From Promethearchaeota archaeon (GTDB taxonomy: Archaea > Asgardarchaeota > Lokiarchaeia > Sigyniarchaeales > SOKP01): 64,000 nucleotides of DNA. Within the stretch, counting starts at the first letter, position 1. Each line of letters begins with the position of its first letter. The notes beneath the pieces were generated by a model. It saw only the letters and a program-made list of their open reading frames with translations, had not been told where the DNA came from and made no database searches. Of this stretch, positions 1 to 64,000 are shown piece by piece. The DNA is taken from the NCBI GenBank assembly GCA_048938025.1, contig JBHLMP010000001.1, positions 1 through 64,000 of the forward strand, written 5' to 3'. Made by a program: the position numbers and the translations under genes.

Positions 1-287
1 TAGAGGTACTCCATGCCTAATTTCCTACCAAATTTTTTAGAAGCTAAGCAGGGAGTTCCACCTTCTCCTAGAGTAATATGAAAACCGGTTTCAATTGGAG
101 GGAAAGAAAATTTATAATCCCAAATATTATTTACAGTCTTTTGTAGGGGAAAATTCTCTCTTATTAAATCTATATCTGCCTGATACCAAAGTAATCCTTG
201 ACAATCTGGGCACTTATATTCTATAGATGATTTAAAATTGAACTTTTTTTTACATTCAATACATGTCAAAAGGAGAGGTTTATTGAT
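1..287 (-). CDS. thrC: Threonine synthase family protein, N-terminal part (runs off window start)
   Basis: Manual translation: LTCIECKKKF..YKCPDCQGLL..IWDY..ITLGEGGTPC, i.e. Zn ribbon plus the LGEGGTP motif. Start is ATC 287 (after GAGGTAA) or TTG 269. Not in ORF track. Confidence 0.8.
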   Translation of the reverse strand, partial: MNKPLLLTCIECKKKFNFKSSIEYKCPDCQGLLWYQADIDLIRENFPLQKTVNNIWDYKFSFPPIETGFHITLGEGGTPCLASKKFGRKLGMEYL

Positions 288-485
288 AAGATAATTACCT
301 CATTGATTATTTTTTAATTACTATAATTATTTATTGATCATTTTAATAATTAAAGTCTCTGGACATCGTTTCTGATAATTAAATATATAGACAATGAAAC
401 AAGAAAATTACGAAGGATCGTAAATTTTTTAAATTTTAGTTTCTTTTTTTTTTATAGTTTAAATATTAAAAAAATGTGATAAATA

Positions 486-1244
486 ATACTTATTTGGATT
501 CTTCTCTTTAGTTTTATGGGAAGCTTCGGATCAATATTATTAGCATTAGGATTTTTAAATTTAGGAAAAGTCTTACAAAAGAATTTAGTATCAATTTTAG
601 TATCATATGCAACTGGTACTTTAATTGCAGCTGCTTCTCTAGGAATGATTCCAACAGCAATATCAAAATCAGATGAACACCCACAATTAATTATGTCATA
701 CTTTTTGGGAGGAATACTTTTCTTCTTTATAGTTGAAAAATTAGTTATTTGGCGGCATTGTCACGACCAAGATTGTGTGGTGACAGGTGAAGCTGCGGGA
801 CCTATTATTTTAATAGGGGATGCCTTTCATAATTTAGTAGATGGAATAGTAATTGCTGCTTCTTTCTTAATTAATTTTTCAATAGGTATTGCTGTCAGTT
901 TATCTGTAATTGCACACGAAATTCCACAAGAAATAGGAGATTTAGCGATTTTAATTGATAAAAATTATACAAAAAAGAAAGCATTTATCTTCAATTCACT
1001 TTCGGGAGCAACCACTATCCCAGCAGCAATCATTGCATACTTTATTTTAGATGCGATATCAATTGCTATTCCATATGTATTAGCAATTTCTGCTGCTAGC
1101 TTTATTTACATTGCCCTTTCTGATTTAACACCGGCACTTCATCAAAAAATAGGATTTAAATATAGCCTTAGACAACTTCTTTTAATATTTGCTGGAATTT
1201 TAACTATGCTAATAATTTTTATGCTAAATACATTAATAGATTAA
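486..1244 (+). CDS. ZIP family metal (Zn/Mn/Fe) transporter, copy 1
   Basis: GDAFHNLVDG and HEIPQEIGD motifs, multiple TM helices. Frame is open upstream of ATG 516 to ATA 483/486, behind GTGA at 476-479. Confidence 0.9.
   Translation: MLIWILLFSFMGSFGSILLALGFLNLGKVLQKNLVSILVSYATGTLIAAASLGMIPTAISKSDEHPQLIMSYFLGGILFFFIVEKLVIWRHCHDQDCVVTGEAAGPIILIGDAFHNLVDGIVIAASFLINFSIGIAVSLSVIAHEIPQEIGDLAILIDKNYTKKKAFIFNSLSGATTIPAAIIAYFILDAISIAIPYVLAISAASFIYIALSDLTPALHQKIGFKYSLRQLLLIFAGILTMLIIFMLNTLID
1081..1132 (+). repeat. 52-bp exact direct repeat, copy 1 (copy 2 at 1860-1911)
   Basis: tagcaatttctgctgctagctttatttacattgccctttctgatttaacacc is identical in both ZIP paralogs. Confidence 0.9.
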
Positions 1245-1267
1245 AGCAAAAATAGAAGTGATAAAAG

Positions 1268-2023
1268 ATTCTGCAATGGATAATTTTATTCAGCATTTTA
1301 GGTAGTATAGTAGCAGTCGTTACAGCTGGAGGTTTTGTCTTTTTAGGTGATAAATATCAAAAAGCCCTAATACCAATTCTTATATCATTTGCTACAGGTG
1401 TTCTGCTGACAGTCGCATTTATAGGATTAATTCCTGAAGCAGTTGAAGAGGTTGGGGAACCTCATATCATTATGCCATATATCCTAGGCGGTATTATATT
1501 TTTCTTTATAATGGAAAAAATAATAATATGGAGAAACTGTCGAGATAAAACTTGTGAGGTTCATTCACAAGCTTCTGGACCATTAATACTTATAGGAGAT
1601 TCTTTCCATAATTTAATAGATGGTATTGTAATTGCTGCAGCATTTTTGTCAGAATTTTATATTGGAATTGTGGCAGGATTAACAATAATTATTCATGAAT
1701 TAGCACAGGAAACGGGAGATTTTGGCATCTTGCTTCATTCGGGGTATACAAAGAAGAAAGCGTTTATTTACAATACCATATCAAGTTCGACTACAATCCC
1801 TGCAGCAATTATATCTTACTTCATTTTAGATGATATTGAAGCTGCAATTCCTTTTTTACTAGCAATTTCTGCTGCTAGCTTTATTTACATTGCCCTTTCT
1901 GATTTAACACCAGATCTCCATCAACATTCAGACTTCAAGTATATTATCCGTCAATTAATAATAATGATTTTTGGTATTGTTTTAATGGTCTTACTATTAT
2001 CAATTGGAGGACATTCACATTAA
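1268..2023 (+). CDS. ZIP family metal transporter, copy 2
   Basis: GDSFHNLIDG and HELAQETGD motifs. Frame extends 68 codons upstream of ATG 1472 (ILQWIILFSILGS..ISFATGVLL..GLIPEA), collinear with copy 1. Start is ATT 1268 or CTG 1271. Confidence 0.9.
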   Translation: MLQWIILFSILGSIVAVVTAGGFVFLGDKYQKALIPILISFATGVLLTVAFIGLIPEAVEEVGEPHIIMPYILGGIIFFFIMEKIIIWRNCRDKTCEVHSQASGPLILIGDSFHNLIDGIVIAAAFLSEFYIGIVAGLTIIIHELAQETGDFGILLHSGYTKKKAFIYNTISSSTTIPAAIISYFILDDIEAAIPFLLAISAASFIYIALSDLTPDLHQHSDFKYIIRQLIIMIFGIVLMVLLLSIGGHSH

Positions 2024-2072
2024 CACTATTTTATCAAAACAAAAAAAGAGTAGTATAGAGTAGTGAAATATT

Positions 2073-2489
2073 ATGTTAGATTTGGATTATAAAGTACTAA
2101 AAATTTTATACCATAATAACAATTTATATAAAGTTGGAAATATAGCTAGAAAACTTAAGCTTCCTCATTCGACTATAGGAAGTTGTGTTAAAAGATTAGA
2201 AGAAAATGAGTATGTGATATATGAACGATATAAACCAGTTGTTCTATCAACGAAAGGAAAGGATCTTGCAACTGAATTAATTCGACATGCTCGGCTTCTT
2301 GAACTATTATTACATCATGAATTAGGAATAAAGCCTAAACAGGCTCATCAAGAAAGTGAAAAGTTCAATTTACTTTTCTCATGCGAAACAATAAATAAAA
2401 TTTGTGAAAAATATTCTCATCCAGAAGAATGCCCTTGTGGAGAGGAAATCTCAAATTCTTCAGATTGCTTTTGTGAAAAAAAAGTTTAA
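2073..2489 (+). CDS. DtxR/MntR family metal-dependent transcriptional regulator
   Basis: N-terminal wHTH, RHARLLELLL, HPEECPCGEEI (usual family motif is CPHG); follows the ZIP genes. Confidence 0.88.
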   Translation: MLDLDYKVLKILYHNNNLYKVGNIARKLKLPHSTIGSCVKRLEENEYVIYERYKPVVLSTKGKDLATELIRHARLLELLLHHELGIKPKQAHQESEKFNLLFSCETINKICEKYSHPEECPCGEEISNSSDCFCEKKV

Positions 2490-2493
2490 AATA

Positions 2494-2970
2494 TTATTTT
2501 ATAATTTCATTGGAAGCATAAGCGGTTAAAATTTCACCATAAAAAAAGTGATGACTACTTAAATCTGATTTACTATCTTGGATTATTTTACATTCATAAC
2601 TTAACATACAATCTTTTATTGTAGGTACTTTTGTTTTTTGTCCTGGAATAGTTTCCAATCCCGTTTTTTGAAATTTATCTGTATTTCTCCCTGAATAAGA
2701 TCCTGCAATATCAATAGCATGATACATTTCATCTGAAGGAATATTTATAGTAAATTCATTTATGCCTTCCGTTAATAGAGTATAGGTATATCTACTATAG
2801 GCCACTTGTGCTCTTATAACTGGTTTGTTCCCTATTTCTTCCATTTTTTTCCAATCCAATGCCATCATATTGAGTTTTCCACTTTTGTCCATTGTAATTA
2901 TTAAAGCTGTATTTCTTTTAAAAAGTTCAATATAATCAAATGGTTCAATTTCTTGCCTAGTATTCGTCAT
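2494..2970 (-). CDS. Flavin reductase-like FMN-binding protein
   Basis: EFTINIP, GSYSGRNTDKF, YECKI, HHFFYGEI motifs. Confidence 0.85.
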   Translation of the reverse strand: MTNTRQEIEPFDYIELFKRNTALIITMDKSGKLNMMALDWKKMEEIGNKPVIRAQVAYSRYTYTLLTEGINEFTINIPSDEMYHAIDIAGSYSGRNTDKFQKTGLETIPGQKTKVPTIKDCMLSYECKIIQDSKSDLSSHHFFYGEILTAYASNEIIK

Positions 2971-2985
2971 TTTTATTCTTTTTTT

Positions 2986-3231
2986 TCATGGTTTAAATTT
3001 TTCATCATGAATAATCTTATCTATTGCTACTAAACATGCATTTTCCCAATTATCGTCAGGATTAATACTTTTACAGCAGTCTGGGCACCAATCATCAGGA
3101 TAACCCTCATCAAAGTCATCAGCTTCCATATCACCATTTAGGGTGCTCCCACAATAAAAACAGACTCCTTCATCATATCTATCCAAAATCTCAGAAATTA
3201 ATTCGATCTTTTTTCTAGAGTTCATTTTCAA
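2986..3231 (-). CDS. Small acidic Zn-finger-like hypothetical protein
   Basis: CFYC and CPDC pairs in an 81-aa ORF. Confidence 0.65.
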   Translation of the reverse strand: MKMNSRKKIELISEILDRYDEGVCFYCGSTLNGDMEADDFDEGYPDDWCPDCCKSINPDDNWENACLVAIDKIIHDEKFKP

Positions 3232-3306
3232 TCGTAAAATTTTGATTTAAAATATAATAAAATAAGAAAAAAAATAATATAAGTGTTTTAATCATAGCTT
3301 TAAAAT

Positions 3307-4341
3307 TTATCTAATATAAGAACTTGCTTCTTTTAACCTTTCTTCAGCCTTTTTAACGATATTTTCTATAATATCCTTTACACTATCTATTGAGTCAATT
3401 AATCCAATACTCTGACCTAGAAGTACTGCTCCATCATCAATATCTCCATCATAAGTCATTTCATAATGCTTTTGATCTTCCAATGCTTTCTCAGGAGTAA
3501 TCTGAGTTTCTAATGCGAGCTTTTCCTCCTTACTTGAGATTGCTTCATGGGATAATGCATAATTATTACGCCATAAACGAATTGGTCCTAAAACTCCAAG
3601 ACAATACTTGGTATCACTTGCCTTTGCAGGAGGAATGATATTTTTATATTTTTCATGAAATTCACTTTCCTTTGATGCAATAAACCTGGAACCCATTGCG
3701 ACTGCTCCTGCCCCTATTGCTAAAGCAGAGGCTAGACCTTCCCCCGTTGCAAATCCTCCACATGCTATTAATGGAATATCTGGATGTTTCTGTTTAACTT
3801 GCTGTAATAAGACTAAAGTACTAATTTTCTCATAAGACTGATGTCCTCCGCCATCCCATCCAGTAAGAACCATCCCATCCACTCCAGAAGTAACACACTT
3901 ATCAGCAAGCCATAAAGCAGGAGCCACATGAAAATGCTTTATATTAGAGCCAGCTTCTTTCAATCTCTCGAAAGAATTATTATGTATCATTTTTGGTGTA
4001 CCTGCACTTGTTATTGCATAAATACATTGATCCCTGAGCTTTGGGTTACTTCTAATAAATCTTGGAATTCCACGACATAATCCTTGAGCATCTAATTGTA
4101 ATCTTGACGTTCTTATGTTGAATCCGAAAGGTTTATCAGTGTGTTCAATCACATGCAACATATTTTTCTTCATTTCTTCCATACTACTTTTCCCAAATAA
4201 ATTAGTATGGCTTAATACCCCTAAACCTCCTGCTTCAGAAACGGCAATAGTTAATTCTGTAGTGTAAAAGGGGCCCATAGGAGCAGCAATAATAGGATGT
4301 TTAATTCCTAACATCTCAGTTATATTAGTTTTTATAACCAT
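3307..4341 (-). CDS. Nitronate monooxygenase / FabK-like flavoenzyme
   Basis: HPIIAAPMG, VSEAGGLG, GGGH, IACGG, AMGSRFIASKES. Confidence 0.9.
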   Translation of the reverse strand: MVIKTNITEMLGIKHPIIAAPMGPFYTTELTIAVSEAGGLGVLSHTNLFGKSSMEEMKKNMLHVIEHTDKPFGFNIRTSRLQLDAQGLCRGIPRFIRSNPKLRDQCIYAITSAGTPKMIHNNSFERLKEAGSNIKHFHVAPALWLADKCVTSGVDGMVLTGWDGGGHQSYEKISTLVLLQQVKQKHPDIPLIACGGFATGEGLASALAIGAGAVAMGSRFIASKESEFHEKYKNIIPPAKASDTKYCLGVLGPIRLWRNNYALSHEAISSKEEKLALETQITPEKALEDQKHYEMTYDGDIDDGAVLLGQSIGLIDSIDSVKDIIENIVKKAEERLKEASSYIR

Positions 4342-4373
4342 TAACTTATACCTTCTTTCCCTTTTTTAAACAT

Positions 4374-4388
4374 TAATGATAATCATTA
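4374..4388. promoter_or_regulatory. Perfect 7-1-7 inverted repeat, candidate operator
   Basis: TAATGAT-A-ATCATTA between divergent genes. Confidence 0.4.
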
Positions 4389-4503
4389 TTGATTATGAAA
4401 AATAAAGAACTTATATAAACTTTTTATCTATTTAAAAGCAATTAAGTTAAAATTAGACATAGATTTAGAAATTTTTAATTTTTAAACTTGATTAAAGAAT
4501 AAT

Positions 4504-5478
4504 ATGTGCCCAGATATAATTTCATTAGGAGAATTATTAGTTGAGATAATGCGGAGCAATGTAGATATCCCACATGGAAGAATAGGCGCCACTTATAAAG
4601 GACCTTTTCCAAGTGGTGCTCCAGCGATATTTATTGATTCAGCAGCGCGAATGGGAAAGCAATTTAATTTATCAACTGGTTTTATAGGAGTAGTAGGAAA
4701 TGATGAATTTGGCCAATGCATCATTAAGAAATTGAAAAATGATAATGTTGATATTTCTCAAATAAAAGTCTTAAAAGATACAACTACAGGAATGGCATTC
4801 AATCAATATAATTCTGACGGTTCACGTAAATTTATCTTTGCAGCTGGAGCTGCTGGAAAAACCACTCCTGATGAGATAAAAGAGGAATATTTTTCAAATG
4901 TTAGAGCTATACATATAATGGGTAGTGCTCTCTCAATTAGTGAAAGTTCTCAAGAAGCATGTTATAAAGCTTTAAAAATAGCTAAACAAAAGAATCCAGG
5001 AGTTATTATCTCATTTGATCCAAATATAAGACCAGAGATGCTTGATTTGAAGATAATAAGAAAAATTTGTGAACCGGTATTAAACGAAACAGACATTTTA
5101 ATGCCAAGTGGAGAAGAAGCTGAAATGTTAGCAGGAGTTAAAGGTGAGAAAGAAGCCAGTGTTAAACTATTAGAAAAGGGACCTAAGTTGGTTGTGTTAA
5201 AGCAAGGAAAAGAAGGATGCATGATTTTTTCTTCTGAAAACTTGGATGGAATAAAAATTTCTGGATTTAAAGTGAATCAAATTGATCCTACTGGCGCTGG
5301 AGATTCTTTTGGAGGAGCATTCATGGTGGGGTATTTGGTTGGTTGGAAATTAGTAAAAATCGCTAAATTTGCTAACGCTGTGGGGGCATTAAAAGTTCAA
5401 ACATTTGGTCCAATGCCAGATACAACTTATGATGAAGTTTTAGAATTAATTAAAGCAAATGAAAGTGAAATAGAATAA
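4504..5478 (+). CDS. PfkB family sugar kinase
   Basis: GELLVE, SGAPA, FDPNIR, DPTGAGDSF. Confidence 0.92.
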   Translation: MCPDIISLGELLVEIMRSNVDIPHGRIGATYKGPFPSGAPAIFIDSAARMGKQFNLSTGFIGVVGNDEFGQCIIKKLKNDNVDISQIKVLKDTTTGMAFNQYNSDGSRKFIFAAGAAGKTTPDEIKEEYFSNVRAIHIMGSALSISESSQEACYKALKIAKQKNPGVIISFDPNIRPEMLDLKIIRKICEPVLNETDILMPSGEEAEMLAGVKGEKEASVKLLEKGPKLVVLKQGKEGCMIFSSENLDGIKISGFKVNQIDPTGAGDSFGGAFMVGYLVGWKLVKIAKFANAVGALKVQTFGPMPDTTYDEVLELIKANESEIE

Positions 5479-5479
5479 A

Positions 5480-7468
5480 TCATAATTTTTTCAAATGCAG
5501 TGAGTAAATACTAATTTCTACAATTTCATTATTTTTTACTTCAAAACAACGAAATCCTGGAGGTTTATAACTTCTAAAATGCGAATTTACAGGACCAAGC
5601 GCTTGTGTTTGAAAGATGAAAGGCTTATTTACGTCAAACCAAATACTTAAATCCATTGGATCTTCGAATTTTTTGAAATAATCTCTATAATTATCCATAT
5701 AGACTTCACATGGAACATCAATAAAAATAGGAGCAAAAAGAAATCCGATACTTAGGCTTTCTGATTCTTTTTTAACTTCTTTTAACCTAAATTCTTTAAT
5801 GGTATGAGTATGTCCACATAAAATTAGATCAACTTTTCTTTTAATTATTTCATCAGATCCAATAAATATTTTTAATAGATCTGCCCAGTTATACATAATA
5901 GTTTCATACTTTAAATTAAAGAGAGTCTCTAATCTTGAACTTCCTAATTTTTTTTTCAAATTATCTTCATAGAAATCAGACCATTTAAGCTTTCTATATC
6001 TTAATTTCAATTTTTTTCTATATTTTCTTCTTTTAAGAATGCTTAAGTTTGGTGAAACAGGAGGTGTATGCATTACAATAATTATTTTTTCATCTCCACA
6101 TAATTTTATATATGCTCTTAATAAATCAATTTGATAATCTTTTAATCCTCTTGTACTTGGAGCACCTCTAATAAGATCATGAATATCCGCGATCGAATCT
6201 CTTCCTGTATCTAAGAATATGAAATTAAATTCACCAATTTTTATCTTAAAATTAAGAATAGGATTTAAATACGTAAAATAATCTTTTAAAAATCTACGTT
6301 TTGAGTATAAAGCATTAATATAACTAAAATCTTTGCTATCTTCATAATTTTTTACCTCTTTTTTGGTAACTCCAAAGATTTTATGAATATTACCAAATTT
6401 TATACTATAATGTCCTCTACGGTAATCATGGTTTCCTGGAATTGTAAATATGGGACATAGGATCTCTTTTTTATTAATATATTCTTTATCTGTTATTAAA
6501 AAAGGAGGTTTATTTAAGCCTTTATTCAAACCAAGTAAAATTTCAAATAAAACATGGAAATTGTTTTCATCATCTTCATAATTAGCTGGTTCAATATAAT
6601 CTACCAAATCACCACCAAATAGAATAAAATCAAATTTTTTATCATTTACAAAACTAATTAGCTTTCTTAGATGATAATTAAAATTAAATTTTGCTGTGAG
6701 GAGTTCTTTAAATCTATACAATTGAAATCCTTTTTTAAAATCAAAATCTCTCTCTAACATATTTTTCTTAGTTTTACTAGGAATTCTAATGCTTTTACTC
6801 AGCTTTTTGACCTTCTTTCTTGTTCTCTCTTTTAAAAATTTTGAAATAAAATCGTTCCTTCTGGCTATATGTAAATCGGTTGCATGAATAAATTTTAAAT
6901 TTTCTAAATCTTTATTAAATAAAGCAAGACTGTGAAAGTTGGTTATTTCTTCATTTCTATTAGGAATTCGATAAATTATATCAAACAAAATAAATCTTCT
7001 TTCAATTTTTTCAAATAATGCTTCGATACTTCTAATATTACTGATCTCAAATACAATCTTAAATAATTCATTTCTTTCTCCAAAGATTCCTTCTTCTTTT
7101 AAAATTGTATGCTGTAAATCAAAAAGAATACAATTTTCTTCTTTTAAGAGATTATTTTCATTAATGTTTTTATTTAAACTGGTTATTTCAATTAGTTTTA
7201 AAGGGTATCGCTCTCCCCTTCTTTCCAAGAATTTTCCCTCATCTTTTAAAATAGGTTGAATAAATGTATTAAGATGGAAATCCTTCCCAATTTCTGGAAT
7301 AGTTTGTGTTGGGATAGTTATAATTATTGCTTCAAAAATTACATTTTTAAGATATTTGCCTTCTTCATTTTTAAAATCTTCTAGATTTATTAGCTGAGGT
7401 TGTCCCAGATTAGGTTTGATTATTAAAGGAAAATCCCCTTTATTTAAGTCCAACTGAAATGTAGACAT
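5480..7468 (-). CDS. Calcineurin-like metallophosphoesterase with long insertions
   Basis: TDLH, GDLVD, GNHD, MHTPP, GHTH motifs. Confidence 0.85.
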   Translation of the reverse strand: MSTFQLDLNKGDFPLIIKPNLGQPQLINLEDFKNEEGKYLKNVIFEAIIITIPTQTIPEIGKDFHLNTFIQPILKDEGKFLERRGERYPLKLIEITSLNKNINENNLLKEENCILFDLQHTILKEEGIFGERNELFKIVFEISNIRSIEALFEKIERRFILFDIIYRIPNRNEEITNFHSLALFNKDLENLKFIHATDLHIARRNDFISKFLKERTRKKVKKLSKSIRIPSKTKKNMLERDFDFKKGFQLYRFKELLTAKFNFNYHLRKLISFVNDKKFDFILFGGDLVDYIEPANYEDDENNFHVLFEILLGLNKGLNKPPFLITDKEYINKKEILCPIFTIPGNHDYRRGHYSIKFGNIHKIFGVTKKEVKNYEDSKDFSYINALYSKRRFLKDYFTYLNPILNFKIKIGEFNFIFLDTGRDSIADIHDLIRGAPSTRGLKDYQIDLLRAYIKLCGDEKIIIVMHTPPVSPNLSILKRRKYRKKLKLRYRKLKWSDFYEDNLKKKLGSSRLETLFNLKYETIMYNWADLLKIFIGSDEIIKRKVDLILCGHTHTIKEFRLKEVKKESESLSIGFLFAPIFIDVPCEVYMDNYRDYFKKFEDPMDLSIWFDVNKPFIFQTQALGPVNSHFRSYKPPGFRCFEVKNNEIVEISIYSLHLKKL

Positions 7469-7520
7469 GTATAAATCTAGTAATTCTGTAATTATTAATC
7501 TAATTAATCATGATATTGAT

Positions 7521-7652
7521 AAAAAAAAGAGATTAGCAATACCTCCTATGTAAAAATAGTTTTAGGTGGGATTATTGTGTCTGTTCAAGCGCGAATCATA
7601 GATAAAGTATTATCGATATCTTGCAATCCGTCCAAAAGACACGAATAAACCC
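7521..7652 (-). ncRNA. Candidate structured non-coding RNA or leader, unclassified
   Basis: TTTAAA at 7682-7677; long terminal stem 7653-7637 / 7582-7567; second hairpin 7567-7541; T8 run 7528-7521. Confidence 0.5.
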
Positions 7653-7954
7653 ATATAATTGAGATTCAAATAACAATTTAAACTATAATCATTTAAAAAC
7701 TTAATGATTGACTTATGTGATTGATCAAAATAACTTAAAAAAAATCAAAAATTTAAATAGGTAAAAAATTGGTATATTTCTTAAGGAATGTGATTGTTAT
7801 CTTTGATAAGGAATATACTTATTTATATCAACACTTATTTGAACAAAAGAAACTTTGGGTTTCATATATAAACAAAAATTAAATTTTAAAATTCAAAATT
7901 CTAATTTTATATAAATAAAAAATAAATGAATCCAAACTATATAAAAAATATAAA

Positions 7955-9409
7955 ATGACAGACGAGTTTAAAGAGGAAGAAAAAAATAGTAAATCGGAAA
8001 AGGATACTGATAAAGTAGATAAGGAATTTTTATCGAAAGCTAAAGATTCAAGAGATATAATTGATAAAAAGTTGAGAACATTCGAGAATAGCATTGAGGA
8101 TATATCAGAAACAATAACTAATAGTGAAATAGAAGTAGAAAAAGAACTAGATAAAGAAGCGTTAGAAAAAATAAATAAAGAAATAAAAGAAGCTCAATTG
8201 AAACTTGATTCAATTTCAAAGAAAGTAGATGATAAAGAGGAATATCTTTCTGTTATAAAAGAAGAACTTACGACTCTTGAAGAAAAATACAATATTAAAA
8301 CTGAAGAAATGAATAATTTAGAAGAGAGATTAAATATTACAAAAGAAAGCAAAGAGAACTTAGAGGAAGAATATAAAGATCTTTTAAAAAATAATGAACA
8401 ACTAGTTAAAGCCTATGAAACTAGACAAGTTGATTTAATCGTCCTTACGGATTCTGTTAAAGAAAAGATAGCTTCTCAAGAAGATCTTCGAGCAAAAACT
8501 GCAAAATTAAATCAAGAAATTCAAGCAAATGAAGAAGAACTTGAAAAACAAAGAGAAGAGGCTGAAGCATTAGAAAAAAAGTTAAAAAGTCAGCATGCCG
8601 AAAATGAAACCCTGAAAGTCTCGATTGCAAAAAATAAAATTGAATTAGATCATTCAAATACAGAAATTGAGGCAAAAGAAGAAGAGAAAAATGTTTTAAC
8701 TGAACAACTTGAAAAAAAGGAACGAAGAATAAAGGAAATTGAACAAATCATTAAAGATCATCATGAAGGATTTCCTGAAATGGAAAAACAAAAACAAACT
8801 TACGAGGAACTACTTGCGAAATACAAGATTCAACTTACAGAGAAGCAGCAACAAATGATTGATATAGAATCTCGAATTCAAGATTTAAATGAGTCTATAG
8901 AGCCATTGAATGAGCAAATTAATGCTAAAGAAAGTTTAATAGGAGCAAATGAAAAGAGGATTGAAGATTTGAAGAGAGCTATTGAAAAATCCAATTTAGA
9001 ATATATTGAACGAGAAGAAAGACTTAATGCTCTAACAGAAAAATTAGAACATGTGGAATTGGACCATGAAAAATTAAAAAAGGCAAAAGAAGCTATTGAG
9101 AATAGCACTAATGATTCCCGAGTAATTCTTCAAAAGTTAAAAGAAGAATTAGAAAATCAAGAAAAAGAAATAAGAGATAAAGAAAGTCGTATTCATAGAT
9201 TAGAAGTTTTATCTGCGATTTATCGCGCATCTAAATTTTTCGGAGGAATAATATTAGGTTTGGGAATATTCTTTATTATTTGGGTTATTGGGGTCTCTAT
9301 TAACATAATAGATTTCGGTGATCTTAATACGCCTGTATTAATTATCTTTTTATTTATTGGTGGTATTTTGGCAATCCTATCTGGATTCTTCCACTTAGAA
9401 AAATCATAA
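7955..9409 (+). CDS. Long coiled-coil protein with two C-terminal TM helices
   Basis: About 400 aa of E/K-rich heptads followed by two hydrophobic segments; no Walker motifs. Confidence 0.8.
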   Translation: MTDEFKEEEKNSKSEKDTDKVDKEFLSKAKDSRDIIDKKLRTFENSIEDISETITNSEIEVEKELDKEALEKINKEIKEAQLKLDSISKKVDDKEEYLSVIKEELTTLEEKYNIKTEEMNNLEERLNITKESKENLEEEYKDLLKNNEQLVKAYETRQVDLIVLTDSVKEKIASQEDLRAKTAKLNQEIQANEEELEKQREEAEALEKKLKSQHAENETLKVSIAKNKIELDHSNTEIEAKEEEKNVLTEQLEKKERRIKEIEQIIKDHHEGFPEMEKQKQTYEELLAKYKIQLTEKQQQMIDIESRIQDLNESIEPLNEQINAKESLIGANEKRIEDLKRAIEKSNLEYIEREERLNALTEKLEHVELDHEKLKKAKEAIENSTNDSRVILQKLKEELENQEKEIRDKESRIHRLEVLSAIYRASKFFGGIILGLGIFFIIWVIGVSINIIDFGDLNTPVLIIFLFIGGILAILSGFFHLEKS

Positions 9410-9479
9410 AAGATTATTTTTATTAAAATTTATTACAAATTTAATTCTTAAAACTCTAATTTTTTATAACGAGATTAAG

Positions 9480-11369
9480 TTGACTGAAAAAGAACAAGAA
9501 AGGCGCTTACCAGTAAGAACCATCGGTTTAATTGCAGGTACTTTATATGGGATTGGTTGTGGAATTGGGGGATCAATTTTTATTTTATTAGGTAGTGCAA
9601 TAGAAGATGCTGGACCTGGAGTACTTATTAGCTTGTTCTTCGGAGGTATTTTGATATTTGTCACTGCCTTAAATTATAGCGAATTATCTACAAGTTTACC
9701 TATCTCTGGTGGGGCTTATAATTTCAGCAAAGAAGCATTAGGCGGATTTTTAGCCTTTATTATTGGTTTTTTTTTATGGATTGCTAGTATTGCGTCATTT
9801 TCATTTTCTGCTCAAGCATTTTCTATTGTTATTCTAGATATTTTCAATTTGCCATTTTACACTCCATTTATTCTTTTAATTGCTGTTTTCTCTATATTAT
9901 TTATTGCAATTGTGGTATTTAGGACACAAAAATTAGCATTAAGAACTTTATTATCATTAACAATTATTCAACTGATAATCTTTGGGATATTTATATTTGC
10001 TGGTTTAATTATTGCACCTAATAGTAATTTATCAAGTTATAATCCAAGTTTTCTTAAATCAAAAATGGAGTTTTTTAGTATCACTTTCGTTTTTGCTTCT
10101 ACATTTATTTTTTTTACAACTATTACATCTAATCTTGCTTATCTAAATGCAGATTTAAAAAATCCCTCAAGGAACATACCTAAAGTAAATATTTTTGCTA
10201 TAACAATAACAACATTAATTTATTTATTGACTAGTCTTGTTGTATTAATAAATCTAGGAAATCATGAGACAGATTTAGGTGAATCCTCTATATTATTAGC
10301 ATTAATATTAGATGATATATTAAAATTTCCTGGATTTTTGCTTATGGGTTTCGCTGCATTAATTTCGACATCAATTGCCATGAATGCTGCTTTAGGTTCA
10401 GCAATAGCAGTCTTTCATGCTCTAGCAAGGGACCATTATATATCAAAAAAATTTCTAAAAGTAAATAAAAAAACAAATGTTCCCTCCTTCATTTTAATAC
10501 TAACAACCTTTATAACTATTTCATTTACTATCTTAGCCTTAATGTTTGCTAATATAGGATTTACTGCGAGTATTACGACATTTATCTATTTTATAGGATT
10601 AGCATTTATCAATTTTGCTGCAGTCAGTTTAAGGCGTAAGAGAAAAGAACTCGATAGACCTTTTAAAGCCCCATTTTTTCCTTACTTACCAATAATAGTC
10701 ATGTCATTTTGCTTAATACTCGCTTTATTTTTGGATCTTAATGCAATTATTCTTGGTTTAATTATCTTTTTTATTGGCATAACATATTACTTAATAACTA
10801 TTGCTGATCGACATTCTATAGTTCTAACTTTAGCTGGATTAAAATTCTTCTTTATCTTAATATTAGGAGTATTAATTTGGATTATTAATAATTTAAGTGC
10901 ATTGAATTCACCAATCAATGGATTTGATGTTGCATTTCAATATATCTTAATGAGAATTCTAATTTTTATATGTATTTTTACTATTGGAACCATAATTTTG
11001 GATATTTTTCCTCTTCGAGAAATTGCCTATTACTTTGTGAGAAAAATTAATAAGAAAGAAGTAGCTATTGATATAGGAATTGGTCAGATAATTGATCTAA
11101 AGAAAAGTAAAGTGAAATTAATCTATAATGTTAATCTTATAATTGGTTTCATTCAAATTCTCTCATCTATATTTGTGTTTACAATTGCTTCGTTATTTAT
11201 CATGGATTTTATTTCTATAGATAGTGTTACCATTGGTAGTGAGAACATACCTCAAATAACTGCAGAATATATATTTACATCAATATTAGTATTATTTGGA
11301 ATTATTCTTTTATTCAGTGGACCTTTAGGCTTATACTTTAACCGAGAATTAAAAACACTAGGAATTTAG
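9480..11369 (+). CDS. APC family amino acid permease with extra C-terminal TM helices
   Basis: IGGSIF, AGPG, YSELSTSLPISGGAY, KNPSRNIPK, RPFKAP. Confidence 0.9.
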   Translation: MTEKEQERRLPVRTIGLIAGTLYGIGCGIGGSIFILLGSAIEDAGPGVLISLFFGGILIFVTALNYSELSTSLPISGGAYNFSKEALGGFLAFIIGFFLWIASIASFSFSAQAFSIVILDIFNLPFYTPFILLIAVFSILFIAIVVFRTQKLALRTLLSLTIIQLIIFGIFIFAGLIIAPNSNLSSYNPSFLKSKMEFFSITFVFASTFIFFTTITSNLAYLNADLKNPSRNIPKVNIFAITITTLIYLLTSLVVLINLGNHETDLGESSILLALILDDILKFPGFLLMGFAALISTSIAMNAALGSAIAVFHALARDHYISKKFLKVNKKTNVPSFILILTTFITISFTILALMFANIGFTASITTFIYFIGLAFINFAAVSLRRKRKELDRPFKAPFFPYLPIIVMSFCLILALFLDLNAIILGLIIFFIGITYYLITIADRHSIVLTLAGLKFFFILILGVLIWIINNLSALNSPINGFDVAFQYILMRILIFICIFTIGTIILDIFPLREIAYYFVRKINKKEVAIDIGIGQIIDLKKSKVKLIYNVNLIIGFIQILSSIFVFTIASLFIMDFISIDSVTIGSENIPQITAEYIFTSILVLFGIILLFSGPLGLYFNRELKTLGI

Positions 11370-11376
11370 ATCTAAC

Positions 11377-12111
11377 TTGATTGAATTCCCGAAAATAAAT
11401 CTTCATATTCATTCAAATTATTCAGATGGAAAAAATAGCATCAAGCAAATTGTAAAAAAATCACTCAAATTAGGATTGAATTATATTGCAATAACAGATC
11501 ACTTCAGTAATTCATGGAAAGCTGGAATAATCCCTACATTAAACAGTGTTGATAAAATCTCAGATTATCTAGATGAAATATCTAATTATCAAAATTATTT
11601 GAAAGAAAATAATAAAAAGCTAGTACTCTATAAAGGTATAGAGATAGATCTCTCAAGCTCTGAGAGACATATAAAAAAGTTTATTCAAATTGAAAAATTT
11701 GATATAGTTTTATTTGAATATCTTCAAACTCCTGAATCAATTGCTTTTTTAAAGAATATCGTCAGGTATTGGAAAAACTCAATAATAAATAGAGATGATT
11801 TTCCTATTTTAGGTCTAGCTCACTTTGATCCATTTTACTTTCTTCATGGAAACCTTGAAATATTAATAGAATTCCTTAAAAACTTTAATTTATATTTCGA
11901 ATTTAATTCAAGTTATCCTCAATGCTATTCTTCTAGAAATATACAATTTTTTGAAAAATTAAGAGAACATAATATTCCTGTAGCTATTGGGTGTGACTCT
12001 CATAATTTATTAAACTTAAATGACATTGAAGAACCACTTGAGATGGTTAGATACTATGAACTCGAGAGTAATTTTAAGATTTTAATATCTACTCTAAAGA
12101 ATTCGCTCTAA
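11377..12111 (+). CDS. PHP domain protein
   Basis: HIHSNYSDG, ITDH, GIE, AH, CDSH. Confidence 0.88.
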   Translation: MIEFPKINLHIHSNYSDGKNSIKQIVKKSLKLGLNYIAITDHFSNSWKAGIIPTLNSVDKISDYLDEISNYQNYLKENNKKLVLYKGIEIDLSSSERHIKKFIQIEKFDIVLFEYLQTPESIAFLKNIVRYWKNSIINRDDFPILGLAHFDPFYFLHGNLEILIEFLKNFNLYFEFNSSYPQCYSSRNIQFFEKLREHNIPVAIGCDSHNLLNLNDIEEPLEMVRYYELESNFKILISTLKNSL

Positions 12112-12218
12112 AACTTATACTATAATTCAGTCGAACCTTTATTAATATATTATAAATAAAGTTAAATTGAACAATTGTTAGGAAAATCTTTTTAAATTCT
12201 ACTTTTTTTATGATTTTT

Positions 12219-12974
12219 ATGGATCTACAAGAAAAAATTGATTTAGCAGCAAAGTGGATTGCTGAATCCAACAGATTAATTGTGTTCACTGGTGCTGGAA
12301 TTTCAACCGCAAGTGGATTACCTGACTATCGAGGTCCTGAGGGGGTATGGACTAGAAGAGATAAAGGCTTACCACCTCCTAAAAGTCCTCCTTGGGATCA
12401 AGTTAAACCTAATCTTAATCATTATGCTGTAAAAGACCTATTAAAAATAGGTAAACTAGATTATGTTATCTCTCAGAATGTTGATGGGCTTCACGCAAAA
12501 TCTGGAATACCTTTTGAAATGTTGGCAGAATTACACGGAAATATGTATTTTATGAAGTGTTTAGATTGTAATAAGAAGATGACTTTTGAAGATGCAGGTT
12601 GGGATAAAAATATATGGGGTCAAGGATATAGAACACATCCAATTCGTAAAGAACAACCTAAATGTCCTCATTGTGGAGGAAGAATTATCTCCAGCATTGT
12701 AAATTTCGGGGATCCTCTTCCTTATGATGAATTAGAAGAGTCAATGCGGCGATCGGAAAAAGCAGATGTATTTTTTGTCGTTGGATCATCACTAGTTGTT
12801 ACACCAGCAGCCAATATGCCAGGTATTGCTAAGAGAAATGGAGCGAAATTGATAATATTAAATAAAGGTGAAACTCCTTATGATAATGTTTGTGATCTAA
12901 GATTTGATAATTTAATTGAAGATGTATTCCCTCCAATAGTGGAAAAAGTTAAACAAATCTTAAAAGAAAAATAA
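12219..12974 (+). CDS. cobB: Sir2 family NAD-dependent deacylase
   Basis: TGAGISTASGLPDYRG, SQNVDGLH, ELHGN, two CxxC, VGSSLVV. Confidence 0.95.
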   Translation: MDLQEKIDLAAKWIAESNRLIVFTGAGISTASGLPDYRGPEGVWTRRDKGLPPPKSPPWDQVKPNLNHYAVKDLLKIGKLDYVISQNVDGLHAKSGIPFEMLAELHGNMYFMKCLDCNKKMTFEDAGWDKNIWGQGYRTHPIRKEQPKCPHCGGRIISSIVNFGDPLPYDELEESMRRSEKADVFFVVGSSLVVTPAANMPGIAKRNGAKLIILNKGETPYDNVCDLRFDNLIEDVFPPIVEKVKQILKEK

Positions 12975-12985
12975 AATAGAAACTT

Positions 12986-14644
12986 CTATTTTATTGTAGC
13001 ATAAATATTTTTATTTCTATCAAATTCTTTAAGGATTTTCCTTCCTTCTTTATTAGATAATGATAGATTAATTTCACTTTTTCTACTTAATGAGCCAGTA
13101 AAAATTTCTTCTTGATCAGCAAAAATTATGATATTTTGACTCGCATATTTGGGAGAAGCTTTTAGAGTAATTCTATCTTTCATTATTTCAATATCCAAAT
13201 TAATTCTTTCTGCTTTAGATTTGCTTCTTCTATAACTAGACAAGTCCATATATTCGCCCGGTTTATATCTTGATTTTTTAGGCTTTATTGGATTTATTAC
13301 AATATCTTGTCCAAAAGAATAAATTTCAAATTCTAGTTGACCAGATTTATAATCTCTAACTTCAACTACTGGTCTTGCTAAATCTCTATCTCTAAAACCT
13401 GAAGGAACTTTAACTGTCATTTTAATAACTAAAACTGATAATATATCACCACCTTCAATAAAGATTATTGTATCAATAATTGAAGGGAGCATTCCAAGTT
13501 CAATTCGACCAATAAATCTTTGAACTGCATCAATAGCAGATGAAGAATGAACGACTCCAACCATCCCAACTCCAGATAAACGAAAATCTGCATAAACTTC
13601 AAAATCTTTTGTTGTCCTAACCTCATCAAAAATAGTGAAATCTGGTCTTACAAGTAAGAGAATATCTGCTGAATTCTCAAGAGTTCCCTCTAATTTGGTG
13701 TACTGGGTTATTTCTGGTCTTACTTGTAAATCTCTTACACTTTCTAGCGTTTTAACAACTTTATTCTGACTTAGATAATAATTCGCTAAAGCAGCACAAA
13801 AAGTACTTTTCCCTGCGCCTGGTGAGCCACATACTAAAATACCTTCAGCTTTTTGCAATCTTCTTTGTAGTTTTGCATCTATTGAATAATCTGATAACTT
13901 TAAACTTACAAGTGGACGCACAGCTGTTATTTCAACATCATTTGAAAATGGAGGACGAGTAATTACTATTCTAAATTCACGTAATTGTGCTACAACAGCT
14001 CCCATTTTCTCAATTTCTATAAATGAGTGATCATCTTCTCTCACACTCTCAATTATTTCAAGAGCAATCTCTTCTATTAATTTAGATGAAATAAGATCTT
14101 GACCTATCTTTACTAAATGCCAATCGCCAGGTCCACCTTTCTTAGCATATGGTGGTAAATTTCTCTTAAGATGGACGCTCATCGTTTTTTCGTCAAAAAA
14201 ATCTAATAATTTAAGAGTAAGTGGTTCCATTAATTTCGGAGCTCCTCTTTCCTTTACGGACATAACCTCTAATCCCTCAAAAACCCCAACATCTCCTTGA
14301 ATACGATCAGCAGTAATTAAAACAGCATTGTTCTTAAGTGCAGATTCTCTAATAAGGGCATCAAGTTCACCTCCTGGCGCCATCTTTATTTCTTCACGAG
14401 TAGGGCGACTCCCTACAATCTGTAATTTAATTTTATTTTCTGTATGTAATTGTCTTAGTTTTTTTAGAACATTTAGACCAAAAAAACCTATCTCCTTATG
14501 GATATTCGTCCGATATTCAATCTCAGCAACGACAATATTTGAAATTAAAATTTCAGGATTTTCACCTAATTCACCATGCTCTATTAAATCAAGAATGAGA
14601 CCATTGAAAATTATGGACGTGTCACACATAAATTTATCGGGCAT
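12986..14644 (-). CDS. PIN-domain ATPase (PINA family)
   Basis: N-terminal PIN (DTS..E..D..TAD), GSPGAGKST, RPDFTIFDEVR, GMVGVVH. Confidence 0.9.
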   Translation of the reverse strand: MPDKFMCDTSIIFNGLILDLIEHGELGENPEILISNIVVAEIEYRTNIHKEIGFFGLNVLKKLRQLHTENKIKLQIVGSRPTREEIKMAPGGELDALIRESALKNNAVLITADRIQGDVGVFEGLEVMSVKERGAPKLMEPLTLKLLDFFDEKTMSVHLKRNLPPYAKKGGPGDWHLVKIGQDLISSKLIEEIALEIIESVREDDHSFIEIEKMGAVVAQLREFRIVITRPPFSNDVEITAVRPLVSLKLSDYSIDAKLQRRLQKAEGILVCGSPGAGKSTFCAALANYYLSQNKVVKTLESVRDLQVRPEITQYTKLEGTLENSADILLLVRPDFTIFDEVRTTKDFEVYADFRLSGVGMVGVVHSSSAIDAVQRFIGRIELGMLPSIIDTIIFIEGGDILSVLVIKMTVKVPSGFRDRDLARPVVEVRDYKSGQLEFEIYSFGQDIVINPIKPKKSRYKPGEYMDLSSYRRSKSKAERINLDIEIMKDRITLKASPKYASQNIIIFADQEEIFTGSLSRKSEINLSLSNKEGRKILKEFDRNKNIYATIK

Positions 14645-15246
14645 TATTCTTCTTCATCTTCTTTATTTAAAATTTGAAATTTTTTCACAGAATAATAGAT
14701 CGGCTTACTTAATCGATCTACTGTAGCAACAATTAAATCTTTACGAGAGCTCATTGCTACTCTTGAAATTTTATCCAAATCTCTTAATTCAATAGGATTC
14801 CCCTCAAAAACAGGATAAATTAAAAACTTCGCAGAATCCTTTTCAAAATCAGCACCCCTTTTATAAACTCGAAATTCTATACCTTCACCATAACCAGTAC
14901 GTACAATATATCCTCTTTTTCTTAAATCCATATAAATAACGTATTTCTGCCAGAGTTTTTCGTCAAATTGAGTAAAATAAGTTAATAAGCTCTCAAAATC
15001 CAACAAATTTTTATTTTTATCATTATCTTTCCGTAGTAATATACGGTTTCTTTCACATAAAAGTAGAACTTCAATAGGTTCAAGGATTAATATTTCATCG
15101 CCTTTATCAATCTTCTCAATTGTTCCTATATATGAATTGTTATAAAATTCTTCTATTCCTTCTTTATTAGAAATAATAACTTTACCTTTCTCTAAAATTC
15201 CTTCGACTTGAGTTTTCTCTATTTTCTCATCAGGTTTTTCAGACAT
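14644..15246 (-). CDS. endA: tRNA splicing endonuclease subunit (probably non-catalytic)
   Basis: YMDLRKRGYIVRTG, FRVYKRG, RVAMSSRKDL. The His after the RG loop appears replaced by Ser. Confidence 0.88.
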   Translation of the reverse strand: MSEKPDEKIEKTQVEGILEKGKVIISNKEGIEEFYNNSYIGTIEKIDKGDEILILEPIEVLLLCERNRILLRKDNDKNKNLLDFESLLTYFTQFDEKLWQKYVIYMDLRKRGYIVRTGYGEGIEFRVYKRGADFEKDSAKFLIYPVFEGNPIELRDLDKISRVAMSSRKDLIVATVDRLSKPIYYSVKKFQILNKEDEEE

Positions 15247-15305
15247 TTTTTATAATTATAGCATTCCATACTTAATGAATTTAACCGTGATTAATTAAAT
15301 TATGA

Positions 15306-15890
15306 ATGATTAATAAAATCATGAATCAATTGCTAGACAAACTTCAAAATAAGTTACTTGGTTCCTCAAAAATAGTATTTATGGGGATTGGCGAAGAAAA
15401 ACTTTCTGACGATGGAGTAGGGCCCTACATAATTTCTGAACTTGTAGACAATAACAATGAAAAAATACTATTTATCAATGCAGCTACAGATCCAATGGAT
15501 AGAATAGATGAGATTGTTAGATTCAATCCAACACATTTAGTTTTGTTAGATACATGCACCTTGAATGAGCCTCCTGGAACAGTGGCTATATTAGAACGGG
15601 AAAATATACATGAGTATGTGCCTATTTCGACACATACTATTCCAATCCACCTAGTCATAGATTTAATAATTGAAAAATTACCCACTTTAATTGTTTTCAT
15701 GATTGGATTTGTTCCAGAAAGCCTTGAAGGTTTTACAGAACTGAAATTGTATAAAGAAAATGAGTTTTCATTAGAAGAACGTAGTGATAATAAGGATCTA
15801 CCATTTTTTGAGTTTAATCTTACAAAATCAATTCAAAAAGTAGCAGATCAAGTTATTGAAATAATCAAAAAGATTATTCAGAATCTATAA
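15306..15890 (+). CDS. Hydrogenase maturation protease (HycI-like)
   Basis: MGIGEEKLSDDGVG, LLD, STHTIP. Confidence 0.85.
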   Translation: MINKIMNQLLDKLQNKLLGSSKIVFMGIGEEKLSDDGVGPYIISELVDNNNEKILFINAATDPMDRIDEIVRFNPTHLVLLDTCTLNEPPGTVAILERENIHEYVPISTHTIPIHLVIDLIIEKLPTLIVFMIGFVPESLEGFTELKLYKENEFSLEERSDNKDLPFFEFNLTKSIQKVADQVIEIIKKIIQNL

Positions 15891-16094
15891 TGAATCCAAA
15901 TTTGGGTTCTCTGAAATTTTAGAGATATACTTTATTATTATCTCTACTGTTTGGGATATTTTTTCAAATTCTTCAGATGTCAAGTCCTCTTTAAGATTTT
16001 CCAAAAATTTTACAACTCTGTCTGCTTCTCTTATTTTCCTTAAATAATTAGAACCATTTTCGTTTAAAGAGCCTCCCCAAGTCATATTATCCAC
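15885..16094 (-). CDS. Small hypothetical protein
   Basis: 69-aa helical ORF filling the gap between genes. Confidence 0.5.
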   Translation of the reverse strand: MDNMTWGGSLNENGSNYLRKIREADRVVKFLENLKEDLTSEEFEKISQTVEIIIKYISKISENPNLDSL

Positions 16095-16199
16095 TTAAAA
16101 TGAAAATTAATATTTAATTCTTAATTACCATATTTAAATTAAATATAAGTTAAAAAAAGATAATAATATTCTTAATTATATTATAGAGGAATTCTTAAA

Positions 16200-16664
16200 A
16201 TGGTAGAGGTTAATAAAGCACTTCTAAGCCCGTGTGGGTTATATTGTGGTGTATGCGCAATTTATATAGCTCACAGGGATAATAATCAAAAATTTAAGCA
16301 AATTCTATTACCTATATATAAAGCTTTTGCAAAAAATGTCGAAGATATTTCATGCACCGGTTGTTTATCTGATGGAATTATATTTCCTGTCTGTAAAAGT
16401 TGTTCAATTAAGAAATGTACTAAACAAAAAGGGATAGAAGGTTGTCATCAATGCGATGATTTTCCCTGTAAATTTATTAATAACTTTCCTATTCCAGTAG
16501 GTAAAAAAGTAATCCTACGGGCAATCCCTACTTGGCGAGAATTGGGTACTGAAAAATGGGTAGAAGAAGAAGAAAAAAGATATATTTGCCCAGAGTGTGG
16601 AAATAAACTATTTCGTGGAGCAAAAAAATGCAATAAATGCAAAGTTGCTGTTGCTGTTGACTAA
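16200..16664 (+). CDS. DUF3795-like Cys-rich protein
   Basis: PCGLYCGVC, CTGC, CSIKKC, CHQCDDFPC, CPECG. Confidence 0.85.
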   Translation: MVEVNKALLSPCGLYCGVCAIYIAHRDNNQKFKQILLPIYKAFAKNVEDISCTGCLSDGIIFPVCKSCSIKKCTKQKGIEGCHQCDDFPCKFINNFPIPVGKKVILRAIPTWRELGTEKWVEEEEKRYICPECGNKLFRGAKKCNKCKVAVAVD

Positions 16665-16747
16665 ATAATGGTATTTACTATTAGTTAACTTTTAATTATA
16701 TAGATATTTCATTATATTGATTATATCAAACAAAGAGTGATTCTTAA

Positions 16748-17149
16748 ATGGATGATTATATGTATAGTACAATTGAGGGAGATACTATCTACATTAAACA
16801 AGCGTTAAGAAAAAAAGGGAAGGAATACGGAATTATTAAATTAAATAAAAAACAAATACAGGCCTTAACCGAGAGTATCGATTTAATGTCTGCTAATCCA
16901 ATTTCACCTAAATTTAGTGATATAATTGAAAAATTTCTTTTTCCACGATTTAATGAAATCATTGAAATATTATATACTGAAAAATCATTACCTGATATTG
17001 TTGGTATTGAAATCTCAAAAGAAAACCGGAAAGAAATTCTTTATGGACTTGAGTTAGGGGGTGTTATGACAGGGTTAGAAGATCGAGGTTATAACCGTAA
17101 AGAATTATTAGAAGCGCTCAAAAAAGCTCAATTTATTAAATCTAAATAA
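16748..17149 (+). CDS. Hypothetical protein
   Basis: 133-aa ORF preceded by GAGTGA. Confidence 0.7.
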   Translation: MDDYMYSTIEGDTIYIKQALRKKGKEYGIIKLNKKQIQALTESIDLMSANPISPKFSDIIEKFLFPRFNEIIEILYTEKSLPDIVGIEISKENRKEILYGLELGGVMTGLEDRGYNRKELLEALKKAQFIKSK

Positions 17150-17234
17150 AATTTTTTCTTTTTCTCACCATTTTGTTATATCTATTTTAGTTACAATGAA
17201 TAGATTCATCAATTACTGAACGCACTAAAAACGA

Positions 17235-18455
17235 TTAAAAGATCCATATAAAAAACCATACTATTAAAGCCAAAATTAAAATTATACTAGCACACGGCCA
17301 TGAAAATATAGCATTTTTTACATAATTAATTTTAAAATTCACAGCTTCATGTGGACATAATTCTACACAACAATAACAGGTAAAACAACTTTTTTTATTC
17401 CATTTTGGAACATTTCCCTTTCGTAATTCTTTAGGTGGTGAGATTGCATTCCCCGGGCAATTGTCCCAGCAAGTAGAACATAATTTACATTTATAAGAAT
17501 CAAATTTTACAGTAGCTTTAAAAATTTTATTTCCAACATAATTAGCCAACCATTTCGGTAAAGGCATAGAAATTGGAGACATTCTTGGATGCTTAAACTT
17601 CCGATATACATCTTCAATTTTTTCTCCTAAAAATTCAATATTATTTAAATTAGTTGTTCCGAGCTTCTTCTGTTCTGCTTTTTCTAAATAGACAATCTCT
17701 TTAGGGGCAAATCCAATAATCTTACAAACTGCTGTATCTAAAGCAACACCATCATATCCAGCAATAATGAGATCTAATTTCACAATATCCCCACCAGATG
17801 GTCCTTGCCCTTCCTGACATAAATATCCATCTATAATTGTTAGTTGTGGATTGGATACAGAATATATATCTGCTAATGCTGATGTAAATCTTCCTATTCG
17901 AGGAAATTGCGCATGTGTTTTAGCTTTATTACTACGTAAGATCGTTCCAAACATATTTTTTATGCAACATGTAAGAATACATTGACCATGAGTTTTAATT
18001 TTAGGTAGATTAATAATGAGATCTGCTTCTTTAATCAGATTTGAACTAACAAATTCTTTCATTTCAAGTGGATTTGGTACTGTATAAATTTCTCTTTCAG
18101 ATTTTTCAAAGGGTATACATTCTGCTCCTTCTTCTTCACACACCGCTAAGATACCACTAACTTTCATAGCATTTTCAGTTTTACCAGGTTTTTGACCGCC
18201 ACTAGAATCACTAACATATATCTTAGAAGGATTATATTGTTTTAACCATTGAATAGTGGACCGTACTACTTCTGGATGAGTTGTAACCGCTCTTTCGGGT
18301 GGTTTTGCCATTAAAAGGTTTGGTTTTAATAAAATAATCATACCTTCTTTTTTCATAAGCTCTTGAGCATTAATCAATTCCAAAGCAGAAAAAATAGCTG
18401 TTTTTATATCATTATTTTTAATCTTTTGAATTGCTATCTTAGTCTTATCAAGCAT
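17235..18455 (-). CDS. DUF362 protein with 4Fe-4S dicluster domain and C-terminal TM helix
   Basis: LKPNL, TTHPEV, INLPKIKTH, KNMFG, two CxxCxxCxxxCP. Confidence 0.9.
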   Translation of the reverse strand: MLDKTKIAIQKIKNNDIKTAIFSALELINAQELMKKEGMIILLKPNLLMAKPPERAVTTHPEVVRSTIQWLKQYNPSKIYVSDSSGGQKPGKTENAMKVSGILAVCEEEGAECIPFEKSEREIYTVPNPLEMKEFVSSNLIKEADLIINLPKIKTHGQCILTCCIKNMFGTILRSNKAKTHAQFPRIGRFTSALADIYSVSNPQLTIIDGYLCQEGQGPSGGDIVKLDLIIAGYDGVALDTAVCKIIGFAPKEIVYLEKAEQKKLGTTNLNNIEFLGEKIEDVYRKFKHPRMSPISMPLPKWLANYVGNKIFKATVKFDSYKCKLCSTCWDNCPGNAISPPKELRKGNVPKWNKKSCFTCYCCVELCPHEAVNFKINYVKNAIFSWPCASIILILALIVWFFIWIF

Positions 18456-18538
18456 ATTAGGATCTCATATTATACAAATTAAAAAAATTTGTATCAAAAA
18501 AATAAATCAAAAAATTAGGTAAAAGTGGAAAATGATTT

Positions 18539-19252
18539 TTATTCTACTGTCGTATCATTTATAACATCATAATAAAGATAAATATATGATTGTTTCAAAA
18601 TTTCACATTTTTTAAGTTTCAATGCTTTAATATCCAATAAATCATTATCTCTCCGAGCTGCTATTCCATCAATAGATGTAGATGTTTCTTTTCCACCAAT
18701 TAAACAGGGTGCTATTAATAATGAAATATGATCTATAAGTTTTTGTTTAAGAAATAGAGCATTTAATGTACCCCCAGTTTGAATTGAGAGTTTCTCAATA
18801 TCATATTCTTGTTTTAATTTAATAAATAAATCTTTAAAATCAATAGAATTTGAATAATAAATTATTTTGAGTTCTCCTTCCATTTTAAATTTAAAAACAG
18901 GATGGTTTTTGTTGTTAGTCACAAGATATAGTGATTTAAATGAATTTAATAAATAATTAATTCCTTTTTCAGTAAGGTTTGGCTTCCGATCAATGACAAT
19001 GAGACTTACATCCTTATGATTATCTTCTTTATCACGTAAATTAACTCCAATTTTAACTAATACTTTTCCACTAATCAAAGCATATCTTTCTGTCCTAAGT
19101 AAGAAATCATAGTATTGATAATATCCTTCTTTAATACCTCTTATTTTAGGAAAGTCCTTTTCTTGATCTCGTTCATCAATATCTCCAGTAGATATTTTAC
19201 CATCTACTGATTGAAGCAAAAAGAGTGTTGTCTCAACACGATTAAGATTCAT
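18539..19252 (-). CDS. RibD C-terminal / pyrimidine reductase-like protein
   Basis: QSVDGKIS, QTGGTLN, LIDHISLLIAPCLIGG. Confidence 0.85.
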   Translation of the reverse strand: MNLNRVETTLFLLQSVDGKISTGDIDERDQEKDFPKIRGIKEGYYQYYDFLLRTERYALISGKVLVKIGVNLRDKEDNHKDVSLIVIDRKPNLTEKGINYLLNSFKSLYLVTNNKNHPVFKFKMEGELKIIYYSNSIDFKDLFIKLKQEYDIEKLSIQTGGTLNALFLKQKLIDHISLLIAPCLIGGKETSTSIDGIAARRDNDLLDIKALKLKKCEILKQSYIYLYYDVINDTTVE

Positions 19253-19459
19253 AATAAATTTTCACGTTAGGCATTCTTAAAATATATATGTTAGAAGATT
19301 TTCTAATTTTAAATAATCAGAGTATGGATTTATAATTTTTCCAACTTTCAAATTGCCAAAATCTCAAAATTAAAACAATTTAGACTTGTGATATAATAAA
19401 AAATAAGAAAAAAAAGAGAAAAAATAAAAGCCGGCTTTATTATTTCTTCTCGAAAACCC

Positions 19460-19480
19460 AGTGAGATATTCATTCTCACT
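19460..19480 (-). terminator. Hairpin downstream of the ubiquitin-like gene
   Basis: AGTGAGA-7nt-TCTCACT perfect stem starting 12 nt after the stop. Confidence 0.4.
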
Positions 19481-19492
19481 CGACTGAAAAAA

Positions 19493-19744
19493 TTAACCTC
19501 CTGCTTGAGTTGCCATTACTGTAATTACGTCTTTTTTTGGATGAATTTGTGTTTTAGAAAATTTTAATTGATCTGGTAAAACTTTTCCCTTAAATATAAA
19601 TTGTATAGCTAAAATTGGATTTAACTTATATTCGCGTTGTACAGTTTTTTTAATTTCCGCTATTGAACTATTTGGATCTAACTCGATAAGCTTTATAGCT
19701 TGATCGGGTGGAACCCCTGTAAGTCTAAATCTATATTGAGTAAT
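19493..19744 (-). CDS. Ubiquitin-like protein, 83 aa, C-terminal QAGG (missed by ORF track; ATT start)
   Basis: (M)TQYRFRLTGVPPDQAIKLIELDPNSSIAEIKKTVQREYKLNPILAIQFIFKGKVLPDQLKFSKTQIHPKKDVITVMATQAGG*; GAAGTGA lies 6 nt before ATT. Confidence 0.88.
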   Translation of the reverse strand: MTQYRFRLTGVPPDQAIKLIELDPNSSIAEIKKTVQREYKLNPILAIQFIFKGKVLPDQLKFSKTQIHPKKDVITVMATQAGG

Positions 19745-19954
19745 TTTTAATCACTTCTATTTTTAGCAAAATTTGATTTAATATTAAAGTGATATAGGGT
19801 GAATTTTTAAATAAATATTTTTGTCCAATCTTATATACCTCAGTTTAAAATGCTCTAAAATGAGCTTTTTAAAGTAAATATTCTTACTATAGAGTAAAAA
19901 GCAATGAAATTAGGTCTTAAGTGAAAATATTTGCATTATCAATTAAATTAATAT

Positions 19955-20170
19955 TTAGTCTTCTTTAAACCGAAAGGGCTGTGGAGGAGTTCCTGGTGGT
20001 CCAGGCGGTCCAGGACGTTCAGGTGAAGGATAGGGTGTTGGACGAGGGTATGGTTGAAGTGGTTTTCTGTTCAATAATTTTTCTAAAGATAATAATCGAT
20101 TTTCCAAGTCATCTAATCTTTTTTCAATTTTTATAATTCTTTCTAATAAATTTGGGTTTTCTATTGTCAT
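19955..20170 (-). CDS. Small coiled-coil protein with proline-rich tail
   Basis: LLERIIKIEKRLDDLENRLLSLEK followed by PYPRPTPYPSPERPGPPGPPGTPPQP. Confidence 0.7.
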   Translation of the reverse strand: MTIENPNLLERIIKIEKRLDDLENRLLSLEKLLNRKPLQPYPRPTPYPSPERPGPPGPPGTPPQPFRFKED

Positions 20171-20443
20171 TTTTTTATAAAAAATTAGTAATTTTCAATA
20201 TTCGAATATGAGATGAATTTTTTAAGAATTTAAATAAATTTATTCCATTCTATAATTACTAATTAATTATTTAAAGGTTATTATCATTTGGAATAATTGC
20301 TTGATTAGCTCTTTTTATATATTATATTTCTATAAATTTTTAGGTATATACTAAATTCACTAAATTTTGTATATCATAATTTATTTAGTTCGAGTATAGG
20401 AAAAAAGTATAAATTTTTATATCTTCAATAATACTTTAATATT

Positions 20444-21550
20444 ATGGAAAGCTGGAATATATCAAAAAAGTTAAAGAGCGAGTTATTAAAAAAATCTAGT
20501 AATATTGAGGACAACAATAGGAGGATACTTTTTATCCTTAGGAATTTAGGTCCACAAAGATTTACTAATTTGATAAAATATTCAAATTTAAGTAGATCTA
20601 CGGTTTCTAAATATCTTAGTATTCATAGAAAAAATAATAACGTAGAACAAAGAATAATTACTGATAAGCAAACAAAAAAACAATACCGTGGTTATGTAAT
20701 TACTGAAAAAGGAATAGAAAAACTAAGAGAAGAGCCTTTAAAACTAAAAGAAGAACTATTTATAGTTAATGAGTTAAAAGAAAACGTCCGAAAGCTCGAG
20801 GATTTAATAGATTTTTATAAGGAAATAAATGTAGAAGATGCATTTATAGTTCACATAGTGAGAATCATTTCTAAAATAGGAGATAATTTTTTTGAATTAC
20901 ATCAAGATAGAGATCTATATTTATCTCTTTTTTACATCTTTTATAACTCAATTCTTGGCCAAGGAGCTTTTGCAAGAAGATATTGGCGTTTTGATGAATC
21001 AAGTTCTCAAAAATTTCTTGGGTACAAATTGAATTTGGATCAGTTCTGTGAACTTCATAAAGTTTCAAGAGAAGCAATCAATTATTTAGCTAGATTTAAG
21101 TTAATAAAGGACGAGTTTGGCTTTTATTTAATTAAACGTGAACATAATGATTTCTTTTTTCATGAGGAAGATTTATTGGGAACTACAACACTCCGACTTA
21201 TTAAAGATAAATTAATTGATGAAATAATTAATCTTCAAGAAGGTATCTACGATATGATTTATGATATGGATATTCTGGCTGAAGAAATTACTGATCAATT
21301 AAAAGAAATGGGTTTAATATGGAACACTATTCAAGAACAATTTCAATTATTAGTATTAAATCTAATTATTAAGAACGCAATAGAAATGGGTTTTTTAGAT
21401 ATAGAGAGAGAAAAATTTATGGAAGGCGTTGCTCAATCTCAAAAATTATCTATGTCTGAAGAAGGCAAAATACTTCAAGAAACCATTTTAGATGGTTCAA
21501 GAATAGATTTAAATTTAAATATTCTTACTTTAACACCAAATCATGAATGA
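20444..21550 (+). CDS. Winged-helix DNA-binding domain protein
   Basis: RILFIL..RFTNL..LSRSTVSKYL..YVITEKG. Confidence 0.75.
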   Translation: MESWNISKKLKSELLKKSSNIEDNNRRILFILRNLGPQRFTNLIKYSNLSRSTVSKYLSIHRKNNNVEQRIITDKQTKKQYRGYVITEKGIEKLREEPLKLKEELFIVNELKENVRKLEDLIDFYKEINVEDAFIVHIVRIISKIGDNFFELHQDRDLYLSLFYIFYNSILGQGAFARRYWRFDESSSQKFLGYKLNLDQFCELHKVSREAINYLARFKLIKDEFGFYLIKREHNDFFFHEEDLLGTTTLRLIKDKLIDEIINLQEGIYDMIYDMDILAEEITDQLKEMGLIWNTIQEQFQLLVLNLIIKNAIEMGFLDIEREKFMEGVAQSQKLSMSEEGKILQETILDGSRIDLNLNILTLTPNHE

Positions 21551-21564
21551 TAATGTAGTACAAT

Positions 21565-22506
21565 TTAAGAGTAATTTAACATCTTTTCAATTGGAAGAAG
21601 TGCTTTTTTAGCAATTTCAGATGGTACTTTGACTTCATGAGTTTTATCATCCAAGTTTTCCAAGATGTATTTAATTAATTCGAGGTTATGTTTTTTCATA
21701 TTGTAGCAAATTAATTTCTCCTTAGGTAAATAATATTTTTTTTCTGGAAAATCTTGTTTCATCCTTTCAAGTAAACCCTCTTCAGTACCAATAATGAATT
21801 CAATCTCTTCAGAAGAACTGTTCTTTACTCTATTATACATTTGAGTAGTTGATCCTACAAAATCCGCTAAATCTCTTACATCTCTTATACATTCAGGATG
21901 AACAAGTAGTATTGCCTTTGGATACTTATTTTTGATAGCATTAATATCTTCAATGCTAATTTGAGAATGTACATAGCAATGACCTTCTGGTGGCATTTTG
22001 ATTGTTTTTATCATAGAGATTTGTTCAGCATAGTCAGCTAAATTTGCGTCTGGTCCAAATAGAACCTTATTTACGTTAAATTCTTCACTTATTTTTTTAA
22101 CAATATTAATAGCATTCGATGATGTACAACAAATATCTGATTCTGCTTTAACAACAGCAGTAGAGTTTACATATACCACTGCTGGAATTTCGGGATATTT
22201 CTTTTTAAAATCTCTCACATTTTTAGCAGTAAGAAAAGCAGCCATGGGGCAACATGATTCAGGATGGGGAATTAAAACATGTTTGTCTTGGTTTAAGATT
22301 GAAGCTGTTTCTGCCATGAAATCTACACCAGCGAATATTAGATATTCAGTAGCCTTTTCTTTAGATGTCCGAGATAGTCCAAGAGAATCTCCTAAATAAT
22401 CAGCAATTTCTTGTATTTCAATGGGCTGATAATAATGAGCTAAAATAATAACATCATTATGTTTTTTTAGTTTTAAAATATCTTCTTGTAGTTGTTTAAT
22501 AGTCAT
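21565..22506 (-). CDS. nadA: Quinolinate synthase
   Basis: LAHYYQ, GDSL, GVDFMAE, CPMA, YVNS, CCTSSN, CYVH, HPEC. Confidence 0.96.
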   Translation of the reverse strand: MTIKQLQEDILKLKKHNDVIILAHYYQPIEIQEIADYLGDSLGLSRTSKEKATEYLIFAGVDFMAETASILNQDKHVLIPHPESCCPMAAFLTAKNVRDFKKKYPEIPAVVYVNSTAVVKAESDICCTSSNAINIVKKISEEFNVNKVLFGPDANLADYAEQISMIKTIKMPPEGHCYVHSQISIEDINAIKNKYPKAILLVHPECIRDVRDLADFVGSTTQMYNRVKNSSSEEIEFIIGTEEGLLERMKQDFPEKKYYLPKEKLICYNMKKHNLELIKYILENLDDKTHEVKVPSEIAKKALLPIEKMLNYS

Positions 22507-22668
22507 TGTTTTATTTGAACTTCTCTTCTTTTAATTTCAATAAAAGATTCCATAAAAATAAGTTCTCTGATTATAAAAAATTAAACCATAATCATTATAT
22601 ATAATAAAATTGAAATTTTATTATTTTTAAATTAAAAGAAAAATCTGAATTAAGAATAAAACGGTGAT

Positions 22669-24099
22669 GTGATCAAAGTGGTACAAAGTGAAATAGCTCC
22701 GGAAGAATTGGTGAAAACTTCTAAAAAAGTTTCCTTTGGATTAACCTCATTAGGAGCTCAAGTTGTTCATGGAGTCTTTCAAGCATCCCTTATAATTTAT
22801 TTTAGAGAAAAGATGCTACTTCCAGAAGTATATATCTTTTGGGCATTCATGTTTTTTGCAATTTGGAATGCTATAAATGATCCCTTGTTTGGTTGGCTTT
22901 CTGATAAAACAAAAACAAAATGGGGCAGGAGAATCCCTTATTTAGCGGTTTTTACACCGATAATGACAATTTCATTTATCTTTATTTGGTTAAGTCCAAC
23001 TAAAGGTGAGATAGGTGAGCTTGGTGTGTTCTTTTATATGCTAATATTAATTTGTATATATGATACAGCTTATACAGCAGCATTATTAGTATGGACAGCC
23101 TTAGGGCAGGAGTTAAGTATGGATCATAGAGAAAGAGCCAGTATTCAAGTTTATTCTTTAGCATTAGGGGTAATAGGGACACTAATGGCATTGATATTAC
23201 CATCTTTCTTTTTAGATCAACCAGAAAGAGAAGGATTCATTTATTTAACTATTATACTTGCTGCTTTGCAGTTTATAACTATGATGATAACAGCGTTAAC
23301 ATTAAAAGAGCGGTTAGAATTTTCTCATGTTGATGAGCCTATGGGCTTTTTTGATGCTTTTAAGAACACACTCAAAAGAAAATCCTTTTTAACTACAGTT
23401 TTTATGAATTTCTTTTTGATTTTCATACAATCAGTATTATTTGGCAATTTGTTTTTCTATACTTACTATGCAATTCCCGATTTCAATTCTGATTTGTTAT
23501 TGTTATTAGTTGTAGGTTTTACAGTAGCAGGAGTAGGCTTCGGGACTTATTACACTGTAAAAGTCAATGAAGAGAAGGGTGTCAAAACTGCAATGCTTCG
23601 TGCTATAATACTTCATGGTTTAGGTTTCTTGTTAGTTGGAATTTTACCTGGAATATTTGCTGTTGTTGGATTTTTTTTAGTAGGGATTGGCATCTATGCT
23701 GCTATGACTTTATTTAATGTAGCTTTTGCTGAAGTAATTGATGAAGATGAAGTGGATACTGGAAGAAGGCGTGAGGCTGCTATTATGGGAATTAATGCTC
23801 TAATAACTAAACCTGCAGAGTCTCTCGCGGGAGGTTTCATTGCAATCATGTTACTTTTGTTTAAATATACAGAACCAATAGAGGAAGTTCAACAACCTCA
23901 ATCTGATCTTACAATCCTAGGTATAAAATTAGCGATGGGAGTAATTCCTGCCATAGTAGCGTTCTTAGCGGCATTTATTTATAATATGAATCCACTATAC
24001 GGTCAACATTTAAATGAAATTAAAACTAAAATGTATAAAATGCATGAAGAAAAGAAAGAAAAATTACAAGAAATTCTTCCAAAACGAGCTAAAGAATAA
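22669..24099 (+). CDS. MFS/GPH family sugar:cation symporter
   Basis: WNAINDPLFGWLSDKTKTKWGRRIPY, DEDEVDTGRRRE. Confidence 0.9.
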   Translation: MIKVVQSEIAPEELVKTSKKVSFGLTSLGAQVVHGVFQASLIIYFREKMLLPEVYIFWAFMFFAIWNAINDPLFGWLSDKTKTKWGRRIPYLAVFTPIMTISFIFIWLSPTKGEIGELGVFFYMLILICIYDTAYTAALLVWTALGQELSMDHRERASIQVYSLALGVIGTLMALILPSFFLDQPEREGFIYLTIILAALQFITMMITALTLKERLEFSHVDEPMGFFDAFKNTLKRKSFLTTVFMNFFLIFIQSVLFGNLFFYTYYAIPDFNSDLLLLLVVGFTVAGVGFGTYYTVKVNEEKGVKTAMLRAIILHGLGFLLVGILPGIFAVVGFFLVGIGIYAAMTLFNVAFAEVIDEDEVDTGRRREAAIMGINALITKPAESLAGGFIAIMLLLFKYTEPIEEVQQPQSDLTILGIKLAMGVIPAIVAFLAAFIYNMNPLYGQHLNEIKTKMYKMHEEKKEKLQEILPKRAKE

Positions 24100-25317
24100 T
24101 TAAAGGAGATTGTATTTTTGAGCAATCTCTATAAAACTTTGTGTAAAGTACTTTATCTGTTCCCAACTAAGACCATAAGTGTTAAATTTCATCTCTTTAG
24201 AGATTCCAGGGAGTAATCCAATAATCCCCCTTTCTTTAAATTCATCTCTTAGAAAAAATCCCTTTCGTGGATGACTTTCAGCAACTTTTGCAAAACCTTC
24301 AGTTTTTATATTAGTTAATGGATGAATTTTTGGTAATTTTCCAAGAATTTTAATTCCCATAACATTCCTAATATTATCTATTACATAATTGGCTTTTTTA
24401 GATTCTTCATCGACGACTTCCTTTTGAGCTCTTTTTACAATTGTAGGAAAACTTGCCATTAAAGTAATTAAAGGAGAACCATAGACAGGAGGACAACCCA
24501 TCACAGTACATATTTTGCTTGGAAAAGACTTAGAAGAAATATTTCCTTGGATTTTTGAATTAACCATGATATCATCATAAAACTCATTATTAAATCCTAA
24601 AATGCCAATTGGACCTGAAGCAGCCATAGATTTATGGCCACTGCATGCTATAAAATCAGCTGAATATTTTTTGCAATCAATTGGTAAAATACCACCAGAA
24701 TAAGCAGCATTTAAAAGAAAAGGGATATTAAACTTTTGGCATATTTCTCCGATAGGCTTAGGATCATTATAATTTCCATATTTGTAATCGACATGAGTTA
24801 ATACGACTAATAAAGGTACCACACCATCTTCTTTTTGAACTTTTTTAATAATTTTTTCATAATCAATAGCTTTAATATTAAATTCTGGATATCCAGAGTT
24901 TGGCACTTCACTAACTTTCAAATTATTTGATTCAATAGCTAAATAGGTCGTGTAATGAGCCAGACTATCAATTACAACAGTTTTACGTTTTGGATATTTT
25001 TTTGTTAAAGCCTCCATTACCAAACGTTTTGATTCTCTAGCTGCAGCAGTAAGCATAACGTTTTCTATATTTAGAAATTTTGCCATATCTTTTAAAAATT
25101 CTACTACAGGTGGATTTTCTATTTGATCAATCCTACCTTTTAGGCAATTATCACATAAACTATACCCATCTCCATAAGCTATTAACGACTTAAAAGCTTC
25201 AGGGGTTAACATTCCTCCCCGCTGGATAGGGTGAATATTTATGAATTCTTCATTTATAGTTCTGCTAAGATCTGAGTATTTTTGTACCAATTCATTATTA
25301 TATTCTAAATTACTCAT
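24100..25317 (-). CDS. pscS: O-phosphoseryl-tRNA:Cys-tRNA synthase (SepCysS)
   Basis: PIQRGGMLT, GDGYSLCDNC, AHYTT, THVD, SGHKSMAASGPIG. Confidence 0.93.
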   Translation of the reverse strand: MSNLEYNNELVQKYSDLSRTINEEFINIHPIQRGGMLTPEAFKSLIAYGDGYSLCDNCLKGRIDQIENPPVVEFLKDMAKFLNIENVMLTAAARESKRLVMEALTKKYPKRKTVVIDSLAHYTTYLAIESNNLKVSEVPNSGYPEFNIKAIDYEKIIKKVQKEDGVVPLLVVLTHVDYKYGNYNDPKPIGEICQKFNIPFLLNAAYSGGILPIDCKKYSADFIACSGHKSMAASGPIGILGFNNEFYDDIMVNSKIQGNISSKSFPSKICTVMGCPPVYGSPLITLMASFPTIVKRAQKEVVDEESKKANYVIDNIRNVMGIKILGKLPKIHPLTNIKTEGFAKVAESHPRKGFFLRDEFKERGIIGLLPGISKEMKFNTYGLSWEQIKYFTQSFIEIAQKYNLL

Positions 25318-25393
25318 TTTTCTTCTTCTGTTTTTGCTTTACGAAAATTATTATATTTTATAAAATTAAGATGAAATTAATAAATTATTTGGG

Positions 25394-27082
25394 TTGGTTA
25401 ATTTGATAGAAGATTTACAGTTCATCCACGAAAGCGAGTTTTGGTATATAAGTTCATTCTTAAATACTTCTGAAATAAATGGTCATCAAAAAAGCAAAGA
25501 AATTGAAAATCTTGTAAAAACAACATTTGAAAATTTAACTGAAGATGACATTTATCGTAAAGAACTAAAGAATGAAATTTTTGAAATGGTAAAGAATGTA
25601 ACCATCAACTGTAAATGGGTACCTTACTTAGATAACTTCCCTTATAAAGATGAGAACTCTGATCGAGAATTTAATACCTTAGGATATTTCCAATTTGACG
25701 TTGAGTATTATAAAGAAAATTTTTCTAAAAAAGAATCTTTAAGACCCATCTTAATCCAGCAAATTCCCTATATTCTCCATAATAAGTTAAAAGAATATAG
25801 TAAAAAACCTGAAAATAGAGGATTTTACTTAGATACAGAAAGTCCTATATATGTTTTTGTCACATCAAATAAAACCAAACCTAAAGAAATAGAATGGACT
25901 CAAAACAATATTAAACAATATAAAAAAGTGATTGCATATTGGAATGAAATATATTCAGGAGCATGGGAGGATTATTCAGAGATATTATATGATAGACGTG
26001 TTAAAAATAATCTTTCAAATCGACTAAGCGAATTACATTTTATCAGAAGAAATTCTGGATTTATCTATATGGCAGAAGAGAATTATAAAAACTTTTTTGA
26101 ATCATATATGAAGGAATTTGTACTAGAGCCGACTCCAAAAATGAGAGCTGTATTATTTGCTTTAAGATCAATAAGCGAGTCATTAGACTTATTATTTTTA
26201 AAAGCCCAATCTGAAGGATTTATAGATATAAATACTATTGAGAAGAAAATAAGGAATTTAAGATTTCTGAGAGGTTTGATCCAAACTAAATTAAGCTTAA
26301 TTTATGCTGAGTTGGATTATAATCGAAGGCAACATTATACACGAGTTTTAAAACATTTATTAAACGAATTTGAAATAGATTCTATTATCAGTAGATTAAA
26401 TGAAAAATTTAATATTATTTATGATTCAATGCAAAGCATCTACGTCAAAAAGAATGAGGAAGTTCAAAAAAGAACAGAGAAAGGGCTTAATTTATTAAAT
26501 TTACTTTTTGGTGCTGGAATATTAGCAGATTTGGGACAAGTGATAATGCTTGCTTTTACACTACAAGAAGGAGCCTCAACAACTATTTTCCTGAATGGCA
26601 TTATTGCTTTTATTATAACCAGTATTTTAATTATCACAATAGCTTTCTACATCTATATGAGATTACAAGTAAAAGAAACAGGTATTGGAAAAACTGTTGA
26701 TGCAGTTATAGAGGTTGGCAAGAATGAAGTTGTTTTAATCAAAAGAAAGTATCCTCCTTTCCAAGATTTTTATGCTCTTCCAGGTGGTTTCATTGAGAAA
26801 GGTGAAAAAGCTAAAGAAGCTGTGATTAGAGAAGTTAAAGAAGAAACTAATTTGGATGTAAGAATTATTAAGAAAATCGGTTTATATAATAAAGAAGGTC
26901 GAGATCCGCGTGGAAAGATTCATAGTACTGCTTTTAAATGCCAAATAATTGAAGATGCTTCTATTATGAAGAGTGGAGATGATTCAAAAGAGGTGGAGTT
27001 GATCTCGAAAGAAAATTTAAAAAGAATTGATTTAGCATTTGACCATGAACAAATATTAAAAGATGCTAATGTTCTAGATTAA
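25394..27082 (+). CDS. Membrane protein: helical N-domain, two TM helices, C-terminal NUDIX hydrolase
   Basis: Intact Nudix box GGFIEKGEKAKEAVIREVKEETNL, RDPR, LAFDH; two hydrophobic helices at about aa 365-425. Confidence 0.85.
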   Translation: MVNLIEDLQFIHESEFWYISSFLNTSEINGHQKSKEIENLVKTTFENLTEDDIYRKELKNEIFEMVKNVTINCKWVPYLDNFPYKDENSDREFNTLGYFQFDVEYYKENFSKKESLRPILIQQIPYILHNKLKEYSKKPENRGFYLDTESPIYVFVTSNKTKPKEIEWTQNNIKQYKKVIAYWNEIYSGAWEDYSEILYDRRVKNNLSNRLSELHFIRRNSGFIYMAEENYKNFFESYMKEFVLEPTPKMRAVLFALRSISESLDLLFLKAQSEGFIDINTIEKKIRNLRFLRGLIQTKLSLIYAELDYNRRQHYTRVLKHLLNEFEIDSIISRLNEKFNIIYDSMQSIYVKKNEEVQKRTEKGLNLLNLLFGAGILADLGQVIMLAFTLQEGASTTIFLNGIIAFIITSILIITIAFYIYMRLQVKETGIGKTVDAVIEVGKNEVVLIKRKYPPFQDFYALPGGFIEKGEKAKEAVIREVKEETNLDVRIIKKIGLYNKEGRDPRGKIHSTAFKCQIIEDASIMKSGDDSKEVELISKENLKRIDLAFDHEQILKDANVLD

Positions 27083-27167
27083 GTTTCTCTTCCTTTTTTA
27101 CTTATTTTCATAAGCTTATTATTTATAGCTAAATTCTTCAAATGTAGAAAAATTTAGGTATAAAATT

Positions 27168-27716
27168 ATGCCAATTATAATGCCAAGCCCAAGAACGGGC
27201 AAAAAACCCCAAATTCATGAAACTGCCTTTATTGCTCCCACAGCAGTAATAATTGGAGATGTTACAATAGGAGAAAATTCAAATATCTGGTTTGGAGCTG
27301 TATTAAGAGGAGATTGGGGAACAATTAAAATTGGAAAAAATACAAGTATTCAAGAGAATGTAACAATCCATCTTGAACAAGATAGTTCAGTATTTATAGG
27401 TGATGATGTCATTGTTGGACATCATGCGATGATTCATGGGCCAACAGAAATAGAAAATGGATGCGTTGTTGGAATTGGTGCAAATGTCTTACATAATTCA
27501 AAACTGGGTGAAGGAGTACAAGTTGGTGCTGGAGCGGTATTATTAAATAAAGAATTTCCATCAAGATGTTTAGTTGTTGGAATTCCTGCTGATATTAAGA
27601 AACACTTACCAGAAACAGGGAAGTTAGTGGGGGAAAGAACTTCTAAAGATTATGTACAAAACGGGAGAGATTTTAAAGCTTTTTTTAAAAAAAATCCAAA
27701 ATTTGCAAACTACTAA
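27168..27716 (+). CDS. Gamma-carbonic anhydrase family (hexapeptide repeat) protein
   Basis: AFIAPTAVIIGDV, WFGAVLRGD, IQEN..H, VGHHAMIHG. Confidence 0.92.
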   Translation: MPIIMPSPRTGKKPQIHETAFIAPTAVIIGDVTIGENSNIWFGAVLRGDWGTIKIGKNTSIQENVTIHLEQDSSVFIGDDVIVGHHAMIHGPTEIENGCVVGIGANVLHNSKLGEGVQVGAGAVLLNKEFPSRCLVVGIPADIKKHLPETGKLVGERTSKDYVQNGRDFKAFFKKNPKFANY

Positions 27717-27739
27717 CTATTTTTCTGTTTTCTTTTCTT

Positions 27740-28474
27740 CTATTTTGAGCAAATGCAATTTTCATTTTTAATGATATCTATTATATTAAATCTTAAATCT
27801 ACTAGATTTACCATTAATAGTTTATTTTCCAAATTTGGAAGTCCTAATGCTGTTTTTATAACTTCAAGAGCTTCTAACGTTCCTAATATGCCAGGAGTTA
27901 CACCTATTACTGGTAAAGGTCCTTCTTCTGGAGAAATTTTCTCTGGTTCAGAAAAAACACATTGATAACAAGCAGTCTTTTTTGGATTTATTGTAATGAT
28001 TTGGCCATAAAAATCTTTTATTCCAGCAATTATACACTTCAGATTATTTTGTATGGCAATTTTATTAACTAAAAACTTAGTTTGGAAATTATCAGAACAA
28101 TCTATAATAAAATCATGTCCTTTAACGTATTTTCTTATCGAATCTTCCTCTACATATTCTTTATAAGTATGTATTTGAACTTCAGAATTTAGATTAGATA
28201 AAACCGTCTTAGCTGATTCTGCTTTATCTTTACCTATTTGATTTTCATTATAAAGAATTTGTCTTTGAAGGTTTGAAATATCTAAAACATCATTGTCAAT
28301 TATGGTTAATTTTTTTATCCCAGCAGCAGTAAGATACATAGAACAGGGTGAGCCAAGGCCTCCGGCTCCAATTTGCAATACACTAATATTCGATATCTTT
28401 TTTTGCCCCTCCTCACCAATTAATGGAGAGATAATTTGTCTTGAATACCTCTCTTTTTGCTTTTCATTTAAAAT
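27740..28474 (-). CDS. ThiF/MoeB/HesA family E1-like adenylyltransferase
   Basis: Extended upstream to ATT 28474: LNEKQKERYSRQII..IGEEGQKKI, GAGGLG, SNLQRQ, DCSDN, CYQC. Confidence 0.9.
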   Translation of the reverse strand: MLNEKQKERYSRQIISPLIGEEGQKKISNISVLQIGAGGLGSPCSMYLTAAGIKKLTIIDNDVLDISNLQRQILYNENQIGKDKAESAKTVLSNLNSEVQIHTYKEYVEEDSIRKYVKGHDFIIDCSDNFQTKFLVNKIAIQNNLKCIIAGIKDFYGQIITINPKKTACYQCVFSEPEKISPEEGPLPVIGVTPGILGTLEALEVIKTALGLPNLENKLLMVNLVDLRFNIIDIIKNENCICSK

Positions 28475-28480
28475 TGAATT

Positions 28481-28855
28481 TCACCCACTTAAAATTTTTT
28501 TAATATTTTTAATAGCTTCTTCAATTTCTATGAAAAAAATACCTAAATTTGTATCTATATCTAACATAGAAACGAGAATTACTTGATTATCAATACTCAT
28601 GACTATAATTTGGTAATTATTAAATTCTACTGTTATATTATTTATGGTATCACTTCCTAAAGTTAAAGCAGCCGTTTCAATGGCACCAAACATGGTAGCC
28701 GCCATTGCCCCAAATTTTCTCTTGTCAACATCTATAGGTAATATTGAAGTAATTAATAAGCCATTTCGATTTGCAATTGCTATACCTATAATATCACTCA
28801 TAGTTTCTAATTTTTCCAATTCCTTATTAAGGCTTTCAATTTTTGAGTTATTCAT
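28481..28855 (-). CDS. Roadblock/LC7 domain protein
   Basis: GIAIANRNGLLITS, FGAMAATMFGA, ITVE, NLG pattern. Confidence 0.9.
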   Translation of the reverse strand: MNNSKIESLNKELEKLETMSDIIGIAIANRNGLLITSILPIDVDKRKFGAMAATMFGAIETAALTLGSDTINNITVEFNNYQIIVMSIDNQVILVSMLDIDTNLGIFFIEIEEAIKNIKKILSG

Positions 28856-28955
28856 AAAATCTTCAAGATATTTTAAAAATTGAATTATTACTAAATAGAA
28901 GAATATCAGATAATAATATTTAAAATTTTAGAAACTAGTTAATATTATCTTTATT

Positions 28956-29171
28956 TTATGCCTTAGCCTTATTTCTATAAAAAGATTTTTGCCCATTAAA
29001 TGGTCTGTGTCTATTTCGCCAAATTGGTTGTCTTAACTTTGCGGTTCGGCCAAAACCACAACTTGCACAGAACCTTTTTCTTCGATGATATGAATGTTTT
29101 CCACATCGTCGACATGTTTTATGGGTTGCTGCTTTATTTTTCTTCCCCTTACTTGGTGTTCCTTTTCCCAT
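28956..29171 (-). CDS. rpl37e: 50S ribosomal protein L37e
   Basis: MGKGTPS, THKTCRRCGKHSYH, CASCGFG. Confidence 0.96.
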   Translation of the reverse strand: MGKGTPSKGKKNKAATHKTCRRCGKHSYHRRKRFCASCGFGRTAKLRQPIWRNRHRPFNGQKSFYRNKAKA

Positions 29172-29192
29172 TTTTACCACCTTTATTCTTGT

Positions 29193-29501
29193 TTATATAT
29201 CATCCGCTTCATTTCTATGCATCAATTTTTCTTCAGTGTCTTCAGCAAAGATTAGTTTCTCTCGATCCTGACCTATGAAGATTATAGAGGCACCCCTTAT
29301 CATTACTGTTCCTAAATCTTTACTTCGCTTTCCACCACGTCCGAAATAAATTTCTTTAGCGTTTTCAACTACTAAGTTCATGTAATTATCAAACTTTTTT
29401 AATTTACCTGTTAAATAAGTGTTCCAAATCTTTAGCTTGATGCGAACCTCTTCCTTTAATATCGCTTTCGATAATGTACGATGAATTGTTTGCTGACTCA
29501 T
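29193..29501 (-). CDS. Sm/Lsm protein
   Basis: GKLKKFDNYMNLVV (Sm1) and LGTVMIRG (Sm2); directly upstream of rpl37e, the usual archaeal arrangement. Confidence 0.9.
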   Translation of the reverse strand: MSQQTIHRTLSKAILKEEVRIKLKIWNTYLTGKLKKFDNYMNLVVENAKEIYFGRGGKRSKDLGTVMIRGASIIFIGQDREKLIFAEDTEEKLMHRNEADDI

Positions 29502-29634
29502 CAAAAATTTTTCTTTAATTTTATAGATAATTGATAAAGTTAATTGTAAGATCAAATAAATATTTTTTTAAATATTTAAGGATTTAAAATAACATTAGGA
29601 TGTAGAATAGTAAATTAATGAATTAACATTAAAA

Positions 29635-30672
29635 ATGAAAAAAATAGCTTATTTTGATGCATCGGTTGAGACACCAGAGGAAATTATTCTTGCTGCTGAT
29701 ATGGTTCCTGTTAGACTTTTTGGAAATCCCACAATAGGTATTGATAAAGCCAACGAGCATATCCCTCCAACTCACTGTGTTTGGGCTAGAAATATTCTTG
29801 AACAAGCAATTAATGGTTTGAATAATGATATAAAAGGAATAATTTGCACTCATGGTTGTGATTGCACGAATAGGGAATTCGATATTTGGTTAGAATGCGT
29901 GAATTTAGATTTTTTGTTTTTTCTGAACTCTCCACTGAAGCGAAACGAAATATCTTTGAAATTTTTTATTGATGATATAAAAGAAATGATATTACAATTA
30001 GAGGAATCGTTTAAAATAAAAATTACCACTGAAAAAATCCAACTTGCCATTAAGAAAATGAATCAAATCAGACAATTATTGAGAGAAATTTCTGAATTAC
30101 GAGTTGATATGAAATTAAAAGGTTCAGAATTCCATGCATTAGTTAAAGAAGTCCAACAATCTGATAAAGATAAAATGATTGAGAAACTTAAGTTAAAATT
30201 AACAGAAATTAAAGAGAGAAAGCCATTTTCAGATGAAGATCTTAAAAAGATATTATTAACCGGTTCAGTAATAGATGATACCGAATTTATTAAATTTTTA
30301 GAAAATGTTGGTTATCAAATCATTACTGATGATCTATGCATTGGATCCAAATATTTTTGGAGTAAAGTAAATGAAAACGGGGATCCAATTAAAGCTTTAG
30401 CTGAATATCATTTAAATAAACCAATATATTCAACCAAATTTCCATCATTTGAAAGGTTTGAAACACTTAAAAATTTGGCACAGACTTATAATGTAGATGG
30501 CGTTATAAATATAGCCCAAAAGTTTTGTGAACCAGTACTTTACGGACATCCATATTTTAATAAAAAATTTAAGGAGTTGGGAATTCCATATCTTTTTGTA
30601 GAAATGGAATATAATAGAGAATCTTATAAACAATTAGCAACAAGATTTGAAGCATTTAGTGAAATAATTTAA
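29635..30672 (+). CDS. 2-hydroxyacyl-CoA dehydratase / benzoyl-CoA reductase family subunit
   Basis: PEEIILAA, HC, GCD, DDLCIG, KFCEP, TRFEAF. Confidence 0.9.
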   Translation: MKKIAYFDASVETPEEIILAADMVPVRLFGNPTIGIDKANEHIPPTHCVWARNILEQAINGLNNDIKGIICTHGCDCTNREFDIWLECVNLDFLFFLNSPLKRNEISLKFFIDDIKEMILQLEESFKIKITTEKIQLAIKKMNQIRQLLREISELRVDMKLKGSEFHALVKEVQQSDKDKMIEKLKLKLTEIKERKPFSDEDLKKILLTGSVIDDTEFIKFLENVGYQIITDDLCIGSKYFWSKVNENGDPIKALAEYHLNKPIYSTKFPSFERFETLKNLAQTYNVDGVINIAQKFCEPVLYGHPYFNKKFKELGIPYLFVEMEYNRESYKQLATRFEAFSEII

Positions 30673-30685
30673 AGGAGGTAAAAAA

Positions 30686-31945
30686 ATGTCTAAAGTTAAA
30701 AAAAGAGGTAAAATGTTAAATGCTACAAATAAATTAAAAAATGAAATGGGTAGGCATTTCTTAGCGATTGAACAAGCATATAGAGATGGAAAGCCAACTG
30801 CTTGGGCAACTGCTGGTACACCAGTAGAGTTTTTATATGCTATGGATGTTCAACCAATGTTACCAGAAAATTCAGCTACAATTTCAGCTGCTTTAAAGAA
30901 ATCCCAAGAATTTATAGAATTAGCAGAAGAAGAAGGGTATTCGTACGATCTCTGTTCCTATTTTAAAACAAATGTTGGTGCTGTACTAAGTAATGCTGAT
31001 ATGAGTCTTGGAGGTACAAGAAAACCAACTTTTATGTTATCAAGTGATGTGATATGTGATACTCATGTGAATTGGTTTCAAGTTCAAGCGCAAAGGTTTA
31101 ATGTACCTCATTTCACTATAGATGTTCCTCATGTAGTCAGTAATACAAATAATAGACAAAGAGATTATTTTAAAAAATACATAAAAGAACAGCTCTGGGA
31201 ATTATTAGATTTTATAACTGAAGTGACTGGTAATGAATTTAATCCAGAAAGGGCAAGAGAGGTAGCTCTTAATTCTTATGAATTAGGAAAAGTATGGCAA
31301 GAAGTTTTTGAGTTACGAAAAAATATTCCATGTCCTGTTTCCACCAGAGATACATTTGGGGGATTATTTCCTTTATTCACAATGACTGGTTTAAAATCAC
31401 CAATAAAACTCTACAAAAGAATGTATAGAGAAGCAAAAGAGAGAGTAGATAACGGTATTGGTGCTTTAGAGCAAGAAGATTACCGTTTGCTTTTTGAGGG
31501 TATACCTTATTGGTATAATTTAAAATTCTTTTCAAATTTAGAACGATGGAATGCAATTATTGTGTATGAACCATATGTGTATGCTTTTACGAAATATACA
31601 AATCCAAATTTAACAAAAAAGATGGTTGTTGATAATCCAGTGGAATCAATGGCAGAATTAGTACTTAGCTTTTGGTATATTTACGATCTTAAAACTAGAT
31701 TCGAAAAGTTCAAAGAAACTGTAAGAGATTGGAAAATAGATGGTGTGTTATTACACAATAATATGTCCTGTAGACCAAACGCTTGCGGAATGTATGATTT
31801 GAAACGTAAATTAATGGAAGAAGCAGATATTCCCACACTCGTAATCGATAGTGACATGAATGATCCAAGGAAGATGAACGAAATTCAAGTTCTTAATCAA
31901 ATTGAGAGTTTTATCGAAATACTTCGAAAAAGAAAAAAAAAGTAA
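30686..31945 (+). CDS. 2-hydroxyacyl-CoA dehydratase family subunit
   Basis: PVEFLYAMD, PEN, DLCSY, ICD, SCRP, DSDMNDPR. Confidence 0.9.
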   Translation: MSKVKKRGKMLNATNKLKNEMGRHFLAIEQAYRDGKPTAWATAGTPVEFLYAMDVQPMLPENSATISAALKKSQEFIELAEEEGYSYDLCSYFKTNVGAVLSNADMSLGGTRKPTFMLSSDVICDTHVNWFQVQAQRFNVPHFTIDVPHVVSNTNNRQRDYFKKYIKEQLWELLDFITEVTGNEFNPERAREVALNSYELGKVWQEVFELRKNIPCPVSTRDTFGGLFPLFTMTGLKSPIKLYKRMYREAKERVDNGIGALEQEDYRLLFEGIPYWYNLKFFSNLERWNAIIVYEPYVYAFTKYTNPNLTKKMVVDNPVESMAELVLSFWYIYDLKTRFEKFKETVRDWKIDGVLLHNNMSCRPNACGMYDLKRKLMEEADIPTLVIDSDMNDPRKMNEIQVLNQIESFIEILRKRKKK

Positions 31946-31955
31946 AATTATTAAT

Positions 31956-33143
31956 TTATTCTGGAACTTTTCTTCTAACTCTACGTACTATTAAAATTAC
32001 AGCAACACCAATAACAATACTACATATTAAAGAAGCGCTTAACATAATAATCGGCATTATATCTGAGTCTTCTGGTAAATTTTCTACGATTGTAACTAAT
32101 TTACTTCCATTCCCTCCAATTAAATCAGTATAACTATATCCCACATAGCCAGATACTAATCCACTAGCGTTTACAGAAATAAATCCCGTGCTATTAAGAA
32201 CATTTGCATCCACTATCCATGTAGTTGTTCCAATATTACCCATGGTTAAATTTACTGGATTGAGCTCTTTTGTATCGCTTTCGCCAAATGCAAGTGAAAA
32301 ACCTGAGGGTAGTTGGATAGTTGCTTTACATATAGATGCAGGATATGCGGGAGTAAAATATGAAGGACATAAATATTCTACGTTAACCCTTACTGTAAAA
32401 GTTGAGTTAATTGCTACGATTGATGAGCACCTTACAGTTATTTCCCATGGACAAATAAAAAGTGCCCAATTTGCAGAATAGGACCATAAATCTATAAATG
32501 TACTATACCCAATATGATAATTAGGGCCTCCGGGGGTGAGATACCAAGGATCATGTGTTATGATTGAAACAATATTCCCCCCATCTTTAACATATCCAAT
32601 AACAACTCTATAGTGTCCATAATTACAACCTGTAAATTGCTCTTGTAAAACCACAATTGGGTACCCATCATTTATTAAATTAACTAAACTATTGACATTT
32701 GGTAAGTGTGCTTCAAGAGCACCATATCCGATTGGTCTATTTGTGTATCCTGTTATATTTCCTACCATTTCATCACCTAAAGAGGTACTCAATTTACTAA
32801 AATGAGCTGCTCTTCTCATATCACTTACATAAGTACCTCCAGAAGATGAAGCTGTTCGAGCTACATCTGCTATTTCTAATTGTGAAATATCGGGTCCATA
32901 AAAATCATATACCATTTCTAAACTTGCGGGTCCACACCAATAGCCCTCTTCTTGGTAATAGTGTGGAACTGAGGGAATCACAACTTCTGTTGCAGCAGTA
33001 TGTAAGTTAGAATTTGCTTTTTCTAAAAAATCTTCGGTATCTTCGGTAGCTTGAAAAAATTTAACATTTATAATCCCTATTCCAATGGTTTGTCCTAAGA
33101 ATGTGAAAAGTATAAAAAAAATTGCTCCAATTTTTTTATTCAA
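31956..33143 (-). CDS. Secreted, membrane-anchored C39-like cysteine peptidase
   Basis: Signal-like N-terminus, VPHYYQ..WCGPAS, GHYRVVIGY, HDPW, beta-rich domain, C-terminal TM helix plus basic tail. Confidence 0.82.
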   Translation of the reverse strand: MNKKIGAIFFILFTFLGQTIGIGIINVKFFQATEDTEDFLEKANSNLHTAATEVVIPSVPHYYQEEGYWCGPASLEMVYDFYGPDISQLEIADVARTASSSGGTYVSDMRRAAHFSKLSTSLGDEMVGNITGYTNRPIGYGALEAHLPNVNSLVNLINDGYPIVVLQEQFTGCNYGHYRVVIGYVKDGGNIVSIITHDPWYLTPGGPNYHIGYSTFIDLWSYSANWALFICPWEITVRCSSIVAINSTFTVRVNVEYLCPSYFTPAYPASICKATIQLPSGFSLAFGESDTKELNPVNLTMGNIGTTTWIVDANVLNSTGFISVNASGLVSGYVGYSYTDLIGGNGSKLVTIVENLPEDSDIMPIIMLSASLICSIVIGVAVILIVRRVRRKVPE

Positions 33144-33316
33144 TTGATTGCACCAAAAGATCCTTAGTTTTGAAAAATATTCTAGATCTCTATTTTATCA
33201 ATAAACTCAAATTATTGTAAAAGATTTCAATAAACATTAATAAGTTACATTAATATTTAAAAGATTATATGAGCTAATTTGATTAATTTAGTAAATCCTT
33301 AAAAGTATATATACTA

Positions 33317-33661
33317 TTAATTAGAAATTTTTACATAGGAATTTGGCGTGACAATAAGATATTGATCCCCTAGACGCCCCATTGATCCCCCATTTTCTCT
33401 TAAAAAAGCCTTTAAATCTTCTATTCCTCTTTTAAGTTCAGAAATATCAATTTTTTCAAGGATTTCGGTGGCATTTATAATTAGTATCCTTCTACCTAAT
33501 AATTGTTTTTTTATATCTTCAATTTGATCAAGAGACGAAAAATCATATTTTTTAATTAAGAAATTTTGAAGAAGGGAAGAGTATTCTTTTGAGAAACCCA
33601 TTGCTTCTTGTGGAGACCCTAAAAGTTCAATATCTTCTTTATTTCCTTTAAATCTTGCCAT
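33317..33661 (-). CDS. sepF: Cell division protein SepF
   Basis: SLDQIEDIKKQL..ILIIN..ELKRGIEDLK..GGSMGRLGDQYLIVTP. Confidence 0.82.
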   Translation of the reverse strand: MARFKGNKEDIELLGSPQEAMGFSKEYSSLLQNFLIKKYDFSSLDQIEDIKKQLLGRRILIINATEILEKIDISELKRGIEDLKAFLRENGGSMGRLGDQYLIVTPNSYVKISN

Positions 33662-33782
33662 AACTAAGACACAACCTATAAAATCATAAAAAACTCAGTC
33701 GTTTTTGTTCATTAATAAAATGATTAAGGGCTAATTTAAATAAAAGAGTTATCGAGGAAAGATTATCATATATACCTGCATA

Positions 33783-35444
33783 TTATTTGAATATTATACC
33801 TTCATACGGAGTTAATTTGAGGTTTCCGTTATATTCTTTTGGATCTAAGGCTTTTCTATTTAAATATGTTGAAAAAATTAAGTTAGGTTCCTGTTTTGGG
33901 GTTTTTGACAATATTTCTTTATCTGAAAAGTTCAAATAAATATAAACTACTTGCTTATTGTGAGTTCTACGATAAGCTAAACATTTTTTATTTAATTTTT
34001 CTAGATTGATAAATTCAAATTCACCAGTTTGTAGCGTTAAATTTTCTTTTCTTACCTTTAATAACCTTTTATAACAGTTCAAGATAGATCCGGGATCTTT
34101 CTCCTCTTTCTCAACATTAACATTTTCGTAATTTTTTGATACTTTCAACCATGGTTTGATATTTTTATTTGGTGTAAATCCGGCATTATGTTTTCCATTC
34201 CATTGCATAGGTGTTCTACAAACATCCCTAGATACAAAAATACCTAATATTTTAACTAATTGAGGATAAGGGAATTTAGTAAACTTACGTCCAATTGGAT
34301 CTTTGCTTGCTTTCAGTTTAAGTTTTACATTTGCCATACCTATCTCTTCTCCATAATAAATGTATGGAACACCTCTCAATGTAAGTTGCATTGTAGCTAA
34401 TATTTTCGCTTTCTGGACATTATTGCCCAAAAGAGAAATGTATCTATCTCTATCATGATTACCATATACAAATGTAGGTGTATAAGGAAAAGGGAAAGCT
34501 TTTTCATATCCCGAAATGACTTTAGTAATCTTTTTAGGCTTAAATTTAGGTGCAATTGATGTAAATTCAAAAAGGAAAACCATATGTAATCCATTATTAT
34601 TTGATCCATAATATTTCCTTAAATCTTCAATAGATCCGAAAACTTCACCTATCAAGAATCTTGTGGGTTCATATTCATCCAATATCCTTCTTATTTCTAA
34701 GGTAAAGTTAAATGTCTCAGGAAGGTTCAAATCATATTTATGATGTTGGAAATAATAAGCTAATTTTTTTTCAGAATACAATCTCCATGTAAAAGGATTA
34801 TCTCTCAAACTTTCATCTTCGTAAATGCTATGTAATATATCTAATCGAAATCCATCAACTCCCTTATTTAACCAAAATCGTATAGTATCAAACATCTCTT
34901 CCTTAACTTCTGGATTTCGATAGTTTAAATCAGGTTGGAAGGGCAAGAAATGAAAATATACCCATTGATCAGTATTTTCATAATATAGCCATGCAGGACC
35001 TCCCGGAAGAGCTTTCCAATTATTTGGGGGCTTTTGCCCTCCAGGTTTTTTTCCATCATGCCATATATACCAATCACGCTTTGGATTATCTTTACTTGAT
35101 GCAGATTCTATAAACCACGGATGTTTAATTGATGTATGATTTAAGACAAGATCTAATACAATATTCATATCTCTATCATGTATTTCTTTCAAGAGTTTAT
35201 CAAAATCGTTCATTGAACCATAACTTGGATCTATCTGACGAAAGTTTGATACATCATAACCATAGTCTTGTTGAGGAGATTCAAAAAATGGGCTAACCCA
35301 TATCGTTTCAATACCTAAATCCTCTAAATAATCCAATTTTTCTATAATACCATTAATATCTCCGATTCCATTTCCAGTACTATCCTTAAATGAGCGAGGG
35401 TAAATTTGATAAACTACGGTTTTCTGCCACCATTTACTCTCCAT
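33783..35444 (-). CDS. GH13 alpha-glucosidase / oligo-1,6-glucosidase
   Basis: YQIYPRSFKDS, DYGYD, DLVLNHTS, QPDLN, GFRLD, GE, NHD. Confidence 0.95.
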   Translation of the reverse strand: MESKWWQKTVVYQIYPRSFKDSTGNGIGDINGIIEKLDYLEDLGIETIWVSPFFESPQQDYGYDVSNFRQIDPSYGSMNDFDKLLKEIHDRDMNIVLDLVLNHTSIKHPWFIESASSKDNPKRDWYIWHDGKKPGGQKPPNNWKALPGGPAWLYYENTDQWVYFHFLPFQPDLNYRNPEVKEEMFDTIRFWLNKGVDGFRLDILHSIYEDESLRDNPFTWRLYSEKKLAYYFQHHKYDLNLPETFNFTLEIRRILDEYEPTRFLIGEVFGSIEDLRKYYGSNNNGLHMVFLFEFTSIAPKFKPKKITKVISGYEKAFPFPYTPTFVYGNHDRDRYISLLGNNVQKAKILATMQLTLRGVPYIYYGEEIGMANVKLKLKASKDPIGRKFTKFPYPQLVKILGIFVSRDVCRTPMQWNGKHNAGFTPNKNIKPWLKVSKNYENVNVEKEEKDPGSILNCYKRLLKVRKENLTLQTGEFEFINLEKLNKKCLAYRRTHNKQVVYIYLNFSDKEILSKTPKQEPNLIFSTYLNRKALDPKEYNGNLKLTPYEGIIFK

Positions 35445-35565
35445 CTATTTTTCCACCTTTTTTTTTATAAAGAAAGATTAATTAAAAAAAATTTTTTTTT
35501 GTTTATATAAGAAATTCTCAATTCTAGGAAAAATATAAATTCTTTTCAAATCCTATTTTTTAAAT

Positions 35566-36099
35566 ATGGAATCAAAAACATCAAATTTAATAGACCTCAT
35601 AAAATCAAGAAAGAGCATTAGAAACTTTATTTATCAAAAAATTAATAAGGAAACTTTCAGAGATATATTAGAATGTGGTAGATGGGCTCCATCTGGTCAG
35701 AATAGCCAACCATGGCGAGTCTGTGTTGTAGAACACCCCACTGTTAAAAGAATGGTGGCTGAGCAAACCAAATATGGTGGAATAATTGAAAGTGCCTATG
35801 TTAATTTCGTTATCTTTCTAGATATTGAAAGAGGGTACGACCGTGTAAAAGATATTCAAGCAATGGGAGCTTTCATGCAGAATATTCTTTTAGGAGTCCA
35901 TGCAAAAGGGCTTGGTGCGGCTTGGATTGGTGAAATTCTGAATAATAAAGAGAAAATTAATGAAATCTTTAAACTATCCCCTGATAAGTTTGAACTGATG
36001 TGTGTTATTTCAGTTGGTGTGATTGATGAGGCAATGGAAGAAAAGAGCAAAAAAGAAAGAGAAAGAAGATCTATAGATGAGTTTATTGATTGGTTCTGA
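35566..36099 (+). CDS. Nitroreductase family protein
   Basis: SRKSIRNF, WAPSGQNSQPW, QNILL..GLGAAW. Confidence 0.92.
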   Translation: MESKTSNLIDLIKSRKSIRNFIYQKINKETFRDILECGRWAPSGQNSQPWRVCVVEHPTVKRMVAEQTKYGGIIESAYVNFVIFLDIERGYDRVKDIQAMGAFMQNILLGVHAKGLGAAWIGEILNNKEKINEIFKLSPDKFELMCVISVGVIDEAMEEKSKKERERRSIDEFIDWF

Positions 36100-36118
36100 T
36101 TTTTTTATTTAATCTATC

Positions 36119-36844
36119 TTAATTAATTCCTTTTTTCATTTCTTTTAAATCTTTGAAGAAAAAGGATTCTCCATAATGGTTAAATAAAACTGCTGCTGGA
36201 TTGTGAGGATTTGACCTATCTTTAGCAATTAATGTAGTAATAGGGGCTTTTGAGAGCTTTGTAAACATGATATCATGCCCTACACATAAACCTACTATGA
36301 TATTCATCTCTGTTTCAGCTTTATTTAATAATAAAGCTTGTGCTACAGGATTACATGTAACAAAACCTATTGGATAACCTGTTTTTGAAGTCGTTGTAAA
36401 TTCTTCTGGTACCCCAACATCTGTTTTTTTAATTGAACCTGTCTTACAGCAAACGGAGCATACATTAAAACCATATTTTTCTAAAATTTCTGCTGTTTTT
36501 TCTGCTTCTTTTTGTAAACCTATACAAAATGCAATCCCTAATTTTGAAAAACCCATCCCTTTCGCATATTCTATAGTATCTTTTAGACGAGGCCAATGAA
36601 TATATCCTTTAGCTTCTACGATAGATGCTACACCTGTTGACTTCTTAATAAATCCATCTGTTTTATAAAGCTCTCTTGCTTCCTTTCCAATTTCAGGACT
36701 TACTATCATAGGACAATTCTTCACTTCTTTGTTTACTCTCCCAATCGTGCAATAATTTCTACTATTGCATTTATGACATGTAGGATTAATAAATACATTG
36801 TCATCTTTATCTTTAGAATTTTTTTTTTCATTCGACATTTTCAA
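36119..36844 (-). CDS. DUF1847 family protein
   Basis: GIAFCIGL, CCKTG, CNPVAQA, GLCVGHD, AKDR..HNP. Confidence 0.88.
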   Translation of the reverse strand: MKMSNEKKNSKDKDDNVFINPTCHKCNSRNYCTIGRVNKEVKNCPMIVSPEIGKEARELYKTDGFIKKSTGVASIVEAKGYIHWPRLKDTIEYAKGMGFSKLGIAFCIGLQKEAEKTAEILEKYGFNVCSVCCKTGSIKKTDVGVPEEFTTTSKTGYPIGFVTCNPVAQALLLNKAETEMNIIVGLCVGHDIMFTKLSKAPITTLIAKDRSNPHNPAAVLFNHYGESFFFKDLKEMKKGIN

Positions 36845-36951
36845 TCAAATAATCTATATAGAAATTTTGATTTATTCTTATTATATTTTTTACTAAATCT
36901 TAATTTATTGGAAATAAAAAACACTTGAAATTCCATTCCAACTTAAAATTA

Positions 36952-38271
36952 TTATTTTTTCTTCTTATTTTCTAAAGATTCGACGATATATGGATTGAGA
37001 ACCCAAATACCAATTATAAAAATAGGGATTAATGACCATTCTACAAAAATGGAGATGATAAAAGGCATGCTTGGACTAATCGAATCCCATACAAGTCCAC
37101 CTAAGAAAGGACCTATAATCATTCCAAAGGACTCAAAAAGGGTAATTAGTCCGAAGATCTTTCCACGATGTTTGGTAGACACACGACTGAGAAAGTTTAT
37201 AAATACAAAACTAACTGTCAGCATAATTGTATTATCAATAATAAGTAAGAAACCAAAAATCCATAGATTTCCTGAATTAATTATCAAAAAAGTAACTATT
37301 CCTCCAGCGAAACTTGCAAGTGAAATAGTAAGATACGGATTAAAATTATCTGCCATTGTTCCTAATTTTGGAGCAATAAGCGTCCCTATAACTGACGTTG
37401 GAAGATAAAACCAAGCTACTAAGCTAGCGTTATTATTGATATTTTCAAGCACATAGGGCTGAATAAACGGGCGATAGAGTCCTGCATTGGTAGCACTAAA
37501 GAAAAAAGCAGAGAATAAAAGAATGATCCCTAATAAGAAAATATGAATCGAAGGATTTTCTGAGTTTTTATTATCTACATTCTGTTCTATCAAAGTGTCT
37601 TGATTATTTTCAACCTCAAGATATTCAAATTTTTTATATTCATCAACTTTTCGTGAGAATTGAATTCCGGCGTAAAAATTAGCTATCCCATATATAGGTA
37701 TCGCTCCATAAGTAATAAAAACATTACTAGGATAAAGAAAACTAGATAATCCAAAAATAGTAAATCCTACTACTGTTCCAAGTACCATGCCAATACCTAA
37801 GGCAAATCTCCTCCGTCCAAAGGCTGAAGATCGATGAAATTTTGATGATTTTTCAGAAATAATTGTATCTAAAGGGTTCCAAAAAATATGTGCACCTAAA
37901 CCCAGTAAAAAAGCACTGATATACATACCTATCAAAGACTGCATAATTATCGACATATAAAGCCCAAAATAAGATAAACCTCTACCAAAAGAACCAATCA
38001 TAACTAAAATTCGCTTAGAAAACCGATCTGTTAAATAACCGATAAATGAAGAGCTAATTAAACCTCCAAGAGTAATAAATGAGAAGAATAGTCCAAGTTG
38101 AGCAGCAGGAGCATTTAAAACTTGCTTAATCAAATATGCCATGATAAATTCAATAAAAAAAAAACCTAATGAATTCCACACTACTATAAATATAACTGAA
38201 TTAAAATCAGAGGTGAATTTATGCGAGTCTGGAACTAATTCCTTTTTGCTTTTTCTTACGAATGATGCCAT
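36952..38271 (-). CDS. MFS transporter
   Basis: GYLTDRFSKR motif A, 12-TM pattern. Confidence 0.88.
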   Translation of the reverse strand: MASFVRKSKKELVPDSHKFTSDFNSVIFIVVWNSLGFFFIEFIMAYLIKQVLNAPAAQLGLFFSFITLGGLISSSFIGYLTDRFSKRILVMIGSFGRGLSYFGLYMSIIMQSLIGMYISAFLLGLGAHIFWNPLDTIISEKSSKFHRSSAFGRRRFALGIGMVLGTVVGFTIFGLSSFLYPSNVFITYGAIPIYGIANFYAGIQFSRKVDEYKKFEYLEVENNQDTLIEQNVDNKNSENPSIHIFLLGIILLFSAFFFSATNAGLYRPFIQPYVLENINNNASLVAWFYLPTSVIGTLIAPKLGTMADNFNPYLTISLASFAGGIVTFLIINSGNLWIFGFLLIIDNTIMLTVSFVFINFLSRVSTKHRGKIFGLITLFESFGMIIGPFLGGLVWDSISPSMPFIISIFVEWSLIPIFIIGIWVLNPYIVESLENKKKK

Positions 38272-38392
38272 ATTATTAATCTGAAAAAAATATCGTTGCT
38301 AAAAAAATTTTGTTTGTGTATGTAAGACTTATTTTATTGATTCTAAAATGAAAGAGAAAAAATAATTTGAAAAAAAAGTGAAGATTTTTTTC

Positions 38393-39040
38393 TCATCTCC
38401 AAAAATGGAAAAAACTAGAAAAAATAGGACCAATCCAATAATAAAACTTAACCCAATAAATATAAGTCACTCCAAGATATAATAAAGCATAAAGAAAGCC
38501 AAATATAAACCCAAATATTACATCTATTGGGAAATGAACTCCTAGAATAAGACGAGAAATAGCCATAGTGACACTTAGCCCAAGGACAATAAAAAACAAT
38601 AACCAACTATTAAAGTAATATGAAAATATTAGCCCAAAAAATAAAATAAACGTTACATGTCCAGATGGAAATGATTTCTGCTCTGATTCTCTCATAAGAT
38701 ATGGAATTCTTATAAAATCATCATGTTTCTTTACACCTTCACTTTCAAGAGTAATATATGGGCGATTTCTTCTGATAAGTTTATAGCGAATAATTGAATG
38801 TATAATAATAGACTGATCAAAACCACCAGTAAAAAGAACTAAAAGATAATAATCTTTAGTGATATAACCATAGATAAACCAAGCTAACCATAATAAACCC
38901 CAGAAATAAAAACTTCCAAAAAAACTGAAGATTATTGCGAAATTTTTACTTCTTTTACTAAATTTACTCTTATATAGGTTTAAAAAGATTTTATGATCCC
39001 AATTCTCCAATTTCTCAAGATAGTCTGATAGTACCGACAT
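38393..39040 (-). CDS. PAP2 family membrane phosphatase
   Basis: RNRP, SFPSGH, SRLILGVHFPID. Confidence 0.92.
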   Translation of the reverse strand: MSVLSDYLEKLENWDHKIFLNLYKSKFSKRSKNFAIIFSFFGSFYFWGLLWLAWFIYGYITKDYYLLVLFTGGFDQSIIIHSIIRYKLIRRNRPYITLESEGVKKHDDFIRIPYLMRESEQKSFPSGHVTFILFFGLIFSYYFNSWLLFFIVLGLSVTMAISRLILGVHFPIDVIFGFIFGFLYALLYLGVTYIYWVKFYYWIGPIFSSFFHFWR

Positions 39041-39467
39041 TAGCCCATTTAAACGGTGGATTTAAGTTAGGATGTAAACATGTCCTTAAAAAACTTTTCA
39101 GACTTTTAATCATCTTGATTGATTTTATGATTAAGAGTATAATTAGTATTATTTAGTAGAAATCAGCTAAAATTCTCCAATATTTCAATATATTATATTA
39201 AAATGAATAAGAAACCATAAGCTTAAAACAAGAATTTCTGAATATTAAAAAGAGTCCAGATATTAAAAATTGAAGATAAAAATAGAAAAAATTTCTTGAG
39301 ATTATCAAGAAAAATTCCTAAATCCTCTTTATTTAACAGAAAGGAACCATTAGATTTAATTAATATTTACTATGTAGAGCTAACAATAGGTTTAAATAAT
39401 AAAATTAATTTTATAAGATAAAGAATAATCAATCATTTTTCAACATATATAAAAAAGTGAAAAAATT

Positions 39468-39974
39468 ATGGTTGAAAATAATGCCTTTTCAGAAGATAGT
39501 TTGTATGAAATAGCGAGAAATAAAGTTAATTTTAGACTTTCTGTTAAAATTCATGTTGGTGTTTTTATTGTTGTATCAACATTACTATTGAGTATTAATC
39601 TAATTTTTAGTCCCACTATTTTATGGGTTTTATTTCCATTTTTTGGCTGGTTTATAGGTGTTATTTTACACACGACTGCTTATATCGTGTATGCTAGAGG
39701 AGTTTATCCTATTGCTAAAAGGGGGGTAATATTTCATATATGTGCTTTTACATTTGTGATATTGTATCTATTTATAATAAATTTGACCACACTTCCAAAC
39801 TATTATTGGGCAATATATCCGCTAATTTTTTGGGGTTCAGCTTTAGTCATACATATTATCGCGTATTTGGTATTATATCGAGGAAAAATTGATGATCAAG
39901 GTGAAACTAAATCGCGAAAAGAGAGAGCTATTGAAAAGGAAATGGAAAAAATGCGAAAACGAATGAAGAAGTAG
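39468..39974 (+). CDS. Tandem 2TM-domain membrane protein
   Basis: Two repeats of H..F..IN....W..P...W...H; C-terminal IEKEMEK. Confidence 0.75.
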   Translation: MVENNAFSEDSLYEIARNKVNFRLSVKIHVGVFIVVSTLLLSINLIFSPTILWVLFPFFGWFIGVILHTTAYIVYARGVYPIAKRGVIFHICAFTFVILYLFIINLTTLPNYYWAIYPLIFWGSALVIHIIAYLVLYRGKIDDQGETKSRKERAIEKEMEKMRKRMKK

Positions 39975-39998
39975 GAGGAAGGGTAAGTTAAAATAATA

Positions 39999-40643
39999 AT
40001 GTGGCTAGGAAAATTTTTAGATCTTGAGGAAGATATAAAAAAGTTAAGATCTAGGATAAAAAAAGGATTTTTTGACAGTTTAAAAAAAGATAAACTCACT
40101 CCTCTTGAATTTACAATTATAGAGACAATTTTTAACAGTAAAGAGCAATCTGGTTATGACTTGATAAATAACTTAAATAAGCAGTTTGCAGGGACTTGGG
40201 AAGCTCAATCAGGCACAATATATCCAATATTAAGAAAATTAGAGTATTCTGGTTTTTTAAAATCAAGAACTGTTAAAAGTCCAATAGGGCCCTTACGAAA
40301 GGTTTATTCACTAACAGAAGCAGGTGGAGAGATTCTAAAACATAAGGTAAACAAACATTATCTTGATCAACTTAAATTTACAGAGAATTTTTTAGTAGAA
40401 CTTTCTTCAATATATATTCATTCTTTTCCAGAGGATGAGAAAGATGAAATCATAAAAGATATAAAAAGCCTCCTAAAAGAAGCATTTGATAATGTTATGA
40501 AAAATATTCCTCCGACGCTTCTATTTAAAGCTAAATGTCAAGCATGCGGTTCTGAGATCAATCGAGAAGCACAATTTTGCCCAAATTGTGGCACATCGTT
40601 ACTACCTGCTATAGAAAATGATACAAAAGAATCTGATACATAA
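39999..40643 (+). CDS. PadR family regulator with C-terminal zinc ribbon
   Basis: GYDL, GTIYPILRKLE, RKVYSLT; CQACG..FCPNCG. Confidence 0.9.
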   Translation: MWLGKFLDLEEDIKKLRSRIKKGFFDSLKKDKLTPLEFTIIETIFNSKEQSGYDLINNLNKQFAGTWEAQSGTIYPILRKLEYSGFLKSRTVKSPIGPLRKVYSLTEAGGEILKHKVNKHYLDQLKFTENFLVELSSIYIHSFPEDEKDEIIKDIKSLLKEAFDNVMKNIPPTLLFKAKCQACGSEINREAQFCPNCGTSLLPAIENDTKESDT

Positions 40644-40751
40644 AAATGGATATTAGAGAAAGCCTATAATCACAATAAAATTTTATTATATTTTGTACTA
40701 GGATATATTCAACCTTGTAAGTTTACCCGACAAGTTCCTGTTGCATAAAGA

Positions 40752-42014
40752 TTATTCAATATCTATGCCATATTTTTTAAAGATTTTCAATAATTCATCG
40801 CTTGCTAATCTCTTTAAAATATCTTTTAAAGGAGCTAAAACTTCATCTTTTTGTGCTTCTCTATTTTTACTAATTCTATCTTTAACTTCAAATCCACTTT
40901 GCGCCCATGAATATTCATCGTTGAAAGTAAACCATATATCTTTATATGCTCCTTCTTGACCACCATCTCCAGCTAAAGGTTTTTTTTCAATAGAAACTTC
41001 AGGATCCTGCAAATAACACCAATCAAGCACCACCCACTCTAGTTTCCTTTTAGAATCATCTCGATCAGCAAGATAAATGCAATAAGCATGACCACCTAGC
41101 TCGGATTCTGATGGGGCGACTACGGGATCAGCCATAACTTGAGCAGCGCAAACCTTGACCCTCCAAGACGGTATTCCTGCATTAATCAACAAGCTTGCAA
41201 TTAAAATTGCACCATCCTCACAATCTCCTATTTCTGATTGGATTGATTCAAAAGGGAATTGCCAAAACTCAGGACAGTCAGATGTAAGATCATCATACTT
41301 ATATCTTAGAAAATTGCAAACAAAATTCTGTATTGCCAAGGCCGTTTCATTAGGGGTTTCTCTTCTCAGTCCAATTTGAGTGATAACATGCCATAAGATT
41401 GCATCATCTTTTTTTAAAAATGTCTTGACATCGACATCAATTTCCTTCTTGTACAATTCTCCTCTTAATGCTCTTCCTGTGTATATAATTGGAGCGGTCT
41501 CCCATTTTAGGTTCCAGTAATCCGGTCCATAATCCCCATAATCTCCCTTAAATTCCTCGATGGGAACATATTCAATGGGTGCGACCGGTTGTGGTGCTGG
41601 TTCTTTTTTAGGGATTGTCTTTTTTTGTACGTCAGCTAAATCTTTTGATTTTTCAATCCAGCTTTCTATATCCTTTAGGATTGGAATTTTGGTCAAAATC
41701 TTAGGATTTTCCTTTTTTAATTGCTTTAACCTTTCTAAAATGCTTTTAGAATTCCTATGAGCAAGTTCTTTAACCGAATCAATACCAATCAAATTTAAGG
41801 CATTTGCAATTTTCGGATTAACACCCTCGATTCTCATTAAATCTGCATGTTCTTGCCATGTATCAATTAGTTGTGGAGGAATTCCTGTCTTGCTAGCTAA
41901 CTTTTTGATTTGACTACTAGTAAGTGGTAGCAGATCTTCAACTTTACTAATACCTTCTTTTTTTAGTAGCTTCGCATGTTCATCTTCTAAACTAATAATT
42001 TCAATAATATTCAA
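40752..42014 (-). CDS. DUF4332 (HhH) domain fused to a transglutaminase-like domain
   Basis: WQEHADLMRIEGV..GIDSVKELA; GDCEDGAIL, GHAY, LDWC triad. Confidence 0.82.
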   Translation of the reverse strand: MNIIEIISLEDEHAKLLKKEGISKVEDLLPLTSSQIKKLASKTGIPPQLIDTWQEHADLMRIEGVNPKIANALNLIGIDSVKELAHRNSKSILERLKQLKKENPKILTKIPILKDIESWIEKSKDLADVQKKTIPKKEPAPQPVAPIEYVPIEEFKGDYGDYGPDYWNLKWETAPIIYTGRALRGELYKKEIDVDVKTFLKKDDAILWHVITQIGLRRETPNETALAIQNFVCNFLRYKYDDLTSDCPEFWQFPFESIQSEIGDCEDGAILIASLLINAGIPSWRVKVCAAQVMADPVVAPSESELGGHAYCIYLADRDDSKRKLEWVVLDWCYLQDPEVSIEKKPLAGDGGQEGAYKDIWFTFNDEYSWAQSGFEVKDRISKNREAQKDEVLAPLKDILKRLASDELLKIFKKYGIDIE

Positions 42015-42168
42015 ATTTTTAACCTTTAAATTTAAATTAAAATCAACTTGATTAGTAAAAATATTGCACTCTTTTTTTATAAGATTTTACATAAAATTGC
42101 AGACTAAATAATGATTTATAAACCTAATATAACTAAAAATTAAATGATTTAACTTACACAAATTCTAT

Positions 42169-42825
42169 TTAAGTTGGCAGAAGAAAATCCTTTTGTACTA
42201 AATAAAAAATCGCATTAGCTATTTCATTATTTTCAAAATCTAAAGACTTCATTGCTTCGATAAATAACTCAGAAAGAAAAATTTTTCCTTTAGTTTTATT
42301 AGCTATAGATTTAGCTAATTCAAATACTTGTTTAGTATTTGAGGAAATTTTTTTGCCTTTCGAAAGACCAATTTTATGAGGATAAGTAAGGCTTAGATGA
42401 AAAACCTCTTCAACTATTTGGTCTATATTTTCTTTACTTTTTTTATTCTTATGAAAAATTGAGATATCTCCTTGAAAATGATTATATAAGTCTTTAATTT
42501 CTTGACCATATTGCTCTTCAAAAAGGTTACAAAAAAAACCAAGAAGTTCTCTTGTAAAGGGAATGGGCTTTTCATTAAGTATTAAACTTACCCAGATCAT
42601 CTTACCAGCTCTTGTAATTAAATATTTTCCTTTCAGTGTAGCTTGTTCAATTCTTCCTTCATCAATAGGAAAATCTAATATCTCATATTGGATCGTGTCT
42701 CGAAATAAGTCAATTATTTCCGGCTCAAATTCTCCTGCGGTTGTATAATAGATAATTCCTTTTGATTCCTTATGAGTAATAATGAGATATTCAATCGATA
42801 GCGCAATTGTAAAATATTCGGAAAT
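42169..42825 (-). CDS. Longin-like domain protein with probable C-terminal winged helix
   Basis: Frame is open 80 codons upstream of ATG 42600 (SIEYLIITHKESKGIIYY...); FEEQY..FQGDISIF. Start is ATT 42831, 42825 or 42807. Confidence 0.6.
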   Translation of the reverse strand: MSEYFTIALSIEYLIITHKESKGIIYYTTAGEFEPEIIDLFRDTIQYEILDFPIDEGRIEQATLKGKYLITRAGKMIWVSLILNEKPIPFTRELLGFFCNLFEEQYGQEIKDLYNHFQGDISIFHKNKKSKENIDQIVEEVFHLSLTYPHKIGLSKGKKISSNTKQVFELAKSIANKTKGKIFLSELFIEAMKSLDFENNEIANAIFYLVQKDFLLPT

Positions 42826-42992
42826 TTGAATCTCGACCTTTCATTTTAAATCCTTTGTGTAATCTAATAGCGATTCATTTATTTATAATTTACTTATAAT
42901 TTGTTTAATATCTCTCAGTTTAGCAAAACATTTACGATCTTATAAACATAAGAAAATGGTACTATGATCTTATAAGGGTTAAGAATAATGTG

Positions 42993-43146
42993 TGGCGGGA
43001 GGGAGATTCGAACTCCCGAAGACCTCTTGGCAAAACCCAGAAAAGAGCATTTTTTGTCACTGGATCTTAAGTCCAGCACCTATGTTCGGTCTTGACCCAT
43101 TTCAAGAAACTACAAGTGACCTTTGACCAGACTCGGTAATCCCGCC
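42993..43146 (-). tRNA. trnL: tRNA-Leu(TAA) with two non-canonical introns (about 43082-43122 and 43026-43053)
   Basis: Acceptor GGCGGGA/TCCCGCC+A, D-stem ACC/GGT, anticodon arm CTGGA-CTTAAGA-TCCAG, T-arm GGGAG-TTCGAAT-CTCCC; 154-41-28=85 nt mature length. Confidence 0.92.
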
Positions 43147-43519
43147 ATTTTTTATGAGATTATAATAATCTCGTAATCCTACCTTAAGAGACGATTTTTA
43201 TTTTCTATTTGCTTTGATGGGCAATATTCAAAAATTTAAGTTTTAATTTAAATTTTTACTTTGAAATTATGCCCTTAAAGTAAATTTTTCAATTAGTTGA
43301 GAAATATTTGCAATATTTACTACTAAAATAAATTTAGTAAAAATTAAACCAATAAGGATGAAATTTATAAAAAAATAATAACAAATAAATAATAAAAATA
43401 TATTAAAATAATAGCAAAATTATATTGATTATAGTTATTAATAAGAAATTGGATAAAATAGATATCACACAAATATAATTTCTTATTATAAAAATTTAAT
43501 ATTGATTGAGGTATATATC

Positions 43520-43897
43520 GTGCCTGTGGGTATCCTTGTAATTCGGTGGGACAATGAAATTGGGCCAATCAATGAAGGTTTTTATCCTGGTAATTTAAAA
43601 ATTACTAATAATCTCCTCACTCAAGTATATAGTTCACATCGTTATCAATCTCTCAAACCTGGTTTTGCGTCAATTTCCTTGAGAAACAACAAAGTTGTGT
43701 CATTTTTCTCTGGAGTAGGAAAAGATTATATATCTGTCGAAAATTATGTTGTTGCTCTTATACTGAGACGAGATGAGAAACCTCATAAATATAGGGAGAT
43801 TTTAAAAACGATTGCTGCTGAAATTCTTGATAAAATTGAGGATGGTAAATTTAAAAAAGTATTACCAAGTTTATATCGAGATTTAGCGAAAATCTAA
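43520..43897 (+). CDS. uDENN/longin-like small protein
   Basis: GILVIRWDNEIGP..FYP opening and beta-beta-alpha-beta-beta-beta-alpha pattern; GAGGT before GTG 43520. Confidence 0.6.
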   Translation: MPVGILVIRWDNEIGPINEGFYPGNLKITNNLLTQVYSSHRYQSLKPGFASISLRNNKVVSFFSGVGKDYISVENYVVALILRRDEKPHKYREILKTIAAEILDKIEDGKFKKVLPSLYRDLAKI

Positions 43898-43922
43898 ATA
43901 AATTTTGAAAAATAGACATAAA

Positions 43923-44927
43923 TTATAATGCATCAATTTTCTTAACTGAAATTTTCCCAAAATCATCTGTTATAAGGAGACCAATGTCCTGTAATTGTTG
44001 AACATTCTTTTTTACTGTTACAATTGGGGAACCAAGAGCTTTTCGTAAATCCTCCAATGAAATCGATCCTACTTTATCTACTATTAGAAATGTTTTAAAA
44101 AGCGGTTCTTTTTCCATCAAGGGTTTTAATTTATCATAATATTTTATTTTTTGAATACTAGTTTCTTCGGCATCCTGTGTCTCTTCAATTATAGATTTAA
44201 GTTTAAGAATCTCTGCATTAGCTTCTCGATTCTTATCATTTAATTCTCCTACTTTATTGATTAATGACTCATATTTTTCTCTAATTTGTTCAAATCTAGA
44301 AGCCATATCTTTTGCTTCTGAAGATTTCTCAGTTGAGATTAATTTACTGTCTAATAAGAATGAATCAAGTTTACTAATCTCAATTTTTAATTCTTGTGTT
44401 TCTTTTCTATGTTTTTCTTCCATTGCTTTTATCATCTCTAACTGATCTTCTTTAAATTTATCAGTAAAGGCTTCTAATTCTTGTATTCTATTTTCTAAGT
44501 TTATAATTGCTTCATTTTTTAGAATTAGTTCAGAATTTCTTTCAGCTAATTCAGCTCTTAAATTTCCAATAGTTTCATATGATTCTTCTAACTTATGCTG
44601 TGTTGGGATAATTTGCTTTTGAACAAATTCTAACTCTTTTTTAGCTTGAGCTACTTCACCTTTTGAATATTCCAATTCAATTTCTCTTTCATTAAGTAGC
44701 TGACGTTGCTCTCCAATTATCTCTTTCAACTCTAATATATCTTCTGGAATATCATACATTTTAGATATTTTTTTTTTTTGTTCCTCAATAATACCTTCTT
44801 GATCGCTAATAATATGTTTTTGCCTTTCTGCTAATTCTTTTAATCTGTCTACACTTGATTGTAATAACGCTGTTTCTTTCTCACTGGATTCAAGATCATC
44901 TAATATTTCTTTTAAATCTTTAGACAT
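43923..44927 (-). CDS. Coiled-coil protein with C-terminal winged helix
   Basis: About 270 aa of heptads, then ISLEDLRKALGSPIVTVKKNVQQLQDIGLL. Confidence 0.75.
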   Translation of the reverse strand: MSKDLKEILDDLESSEKETALLQSSVDRLKELAERQKHIISDQEGIIEEQKKKISKMYDIPEDILELKEIIGEQRQLLNEREIELEYSKGEVAQAKKELEFVQKQIIPTQHKLEESYETIGNLRAELAERNSELILKNEAIINLENRIQELEAFTDKFKEDQLEMIKAMEEKHRKETQELKIEISKLDSFLLDSKLISTEKSSEAKDMASRFEQIREKYESLINKVGELNDKNREANAEILKLKSIIEETQDAEETSIQKIKYYDKLKPLMEKEPLFKTFLIVDKVGSISLEDLRKALGSPIVTVKKNVQQLQDIGLLITDDFGKISVKKIDAL

Positions 44928-45145
44928 GGTTCTTTTACTCTTAAATTGATTAAAAAAAATCCAATTACAATATTTTTAATTTAATATATAAGATTAAATA
45001 TTTAAATTAAGACTTATAACTAATATGAGAGATTTATTTTATATAATTTTCGAATTCATTAGAATTTAAATAAAGTTAGAGTTCTGATGAATTATAATCA
45101 TTGGATAAAATAACTTTTTTATCCTTACATCTTTTATTTAATATT

Positions 45146-46348
45146 ATGGTATTAATTTCTCCAATAAGACCGTATATTCCTACAGATCCAGAAGAATTTT
45201 GTACTAATCCATATGATGTTATAAGTAAAGAAGAAGAGCATAAGTTAAGGAAAAATCCCAATTCATTAATACATCTTATTTTGCCAGAAGGAATAGGTGA
45301 TGAAATTTATAAAAATGCTGGTAAAGCCTATAGAGAGTTTAAAAAGAAAAAGATAATTAAAAAAGAAGAAAAACCAAGCATTTTTGTCTATCGACAAGAA
45401 TCTGCTCAATTTAGTCATCAAGGATTGATATTGGGGATTTCTCTTCAGGATTATGAAGATGGTAATATTGTAAAACATGAACATACCCGTGAAAAACCGC
45501 TTAAAGACCGTACTGATCATATTGTTGCTTCTAATGTTGCAGCAGGTTTAGTATGGACAGTTTTTCAAACTAATAATGAAATTAATGATTTAATTGAGCA
45601 AATAAAGCAAAAAAAACCGAAATTTAATTTTAAGAAATATGGATATCGACATCTGTTATGGCAAGAAACGGATCAGACGGCAATACAAAAACTAAAAGAC
45701 TTATTTAAGAACAAAAAAGTTTATATTGCTGATGGACATCATAGAGCCGCTAGTGCTGCAGAATACCGTAAAATACAATTGAAAAAGTATGTTTTAGAAA
45801 AAAAGAATGGAACTCCTTGGCAGTATTTATTATCTTATGTAGCATCTGACGATCAAGTTCAGATTTTGCCATATAATCGTGTGATCAAAAAGCTTCTGTT
45901 ATCTGAAATGGAATTTTTAAAAAAACTGGAGGATGATTTCAATATAAAACCTATGGAAAAACCTTTTAATCCAGAAAAAAAGAATGTAATGGCCATCTGT
46001 TTGAAAGGTAAGTGGTATAAACTCATGATCAAGGAAAGAAATTTTTCCACTAAAAGAGAAAGTTTGGATGTAAGTATCCTCCAAGATAAAATTTTGGAAC
46101 CCATTTTAGGTATTAAAGATCCTCGTGCTGATGAAAATCTTTTTTTTGTTGGAGGTTTACAGGATCCAAGAGAAATGGAAAAATATATAATTAACAATGG
46201 AAATGATTTATTTATTAATTTATTTCCAGTAGATATTAAAGATATAGAATTTATCGCAGAAGAAGGAGGAGTACTCCCACCAAAATCTACATGGTTTGAA
46301 CCAAAAGTTCTATCAGGCTTAGTTTTATTTGATTTAAAAAAATTTTAA
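45146..46348 (+). CDS. DUF1015 family protein
   Basis: PYDVIS, KHEHTR, YIADGHHR, ILPYNR, PPKSTWFEPK..SGL. Confidence 0.9.
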   Translation: MVLISPIRPYIPTDPEEFCTNPYDVISKEEEHKLRKNPNSLIHLILPEGIGDEIYKNAGKAYREFKKKKIIKKEEKPSIFVYRQESAQFSHQGLILGISLQDYEDGNIVKHEHTREKPLKDRTDHIVASNVAAGLVWTVFQTNNEINDLIEQIKQKKPKFNFKKYGYRHLLWQETDQTAIQKLKDLFKNKKVYIADGHHRAASAAEYRKIQLKKYVLEKKNGTPWQYLLSYVASDDQVQILPYNRVIKKLLLSEMEFLKKLEDDFNIKPMEKPFNPEKKNVMAICLKGKWYKLMIKERNFSTKRESLDVSILQDKILEPILGIKDPRADENLFFVGGLQDPREMEKYIINNGNDLFINLFPVDIKDIEFIAEEGGVLPPKSTWFEPKVLSGLVLFDLKKF

Positions 46349-46354
46349 AAAAAA

Positions 46355-47290
46355 TTAATTATTTTTTTTTAGAAAATCTGACATTTTTTTTGCAATCATA
46401 GTAGCAGCAGCAGTCTGATTTTCGATACTTTGGCTAGCTATATGAGGTGTAAGTACTAAATTTTCATCCCAATTAATTAATTCTTGATCTTTTAATGGTT
46501 CTTCACGATACACATCAAGTGCTGCTCCAGCTATATCTTTGTTTTTTAAAGCTTTTAATAATGCTTTTTCATCGATTAAATTGCCTCTTGCGGTATTAAT
46601 AATTATTGCATCTTTTCTCATAAGTTTTATTCTATCCTCATTAATCATATTTTCAGTTTGCAGTGTAGCAGGAAGATGCAGTGATATAATCTGAGCATCT
46701 TTTAATAGATCCTCAACTGAAGGATAAATTGAACATCCAATCTCTATCGCTTCATCAATAGCTACTTGACCTTTACTAAATCTAGAATAAACCCCAACAC
46801 TCATTCCCATCGCAATTGAAATTTTTGCTAAATGTTTTGCTATATTGCCAAATCCTAACAATCCCAGTTTTTTTCCATCTAATGTAAATCCTAGATATTC
46901 ATTTTTGTTCCATTTTCCTTGGTGCATTGTACGATCTGCATGAGAAATTTTTCTTGCCAGAGCCAACATCATTCCTAATGCTAATTCTGCAACGGATACA
47001 GCAGGTGCTTCAGGTGTATTTAAAACTTCTATATTCAATTCAGAAGCCTTTTTTCTATCTACATTATCTAATCCAACTCCTGCTCTCCCGATAACTTTTA
47101 AGTTCTCGGCATTTTCTAGAATATCAGCAGTTAACTTAGTTCTTGAACGAATTACAATACCATCGTATTCTCCTATCTCCTTTTTTAGTTCTTCTTTGGT
47201 TATATTAAATTTTTTAATAACCTCAAATCCATTATCTTCAAAAATTTTAATGCCTTCATCTTGAAGTTTATCACTAATTAATATTTTCAA
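46355..47290 (-). CDS. serA: D-3-phosphoglycerate dehydrogenase-like 2-hydroxyacid dehydrogenase
   Basis: IRSRTK, RAGVGLDNVD, SVAE, GFGNIA, INTARG, LDVY..EP, TPHIA. Confidence 0.85.
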   Translation of the reverse strand: MKILISDKLQDEGIKIFEDNGFEVIKKFNITKEELKKEIGEYDGIVIRSRTKLTADILENAENLKVIGRAGVGLDNVDRKKASELNIEVLNTPEAPAVSVAELALGMMLALARKISHADRTMHQGKWNKNEYLGFTLDGKKLGLLGFGNIAKHLAKISIAMGMSVGVYSRFSKGQVAIDEAIEIGCSIYPSVEDLLKDAQIISLHLPATLQTENMINEDRIKLMRKDAIIINTARGNLIDEKALLKALKNKDIAGAALDVYREEPLKDQELINWDENLVLTPHIASQSIENQTAAATMIAKKMSDFLKKNN

Positions 47291-47454
47291 TTACATCACA
47301 TGGATTTATTTTAATTAAAATGAATATTTTTTTTAGTCTGTACAGCTTTAAAGAGTTTTTGCTATTTTATCAAAATCCTCCCTGACTTATATCGATTTAT
47401 TTCAAAAAGAAGATTTAAAAAATAGTAAAAAAAGATTATTAATTCCAATTCTTC

Positions 47455-48567
47455 TTATTTTAACTCGTCTATAATCTCGGCAAGAACTTTTAGCATTTTT
47501 TCAAGGTCTTTAAGTTGAATTTCCCCCATATGCCCAATCCGGAATGTTTTATCTACTAGTTGTCCATATCCATTGACAATTCGGTAACCCTTTTCAAGGA
47601 GGTTAGAAACCATAATTGGAATATCAAGATTTAATGAATTATTTATAGTAGATACAGTATTTGATTCATAACCTTTTTCAGGAAATATTTCAAGATTTAT
47701 GTCGCGAGCCCACATACGCGTTCGCTTTCCAAGTTGTTCATGTCTTTCAAATCTTTTCTCTAATCCTTCCCTATTTAATATAAAGTCTAATTGAGCAGTT
47801 AAACCTCTTATTTGCGGTATAGGTGGAGTTGTTGGAGTTTGATGCTTAGCGTTTCTTTTTTTCAATTCAATAAAGTCAAAATATAAACCTCTATTTTTCA
47901 CTTCTTGTGCTTTCTCGAAAGCAGCGTCAGAAACAGAGCAAACAGCAAGACCTGGTGGTAAAGCAAAACATTTTTGAACAGAAGCTAAACAAACATCTAT
48001 CCCTAGCTTATCAACTTCTACTTTTACTCCTGCCATAGAGGAAGTAGCATCAACACATACTAAAGCCCCTGAATCTTTAATAATTGGAACTACTTCATCA
48101 ATTGGATTATAGACTCCTGTAGATGTTTCATTCGATTGAATAAAAACAACTGAATAATTATCTTTATTTGATGCTTCTTGAGCAATTTCAGGGGTTATTG
48201 CCTTGCCCCATACAACATCCTCTTTAACACAATTCTTTCCGTTCGTTACTCCTATATCGTACCATCGATCTCCAAAAGCCCCAATTGAAAAGAATAATGC
48301 TTTTTCATCATCTTTCACTAAATTTCTAACACAGGCTTCCATGATACCTGTAGCGCTTGATGTAAATATAAGACATTCATTTTGAGTAAAAAGTAATTTT
48401 TGAAGTCCTTCTGTTGCGATTTGATGCATTTCTGCATAAGCTTGAGACCTATGCGTATCATTTGGTTTTGCTATTTCTTTTAAAACTCTTTCTGGAACAT
48501 AAACCGGTCCTGGAGTAAATAATTTTAATTGAGAACCTTTCTCTTTATTAAAATGAATATTGGTCAT
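47455..48567 (-). CDS. Class V PLP aminotransferase (serine-pyruvate / phosphoserine type)
   Basis: TPGP, HRS, NETSTGV, VDATSS, SVQKCFALPPG, FRIGHMG. Confidence 0.92.
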   Translation of the reverse strand: MTNIHFNKEKGSQLKLFTPGPVYVPERVLKEIAKPNDTHRSQAYAEMHQIATEGLQKLLFTQNECLIFTSSATGIMEACVRNLVKDDEKALFFSIGAFGDRWYDIGVTNGKNCVKEDVVWGKAITPEIAQEASNKDNYSVVFIQSNETSTGVYNPIDEVVPIIKDSGALVCVDATSSMAGVKVEVDKLGIDVCLASVQKCFALPPGLAVCSVSDAAFEKAQEVKNRGLYFDFIELKKRNAKHQTPTTPPIPQIRGLTAQLDFILNREGLEKRFERHEQLGKRTRMWARDINLEIFPEKGYESNTVSTINNSLNLDIPIMVSNLLEKGYRIVNGYGQLVDKTFRIGHMGEIQLKDLEKMLKVLAEIIDELK

Positions 48568-48782
48568 AGCTTTTCATTTTTTAGATTAATTTAAAATTTT
48601 TAGATTAATACATTAAATTAAGTACTACTGTTTGATATAATTTTTATTATTTTTCTTCTATAAATTTTAACTGAATAAGTCCAATTAATATATCATTTCT
48701 TTGGATAATAAAATCAAAAGGTTTGATAGAATAAGAAAATTCTAAAAATAAGTATTTTCTGTTATTTTTATTTACTCTTCTT

Positions 48783-49451
48783 TTATTGCGTTTTTTCCTT
48801 GATTAACTCAATAGCTTTCTCTGATACTATTTCTATTGGAAATTCATTGATTAATTGAAAAAGAAATTTAAAAATCACTAACTTTCTTAAATATAATATT
48901 GAAATTCGATATTCACTCAAATATAATGCTGCTCTACCAAGTCCATTAAGTAAAAGCACGATTGGTATTAAGATAAGATTATAAATAAAACCACTCTTCG
49001 CGAATTTAAATGCAAATATAGTATAAATTATAGTTAAGATGCCTAGTATTATATTAACCATTCGAAATTTAAACAAATAGGAGTTAATAATCACTCCTTT
49101 AAATATTCCCGCTAAGCCTACAATGATCAGAAAAATTCCTAAAAAATAAATAATATAACCTTTTGTGATATTAGGTTGGGAAAAAAGGATAGAGAGAACG
49201 AATATGCTAAAGGTTATATAAAACGATCCAAAAATAAGATTTTTCACTCGAGATTCTTTAAGATTTTTATTAAAAAAACCCCTCATAACTTTATAGATCC
49301 CCACAAGGAACATTGTAGAAATAGGATAAACCATAAGTGACATTATAAGAATAAGATGAAAAAATAAAAATAAGACTAAAATTGTAATTAGGATTGTTGA
49401 AAGAATAAAGTCATCAGCAAGTACTTTTTGTTTATGAAGTCTTACTTCCAT
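48783..49451 (-). CDS. Multi-pass membrane protein (HdeD/DUF308-like)
   Basis: About six hydrophobic helices. Confidence 0.65.
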   Translation of the reverse strand: MEVRLHKQKVLADDFILSTILITILVLFLFFHLILIMSLMVYPISTMFLVGIYKVMRGFFNKNLKESRVKNLIFGSFYITFSIFVLSILFSQPNITKGYIIYFLGIFLIIVGLAGIFKGVIINSYLFKFRMVNIILGILTIIYTIFAFKFAKSGFIYNLILIPIVLLLNGLGRAALYLSEYRISILYLRKLVIFKFLFQLINEFPIEIVSEKAIELIKEKTQ

Positions 49452-49584
49452 AATAAAGAATCATTTTATAATGTTAGATCATCGAACATTTGATATAATA
49501 TATTCATTCAATGTATATATTTTTATTGACAATTAACCATTGAAATATTCATATTTTGATCATTTAAAATTGAATTTATTCGAT

Positions 49585-50613
49585 TCATAGACATAAAGTA
49601 AATTTAGTGCCTACACTAGTATTAAAGGCTTTAATTTGAGGATTATTTTCTTTTTCAATTGCTTTAATAAATTTTTCACCTGAGCAATGAATTGGAAACA
49701 TATACAAGGGTTCTTTGTATTCTTGAAATGTTGTTAAGTACTCTATAGTATTTTTAATCCTTTCATCTGAAGCACCAGCCATATGAAGACCCCCAATAAT
49801 ATGCGTTATTGGTTTATTTGTTAAATCTTTCACATAAGATATTGTGTTTTTAAGACCAGAATGACAACAACCATCCAATAATGCAATATTCTCTTTAAAT
49901 TCAAGAATTAAGCACTTATCATCATAAATTTTATCAATTGTAAGAATATTATCCTTTAGAAATATTGCATTATCAAAATCCTCATCTTTATATATTCTTG
50001 GAATCTCTCCCGAAATAGTAACCTTTAAATCATCGATATTTAATATTTCATAGACATCGTTCGAAAAAATAACTTCTCCATTTAATTCTTCTACTAATTC
50101 TAGATCAATTGATTTTTGATTAATTATCTTAGATTCTGTTAATAAATGTAATATCTTTTGTCTTGTTTTACCTAATAAATCTTCCTTTTTTACATCTTCA
50201 GATCTTTTAAAAAATCTCTCATATTGAGAGTTTTCATGACAAATTATTGGAACTCTCTTTCCAATTCTTTCTAAAATCTTATAAAGACCACCAATATGAT
50301 CATAATGCCAGTGTGATAAAATTATAAAATCAACGTCATGTAGAGTAGCCTTTCTAATATCTAGATTATGTAAATAAGTTAAATTTGGACCGCCTGTATC
50401 GAATATTATTTTTTTAATAAGTTTAAAATTTTCTTTATTTTGGGAATTAATTAATTTATATACATTAATCAGAAATCCTAAGCCATGTTCGGCCAAAGAA
50501 CGAGTCGAAAATAATTTATTTAATTCAATAAATTCTAACCCGTAGTCTTTTTTTAGATTTTGAAAGGGTAAAACCGTGTTATTAGTTAAAAGAATTATTT
50601 CTACTTTTATCAT
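49585..50613 (-). CDS. Metallo-beta-lactamase fold hydrolase (MJ0301-like)
   Basis: AEHGL, FDTG, SHWHYDHIGG, GCCHSG, GGLH, HCSG. Confidence 0.88.
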   Translation of the reverse strand: MIKVEIILLTNNTVLPFQNLKKDYGLEFIELNKLFSTRSLAEHGLGFLINVYKLINSQNKENFKLIKKIIFDTGGPNLTYLHNLDIRKATLHDVDFIILSHWHYDHIGGLYKILERIGKRVPIICHENSQYERFFKRSEDVKKEDLLGKTRQKILHLLTESKIINQKSIDLELVEELNGEVIFSNDVYEILNIDDLKVTISGEIPRIYKDEDFDNAIFLKDNILTIDKIYDDKCLILEFKENIALLDGCCHSGLKNTISYVKDLTNKPITHIIGGLHMAGASDERIKNTIEYLTTFQEYKEPLYMFPIHCSGEKFIKAIEKENNPQIKAFNTSVGTKFTLCL

Positions 50614-50632
50614 AATTTTAAATCCTTTATCA

Positions 50633-51562
50633 CTATAAAAATAAGATAATATAATTACCTACGATTATTAAAAAAACTGCTATTATAAATCTTTTACGCA
50701 ATTTCTCCTTTAAAATAAGAATTGAGAAAATTTGTTGAACCATCGGCGTATTTACAGTAAATGTGGAAGTTAAAATTAACCCATTGATTTCTGCTGCTTT
50801 ATAAAATAAGGTATCAGCAAAACCAAGAGATAGAACGCCCCCCAATCCAATATATATGAAATATTTCAAATTTTCTCTATTTTCTTTTTTAAAACCGTCA
50901 TAATATTCCTTTTGAAATATTCCTAATAATCCAATAGTTATCGTCGCAAAACTAACTCTAAAGAAGTTTGTTACAAATACATCTCCAGTTATGATCCTTG
51001 CCTGGTTATATGAAATTATCGCTAGAGCCCAAAAAAAAGCAGTTCCTATTGCTAATATTACCCCTAATATTAAATTCTCTGGAGGTTTATCCTCGTTGAT
51101 AGAATTAATATTTTCAGGTTTATCCTTAGAACTTAAGATAAATACACTCGAAAGAATTAAAAGGCCTCCTATTAGGATTGAAAAAGTAATCATTTCACCA
51201 AAAAAAATAAAAGAAAAGGGATATACAAAAAGAAGCGAAAGTTGGACAAGTGGATATGCTCTTGAAGCATCGATCCTTTTCAGAGACATATAATAACATA
51301 AATCTCCGATAGTAACACTTAGACCAGAGATAAAACAAGCTATTAGATAACCAATTAGTTCTTGTTCATTAAGATTTCTTAAAAATATATAATTACCAAA
51401 AGCTAAAGAGAAAAGAAATGTTCCTAAACTAGTGCAGCAAAGGCGAAAAAATAAATTTCCTTTAGCAGGGGTTTTTTCGAGACCCCATTTATATACTAAG
51501 GAGGCTAAAGCCCATGTAAATATTGCATCAATAGTTAGGATAAAACCTATTAGCTCAGCCAT
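50633..51562 (-). CDS. DMT/EamA family transporter
   Basis: Two EamA-like halves, about 10 TM helices, ASRAYP, ILKE. Confidence 0.88.
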   Translation of the reverse strand: MAELIGFILTIDAIFTWALASLVYKWGLEKTPAKGNLFFRLCCTSLGTFLFSLAFGNYIFLRNLNEQELIGYLIACFISGLSVTIGDLCYYMSLKRIDASRAYPLVQLSLLFVYPFSFIFFGEMITFSILIGGLLILSSVFILSSKDKPENINSINEDKPPENLILGVILAIGTAFFWALAIISYNQARIITGDVFVTNFFRVSFATITIGLLGIFQKEYYDGFKKENRENLKYFIYIGLGGVLSLGFADTLFYKAAEINGLILTSTFTVNTPMVQQIFSILILKEKLRKRFIIAVFLIIVGNYIILFL

Positions 51563-51668
51563 TAAATTAGAATTATTTCTTATTATTTTAAAACTATTTT
51601 AAAAAGAATATGATGGATAAAAAAAATTTAATATTAAAAAAATAATAAATAGTTTTGAATCTTAAATA

Positions 51669-51989
51669 CTACTCTGGAAATGCTGGATGTGGAATATATA
51701 ATTCAATTTTCTGCCATTCTATAATTGAATCTAGTTTTTTCGTTAATTTTTGAAGAACAGGATCTAAAAATCCTTTTGTCATTATCTTTTCCATTTTTGC
51801 TAAACTTTCCCATTCTCTTTCAATTATGACTGTATTAGTGTCTAAAGATCCTGAAATGCAGCGGTAACGCTTTTTTGGAGGATAACCAAGTTGTTCCTCA
51901 ATTTCATTAAATTTTTTATCGATATCTTCTAAATCATCCCATTTTCCATTAGCAACTCTTTGAATCTCTCTATTAATAACAATTACCAT
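51669..51989 (-). CDS. Hypothetical protein, NIPSNAP-like alpha/beta barrel
   Basis: GKW..L, VIIEREWESLAKME pattern; AGGTGA upstream. Confidence 0.65.
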   Translation of the reverse strand: MVIVINREIQRVANGKWDDLEDIDKKFNEIEEQLGYPPKKRYRCISGSLDTNTVIIEREWESLAKMEKIMTKGFLDPVLQKLTKKLDSIIEWQKIELYIPHPAFPE

Positions 51990-52155
51990 TTAATTATCAC
52001 CTATTATAAAATTCTAATTAATTTACAAAAAAACAATTATAATTGTAATTATAATTTTATTTAGTTTTCCTAAAATGTAAATTCTTTTTATGAATAATAA
52101 GACAAATTTGAATTTAAAACAAAGCTTACTTAATATCGAATTTTTTGTTCTATTT

Positions 52156-53325
52156 TCATTTCAGCTTTAAAAGAAAATCTTTATTAGGAATTTGATTGAA
52201 AATAAACAATTTTGCAACTTCTTCTCTAAAATCTCCATTTTTTTCTGTTAACTCAAACAATTTAGATAAATTACGCCCATTATTTTCAAAAAAGAAATCT
52301 GTCAAAGAGTTTTTTAACTTGAAATTCATAATAATCTTTTTTATATTTGGATGTAATTTATATCTTTTTAACGTCTGTTTTGAAATAGTTTCTTCATTTA
52401 AGGCTTTAATTGCTGTTTCAGCTGCAATTTGACCAGATACTATACTAGGATGTATTCCTTCACCGCTTATAGGAGAAACAAAACCTGCAGCGTCTCCGAT
52501 AATCATAATATTTTCATTGCATAAACTATTAACTTTTACTCCTGAGGATGGAACCGGATAAGCTGCATTCCATAACTCTTTATAATTTGAATTTGGAAAG
52601 AATTCTTTAATATAGGGTTCATTAATAAATTCGTTAAAAATTGCATTTATATTACATTTTTGAAAATTTTGCTTTGATATTCCAGTACCAATATTAAACT
52701 TTGTTTCACTTAAAGGGAAGATCCAGCCGTATCCTTTATAAGGTCTAAAAAAAATCGATATTGTTTCTTTATCTAATAAGTTCTTTCCTTCCATTATGGC
52801 AGATTTCACTAAAAAAAGTTCACTTATTTTCCATTTTTCACGTAACCCAGATTTATTAGCTAATTTAGAACTCATCCCATCAGCAATTATAATAATTTTG
52901 CTTAAGTATTCTTTAACACCAGTAGATGTTTTAGTTTTTATACCAATTTTATGATTATCTTTTGTTAGAAAATCAAATGAAATATTCTTATCAAATAATT
53001 CAGCTCCCGCGTCTAAAGCAACTTTTCTTATGAAATTATCAAATTCAAGACGATCCACATTGATAGCATAGTCTCTTATTCCTTTCCAATTGTATTTAAA
53101 ATTATGATAATCAGCAGAATACATAGAAATTTCATATACGCGCTGATAGTTTATTTTATGCAGTTGAGGGTAATACTTAAAAATTCTTGAACTTACAGTA
53201 CCTCCACATGGTTTCCTCCAGTTTGTATCTCTTTCTATTAATGCAACTTTATATCCACTTTTTGCGATAATTTCTGCACATTTTGAACCACTAGGTCCCG
53301 CACCTGATACAACAACGTCAAACAT
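52156..53325 (-). CDS. Geranylgeranyl reductase family FAD oxidoreductase
   Basis: GAGPSG, KPCGG, ADG, GYGWIFP, GDAAGFVSPISGEGI. Confidence 0.92.
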   Translation of the reverse strand: MFDVVVSGAGPSGSKCAEIIAKSGYKVALIERDTNWRKPCGGTVSSRIFKYYPQLHKINYQRVYEISMYSADYHNFKYNWKGIRDYAINVDRLEFDNFIRKVALDAGAELFDKNISFDFLTKDNHKIGIKTKTSTGVKEYLSKIIIIADGMSSKLANKSGLREKWKISELFLVKSAIMEGKNLLDKETISIFFRPYKGYGWIFPLSETKFNIGTGISKQNFQKCNINAIFNEFINEPYIKEFFPNSNYKELWNAAYPVPSSGVKVNSLCNENIMIIGDAAGFVSPISGEGIHPSIVSGQIAAETAIKALNEETISKQTLKRYKLHPNIKKIIMNFKLKNSLTDFFFENNGRNLSKLFELTEKNGDFREEVAKLFIFNQIPNKDFLLKLK

Positions 53326-53402
53326 ATTAATTCAATATCATAGCTTTCAAATAATCATTATAATGGATTAAGTTTTAAAAATAAAATCATAGACATGTTA
53401 AT

Positions 53403-56400
53403 TCATTTAAGATTTATAATCTTTATTAAATGCATAGGCTTTATTACAACAGGACCTAGTAAACCAGAAGGAGCTAAATCTTTTTTCCTATGATTTCTCC
53501 AATCTTCTCCTCCTTTCTTTGCATATCCTACTAAACGATTTCGCAAAGTTGGTATTATTTCAATTTCAACAATATTTTCTCCAATTTTAACATAATTTGA
53601 AATATCACTTTCATAAGGGGGTACTAATATTGGTTTTAATTCATTCCCGTTTACTTTAACTATTACTACATCATATACTCTTCCTAATGATAATATTAAT
53701 TTTATATCTTCATGAATGTGAATTTTTTTTATATTGAATTTTGAAGAGTATAGCCCTCTACTGGAACAATATTGTAATTTAGGAATTTGACGCCAATCTC
53801 TCAATTCTGTTAAATCCATCTCAACAGATTCTATATTTCCTAAATAATCTCTTAATTTTGTTTTTAGATGCCAATTTTTAATAGAAATAGAAGATAATAA
53901 TTTATCAGAGGCTTCAATTATCTTTTTAGTATTATCACTTAGAACAGTCATAATAGGACTTGGAGTATCCATATATCCAATAATCTTTTTATCTTTTCTT
54001 TCCGTTTTTATTGGACTTTTTTTTACATGAACTTTCTCACGGGATTTTTTGAATCCTATTAATTTTGACCCATATGCTTCAAAATATAAATCCATCTTAA
54101 TACTATTTTCTAATTTTTCATATTGTGGCGCTTGTTTTACTTCACCTGTCCAAGGATCCAAAATAAAAGGTATTTTATTGTAAATAGGAAACTTTACTAT
54201 TACTTTTTTAGGTTGATTAGTGGAATGACGTAAAAAAAAATAATCACACTTCTTTGTCTTTTTATGAATGTAATGTATTGTAGATTGTTCCTCTTCAAAT
54301 ACCAATCCAGGATTAATATTTAATTTCGTTCTTAAGAATAGCGGTACTTCATTAATATCCTTTAAATAATAAACATAACCCGATTTAATTAAACTTTTAA
54401 TAATTGTTTCTATTTTTTTGTCATTCTCTTTATAGTTTAAAAACCCATTTTGTTTTAGTGGCAACTTTTTGAGAAATAGTATCCTTATTCCATCATTAGC
54501 AAGTTTTTGTAATTTTTCTGCTAAACTAAGCGAGATCTTTTCAATATTTAGTAGAATTAAAACATCAAATTTTGAATGACCAATAATTAACTTATCATTT
54601 TTTGCAATACTCTCTAGAATACCTTCCTCGTTTACATGAGTGTAAAAATATCCTCTGCTTGTTAAGATATCAGTTAGGCTTAGCATAAATAAAGTCCATT
54701 TATCATTTAAATCAAATTTTTCCCACTCTTTAAGATTACCTCCAACCTGATCTTTATTAATCGGAATATCATTTTCATCCAAATACCCACCAACTAATTC
54801 TTCCTGCTTTAAGACTGAATCATTATAATTGAATAGAGGGTAAAAAAGGATTATATTACTTATTGTTCTCCCACTTTGTAATACTAATTGGCATCTTGTA
54901 ATATAATTATTTATAATAGGAAAAAACTCCCAAAATGGATTATTTTTGTTAAAATTTGATGAATAATTAAAAATTCTTGGTAAATATGCTGTTGAAAACC
55001 CACAATAACCTGGATATGGAAATGATGGATTATCATAGGGAAATCCATGGTAAATCAACTGATTGATCCCAGATATGAATAATCTATCAGCAGCAACTTT
55101 CATTTTAAGAGGCGTTGTCAAATAATCCCTTTGATTCCATACTGAATATTCTGCTGTAATTAAAGGTTTTTCATAGATTAAACCTGCTGATCCTGCAAAT
55201 TTTAGGAAATCAATTATACCTCCTGCATATAGTTGTTCAGTCTCAGGTATATCTGAAAAACTATATGCTTTTAGTGTATCTGCTCTTATGCCGTAAGCTT
55301 GAATCCTATTTTTAAGTTTATTTTTAATAGTCCATTCAGTAATAGTTTGTACATATTCTTCTATAAATGAATCTGAAATTGTTAACTCTAAATCATATCT
55401 AATTCTTTCTCCACTCCCATCCTCAAAATCAAAAGCAGGAGTTTCACCTCCTAACCTAGCTTTACGATATTTATTATCTCTATTCGGTACAAAACAAACC
55501 GGTAGAAATTTTCTAAGATCATAACCACGTTTTTTTTTGAACTGCTTGAAAAAATCATCTGTCCATAGCCAATCAGAACTTAATTCCAAACTATCAGTAA
55601 ATATTCCCCTAAAGGTTTTACCAAAATGATTCTTAAAATATCTTTTTCCTTTTCCTATATGTAAATCTAAATGGTTTTTTAAAGATTTAGATGAAAGATG
55701 GTCCAAAACTAAGCTGTACTTCTCAGTTGAAGAACGACAATCTAATATTGGGCGCGCTCCAGAAGGAATACTATAAAATACAAAAATCTGCCATAAGCCT
55801 ATTGGGACATCCCATTCTAAACTCCCTTTTGTAGTAACATTATCAGTTAAATCCAAAATTGAATCTTTATCTATAAAAGTCGTTTGGACATTATTATAAT
55901 CAATTCTTCCACGTTCAGTATTAGGTTTAGCAGCTATAACAGCTTCCAATTTCAAATTTTTTTCAAAATTAACCTTTTTATAATGAGCTAAGTTTGGAGG
56001 ATCAGTGAATTTTGGTAAATCACCCGAATAATAAAATGGACCTTCAATAGTTAATTCTCCTATCAATAATGTTTTCATTGAATCCTCTTTAGAAATGTGT
56101 GTACCACCAGTAGGCCAGGAAGATCCAATCGTTAAGTCAATAATCATACCTCTCTTTGAAGCCTCTTCCAAAACTACTTCAATACAGGAATAATAATATG
56201 GTTGCATAAACCTATGAGACCTTAAAGCTCGCTCCTTATCAATGATCTCTAAATTAACTGGAGAACCTATCATAAAAGCTTGTATCTCTGCTCCTAAGAA
56301 TCCTGCGTCATCTAATTCTTGAACTTCTTTTATTAATTCTTCTTTTTCTACATCTAAACCTGTCCACCACCAACGAACCATAGGTCGTGCAGATTTTGGA

Positions 56401-56447
56401 GGATTTTTAAAATCATCCCATCTTATATCTTTTAAATTTAAAGACAT
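53403..56447 (-). CDS. GH106-like glycoside hydrolase (alpha-L-rhamnosidase family)
   Basis: FKNPPKSARPMVRWWW, GSSWPTGG, FTDSLE, RGYDL, IPETE, GINQLIYHG, PSGLLGPV. Confidence 0.85.
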   Translation of the reverse strand: MSLNLKDIRWDDFKNPPKSARPMVRWWWTGLDVEKEELIKEVQELDDAGFLGAEIQAFMIGSPVNLEIIDKERALRSHRFMQPYYYSCIEVVLEEASKRGMIIDLTIGSSWPTGGTHISKEDSMKTLLIGELTIEGPFYYSGDLPKFTDPPNLAHYKKVNFEKNLKLEAVIAAKPNTERGRIDYNNVQTTFIDKDSILDLTDNVTTKGSLEWDVPIGLWQIFVFYSIPSGARPILDCRSSTEKYSLVLDHLSSKSLKNHLDLHIGKGKRYFKNHFGKTFRGIFTDSLELSSDWLWTDDFFKQFKKKRGYDLRKFLPVCFVPNRDNKYRKARLGGETPAFDFEDGSGERIRYDLELTISDSFIEEYVQTITEWTIKNKLKNRIQAYGIRADTLKAYSFSDIPETEQLYAGGIIDFLKFAGSAGLIYEKPLITAEYSVWNQRDYLTTPLKMKVAADRLFISGINQLIYHGFPYDNPSFPYPGYCGFSTAYLPRIFNYSSNFNKNNPFWEFFPIINNYITRCQLVLQSGRTISNIILFYPLFNYNDSVLKQEELVGGYLDENDIPINKDQVGGNLKEWEKFDLNDKWTLFMLSLTDILTSRGYFYTHVNEEGILESIAKNDKLIIGHSKFDVLILLNIEKISLSLAEKLQKLANDGIRILFLKKLPLKQNGFLNYKENDKKIETIIKSLIKSGYVYYLKDINEVPLFLRTKLNINPGLVFEEEQSTIHYIHKKTKKCDYFFLRHSTNQPKKVIVKFPIYNKIPFILDPWTGEVKQAPQYEKLENSIKMDLYFEAYGSKLIGFKKSREKVHVKKSPIKTERKDKKIIGYMDTPSPIMTVLSDNTKKIIEASDKLLSSISIKNWHLKTKLRDYLGNIESVEMDLTELRDWRQIPKLQYCSSRGLYSSKFNIKKIHIHEDIKLILSLGRVYDVVIVKVNGNELKPILVPPYESDISNYVKIGENIVEIEIIPTLRNRLVGYAKKGGEDWRNHRKKDLAPSGLLGPVVIKPMHLIKIINLK

Positions 56448-56584
56448 AGAGATATTTTAATAGTTTTTTTAAATATAAATATTCTTCTCACTTATTCTAT
56501 ATATTTTTATTAGTATAATATTCTCAAATACTTTTATAGAAAATTAGAAGAAAATTATTATATTATAAGTTCTTTAATGAAATT

Positions 56585-57292
56585 ATGAGAAAAGAAGATC
56601 TATTAAACTCTTATAATTCTGAATTTCTAAGGAAAGCTGGAATTGAATTTAAAAAGTCAGAGAAAATTAATGAAAAAAATACCCAATTACTTAAAACAGG
56701 TACCACTACTGTAGGGTTGGTATGTAAGAATGCTGTAATTTTAGGAGCAGATAAAAGAGCCTCGATGGCATATTTTGTTGCTAGTAAAACTGCTGAAAAG
56801 TTACATAAAATTCAAGATCATCTTTATATGACAATTGCAGGTGCTGTGGCTGATGCTCAATATCTTATTGATGTTTTACGTGCAGAAACGACTATATTTC
56901 AATTAGCACATGACGGTAAATCTATTTTAATTAAATCTGCTGGAAAATTATTATCAAACATCTTATATCAAAATAAAATGTTTCCCTTTGAAGTGGGACT
57001 TATTTTAGGAGGTCTTACAGAAGAAGAAGGTCCTACTCTCCTGGAGATTGGTGCTTATGGCTCAATTTTACCAGAGAAATATTGCGCTATTGGAAGTGGA
57101 CAAAATTTCTCATATGGTGTCTTAGAAGCAAAATATAAAGATAACTTATCCATTAAAGAAGGGAAAGAAATTATTAAATCAGCAATATCCGCATCTATTA
57201 TAAGAGATATGGCTTCAGGCGATGGCATAGACATAGTTGTAATTAAAGCTTCTGGGGTATCCAAACGAGAGTTTATCTCAATTCATAAATGA
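56585..57292 (+). CDS. psmB: Proteasome beta subunit
   Basis: Propeptide then KTG|TTTVG, ADKRAS, TIAGAVADAQ, GSG, RDMASG. Confidence 0.95.
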   Translation: MRKEDLLNSYNSEFLRKAGIEFKKSEKINEKNTQLLKTGTTTVGLVCKNAVILGADKRASMAYFVASKTAEKLHKIQDHLYMTIAGAVADAQYLIDVLRAETTIFQLAHDGKSILIKSAGKLLSNILYQNKMFPFEVGLILGGLTEEEGPTLLEIGAYGSILPEKYCAIGSGQNFSYGVLEAKYKDNLSIKEGKEIIKSAISASIIRDMASGDGIDIVVIKASGVSKREFISIHK

Positions 57293-57544
57293 GATATATA
57301 GATTAACAAGTTCTAAGAAATGATGAATCTTATTATCATACTTCATCAATAAAGGACAACTTATTATTTGAATTATAATAATATAGAAATTGCTGTTGTT
57401 AAACAAAAAGCCCAGCAAATAAACAATTTATTCCAATAAAGGGCTAACAATTATCACTATTTTTCTGTATTATTCTATTTTTATCTCTTCTCCTGCTATT
57501 TAAATATTATGTAAAAAGAAACTTTAAATAGAAGCTTTATAAAA

Positions 57545-57580
57545 ATCTTTATAAAAATAAATATCTTTATAAAAATAAAT
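57545..57580. repeat. 18-bp perfect tandem duplication in a promoter region
   Basis: ATCTTTATAAAAATAAAT x2, plus a partial third CTTTATAAAAAT at 57535. Confidence 0.75.
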
Positions 57581-57684
57581 TACATATTATAAAGTTAGAA
57601 GAAATAACTCGTTATAGAACTTAGATAGAACATTTATAAACATTAAGAATTGATCAAGAATTGAATCGTGGAGTGACGCCAAAA

Positions 57685-58413
57685 ATGAGCTACAAAATAA
57701 TAGTAGACTTATCTCATAAGGAACAGATTGAAGAATTTCCTGAGTTCTCTTTAGGAGAGGATGAATATGAGGTTGAGTATATAGACAAGAACGAGGGACC
57801 CATAGAGTTTGATATACTTGAAGATTTTGATGTTTTATTTATTGGAAATATCAAAGCTTCACAAGATGGTAAAGCTGATAAGTTTTCACAAGAAGAATTA
57901 CTTGCAATTAAAAAATTTGTAGGAGAAGGTGGCGGGTTATTTCTAACTAGTGGAGATGGGGGAGATAAAGATATTCCTATGAAAAAAGGCTCAATTAGAG
58001 TTTTATATAAGATTACAGGGGTACGAAGATTTTGGAATGGGATTATACAAGAAGTTCCTTCCAATTTTCTAGTTAATCGAAATAATCTATTAGTTACAGA
58101 ACTTTTTAGCCATCCTATAACTGAAGGAGTTACAGAGTTAGTTCTTCCAAATTGTACTTTCTTTACAATCTCCGAAGAAGACGTAGAAGATATTATTCTA
58201 ACCTCTGAAAAATCTGAGTTTAAATATTATTTTGATGATGACGTTAGCGCTCTTGGTCCAGTACCTATATGTGTGGTCTCTGAATTCTATAATGGTAGAT
58301 GTGTTAGCATAGGATCCTCAGATTGGATGATAGAAGATTCTGATTTTGGATTGGATGCAGGAGATAATTTGAAGTTCCTCTCTAATATCATTGAATGGTT
58401 ATCTTTGGATTAA
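57685..58413 (+). CDS. GIFT (GldG/IFT52) / class I GATase-like domain protein
   Basis: VDLSHKE, KFSQEELLAIKKFVGEGGGLFL, HPITEGV, GRCVSIGS, DNLKFLSNIIEWL. Confidence 0.7.
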   Translation: MSYKIIVDLSHKEQIEEFPEFSLGEDEYEVEYIDKNEGPIEFDILEDFDVLFIGNIKASQDGKADKFSQEELLAIKKFVGEGGGLFLTSGDGGDKDIPMKKGSIRVLYKITGVRRFWNGIIQEVPSNFLVNRNNLLVTELFSHPITEGVTELVLPNCTFFTISEEDVEDIILTSEKSEFKYYFDDDVSALGPVPICVVSEFYNGRCVSIGSSDWMIEDSDFGLDAGDNLKFLSNIIEWLSLD

Positions 58414-58443
58414 TTATAATTAATTTTATGAATTTTAATTAAT

Positions 58444-59556
58444 ATGGTTTTTAGACTCCTTCGCCCGGATTCAGTATCCGTTTGGGAAAATGAAGAAATT
58501 ATTAAAAGATATTCAAAATATAAAGGTATTATAGAGGGTACAAATTTAGCAAGATATTTAATTGCTAAGAGTCTTGAATGTGAATTTAATTATGATGATA
58601 GCATTGAAATTCTTGAAAAACTGTTAAAGGAAAAATCTAAGGAATTTAATGAACTAATAAAAAAAGATACAAAAGAAATAAAAAATCGAAAGATTGCTGC
58701 TATATCATATATTGATTTAGCCGAAAAGATTGCAAATAAATATCTCAAAAGCTGTATTTTCTGTGAACGTCAATGTAAAGCTAATAGACTTGATGGAGAA
58801 AAAGGATTTTGTTTAATAAATAAAGATTCATACGTTTCTTCAGCTTTTCTGCATATGGGTGAAGAAAGTGTATTGATACCAAGTGGTACAATTTTCTTTC
58901 AAGGATGCAATTTTGGATGTGTTTTTTGTCAAAATTATGATATTTCTCAAGCTTGGAAAGGTCAGAGAAATATTGAAGATATTGCCCAAAAAGTTTCTAT
59001 TAAAGAATTGGCTACTATTGCTGATAAGTTAGTAGATAAAGGCGCTATAAATATTAATTATGTAGGAGGCGATCCCATACCAAATATTCATACTATAATT
59101 GGAAGTCTTAAATATCAGCAATCTAATATCTGTCAATTATGGAATTCTAATTTCTATCTAACTAATGAGTCATTATCATTAATTATAGATTTTATAGATT
59201 TCTGGCTTCCAGATTTTAAGTATGGGAACAATGAATGTGCCAAGAAGTATTCTGGTATAGATAATTACTTCGATATCATTGCCAGAAATCATAAAAGAGT
59301 CCATGATAAGGGAAGTGGAGAAATATGTATAAGGCACCTTGTAATGCCCGGACATATTGAGTGTTGTAGTAAGCCAATTTTGGACTATGCCAAAAAAGAA
59401 TTACCGAAAGCAGTCTTCAATATTATGGGACAATATCGTCCCCAATATAAGGCATTTCAATATGAAGAAATAAATAGAAGACCCACATCCCAAGAAATAA
59501 GAGAAGTAAAAAATTATGCTGATGCATTAGGAATTCTTTATAAGCCTGTCTCATAA
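58444..59556 (+). CDS. Radical SAM protein, PflX-like
   Basis: CIFCERQCKANR, HMGEE, CNFGCVFCQNYDIS, PDFKYG, IRHLVMPGH. Confidence 0.9.
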   Translation: MVFRLLRPDSVSVWENEEIIKRYSKYKGIIEGTNLARYLIAKSLECEFNYDDSIEILEKLLKEKSKEFNELIKKDTKEIKNRKIAAISYIDLAEKIANKYLKSCIFCERQCKANRLDGEKGFCLINKDSYVSSAFLHMGEESVLIPSGTIFFQGCNFGCVFCQNYDISQAWKGQRNIEDIAQKVSIKELATIADKLVDKGAININYVGGDPIPNIHTIIGSLKYQQSNICQLWNSNFYLTNESLSLIIDFIDFWLPDFKYGNNECAKKYSGIDNYFDIIARNHKRVHDKGSGEICIRHLVMPGHIECCSKPILDYAKKELPKAVFNIMGQYRPQYKAFQYEEINRRPTSQEIREVKNYADALGILYKPVS

Positions 59557-59646
59557 AGCAGACTTAATTTTAAAAAAATCTTTAAGTAATCATTTATTTT
59601 AAAACTTAATTTCTATTGTCCAAGTAATTTTATTTAATTGATTTTA

Positions 59647-60774
59647 ATGTCTCTTGAACTAAACGATGTAAAAGGAATTGGGAAAAAAATCGATGTTCTA
59701 AAGGAAGCAGGAATCGATTCAGTTGAAAAATTAGCAGGGTCTAAATTAGAAGATTTAACTGATATAAAGGGAATTGGAAGAACTACAGCAGAAAAAATAA
59801 TTGACAATGCAAAAGAGTTATTAAAAAGCTCAAAAAGTGACTCAGCAGAAATTTTAAAAGAAGAAAAACTTGAATCGGTTGAATCTGAAGATGAAGAGAG
59901 AAAAGTTCAAGAGGAACTTAAAAAATTAGAAGAAAAGAAGGGAAAACTCCAAGGTAAGAAAGTTGAAAAAGGCGATTTTATTTTAGTTAAAATAACAGGT
60001 AAAACTCAAAGAGGTAAGGTTTTTAGAGTATCATCTGAAGAAGATGCAAAAACAGCAGGTATATATGATGAACAAAAAGCAAAACAAGGTTTTTATTCTC
60101 CAGACTTTATTATTGTCAGTAAACCAGGTTTTTTAAATGAGGGACTTACTGAAACAATAGAAAATATGAATTATTTTGAGAAAAAATCTGTAAGAGTACC
60201 TCCAACTAAAGCATTTGGGAAAAGAGATCCGAAAAAAATTGAAAGAATAGGAATTGCTAAATTTAGAAAATTAAATGAAGGTAAAAATCCTGAAATTGGA
60301 CAAGATTTTACTAAACAAACTCAAGGACAAGTGCAAAGGGGGACAGTAACGAATGTTGTACAAGGAAGAGTTATTATTGATTATAATCATCCATTAGCAG
60401 GTCAACCTTTAGATTATAACATAGAAATTATTGATAAGATTGAAGATTTTAATGAAAAAATAGAATATTTTATGATTAGTAAAGGAATTCCAAAAGAAGA
60501 TGTTGGAAATTTTGAATTGAGTTATAACATAAAAAATAAAATTCTTGAGATAATAATTCCAAAAATGTTTCTATTTCAGAATTTAACTTATTTCAAATTT
60601 GGTTTGGCTATGGATCTTCAAACTCATATGTCTGATGAAATTGGCGATGTGAAGTTTATCGAGATTTTTGAAAAAATTCCGATTCCACCAACTCCTTCAG
60701 AATCAGTTGAGCAAAAAATTGAAGATTACAATATAGAGAAAGAAAAAGAGAATAAAAAAGAATCAAAAAATTAA
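59647..60774 (+). CDS. Long-type FKBP peptidyl-prolyl isomerase with N-terminal HhH domain
   Basis: VKGIG / IKGIG HhH motifs; PPTKAFGKRDP, IDYNHPLAGQPL. Confidence 0.88.
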   Translation: MSLELNDVKGIGKKIDVLKEAGIDSVEKLAGSKLEDLTDIKGIGRTTAEKIIDNAKELLKSSKSDSAEILKEEKLESVESEDEERKVQEELKKLEEKKGKLQGKKVEKGDFILVKITGKTQRGKVFRVSSEEDAKTAGIYDEQKAKQGFYSPDFIIVSKPGFLNEGLTETIENMNYFEKKSVRVPPTKAFGKRDPKKIERIGIAKFRKLNEGKNPEIGQDFTKQTQGQVQRGTVTNVVQGRVIIDYNHPLAGQPLDYNIEIIDKIEDFNEKIEYFMISKGIPKEDVGNFELSYNIKNKILEIIIPKMFLFQNLTYFKFGLAMDLQTHMSDEIGDVKFIEIFEKIPIPPTPSESVEQKIEDYNIEKEKENKKESKN

Positions 60775-60800
60775 AAATCTATTTCATAGATCCTTCTAAT

Positions 60801-61769
60801 TTAAGTAATTTTAACTTTAGTTACTAATTCTTGTTTTTTCTTTTCCTTCTCCTTTTTGTACTCCTCTTTCTTTTTCTGATATAAAGCTCGCTTACGTTGA
60901 AATTCTAGTCTTCTTATTATCGGCCTTTTCTTCTTTTTTAGATATTCCTTTTTCGATTTTTTATATTCTTTTTTTGCTTTTTTATATTCCTTTTTTTTAA
61001 TTTTATATCTTTTATATTGTCTCTTAATCTTGTGACGAAGATCCTTGCTGATTTCTTTTATTCCTAATTCTTTTAATTGTCTTTTGAACTTTTCAAATGA
61101 TTCAAATCTTAAAACTATAATTCCTAATTCCCTAGCAGGAACTAAATTTCGAATTTTATCATCAATAAATATACATTTCTTAGGAGATGTATCTAATTTT
61201 TTTAAAACATATTTGTATTTATCCATATTGGGTTTAATTAAGCCAATTTCATTAGATAAAAACACGTGATCAAAAATATCATAAAACCCCTTTAATAAAT
61301 TTGATTTAGCATGAATATCGAAGGTATTTGACATTAAACTTACAATATATCCAGCCTTATGTAAACGTTCAATTGTTTCTGCCATATCAGAAGAGAAATG
61401 TGTTAGCATTGAATATAATTCAAACCAGATTTCTAAATAGTATTCAACATTTACTTTTTTTGGAGGTAGAGCACCATCTTTTTTTTGAGAAGGATAATAA
61501 TATTTATCAAAAATTTTTTCTAAAAATTCTTTAGCACTAATTCTACCTGAACTAAGACTTCGCCTAAATTTTCGAAAATACGAATCCTCAGAAGTCGGTA
61601 TAGTAATATTTAAATCAGACTGTATTAAATCAAATAAATTTTTTAAAATAAAGGTTTTTTCAATCATTACACCCCCAAAATCAAATATAAAATGCTTAAT
61701 TTTATACAGTCTAACCTTTTGAGTTTTTCCAAATATCTTAAAGGTTTTTAACTCTTCTGGTGTACTCAT
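60801..61769 (-). CDS. HAD family phosphatase with Lys-rich C-terminal tail
   Basis: FDFGGV, MSNT, KP, FIDD; tail with KKEYKK repeats. Confidence 0.88.
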   Translation of the reverse strand: MSTPEELKTFKIFGKTQKVRLYKIKHFIFDFGGVMIEKTFILKNLFDLIQSDLNITIPTSEDSYFRKFRRSLSSGRISAKEFLEKIFDKYYYPSQKKDGALPPKKVNVEYYLEIWFELYSMLTHFSSDMAETIERLHKAGYIVSLMSNTFDIHAKSNLLKGFYDIFDHVFLSNEIGLIKPNMDKYKYVLKKLDTSPKKCIFIDDKIRNLVPARELGIIVLRFESFEKFKRQLKELGIKEISKDLRHKIKRQYKRYKIKKKEYKKAKKEYKKSKKEYLKKKKRPIIRRLEFQRKRALYQKKKEEYKKEKEKKKQELVTKVKIT

Positions 61770-61848
61770 TTTCTACCGGATCTTATTTTATAATTAAAAT
61801 AATTACTTTTTAAAGATAAAAATTTTCTTTATTCTACGATAAATATAT

Positions 61849-62661
61849 TCAAATATTACGAAATTCTCTAAATCTTTTTAAGATTAGATTACATATTGCC
61901 TCGACAGGAGAAATATTATCTACTTGCCACTGATCGAATTCTGGAAATGATCCAGGATCAACTATATATAATTTATTACTTGATTCTTCTCTGACAATAT
62001 CTAAATGTCCGAAAATACCATTTTCTCTTAATAAATTTTTCCACTTTTGAATTACCATCTCAATATCTTTTGGTGTTTGGATGAATTCCATATGAACATG
62101 TTCATTGGATAATGGAGGTTTAATTAAGGTACAAATTTCTTCACCGATAAAGTATACATTATAATGTTCCCCTTTAATATATTTTTCTAAATATAATATT
62201 TTATTACTATTATAGGCTCTTAAATCCTTAAAAGAGTTTATAATTTTAACACCTTTACTTCCAGAGCCCATAATTGGTTTTAAAATTAGAGGAAAATCAT
62301 TATTATTAAGTTCTTTTTTCAAAGTTTCTACAGTACTTAAATAGATATTCGGGGGTGAAAGTCTGGCTTTTTTTATTAAAAAGTATGAATGTATTCTATT
62401 TTTCTGTAAAAATGAAGTATCTGGATCAGGGATAACTGGTATTTCATTTGCTTTTAAGTATTGACCAGCATAAATAAAGAAAAGATTTTTTGATTTTAAA
62501 ATAAAAAAATCGTTTGATAAAAGTGTATCATTGATACTAAGATTGTCTAAAGTATAGATTTTAACATTAAAACCTGTATTATTTTCGAAAAACTGCTTCA
62601 TTTTGCCTGTAAACATTGTTTTCCTTTTAGATAAGATTCCTATATTCAATTTAAGCCACAT
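61849..62661 (-). CDS. ATP-grasp protein, ITPK1/RimK-like
   Basis: IPVIPDP, FPLILKP..GSGSKGV, YLEKYI, VYFIG, FGHLDIV, IVDPGSFPEF. Confidence 0.8.
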   Translation of the reverse strand: MWLKLNIGILSKRKTMFTGKMKQFFENNTGFNVKIYTLDNLSINDTLLSNDFFILKSKNLFFIYAGQYLKANEIPVIPDPDTSFLQKNRIHSYFLIKKARLSPPNIYLSTVETLKKELNNNDFPLILKPIMGSGSKGVKIINSFKDLRAYNSNKILYLEKYIKGEHYNVYFIGEEICTLIKPPLSNEHVHMEFIQTPKDIEMVIQKWKNLLRENGIFGHLDIVREESSNKLYIVDPGSFPEFDQWQVDNISPVEAICNLILKRFREFRNI

Positions 62662-63477
62662 TTATTTTTTTGCTTGTTCTAATAAAAAATCTGCTACGAT
62701 CTTTGCACCATTTTTGATATAATTAAAATTTGGAGTGCAATTAATATCAGTTAAAAAAAATTGACCTTTTGATTTTAAAAAATCAAGAGAAGTTAACTTT
62801 AAATCCATAATTTCCATAGCCTTAATACAATATTCTTTTAATTCAGCAATTTCATCGATCTCGTGTCGTGATTCCACTTTATTAGAGTTAACTAAAATTG
62901 GGAGTTGTTTATAAAAATATATTTTATCACCAATACCGTAGATTTTATATTCCCATTTGCTTTTTATAAATTTCTGATAATAAAGATAATTATATCTAGG
63001 GTCTTCGGTATCAACTTCAAGTAAAGCTCTTTCATCAGCTACTTGTAGTTGTCCATTTTGTTTCTTAACTATAGGTTTGAATTTGTAGTTCTTTTGATCA
63101 ATTATATTTTTTATAATATAGTCCTTAAAATGAGGTAAAATACCTTTAGGATTTAATGTGAAATCTGGTATAGGAATTCCAGCCTCTTTTAAATACACAC
63201 TATTTAAAAATCGATTAATAGCTAACCAGCATCCCTTATAGGAGTTTATAACAGGTATTGATGTTTCTTCTTCAATGAATTTTACTAATCCTAAGATAAG
63301 ATCACCTTTACCTTTAACAAAAAAGATATCTTCATCAAGTTTCAAATTTGAACTGTCTACGAGAAATGATTCTTCAATATACAATTTAACTTCTGCTTTT
63401 GATCTCAGATATTTTAAGAAATCAGTAACTTTATATTTCAAGTGGTATTTGTCAATAATTATTCCTACTTTTTTCAA
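62662..63477 (-). CDS. ATP-grasp protein, ITPK1-like inositol phosphate kinase candidate
   Basis: IPVINS, YYQKFI..YKIYGIGD, SLDFL, TDINCTPNF. Confidence 0.8.
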   Translation of the reverse strand: MKKVGIIIDKYHLKYKVTDFLKYLRSKAEVKLYIEESFLVDSSNLKLDEDIFFVKGKGDLILGLVKFIEEETSIPVINSYKGCWLAINRFLNSVYLKEAGIPIPDFTLNPKGILPHFKDYIIKNIIDQKNYKFKPIVKKQNGQLQVADERALLEVDTEDPRYNYLYYQKFIKSKWEYKIYGIGDKIYFYKQLPILVNSNKVESRHEIDEIAELKEYCIKAMEIMDLKLTSLDFLKSKGQFFLTDINCTPNFNYIKNGAKIVADFLLEQAKK

Positions 63478-63679
63478 ATAATTACCCTAAACAGCCTTTT
63501 ATCAATGAAATAGAACTTTTTCTTTAATACTTAATAAATAATATTTATCTAATTTAAATAAACTCAAAATAATTGTGTTTTAATTAATTAACTTTGTTAT
63601 ACTAATTTCCTAAATTATTATCAATATATTTATATAAGATTATTTATTCATAATTTATCAAAATAATAGGGTTTTTTAA

Positions 63680-64000
63680 GTGTCAAATAAGCTTAATAGA
63701 ATCTATATAGGGGCTATTTGCAATCGCGATCTTGAAGTTTTCGAACAGATCAAGAAATTCTTAAGTAAAAATTACAATATCTCAATTGTGAACCTATATA
63801 GAGAAGGCACTGAAGCTTCCATTGCCAAGTATATTAAAAAAAAGCTAAAAAAATACCCTATTTCATTGATCATAATTAAATTGTTATCAGAGGATTCTAA
63901 TCAAGTAATATACAATGCACTTGATAAAATTGCTTCAAAGATTCCATTATTAAATAGTCTTAAATCGGTTAAAACTTGTGAAAGTAGAAGAGAAACATTT
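63680..64000 (+). CDS. Third ATP-grasp/ITPK1-like protein, N-terminal part (runs off window end)
   Basis: Manual translation from GTG 63680, open to the end: ..PISLIIIKLL..IPLLNSLKSVKTCESRRETF, a pre-ATP-grasp signature. Confidence 0.65.
   Translation, partial: MSNKLNRIYIGAICNRDLEVFEQIKKFLSKNYNISIVNLYREGTEASIAKYIKKKLKKYPISLIIIKLLSEDSNQVIYNALDKIASKIPLLNSLKSVKTCESRRETF

Follow-up and report, generated by a model that had tools for sequence, protein, structure and literature searches.

Six genes with probable unusual start codons in the window

The window, a stretch of 64,000 nucleotides from the MAG of an uncultured Loki-type Asgard archaeon (G000), contains six genes that appear to begin at ATT, ATA or ATC (denoted here as ATH). 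These sites had been proposed in a sequence-only reading, and when the window was read again the coordinates and the geometry of all six turned out to be correct (Table 1). In ZIP1, ZIP2, the ubiquitin-like gene and ThiF, the ATH codon follows a GTGA core after exactly 6 nt, and the canonically started genes cited for comparison display the same geometry (ATG 2073 at GTGA+6; ATG 16748, 39468 and 51989 at GTGA+7).

Table 1. Genes with proposed ATH starts in the window and their ribosome-binding (SD) elements
Feature	Position	Strand	Remarks
thrC, threonine synthase N-terminal part (name from the sequence-only reading)	3..287	-	start ATC 287; runs off the contig end
thrC SD GAGGT	297..301	-	9 nt before ATC 287; GAGGT+9 recurs in orthologues
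ZIP1 SD core GTGA	476..479	+	6 nt before ATA 486; the TGA within it supplies the in-frame stop upstream
ZIP1, ZIP-family transporter 1	486..1244	+	proposed start ATA 486, ATA 483 also possible; Pfam Zip
ZIP2 SD core GTGA	1258..1261	+	6 nt before ATT 1268
ZIP2, ZIP-family transporter 2	1268..2023	+	start ATT 1268; next ATG/GTG/TTG 68 codons downstream
Ubiquitin-like protein, 83 aa, ending in GG	19493..19744	-	start ATT 19744; sole canonical codon 76 codons in
Ubiquitin-like gene SD core GTGA	19751..19754	-	6 nt before ATT 19744
ThiF/MoeB-type E1-like enzyme	27740..28474	-	start ATT 28474; next canonical codon is TTG 32 codons on, past RYSRQ
ThiF/MoeB SD GGGTGA	28481..28486	-	6 nt before ATT 28474
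Longin-like protein (name from the sequence-only reading)	42169..42831	-	start ATT 42831 or ATT 42825; first canonical codon 77 codons downstream
Longin-like gene weak SD-like AGGT	42836..42839	-	4 nt before ATT 42831, 10 nt before ATT 42825

The comparison of orthologues revealed ATH at the start position in genomes of the same genus, and ATG or TTG at the very same codon in other species and in sister families. For ThiF, all 21 same-genus loci carry ATH behind (G)GTGA (16 ATT, 4 ATC and 1 ATA), while five sister-family orthologues have ATG; the Pfam ThiF profile begins at residue 10 of the ATH-started protein, whose first canonical codon is residue 33. The codon aligned to the start of the ubiquitin-like gene is ATT in 17, ATA in 1 and ATG in 2 of 20 same-genus orthologues, and ATG in all ten outgroup loci; its product matches the Pfam ubiquitin profile (residues 17-80 versus profile positions 11-71). 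Among 20 same-genus orthologues of ZIP2, 12 present ATT, one ATC and six ATG, the remaining one being unclear. The N-terminus of ZIP1 (ILIWILLFS) matches that of ZIP2 from the first codon on, and paralogous copies in relatives have an ATT start behind GTGA+6, with the frame in L216 opening exactly at this ATT.

The thrC and longin-like sites had been regarded as weaker, and orthologue codons back these two as well. For thrC, ATG occupies the aligned position in three orthologues (L304, L308 and L312), and of the 15 remaining loci listed, G000 among them, most have ATT or ATC. The codon aligned to 42831 of the longin-like gene is ATT in 13 of 13 same-genus orthologues, and in L184 the frame opens exactly there. 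Neither the thrC fragment (3..287) nor the longin-like protein yielded a Pfam match.

A practical consequence of ATH starts is that standard gene finders shorten or miss these proteins, as had been anticipated. Indeed, an ORF list of the window restricted to ATG, GTG and TTG mishandles four of the genes: ThiF is 32 aa short, ZIP2 68 aa and the longin-like gene 77 aa, and the ubiquitin-like gene is absent.

ATH starts across the genome

ATH-started genes are also found in G000 beyond the window, and include those encoding ribosomal protein L21e, IscU, CbiM, GpmA and aIF1. At L21e, ATA, ATC or ATT occurs in 20 of 23 same-genus loci, and all seven sister-family loci have ATG or TTG. Two L21e loci also offer a TTG in frame two codons earlier, and another has a GTG within the SD. 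In the ATH-started proteins, Pfam profiles set in at the first residue or close to it, with matches spanning residues 2-95 for L21e (profile 2-98), 2-126 for NifU_N (profile 2-125) and 2-212 for CbiM (profile 1-204). Moreover, in many loci no more than 0-2 codons separate the ATH from the stop (TGA, TAA or TAG) behind which the frame opens, so that another start cannot fit.

An unbiased genome-wide scan considered codons located 6-8 nt after GGTG that open a frame of 100 or more codons, canonical codons being absent upstream. The 249 codons at this spacing included 42 ATG, 25 TTG, 11 GTG, 32 ATT, 24 ATA and 12 ATC, and the six most enriched codons relative to off-spacings (n = 349) were ATG, TTG, ATA, ATC, ATT and GTG. 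Among non-canonical codons, the ATH share was 0.41 at GGTG+6..8 and 0.09 off-spacing (Fisher p = 4e-16). The single spacing GTGA+6 is partly self-selected, because the TGA within GTGA is necessarily an in-frame upstream stop. However, the enrichment persists at spacings free of this coupling: ATH accounted for 8 of 15 non-canonical codons at GGTG+6 and 22 of 69 at GGTG+8, against a background of about 0.13, and a control with [A/C/T]TGA+6 gave 42/116 versus 92/633. ATH represents roughly two in five GGTG-led starts, housekeeping genes included. An SD-like 4-mer was present at 23% of first canonical starts (background, 11%).

Frequency was also approached by homology, by pairing G000 genes with their orthologues in 400 kb of the same-genus genome G006 (211 pairs). 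The N-terminus was conserved upstream of the first canonical codon in 11 G000 and 16 G006 genes, most of them with ATH, which would place ATH usage at around 5% of genes, an upper estimate since a few rows are false. The SD-based tests on the G006 sample, of low power at 400 kb, gave p = 0.11 and p = 0.08. Taken as a whole, these comparisons indicate that a few per cent of the ordinary genes of this archaeon and its relatives almost certainly initiate at ATT, ATA or ATC preceded by a ribosome-binding site. In E. coli, one or two genes are known to have such starts. The usage found here lies far above that level, in agreement with the relaxed start-codon selection earlier suggested for the lineage. 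A literature search found no published description of such ATH starts.

The trait is quantitative, not all-or-none, and strongest in the family of the window (f1). Across the class, the ATH form of the ubiquitin-like gene was found in G000 and 45 of 134 other f1 genomes, and in none of 27 genomes outside f1. ATH enrichment was not found in the low-power sister-family samples (27/558 vs 36/822), yet 400 kb of one sister-family genome contained two or three convincing ATH starts, so the limit of the trait is not sharp.

The translation apparatus and a possible mechanism

The MAG G000 contains no 16S gene and no recognisable initiator tRNA gene, and both were read from relatives. The 16S 3' tail, read in one same-genus and one sister-family genome, is the ordinary ...GGATCACCTCC, which pairs with the archaeal SD GGAGGTGATC, the consensus given in the available part of PMC7531240. 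The GTGA-type core is therefore nothing special, as it forms the 3' portion of this SD. Initiator tRNA genes with the anticodon CAU were detected in the genus (G084 and G011) as well as elsewhere in the family.

The aIF1 gene itself has no ATG, GTG or TTG start and begins at a conserved ATT or ATC across the family. In G000, the TGA of AAGGTTGTGA opens its frame, followed by AAA GAG AGT ATT AAA GAC..., and the first Met lies near the C-terminus. This N-terminal pattern was found in G000 and 76 of 134 other f1 genomes, all of which gave an ATT/ATC row. Rows with a different codon numbered eight, and each of them is located apart from the SUI1 match of the genome concerned. An alignment of 21 aIF1 sequences revealed no substitution attributable to lower stringency. 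According to the accessible portion of PMC4705826, the aIF1 of S. solfataricus causes the 30S complex to reject an AUU mRNA.

The best explanation, which we consider very probable, is that ATT, ATA and ATC are genuine starts in this organism and its family, used by near-cognate initiation, with relaxed aIF1 proofreading most likely behind it. Briefly, a GGAGGTGA-type SD in the mRNA would pair with the normal 16S 3' tail, as geometry and tail suggest, and set the codon 6-8 nt downstream into the P site. There, the ordinary CAU initiator would pair with AUH at its first two positions, the third-base mismatch being tolerated, and the protein would begin with Met despite the ATH codon. The tolerance may stem from aIF1 proofreading being set low in the lineage, a possibility to which the ATT/ATC start of aIF1 provides the lead: its start codon would be tied to genome-wide permissiveness through a feedback loop like that of infC, in which scarce aIF1 leads to more AUU initiation and hence to more aIF1, and such a loop would keep stringency low enough for AUH starts to function. 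ATG and ATH exchange freely at one codon between species, so that ATH would behave as a weaker allele of ATG, and such alleles may have accumulated in an AT-rich genome (29% GC).

Alternative explanations

The most resilient alternative, albeit an unlikely one, is that ATH is read cognately, either by a second initiator-like tRNA (GAU, UAU or AAU) or by an initiator with a modified C34, for which mitochondrial tRNA-Met is a precedent; aIF1 stringency would then not need to be relaxed. All three ATH codons are in use and interchange freely, base modifications are invisible in DNA, and only 25-32 tRNAs were detected in G000; because introns make tRNA detection poor in these genomes, an extra tRNA could escape. 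Against this, the initiator genes found in genus and family have CAU, and although matches with G, T or A came up when the class was searched for initiator anticodon arms whose first anticodon base was left free, all 20 of those read (15 retrieved, plus L316 and L325) are coding sequence, not tRNA, and a reversed-pattern control matched in a similar number of genomes.

It is very improbable that translation starts at the next downstream ATG, GTG or TTG, leaving the upstream frame untranslated, its conservation only apparent, and the ubiquitin-like frame no gene at all. A shorter protein is conceivable in three cases, namely ZIP1 (ATG just 10 codons downstream), thrC (TTG 269 in G000, 6 codons downstream) and a small GTPase (canonical codon 16 codons downstream, translated as V). 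However, the upstream parts show protein-level conservation between genera and align with the N-termini of ATG-started orthologues, the thrC TTG is absent from most orthologues, 20-50 positions would be lost from the start of Pfam profiles, and the ubiquitin-like gene would shrink to a few residues.

Hardly any weight can be given to assembly or sequencing error (the real codon being ATG) or to gene decay. The source is a MAG with 5% estimated contamination, and one CoA-transferase gene of G000 looks N-terminally truncated; nevertheless, for each gene the same codons occur in 13-21 genomes that were assembled separately, ATT, ATC and ATA switch synonymously, and the 74-96% protein identity within the genus denotes clear purifying selection. 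In addition, contigs of four studies were aligned to 19400-28600, and among the rows listed none has another letter at 19742-19744 or 28472-28474. No RNA run containing the region turned up. Recoding of an upstream or out-of-frame canonical start by programmed frameshift, stop-codon readthrough or RNA editing is equally implausible: an out-of-frame ATG at 42844 does overlap (as ATGA) the TGA at 42843-42841 where the longin-like frame opens, and an ATG-TGA-TAA run precedes ZIP1, but orthologues lack these ATGs (0 of 13 same-genus orthologues for that at 42844), the stop upstream can be TGA, TAA or TAG, with two in succession at some loci, and the SD stands at start-codon distance from the ATH and not from any codon upstream.

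Relation to known systems

Mitochondrial and Mycoplasma-type codes have start sets that include ATT, ATC and ATA, which NCBI table 11 also lists. These are likewise AT-rich genomes using AUH starts; unlike them, the archaeon has a standard CAU initiator anticodon in its relatives and a translation apparatus that is not reduced, and no sense-codon reassignment was seen here.

Among bacteria, pcnB is a further gene with an SD-led AUU start. In E. coli, infC (IF3) uses its AUU start for autoregulation, as described in the part of PMC4705826 at hand. Both systems have near-cognate AUH codons at SD distance, a proofreading factor that discriminates against them, and a weak codon in the gene of that factor (here aIF1, with ATT/ATC). 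In contrast, the factor here is aIF1 (SUI1 fold) and not IF3, its autoregulation is a proposal, and many genes are concerned, housekeeping ones included, versus one or two regulatory genes.

A eukaryotic parallel is offered by eIF1 autoregulation and near-cognate initiation (Ivanov et al. 2010 being a further reference on the topic). The available sections of PMC3326321 describe eIF1 as autoregulated via its poor start context, and eIF1 and eIF5 levels as setting near-cognate initiation. In both cases, a homologous factor (eIF1/aIF1) governs non-AUG discrimination and has a suboptimal start in its own mRNA. The eukaryotic eIF1 start, however, is an AUG whose Kozak context is weak, on an mRNA that is scanned, whereas the start here is a non-AUG behind an SD.

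Within the archaea, start codons described to date are AUG, GUG and UUG in the portion of PMC7531240 available, and near-cognate sites were observed in Haloferax ribosome profiling but set aside, as far as the accessible text of PMC7261190 goes. The window's archaeon differs in that AUU, AUA and AUC are regular, conserved starts of annotated-type genes, while it shares with other archaea the initiation machinery (aIF1, aIF1A, aIF2, and SD or leaderless mRNAs). SD sequences are rare in Loki-type archaea.

Start sites in the window

At many genes throughout this genome, and across the family to which it belongs (f1), an ATT, ATA or ATC codon (ATH) at Shine-Dalgarno (SD) distance marks a conserved N-terminus. 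The genome is a 3.52 Mb metagenome assembly in 88 contigs with 29.3% G+C, an estimated completeness of 96.7% and a contamination of 5.1%, and the window corresponds to C33:1-64000. The six ATH sites proposed for the window by the sequence-only reading, which had also named the thrC and longin-like genes, were found at the same positions when the sequence was read again, and the four genes with ATG brought in for comparison (2073, 16748, 39468 and 51989) do carry GTGA at +6 or +7, a spacing common to ATH and ATG starts. The claim that four of the sites lie exactly 6 nt after GTGA is correct as to spacing, but the spacing was partly selected by the approach itself, because the TGA within the motif is always an in-frame stop just upstream. 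The frames of ThiF, ZIP2, the ubiquitin-like gene and the longin-like gene open 0–2 codons before the ATH codon, and the first canonical codon (ATG, GTG or TTG) lies 32–77 codons further on; the absence of a usable canonical start is less clear-cut for ZIP1, thrC and three L21e loci.

Features discussed in the text (positions without a contig name are those of the window; dashes in front of a number denote nothing but the range)
Feature	Start codon	Strand	SD context	Extent	Next canonical codon
ZIP1	ATA 486	+	6 nt after GTGA		10 codons downstream
ZIP2	ATT 1268	+	6 nt after GTGA		68 codons downstream
Ubiquitin-like gene	ATT 19744	-	6 nt after GTGA	19493-19744	76 codons downstream
ThiF/MoeB	ATT 28474	-	6 nt after GGGTGA	27740-28474	32 codons downstream
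thrC	ATC 287	-	9 nt after GAGGT		6 codons downstream (TTG)
Longin-like gene	ATT 42831 and ATT 42825	-			77 codons downstream
aIF1 (SUI1)	conserved ATT/ATC	-	9 nt behind AAGGTTGTGA	C24:2575-2904 (locus L238 1462-1791), outside the window	
tRNA-like stretch		-		42985-43150	
Membrane protein		+		C53, 0-based 21935-22454	
CoA-transferase-like gene		+		C40, 0-based 6963-8118	

The prediction that standard gene callers would truncate or miss such genes was borne out by a mechanical list of the open reading frames of the window limited to ATG, GTG and TTG, in which ThiF is cut to 212 residues (244 from ATT), ZIP2 to 183 (251 from ATT) and the longin-like protein to 143 (about 220 from ATT), and from which the ubiquitin-like gene is missing. 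Pfam profiles start at or beside the ATH codon: residues 10-240 of ThiF match profile positions 1-236, and the corresponding values are 2-95 and 2-98 for L21e, 2-126 and 2-125 for NifU_N, 2-212 and 1-204 for CbiM, 3-266 and 1-270 for HpaB_N, and 17-80 and 11-71 for ubiquitin. The case of CbiM is telling, since the N-terminal Met-His of this family binds metal.

Genome-wide enrichment and frequency of ATH starts

The whole genome was scanned for positions that open frames of 100 codons or more and are separated from the preceding stop by no canonical codon, and the codon at SD distance was counted. At 6–8 nt behind GGTG (n = 249) the counts were ATG 42, TTG 25, GTG 11, ATT 32, ATA 24 and ATC 12, and these were the six codons most enriched relative to off-spacings (n = 349); the seventh-ranked, TGC, gave p = 0.048, uncorrected. 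Among non-canonical codons, the ATH share was 41% at the right spacing versus 9% at the wrong one (Fisher p = 4e-16). Controls were chosen to break the coupling between the GTGA+6 spacing and the in-frame TGA: at spacings that carry no in-frame TGA, the signal persisted, with ATH accounting for 8/15 non-canonical codons at GGTG+6 and 22/69 at GGTG+8, and against the [A/C/T]TGA+6 control the figures were 42/116 versus 92/633.

After background subtraction, some 55–60 GGTG-led ATH starts stand against 78 canonical ones, so that roughly two in five strongly SD-led starts in this genome are ATH. The 66 GTGA-led ATH cases include L21e, IscU, CbiM, GpmA, a small GTPase, an Old-Yellow-Enzyme-type reductase and an HpaB-family enzyme, and uS10 is also affected in a genome of the same genus. 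Overall, SDs are used sparingly: an SD-like 4-mer stands before 23% of first canonical starts, versus 11% of internal ATGs, in agreement with reviews on Loki-type archaea (PMC12993045, PMC7531240).

An SD-independent estimate came from homology, by comparing the genome with a 400-kb sample of G006, from the same genus. Within 211 orthologue pairs, at least eight conserved residues precede the first canonical codon in 11 genes of this genome and 16 of G006; ATH is present in most of these cases and an SD-like 4-mer in about half. A few of the cases are false (a shadow frame, a CoA-transferase that is truncated, a gene lacking ATH), and the frequency of ATH starts is accordingly put at about 5% or slightly lower. 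Flagging genes by small margins of alignment upstream of the first canonical codon was abandoned, being swamped by antisense shadow frames and by similarity of the SD region, and the ribosomal-protein operon was given up as an unbiased gene set, as L2 does not lie in a large operon here.

Some frames fall outside this pattern. A membrane protein on contig C53, whose N-terminus (GGNTFDYKDFHDG...) is conserved before the first canonical codon in its G006 orthologue (L099), opens at TAA GGT GGT AAT, where there is neither an ATH nor a canonical codon. A CoA-transferase-like gene on C40 lacks an N-terminal part present in the G006 orthologue, and this late-opening frame with no plausible start may reflect either genuine truncation or a fault in the assembly. 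CTG is slightly over-represented at SD distance (3/201 versus 2/786, and 2 versus 0 in the codon-by-codon test), and it occupies the aligned start of L21e, behind AGGTG, at locus L009 of the same-genus genome G011; judged from these sequences, CTG may be another occasional near-cognate start.

The 16S rRNA tail and the initiator tRNA

Both the 16S tail and the initiator anticodon are normal. As no 16S gene was found in the assembly, the tail was read in relatives, and it ends in ...CTGCGGCTGGATCACCTCCA in G023, of the same genus (g1), and in G038, of family f2. The SD is complementary to the tail ...GGATCACCTCC of a same-genus genome at canonical-start spacing, and the GTGA core singled out by the sequence-only reading is simply the 3' part of an ordinary archaeal SD. 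Initiator tRNA genes, recognized by an AGCGGGG acceptor start and an anticodon stem with three G:C pairs, carry the anticodon CAU and are present in the same genus (G084, G011), in further genera of f1 and also in f2; searches of this genome with aragorn, Rfam tRNA matches and motifs did not find the gene, which was read in relatives instead. In genera g1, g15 and g21 these genes have introns beyond the anticodon arm, the inserts of L345 (G084), L346 (G011), L347 (G074) and L327 (G058) lying just after that arm or within the T-arm; in g12, g14 and f2 the gene has no such interruption.

With this machinery, Met-tRNAi would initiate on AUH codons through a third-position mismatch, and AT-biased mutation in a genome of 29% GC would turn ATG into ATH wherever a good SD compensates, which fits the free switching between ATG and ATH described below. 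Alternatively, AUH might be read by a cognate tRNA or by an initiator tRNA modified at C34. Intron-rich tRNA genes could indeed have escaped the search, which found no variant initiator with GAU, UAU or AAU; all 20 non-CAT matches to the initiator pattern that were examined proved to be coding sequence, and we regard this alternative as improbable. The reversed-pattern control had matches in a similar number of genomes.

The window also contains, on its minus strand, a tRNA-like stretch that is split by intron-like inserts and that, given its TAA anticodon arm, is probably Leu. It does not appear in the output of the tRNA search, whose only matches on the contig of the window (C33) are C33:70440-70497 and C33:78894-78966.

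Start codons of orthologues

Orthologues were sought in 40 relatives (24 from genus g1, the other 16 from three sister families), and the codon aligned to residue 1 was read. All 21 full-length same-genus ThiF loci have ATH there (ATT 16, ATC 4, ATA 1), each behind (G)GTGA and in a frame that opens one or two codons earlier; in five sister-family orthologues the aligned codon is ATG. The ubiquitin-like gene has ATT 17 times, ATA once and ATG twice within g1, and ATG at 10 of 10 outgroup loci. ZIP2 orthologues show ATT 12, ATC 1, ATG 6 and one ambiguous codon, and the ZIP1-type paralogues ATA or ATT, one frame opening exactly at ATT. For L21e, the 23 loci of g1 have ATA 10, ATC 6, ATT 4, TTG 2 and CTG 1, and the seven of a sister family ATG 4 and TTG 3. 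The two sites that had been rated weaker gained support: ATC 287 of thrC corresponds to ATG in three orthologues and to ATT or ATC in most others, the TTG six codons downstream being missing from most, and ATT 42831 of the longin-like gene aligns with ATT at 13 of 13 same-genus loci, one of whose frames opens there.

These alignments place ATH exactly where other species have their canonical start (ATG or TTG for L21e, ThiF, the ubiquitin-like gene, ZIP2 and thrC), with ATG and ATH interchanging within a genus, and they contradict three further explanations. That the true starts are the downstream canonical codons is accordingly very unlikely. Assembly errors behind the ATH codons are hardly credible, also because contigs of four studies over 19400-28600 show, among the matches listed, no other letter at the start codon of either the ubiquitin-like gene or ThiF. 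For that stretch only DNA contigs were listed, and no RNA run. Recoding, by programmed frameshift or stop-codon readthrough, is just as hard to credit, given that the ATGs found upstream lack conservation and the stops differ in type; a frameshift in the longin-like gene, suggested by an out-of-frame ATG at 42844, was discarded when this ATG proved absent from the orthologues. In five relatives (L302, L303, L307, L309 and L315) the SD of thrC coincides in part with the end of an open frame lying upstream, as an in-frame TAA directly follows GAGGT, with ATH 6 nt further.

Phylogenetic spread

The N-terminus of the ubiquitin-like gene was sought with degenerate patterns in the 161 genomes available for the class. 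Besides this genome, which has the ATH form, the 134 other genomes of f1 gave ATH in 45 and ATG in 51, with ATH and ATG, respectively, in 33 and 12 of the 53 genomes of g1, 7 and 0 of the 10 of g21, 3 and 21 of the 42 of g22, 1 and 4 of the 5 of g12, and 1 and 5 of the 7 of g23. Of the 27 genomes of other families, none had the ATH form and 10 had ATG; these counts are descriptions rather than tests, since related genomes are not independent. The de novo SD test, applied to 400-kb samples with little power, gave 10/36 versus 7/52 in G006 (p = 0.11 and 0.08), 3/19 versus 7/33 and 3/28 versus 6/35 in two f2 genomes, and 21/511 versus 23/754 in one f4 genome; at this power, G038, G032 and G033 showed no ATH enrichment. 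Convincing individual cases do occur in G038 (f2): a TsaA-like gene in which ATT follows AGGTGA at 6 nt and the first canonical codon comes 111 codons later, a GTPase with ATA where its orthologue here has the Met, and a ribbon-helix-helix-like gene with ATT where this genome has TTG. The trait thus appears concentrated in f1, yet not strictly confined to it.

The start codon of aIF1

The sequence-only reading had suggested inspecting aIF1 and aIF2, and the f1 gene for aIF1, the start-codon proofreading factor, itself turned out to have no canonical start. In this genome the TGA of AAGGTTGTGA opens the frame, which then reads AAA GAG AGT ATT AAA GAC GAC GAC ATT TGT, with no ATG, GTG or TTG start. 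ATT or ATC stands 9 nt behind GTGA in aIF1 sequences from g1, g21, g22 and g16, the frame of G023 opens one codon upstream of ATT, and 8 of 10 readable f1 sequences have ATT or ATC and no canonical codon. A class-wide search recovered the N-terminal pattern in this genome and in 76 of the 134 other f1 genomes (41/53 in g1, 25/42 in g22, 5/10 in g21, 3/6 in g15, and also g13 and g14), with an ATT or ATC match in every one of them. Eight matches with ATG, GTG, TTG, TTA or GTC all lay away from the SUI1 match of their genome, and none of the matches co-located with SUI1 had a canonical codon; six of the ATH matches were cross-checked against SUI1 locations. Outside f1, the start is TTG in two f2 and two f5 genomes and ATG in two f2 and one f4 genome; one f6 and one f7 genome have only ATA or ATT upstream of the zinc-knuckle and no canonical start.

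Unlike other genes within the genus, aIF1 does not flip between ATG and ATT at its start, which suggests that the weak codon is under selection. In S. solfataricus, according to PMC4705826, it is through aIF1 that the 30S complex rejects an AUU mRNA, and the same paper describes the AUU start of bacterial infC, the gene for IF3, as used for feedback. A conserved suboptimal start in the gene for aIF1 itself, as read from the f1 sequences, would be in line with autoregulation of the infC/eIF1 type. Proofreading by aIF1 would then be permissive in this lineage, its ATT start serving as the feedback device that sets the permissiveness. We give somewhat less than an even chance to an account in which aIF1 of these Loki-type archaea is translated from a fixed AUU or AUC, and an IF3-like feedback holds stringency at a level that permits everyday AUU, AUA and AUC starts. 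The aIF1 protein alignment showed no substitution linkable to stringency.

Novelty and consequences

Bacteria (infC) and organelles have non-AUG starts of the AUH kind, and NCBI table 11 lists ATT, ATC and ATA as starts. In full-text literature searches, neither ATH starts in Asgard archaea nor a non-canonical aIF1 start were found to be described, passages of PMC6237735 included, and archaeal initiation reviews name AUG, GUG and UUG only (PMC7531240). Near-cognate sites in Haloferax (PMC7261190) may be relevant to how exceptional the AUH starts are in archaea. Callers limited to these codons truncate or drop ThiF, two ZIP transporters, the longin-like gene, thrC and the ubiquitin-like gene in the window alone, and L21e, IscU, CbiM, GpmA and aIF1 are affected elsewhere in the genome; Asgard surveys of ubiquitin-like, longin and small-GTPase proteins depend on such calls.

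These archaea offer a natural system in which eukaryote-type initiation machinery very probably accepts AUH codons and the homologue of eIF1 seems to be wired in the manner of bacterial IF3, so that cultured relatives could serve for direct tests of how start-codon stringency evolved. If the aIF1 loop is true, tunable stringency via an eIF1 homologue would predate eukaryotes and would have arisen independently of bacterial infC, and published f1 proteomes would systematically miss a few per cent of N-termini and small genes, parts of the ubiquitin system included. The ubiquitin-like gene (with a GG C-terminal end) and the E1-like ThiF/MoeB gene, both ATT-started, lie 8 kb apart in the window, and their proximity is kept on single contigs in several relatives (for instance G011 C166, G016 C34 and G002 C5).

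Follow-up and report, generated by a model that had tools for sequence, protein, structure and literature searches.

A free-standing ubiquitin-family protein of Lokiarchaeia with a conserved terminal Gly-Gly, and its candidate E1 and E2 partners

Asgard ubiquitin systems serve to reconstruct the origin of eukaryotic ubiquitin signaling, and earlier work has centered on those that are encoded in operons. The closest described archaeal counterparts of the gene studied here are the Ub/E1/E2/srfp/Rpn11 system of Caldiarchaeum subterraneum (PMC5654768) and the operon of Helarchaeia (10.1101/2023.07.25.550441). In both, the modifier shares one operon with its enzymes and was reconstituted in vitro. 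Caldiarchaeum pro-ubiquitin bears nine extra residues, which a JAMM protease removes before E1 activation (PMC5654768), and Helarchaeia pro-ubiquitin bears four, the protein being processed and then activated (10.1101/2023.07.25.550441). We analyzed computationally a ubiquitin-like gene, here called Ubl, that lies in the window, that is, the whole stretch of 64,000 nucleotides of DNA under analysis. Ubl resembles the two systems in being an archaeal member of the ubiquitin family with a di-glycine, in having many orthologues with a pro-peptide beyond this di-glycine, and in having an E1 and a UBC-type E2 as its candidate partners; unlike them, it is encoded alone, away from genes for E1, E2, E3 and JAMM proteins. 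A classical operon is present on another contig (C8) of the same genome, and its ubiquitin-like proteins are barely related to this one: with a profile of the Ubl family, the window gene is the single hit in the genome (159.8 bits), the C8 proteins coming next with 17 bits, and this search of the genome revealed no Ubl paralogue. The reading that we favor, with moderate confidence, is that Ubl is a free-standing, eukaryote-type ubiquitin-family modifier of Lokiarchaeia, started at AUU and conjugated via a UBA1-like E1 and a UBC-type E2, likely the pair encoded on contig C20.

A preliminary description of this DNA had proposed, without giving a strand, an 83-residue ubiquitin-like open reading frame at 19493-19744 that is hidden from ORF lists by its ATT start. 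The frame is indeed present and lies on the minus strand, where the run from 19744 down to 19496 makes 83 codons and is followed by TAA (Table 1). Its translation starts with I-T-Q-Y-R-F-R-L-T-G-V-P-P and ends with V-M-A-T-Q-A-G-G. The stop-to-stop frame spans 85 codons (19493..19750), and the gene is missing from the standard ORF list because no ATG, GTG or TTG occurs in this frame ahead of Met78 (codon 78); the first codon of the 83 is ATT (19744-19742), as had been claimed.

Judged by its conservation, the 83-residue frame is a real and very strongly conserved ubiquitin-family gene of Lokiarchaeia. A match is found in 36 of the 41 related genomes searched, at 72-96% identity (93-96% for the same genus, 72-90% for the order's other families), and a search across Asgard genomes, suggested beforehand as a check, recovered orthologues in 51 of the 251 genomes sampled from the phylum. 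All of these belong to three families of one class, Lokiarchaeia, and the gene was found in none of the 190 sampled genomes from other families of the phylum; within the class, the genomes without it include some that are 95-99% complete. We examined 50 orthologous loci, a first set of 30 and a second set of 20 from other genomes, and the frame is unbroken in every one of them. Orthologue frames span ∼85-99 codons in 29 of the 30 loci of the first set, and a second copy in genome G007, outside the locus set, has a frame of 127 codons. The orthologue of genome G027 carries an insert of 30 nt. With the window copy as reference, dN/dS is 0.012-0.038 in the 18 within-genus comparisons (loci L006-L024) with computable dS and 0.072 for the very close locus L093. 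Between same-genus loci and the window copy, 60-84% of the synonymous sites differ, which is near saturation (24% for L093), and the nonsynonymous divergence is only 0.02-0.05.

The family had also been called distinct and probably under-annotated. Distinctness is borne out by a search of 1.84 billion proteins, which returned only 129 representatives at an E value of ≤0.001, with polyubiquitin among them at 29% identity. Under-annotation applies to the ATT-start copies, which escape ORF calling, but not to several ATG-start orthologues, which already bear the name "ubiquitin-like protein" at NCBI. The source names of database orthologues are Lokiarchaeia or Promethearchaeota, including one named Lokiarchaeum species, and one is labelled Hodarchaeota. 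In the wider family, the domain also occurs in tandem, at the beginning or the end of long proteins, and fused to E2s. The literature searched on Asgard ubiquitin systems describes systems of the operon type, and we found no description of this family in it; supplementary catalogues (e.g., that of PMC9192718) may list it.

Table 1. Features of the Ubl locus (positions in the window) and ubiquitin-type or ThiF-type gene sets of the same genome (by contig)
Feature	Location	Strand	Basis or remarks	Own ubiquitin-like gene
Ubl CDS, 83 residues	19496..19744	(-)	Translation without internal stop; PF00240; AlphaFold2 model; orthologues; dN/dS	
Putative near-cognate start ATT	19742..19744	(-)	Aligned codon in 50 orthologous loci	
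Shine-Dalgarno-like AGTGAT	19750..19755	(-)	5 nt upstream of ATT; same distance in orthologues	
Gly82-Gly83 codons	19496..19501	(-)	Putative adenylation and conjugation site; Gly-Gly in 50/50 loci	
TAA stop	19493..19495	(-)	Directly after Gly-Gly	
71-residue ORF upstream of Ubl	19955..20170	(-)	Coiled-coil start, proline-rich end; context	
368-residue protein, winged-helix N-terminus	20444..21550	(+)	Divergent to Ubl; conserved neighbor, possible regulator	
Classical operon: two Ubls ending S-T-A-G, E1, E2, JAMM, zinc-finger membrane protein	Contig C8			Yes
JAMM, E1, E2	Contig C13			90-94-codon frame ending V-I-G-G plus 3-4 residues
E1 fragment, E2	Contig C22 (contig end)			90-94-codon frame ending V-I-G-G plus 3-4 residues
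JAMM, E2 split by stop	Contig C76			90-94-codon frame ending V-I-G-G plus 3-4 residues
One MoeB-type ThiF gene each	Contigs C33 (window) and C52			8 ThiS-type and 4 Urm1-type loci in the genome as candidates
Divergent pair: UBC E2 (∼170 residues) and E1 (∼530 residues)	Contig C20			None nearby

Both sequence profiles and the predicted structure place Ubl with ubiquitin. The Pfam model PF00240 (ubiquitin) matches residues 17-80 with 34.7 bits (cut-off 25.4; E value, 1.5e-8), a whole-genome scan with the same model finds the same place with 33.6 bits, and the stretches that the preliminary description had likened to ubiquitin are the same ones that HMMER aligns to it. An AlphaFold2 model built from 48 family members is a beta-grasp (pLDDT 93.1, pTM 0.81), in keeping with the ubiquitin-fold gene that had been announced, with elements E2-8, H13-16, E17-22, H28-38, E46-51, H62-65 and E73-79; the predicted order, beta-beta-alpha-beta-beta-3(10)-beta, is that of ubiquitin, and the C-terminal tail is of low confidence. 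When this model was compared with the PDB by Foldseek, ubiquitin appeared nearly throughout the 47 matches shown, including the top ones, and 1ubq aligned with TM scores of 0.78/0.84, an rmsd of 2.0 Å and ∼22% identity; SUMO-3 (rank 2), SUMO-1 (rank 17), Caldiarchaeum ubiquitin (rank 28) and the Get5 UBL are also among the matches shown. Apart from the PF00240 score above threshold, the topology and the best structural matches, Ubl has in common with eukaryotic ubiquitin a terminal Gly-Gly on a flexible tail and relatives with pro-peptide tails. It differs from eukaryotic ubiquitin in the low identity of the structural alignment, in a longer loop between strands 1 and 2 that includes a short helix (residues 9-16), in an uncharged tail (A-T-Q-A-G-G), in the N-terminal signature of its family (YRFRLTGVPP), and in a gene that stands alone and is neither a polyprotein nor a ribosomal fusion.

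The Gly-Gly terminus, whose conservation had likewise been named as a check, is present in all 50 orthologous loci. It is followed by no residue in 14 of them, by one in 32, by two in 3 and by three in 1, and these added residues vary freely. The motif is matched by 109 of the 120 best database homologues, whose tails comprise 0 (27 proteins), 1 (50), 2 (8) or 3-63 (24) residues; another 4 have the Gly-Gly behind a small insert or substitution, and 7, some of them clearly truncated, are without it. The earlier statement that no processing protease is needed holds for the window genome, where the mature end is encoded because TAA follows directly after Gly-Gly, but not for the 36 of 50 loci that carry 1-3 residues beyond it. 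An invariant Gly-Gly before a hypervariable extension, as seen in these alignments, is typical of modifiers that undergo processing.

Conjugation of Ubl would probably take place in trans, by an E1-E2 pair encoded elsewhere in the genome. Profile scans of the genome place no E1, E2 or JAMM gene beside Ubl, as the preliminary description had remarked for E1 and E2, and contig C33, to which the window belongs, has no UQ_con or JAB match. Across the genome, 8 proteins have a JAMM domain. Ubl lies outside any E1/E2/RING-type E3/JAMM cluster here, the exception among its relatives being an E2 adjacency on contig C630 of genome G037. Apart from the C8 operon, the genome holds three related clusters (C13, C22 and C76), each with a ubiquitin-like frame of its own (Table 1); on C76, ThiF is matched just once, weakly and ∼10 kb away, and no E1 match was found beside the C76 cluster. 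The divergent pair on C20 has no beta-grasp gene within ∼3 kb, and we consider its E1 and E2 the most likely enzymes for Ubl on genomic grounds, because this is the only E1-E2 pair of the genome without a ubiquitin-like gene of its own. The C20 E1 is closest to UBA1 (2.4e-40), followed by UBA6, UBA7, NAE, SAE2 and MoeB, and the C20 E2 is closest to ubiquitin E2s among the 60 matches shown.

Adjacency, fusions and a shared class range link the Ubl family to E2s and E1s of the C20 type. On contig C630 of G037, three genes are arranged head to tail. They encode a copy of Ubl, a protein of 379 residues with a domain of this family at its end, and an E2 that shares 68% identity with the C20 E2 (in the window genome, no orthologue of the 379-residue protein was found beyond Ubl itself). 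On contig C61 of G027, 1.4 kb separate Ubl from a double-ThiF E1, and the C-terminal half of this E1 shares 66% identity with the C20 E1 across the first 145 residues of the alignment. P0231 is a natural E2-Ubl fusion whose E2 part scores 129 bits against the C20 E2 and 99.8 bits against the C8 E2; in a further fusion, P0219, the E2 part is likewise closer to the C20 E2 than to that of C8. Furthermore, E2s with 68% or higher identity to the C20 E2 occur only where Ubl does, in three families of a single class, with none in the 190 genomes elsewhere. Adjacency of Ubl with an E2 or E1 occurs in only 2 of the 17 neighborhoods fetched, and Ubl and the C20-type E2/E1 are unlinked in the window genome and in the others in which both lie on long contigs, for example, G032 and G183. 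Within the class, the co-occurrence of Ubl and the C20-type E2 is uninformative (among 61 genomes, 46 have both, 5 only Ubl, 8 only the E2 and 2 neither). A complex prediction for the C20 E1 (528 residues) with Ubl, run without controls, gave a score of 0.26 against a mark of 0.32 and speaks neither for nor against binding.

The pathway that we infer would run as follows. Translation of Ubl would begin at AUU, positioned by the Shine-Dalgarno-like GTGAT, and would yield a compact beta-grasp with a flexible tail that ends in Gly-Gly. The mature end would be encoded directly in the window genome, and in most relatives 1-3 residues, sometimes many more, would be trimmed first. A UBA1-like E1, for which the C20 E1 is the candidate, would then adenylate the terminal glycine, and Ubl would be passed as a thioester to a UBC-type E2, again with a candidate on C20, and be attached to lysines of target proteins.

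The alternative that fares best is that Ubl is never conjugated and acts as a noncovalent ubiquitin-like adaptor, with, for instance, proteasome receptor, chaperone or ESCRT/UEV partners, which we judge unlikely, though not negligible. The UBL domains of Get5/Mdy2 and Rad23 give the highest single-domain sequence scores in the PDB (with the profile, 41.6 bits for Get5/Mdy2 and 37.5 bits for Rad23B, compared with ∼25-27 bits for mono-ubiquitin; the E value for Get5/Mdy2 is 4e-5 from the single sequence and 1.1e-9 from the profile), and the only NCBIfam match is a weak one to rad23. Yet these UBLs are internal domains of larger adaptors and are not conjugated, whereas Ubl is a separate protein of 83 residues whose terminal Gly-Gly is conserved. 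Many members of the family are, on the other hand, UBL domains fused within larger proteins without a cleavable Gly-Gly, as would suit an adaptor; the features that define type II UBL domains, namely, being embedded and having no functional Gly-Gly, are found in such paralogous members of the wider family and are absent from Ubl. A near-invariant Gly-Gly followed by hypervariable tails of 0-63 residues would be of no obvious use to a binding module, and the genomic linkage and fusion of the family to UBC-type E2s also argue for a conjugated modifier.

Archaeal SAMPs are activated by MoeB-type E1s without an E2 for sulfur transfer and/or conjugation. Ubl could accordingly be imagined as a dual-function protein of the SAMP/Urm1 kind, activated without an E2 by a MoeB-type E1 (the ThiF of the window, at 27740-28474, or that of C52) and engaged in sulfur transfer and/or conjugation, a possibility that we hold to be improbable. 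ThiS, MoaD, SAMP and Urm1 are, like Ubl, small beta-grasp proteins that end in Gly-Gly, they are activated by ThiF-family enzymes, and the nearest E1-like gene to Ubl is this same window ThiF, ∼8 kb away. Ubl, in contrast, has no match to their models: no ThiS, MoaD or Urm1 Pfam family was matched at an E value of ≤10, and genome scans with PF02597 and PF09138 find 8 ThiS and 4 Urm1 loci, all on other contigs, and not the Ubl locus. The 47 structural matches shown include ubiquitin and SUMO and no sulfur carrier, so that the dissimilarity to MoaD, ThiS and SAMP noted in the preliminary description stood up in sequence as well as in the structural check. As for the window ThiF, we rejected it as a partner of Ubl; it is of MoeB type, has unrelated genes beside it, and is not syntenic, since it does not lie within 10 kb of Ubl in the 20-kb neighborhoods of two genomes of the same genus, G006 and G023.

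Far less probable still is an archaeal counterpart of SUMO served by a SUMO-type E1 and a Ubc9-type E2. A SUMO-like terminus had been the headline of the preliminary description, and Ubl does share with SUMO the beta-grasp fold and a Q-x-G-G end; the likeness, however, comes down to four terminal residues, and we disfavor it. Although SUMO-3 and SUMO-1 occur among the Foldseek matches, the structural agreement is better for ubiquitin than for SUMO (TM normalized by query length, 0.78 versus 0.63-0.71), and no SUMO chain is among the best 60 PDB profile matches. The Rad60-SLD model (PF11976) gives 13.7 bits, below its cut-off of 23.8, whereas the ubiquitin model scores above its own. Ubl also has no N-terminal extension of the SUMO kind, because strand 1 of the model begins at residue 2. 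The candidate enzymes look more like those of ubiquitin, the E1 ranking UBA1, UBA6, UBA7 and NAE above SAE2 and the E2 having no Ubc9 among the 60 matches shown.

The start codon bears on the last alternative, a nonfunctional remnant or a chance frame. Only TTA AAA separates the upstream in-frame TGA from the ATT. The codon aligned to it in the 50 loci is ATT in 24, ATG in 22, and ATA, ACG, GTG and TTG in one each; ATT is found at 19 of the 22 loci of the window's genus and at 5 further loci in three other genera, and all 10 loci of other families in the first set of 30 have ATG. Across loci, a Shine-Dalgarno-like motif (GGGTGTGAT, AGTGAT or GGTG) lies 5-8 nt upstream of the start, and AGTGA and TGATT are among the commonest 5-mers, other than those made of A and T only, in front of the 956 probable ATG starts considered in this genome. 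The 3' end of the 16S rRNA was absent from the assembly when searched for, and the label "Shine-Dalgarno-like" denotes a motif comparison, not anti-Shine-Dalgarno pairing. On the basis of the aligned codons and of the upstream motif, we read ATT as the putative near-cognate initiation codon of Ubl. At 19742-19744, no variant appears in contigs assembled from two public DNA runs and spanning this codon; no RNA run was found to contain the locus. A frame without a function, which the absence of an ATG, GTG or TTG start would seem to favor, has next to no chance of being the right explanation and is, on this comparative record, refuted for practical purposes by an intact frame in all 50 loci, by the dN/dS of 0.012-0.038 with synonymous sites near saturation, by a near-cognate codon placed exactly where orthologues have ATG behind a Shine-Dalgarno-like motif, and by other genes of the genome with clear Pfam domains that likewise need near-cognate starts.

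Indeed, near-cognate initiation looks like a trait of this organism as judged from its reading frames, and the ATT is not special to Ubl, because near-cognate starts appear at other genes of the genome. In the frame of the C20 E2, canonical starts are missing up to codon 71, yet the UBC domain begins at residue 25, and an ATC follows AGGTGAT; in the window ThiF, the domain starts 23 codons before the first TTG, and GGGTGA precedes an ATT. A scan for long frames in which a strong Shine-Dalgarno motif is followed by a near-cognate codon, and in which at least 15 codons pass before any canonical start, returned 34 entries, in which three frames are counted twice, having two neighboring candidate codons. 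In 4 of the 9 frames that we checked, the first canonical start would cut into the Pfam match (a receiver domain, a ferredoxin domain, a TFB zinc ribbon and a weak DUF6513 match below cut-off); for the remaining 5, this truncation test did not discriminate. A first genome-wide version of the enrichment of codons behind Shine-Dalgarno motifs was not specific (ATT 3.6%, AAA 3.4%, all codons 2.3%), and a stricter version gave 6.3-9.3% for ATC, ACG and CTG versus 7.2% for ATG, which is suggestive for these three codons, and 3.6% for ATT and ATA, for which the signal is weak. Ubl, the E2, a TFB and other genes would begin in this genus at AUU, AUC or AUA. Standard gene callers would miss or truncate genes with near-cognate starts, and surveys of Asgard "eukaryotic signature proteins" built on such calls would undercount them.

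Besides operon systems, Lokiarchaeia thus have a ubiquitin-type protein that stands alone and is under purifying selection like that on ubiquitin (identity across the order, 72-96%; dN/dS, ∼0.02); a UBA1-like E1 and a UBC E2, both encoded in trans, are candidates for its dedicated enzymes. The candidate cascade is directly testable, because the source name of database protein P0086 points to a cultured species that carries an orthologue. We tentatively speculate that Lokiarchaeia run a second, dispersed cascade beside the operon systems, in which a free pool of an ultraconserved modifier would be served by enzymes from other loci, a UBA1-like E1 and a UBC E2, and by a separate trimming protease, and in which near-cognate AUU/AUC starts would throttle the modifier in several genera and, here, also the E2; as a whole, this scheme is possible but doubtful. 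If it is true, no prokaryotic analogue would come closer to the eukaryotic organization of ubiquitin than this trans-acting, general-purpose modifier.

The neighbors of Ubl on contig C33 are RibD_C, DUF362, a winged helix-turn-helix protein and NadA. The 71-residue ORF upstream, for which no Pfam family was matched, adjoins Ubl in 14 of 19 same-genus loci. The divergent 368-residue protein, whose helix-turn-helix matches in Pfam are weak and under the cut-offs, is adjacent in 2 of 10 loci of other genera (23-26% identity) and in all 19 same-genus loci (83-90% identity).

Genes translated from near-cognate codons would be truncated or overlooked by standard gene calls. Across G000, the genome to which the window belongs, ATT, ATC, ATA, ACG or CTG placed behind a strong Shine-Dalgarno (SD) sequence seems, as judged from sequence, to be the start of many genes. 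A scan of this genome for a near-cognate codon together with a strong SD sequence gave 34 rows of long frames, and in four of the nine frames checked the first ATG, GTG, or TTG would cut into a Pfam match, namely, a receiver domain, a ferredoxin domain, a TFB zinc ribbon, and a weak match to DUF6513. Two such putative starts lie in the window, one of them belonging to its MoeB-type ThiF gene. This gene and a Roadblock/LC7 gene overlap at the end of the latter, and an LSM-domain gene is found just upstream. In two genomes of the same genus, ThiF and the gene for the 83-residue ubiquitin-family protein of the window (Ubl) are not syntenic.

Coordinates of the features discussed (G000, genome of the window; C, contig; L, orthologous locus)
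Feature	Location	Strand	Remarks
71-residue ORF	window 19955-20170	minus	upstream of Ubl, same strand
Putative near-cognate start, ThiF gene	window 28472-28474	minus	
MoeB-type ThiF gene	window 27740-28474	minus	inferred ATT start; 232.7 bits
Genes alongside ThiF	window 28481-28855 and 29193-29555	both minus	
Putative near-cognate start, 251-codon membrane-like frame	window about 1268	plus	
Cluster of JAMM, E1 and E2	G000:C13:12635-15144		E1 of about 296 residues
Cluster of E1 fragment and E2	G000:C22:1-1268		at contig end
Cluster of JAMM and E2	G000:C76:24901-26300		E2 split by a stop
Two Ubls of classical operon	G000:C8:16249-16698 and 18583-18915	plus	
2121-residue protein	G000:C20:22224-28589	minus	directly upstream of C20 E1, same strand
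30-nt insert in Ubl orthologue	L072 (G027:C61) about 6186-6215		in-frame TAA inside

The ORF upstream of Ubl, which starts with a coiled coil, ends in a proline-rich stretch and matched no family in a Pfam search, is retained at 14 of 19 same-genus loci. Two other genomes of the genus may record a joint decay of Ubl and the E2 of the type encoded on contig C20 (with its neighboring E1, the candidate partner of Ubl), or else assembly artefacts: the search of G012, a genome in which some bases are withheld, recovered just the C-terminal 47 residues of Ubl and an E2 broken into two pieces, and in G226 a search for Ubl found none and the E2, which contains a TGA, is split. The Ubl orthologue of G027 carries an insert for which a mini-intron and a small insertion are both conceivable explanations; it has a hairpin of 7 to 9 bp, a direct repeat of 5 nt marks its ends, and the predicted fold of the region resembles a helix-bulge-helix (−28.1 kcal/mol, z of −4.06). 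In-frame inserts of 10 to 11 residues occur at nearly the same site in the database homologues P0036, P0047, and P0070.

Elsewhere in G000, the clusters on C13, C22, and C76 are related to each other, and each has one Ubl frame of 90 to 94 codons, undetected by the Pfam ubiquitin model PF00240, that ends in V-I-G-G plus three to four residues. The sole ThiF match near the C76 cluster is weak and about 10 kb away. Next to these clusters are membrane proteins whose C-termini bear zinc-ribbon or RING-like motifs. The classical operon on C8 encodes two Ubls that have acidic N-terminal extensions and end in S-T-A-G instead of G-G; a 266-residue membrane protein encoded on the other strand of C8 ends in a third ubiquitin-like domain. 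The large neighbor of the C20 E1 carries an MIT domain at its N terminus, along with many TPR repeats. Since MIT domains bind ESCRT-III in eukaryotes, a link between the candidate C20 cascade and ESCRT is conceivable.
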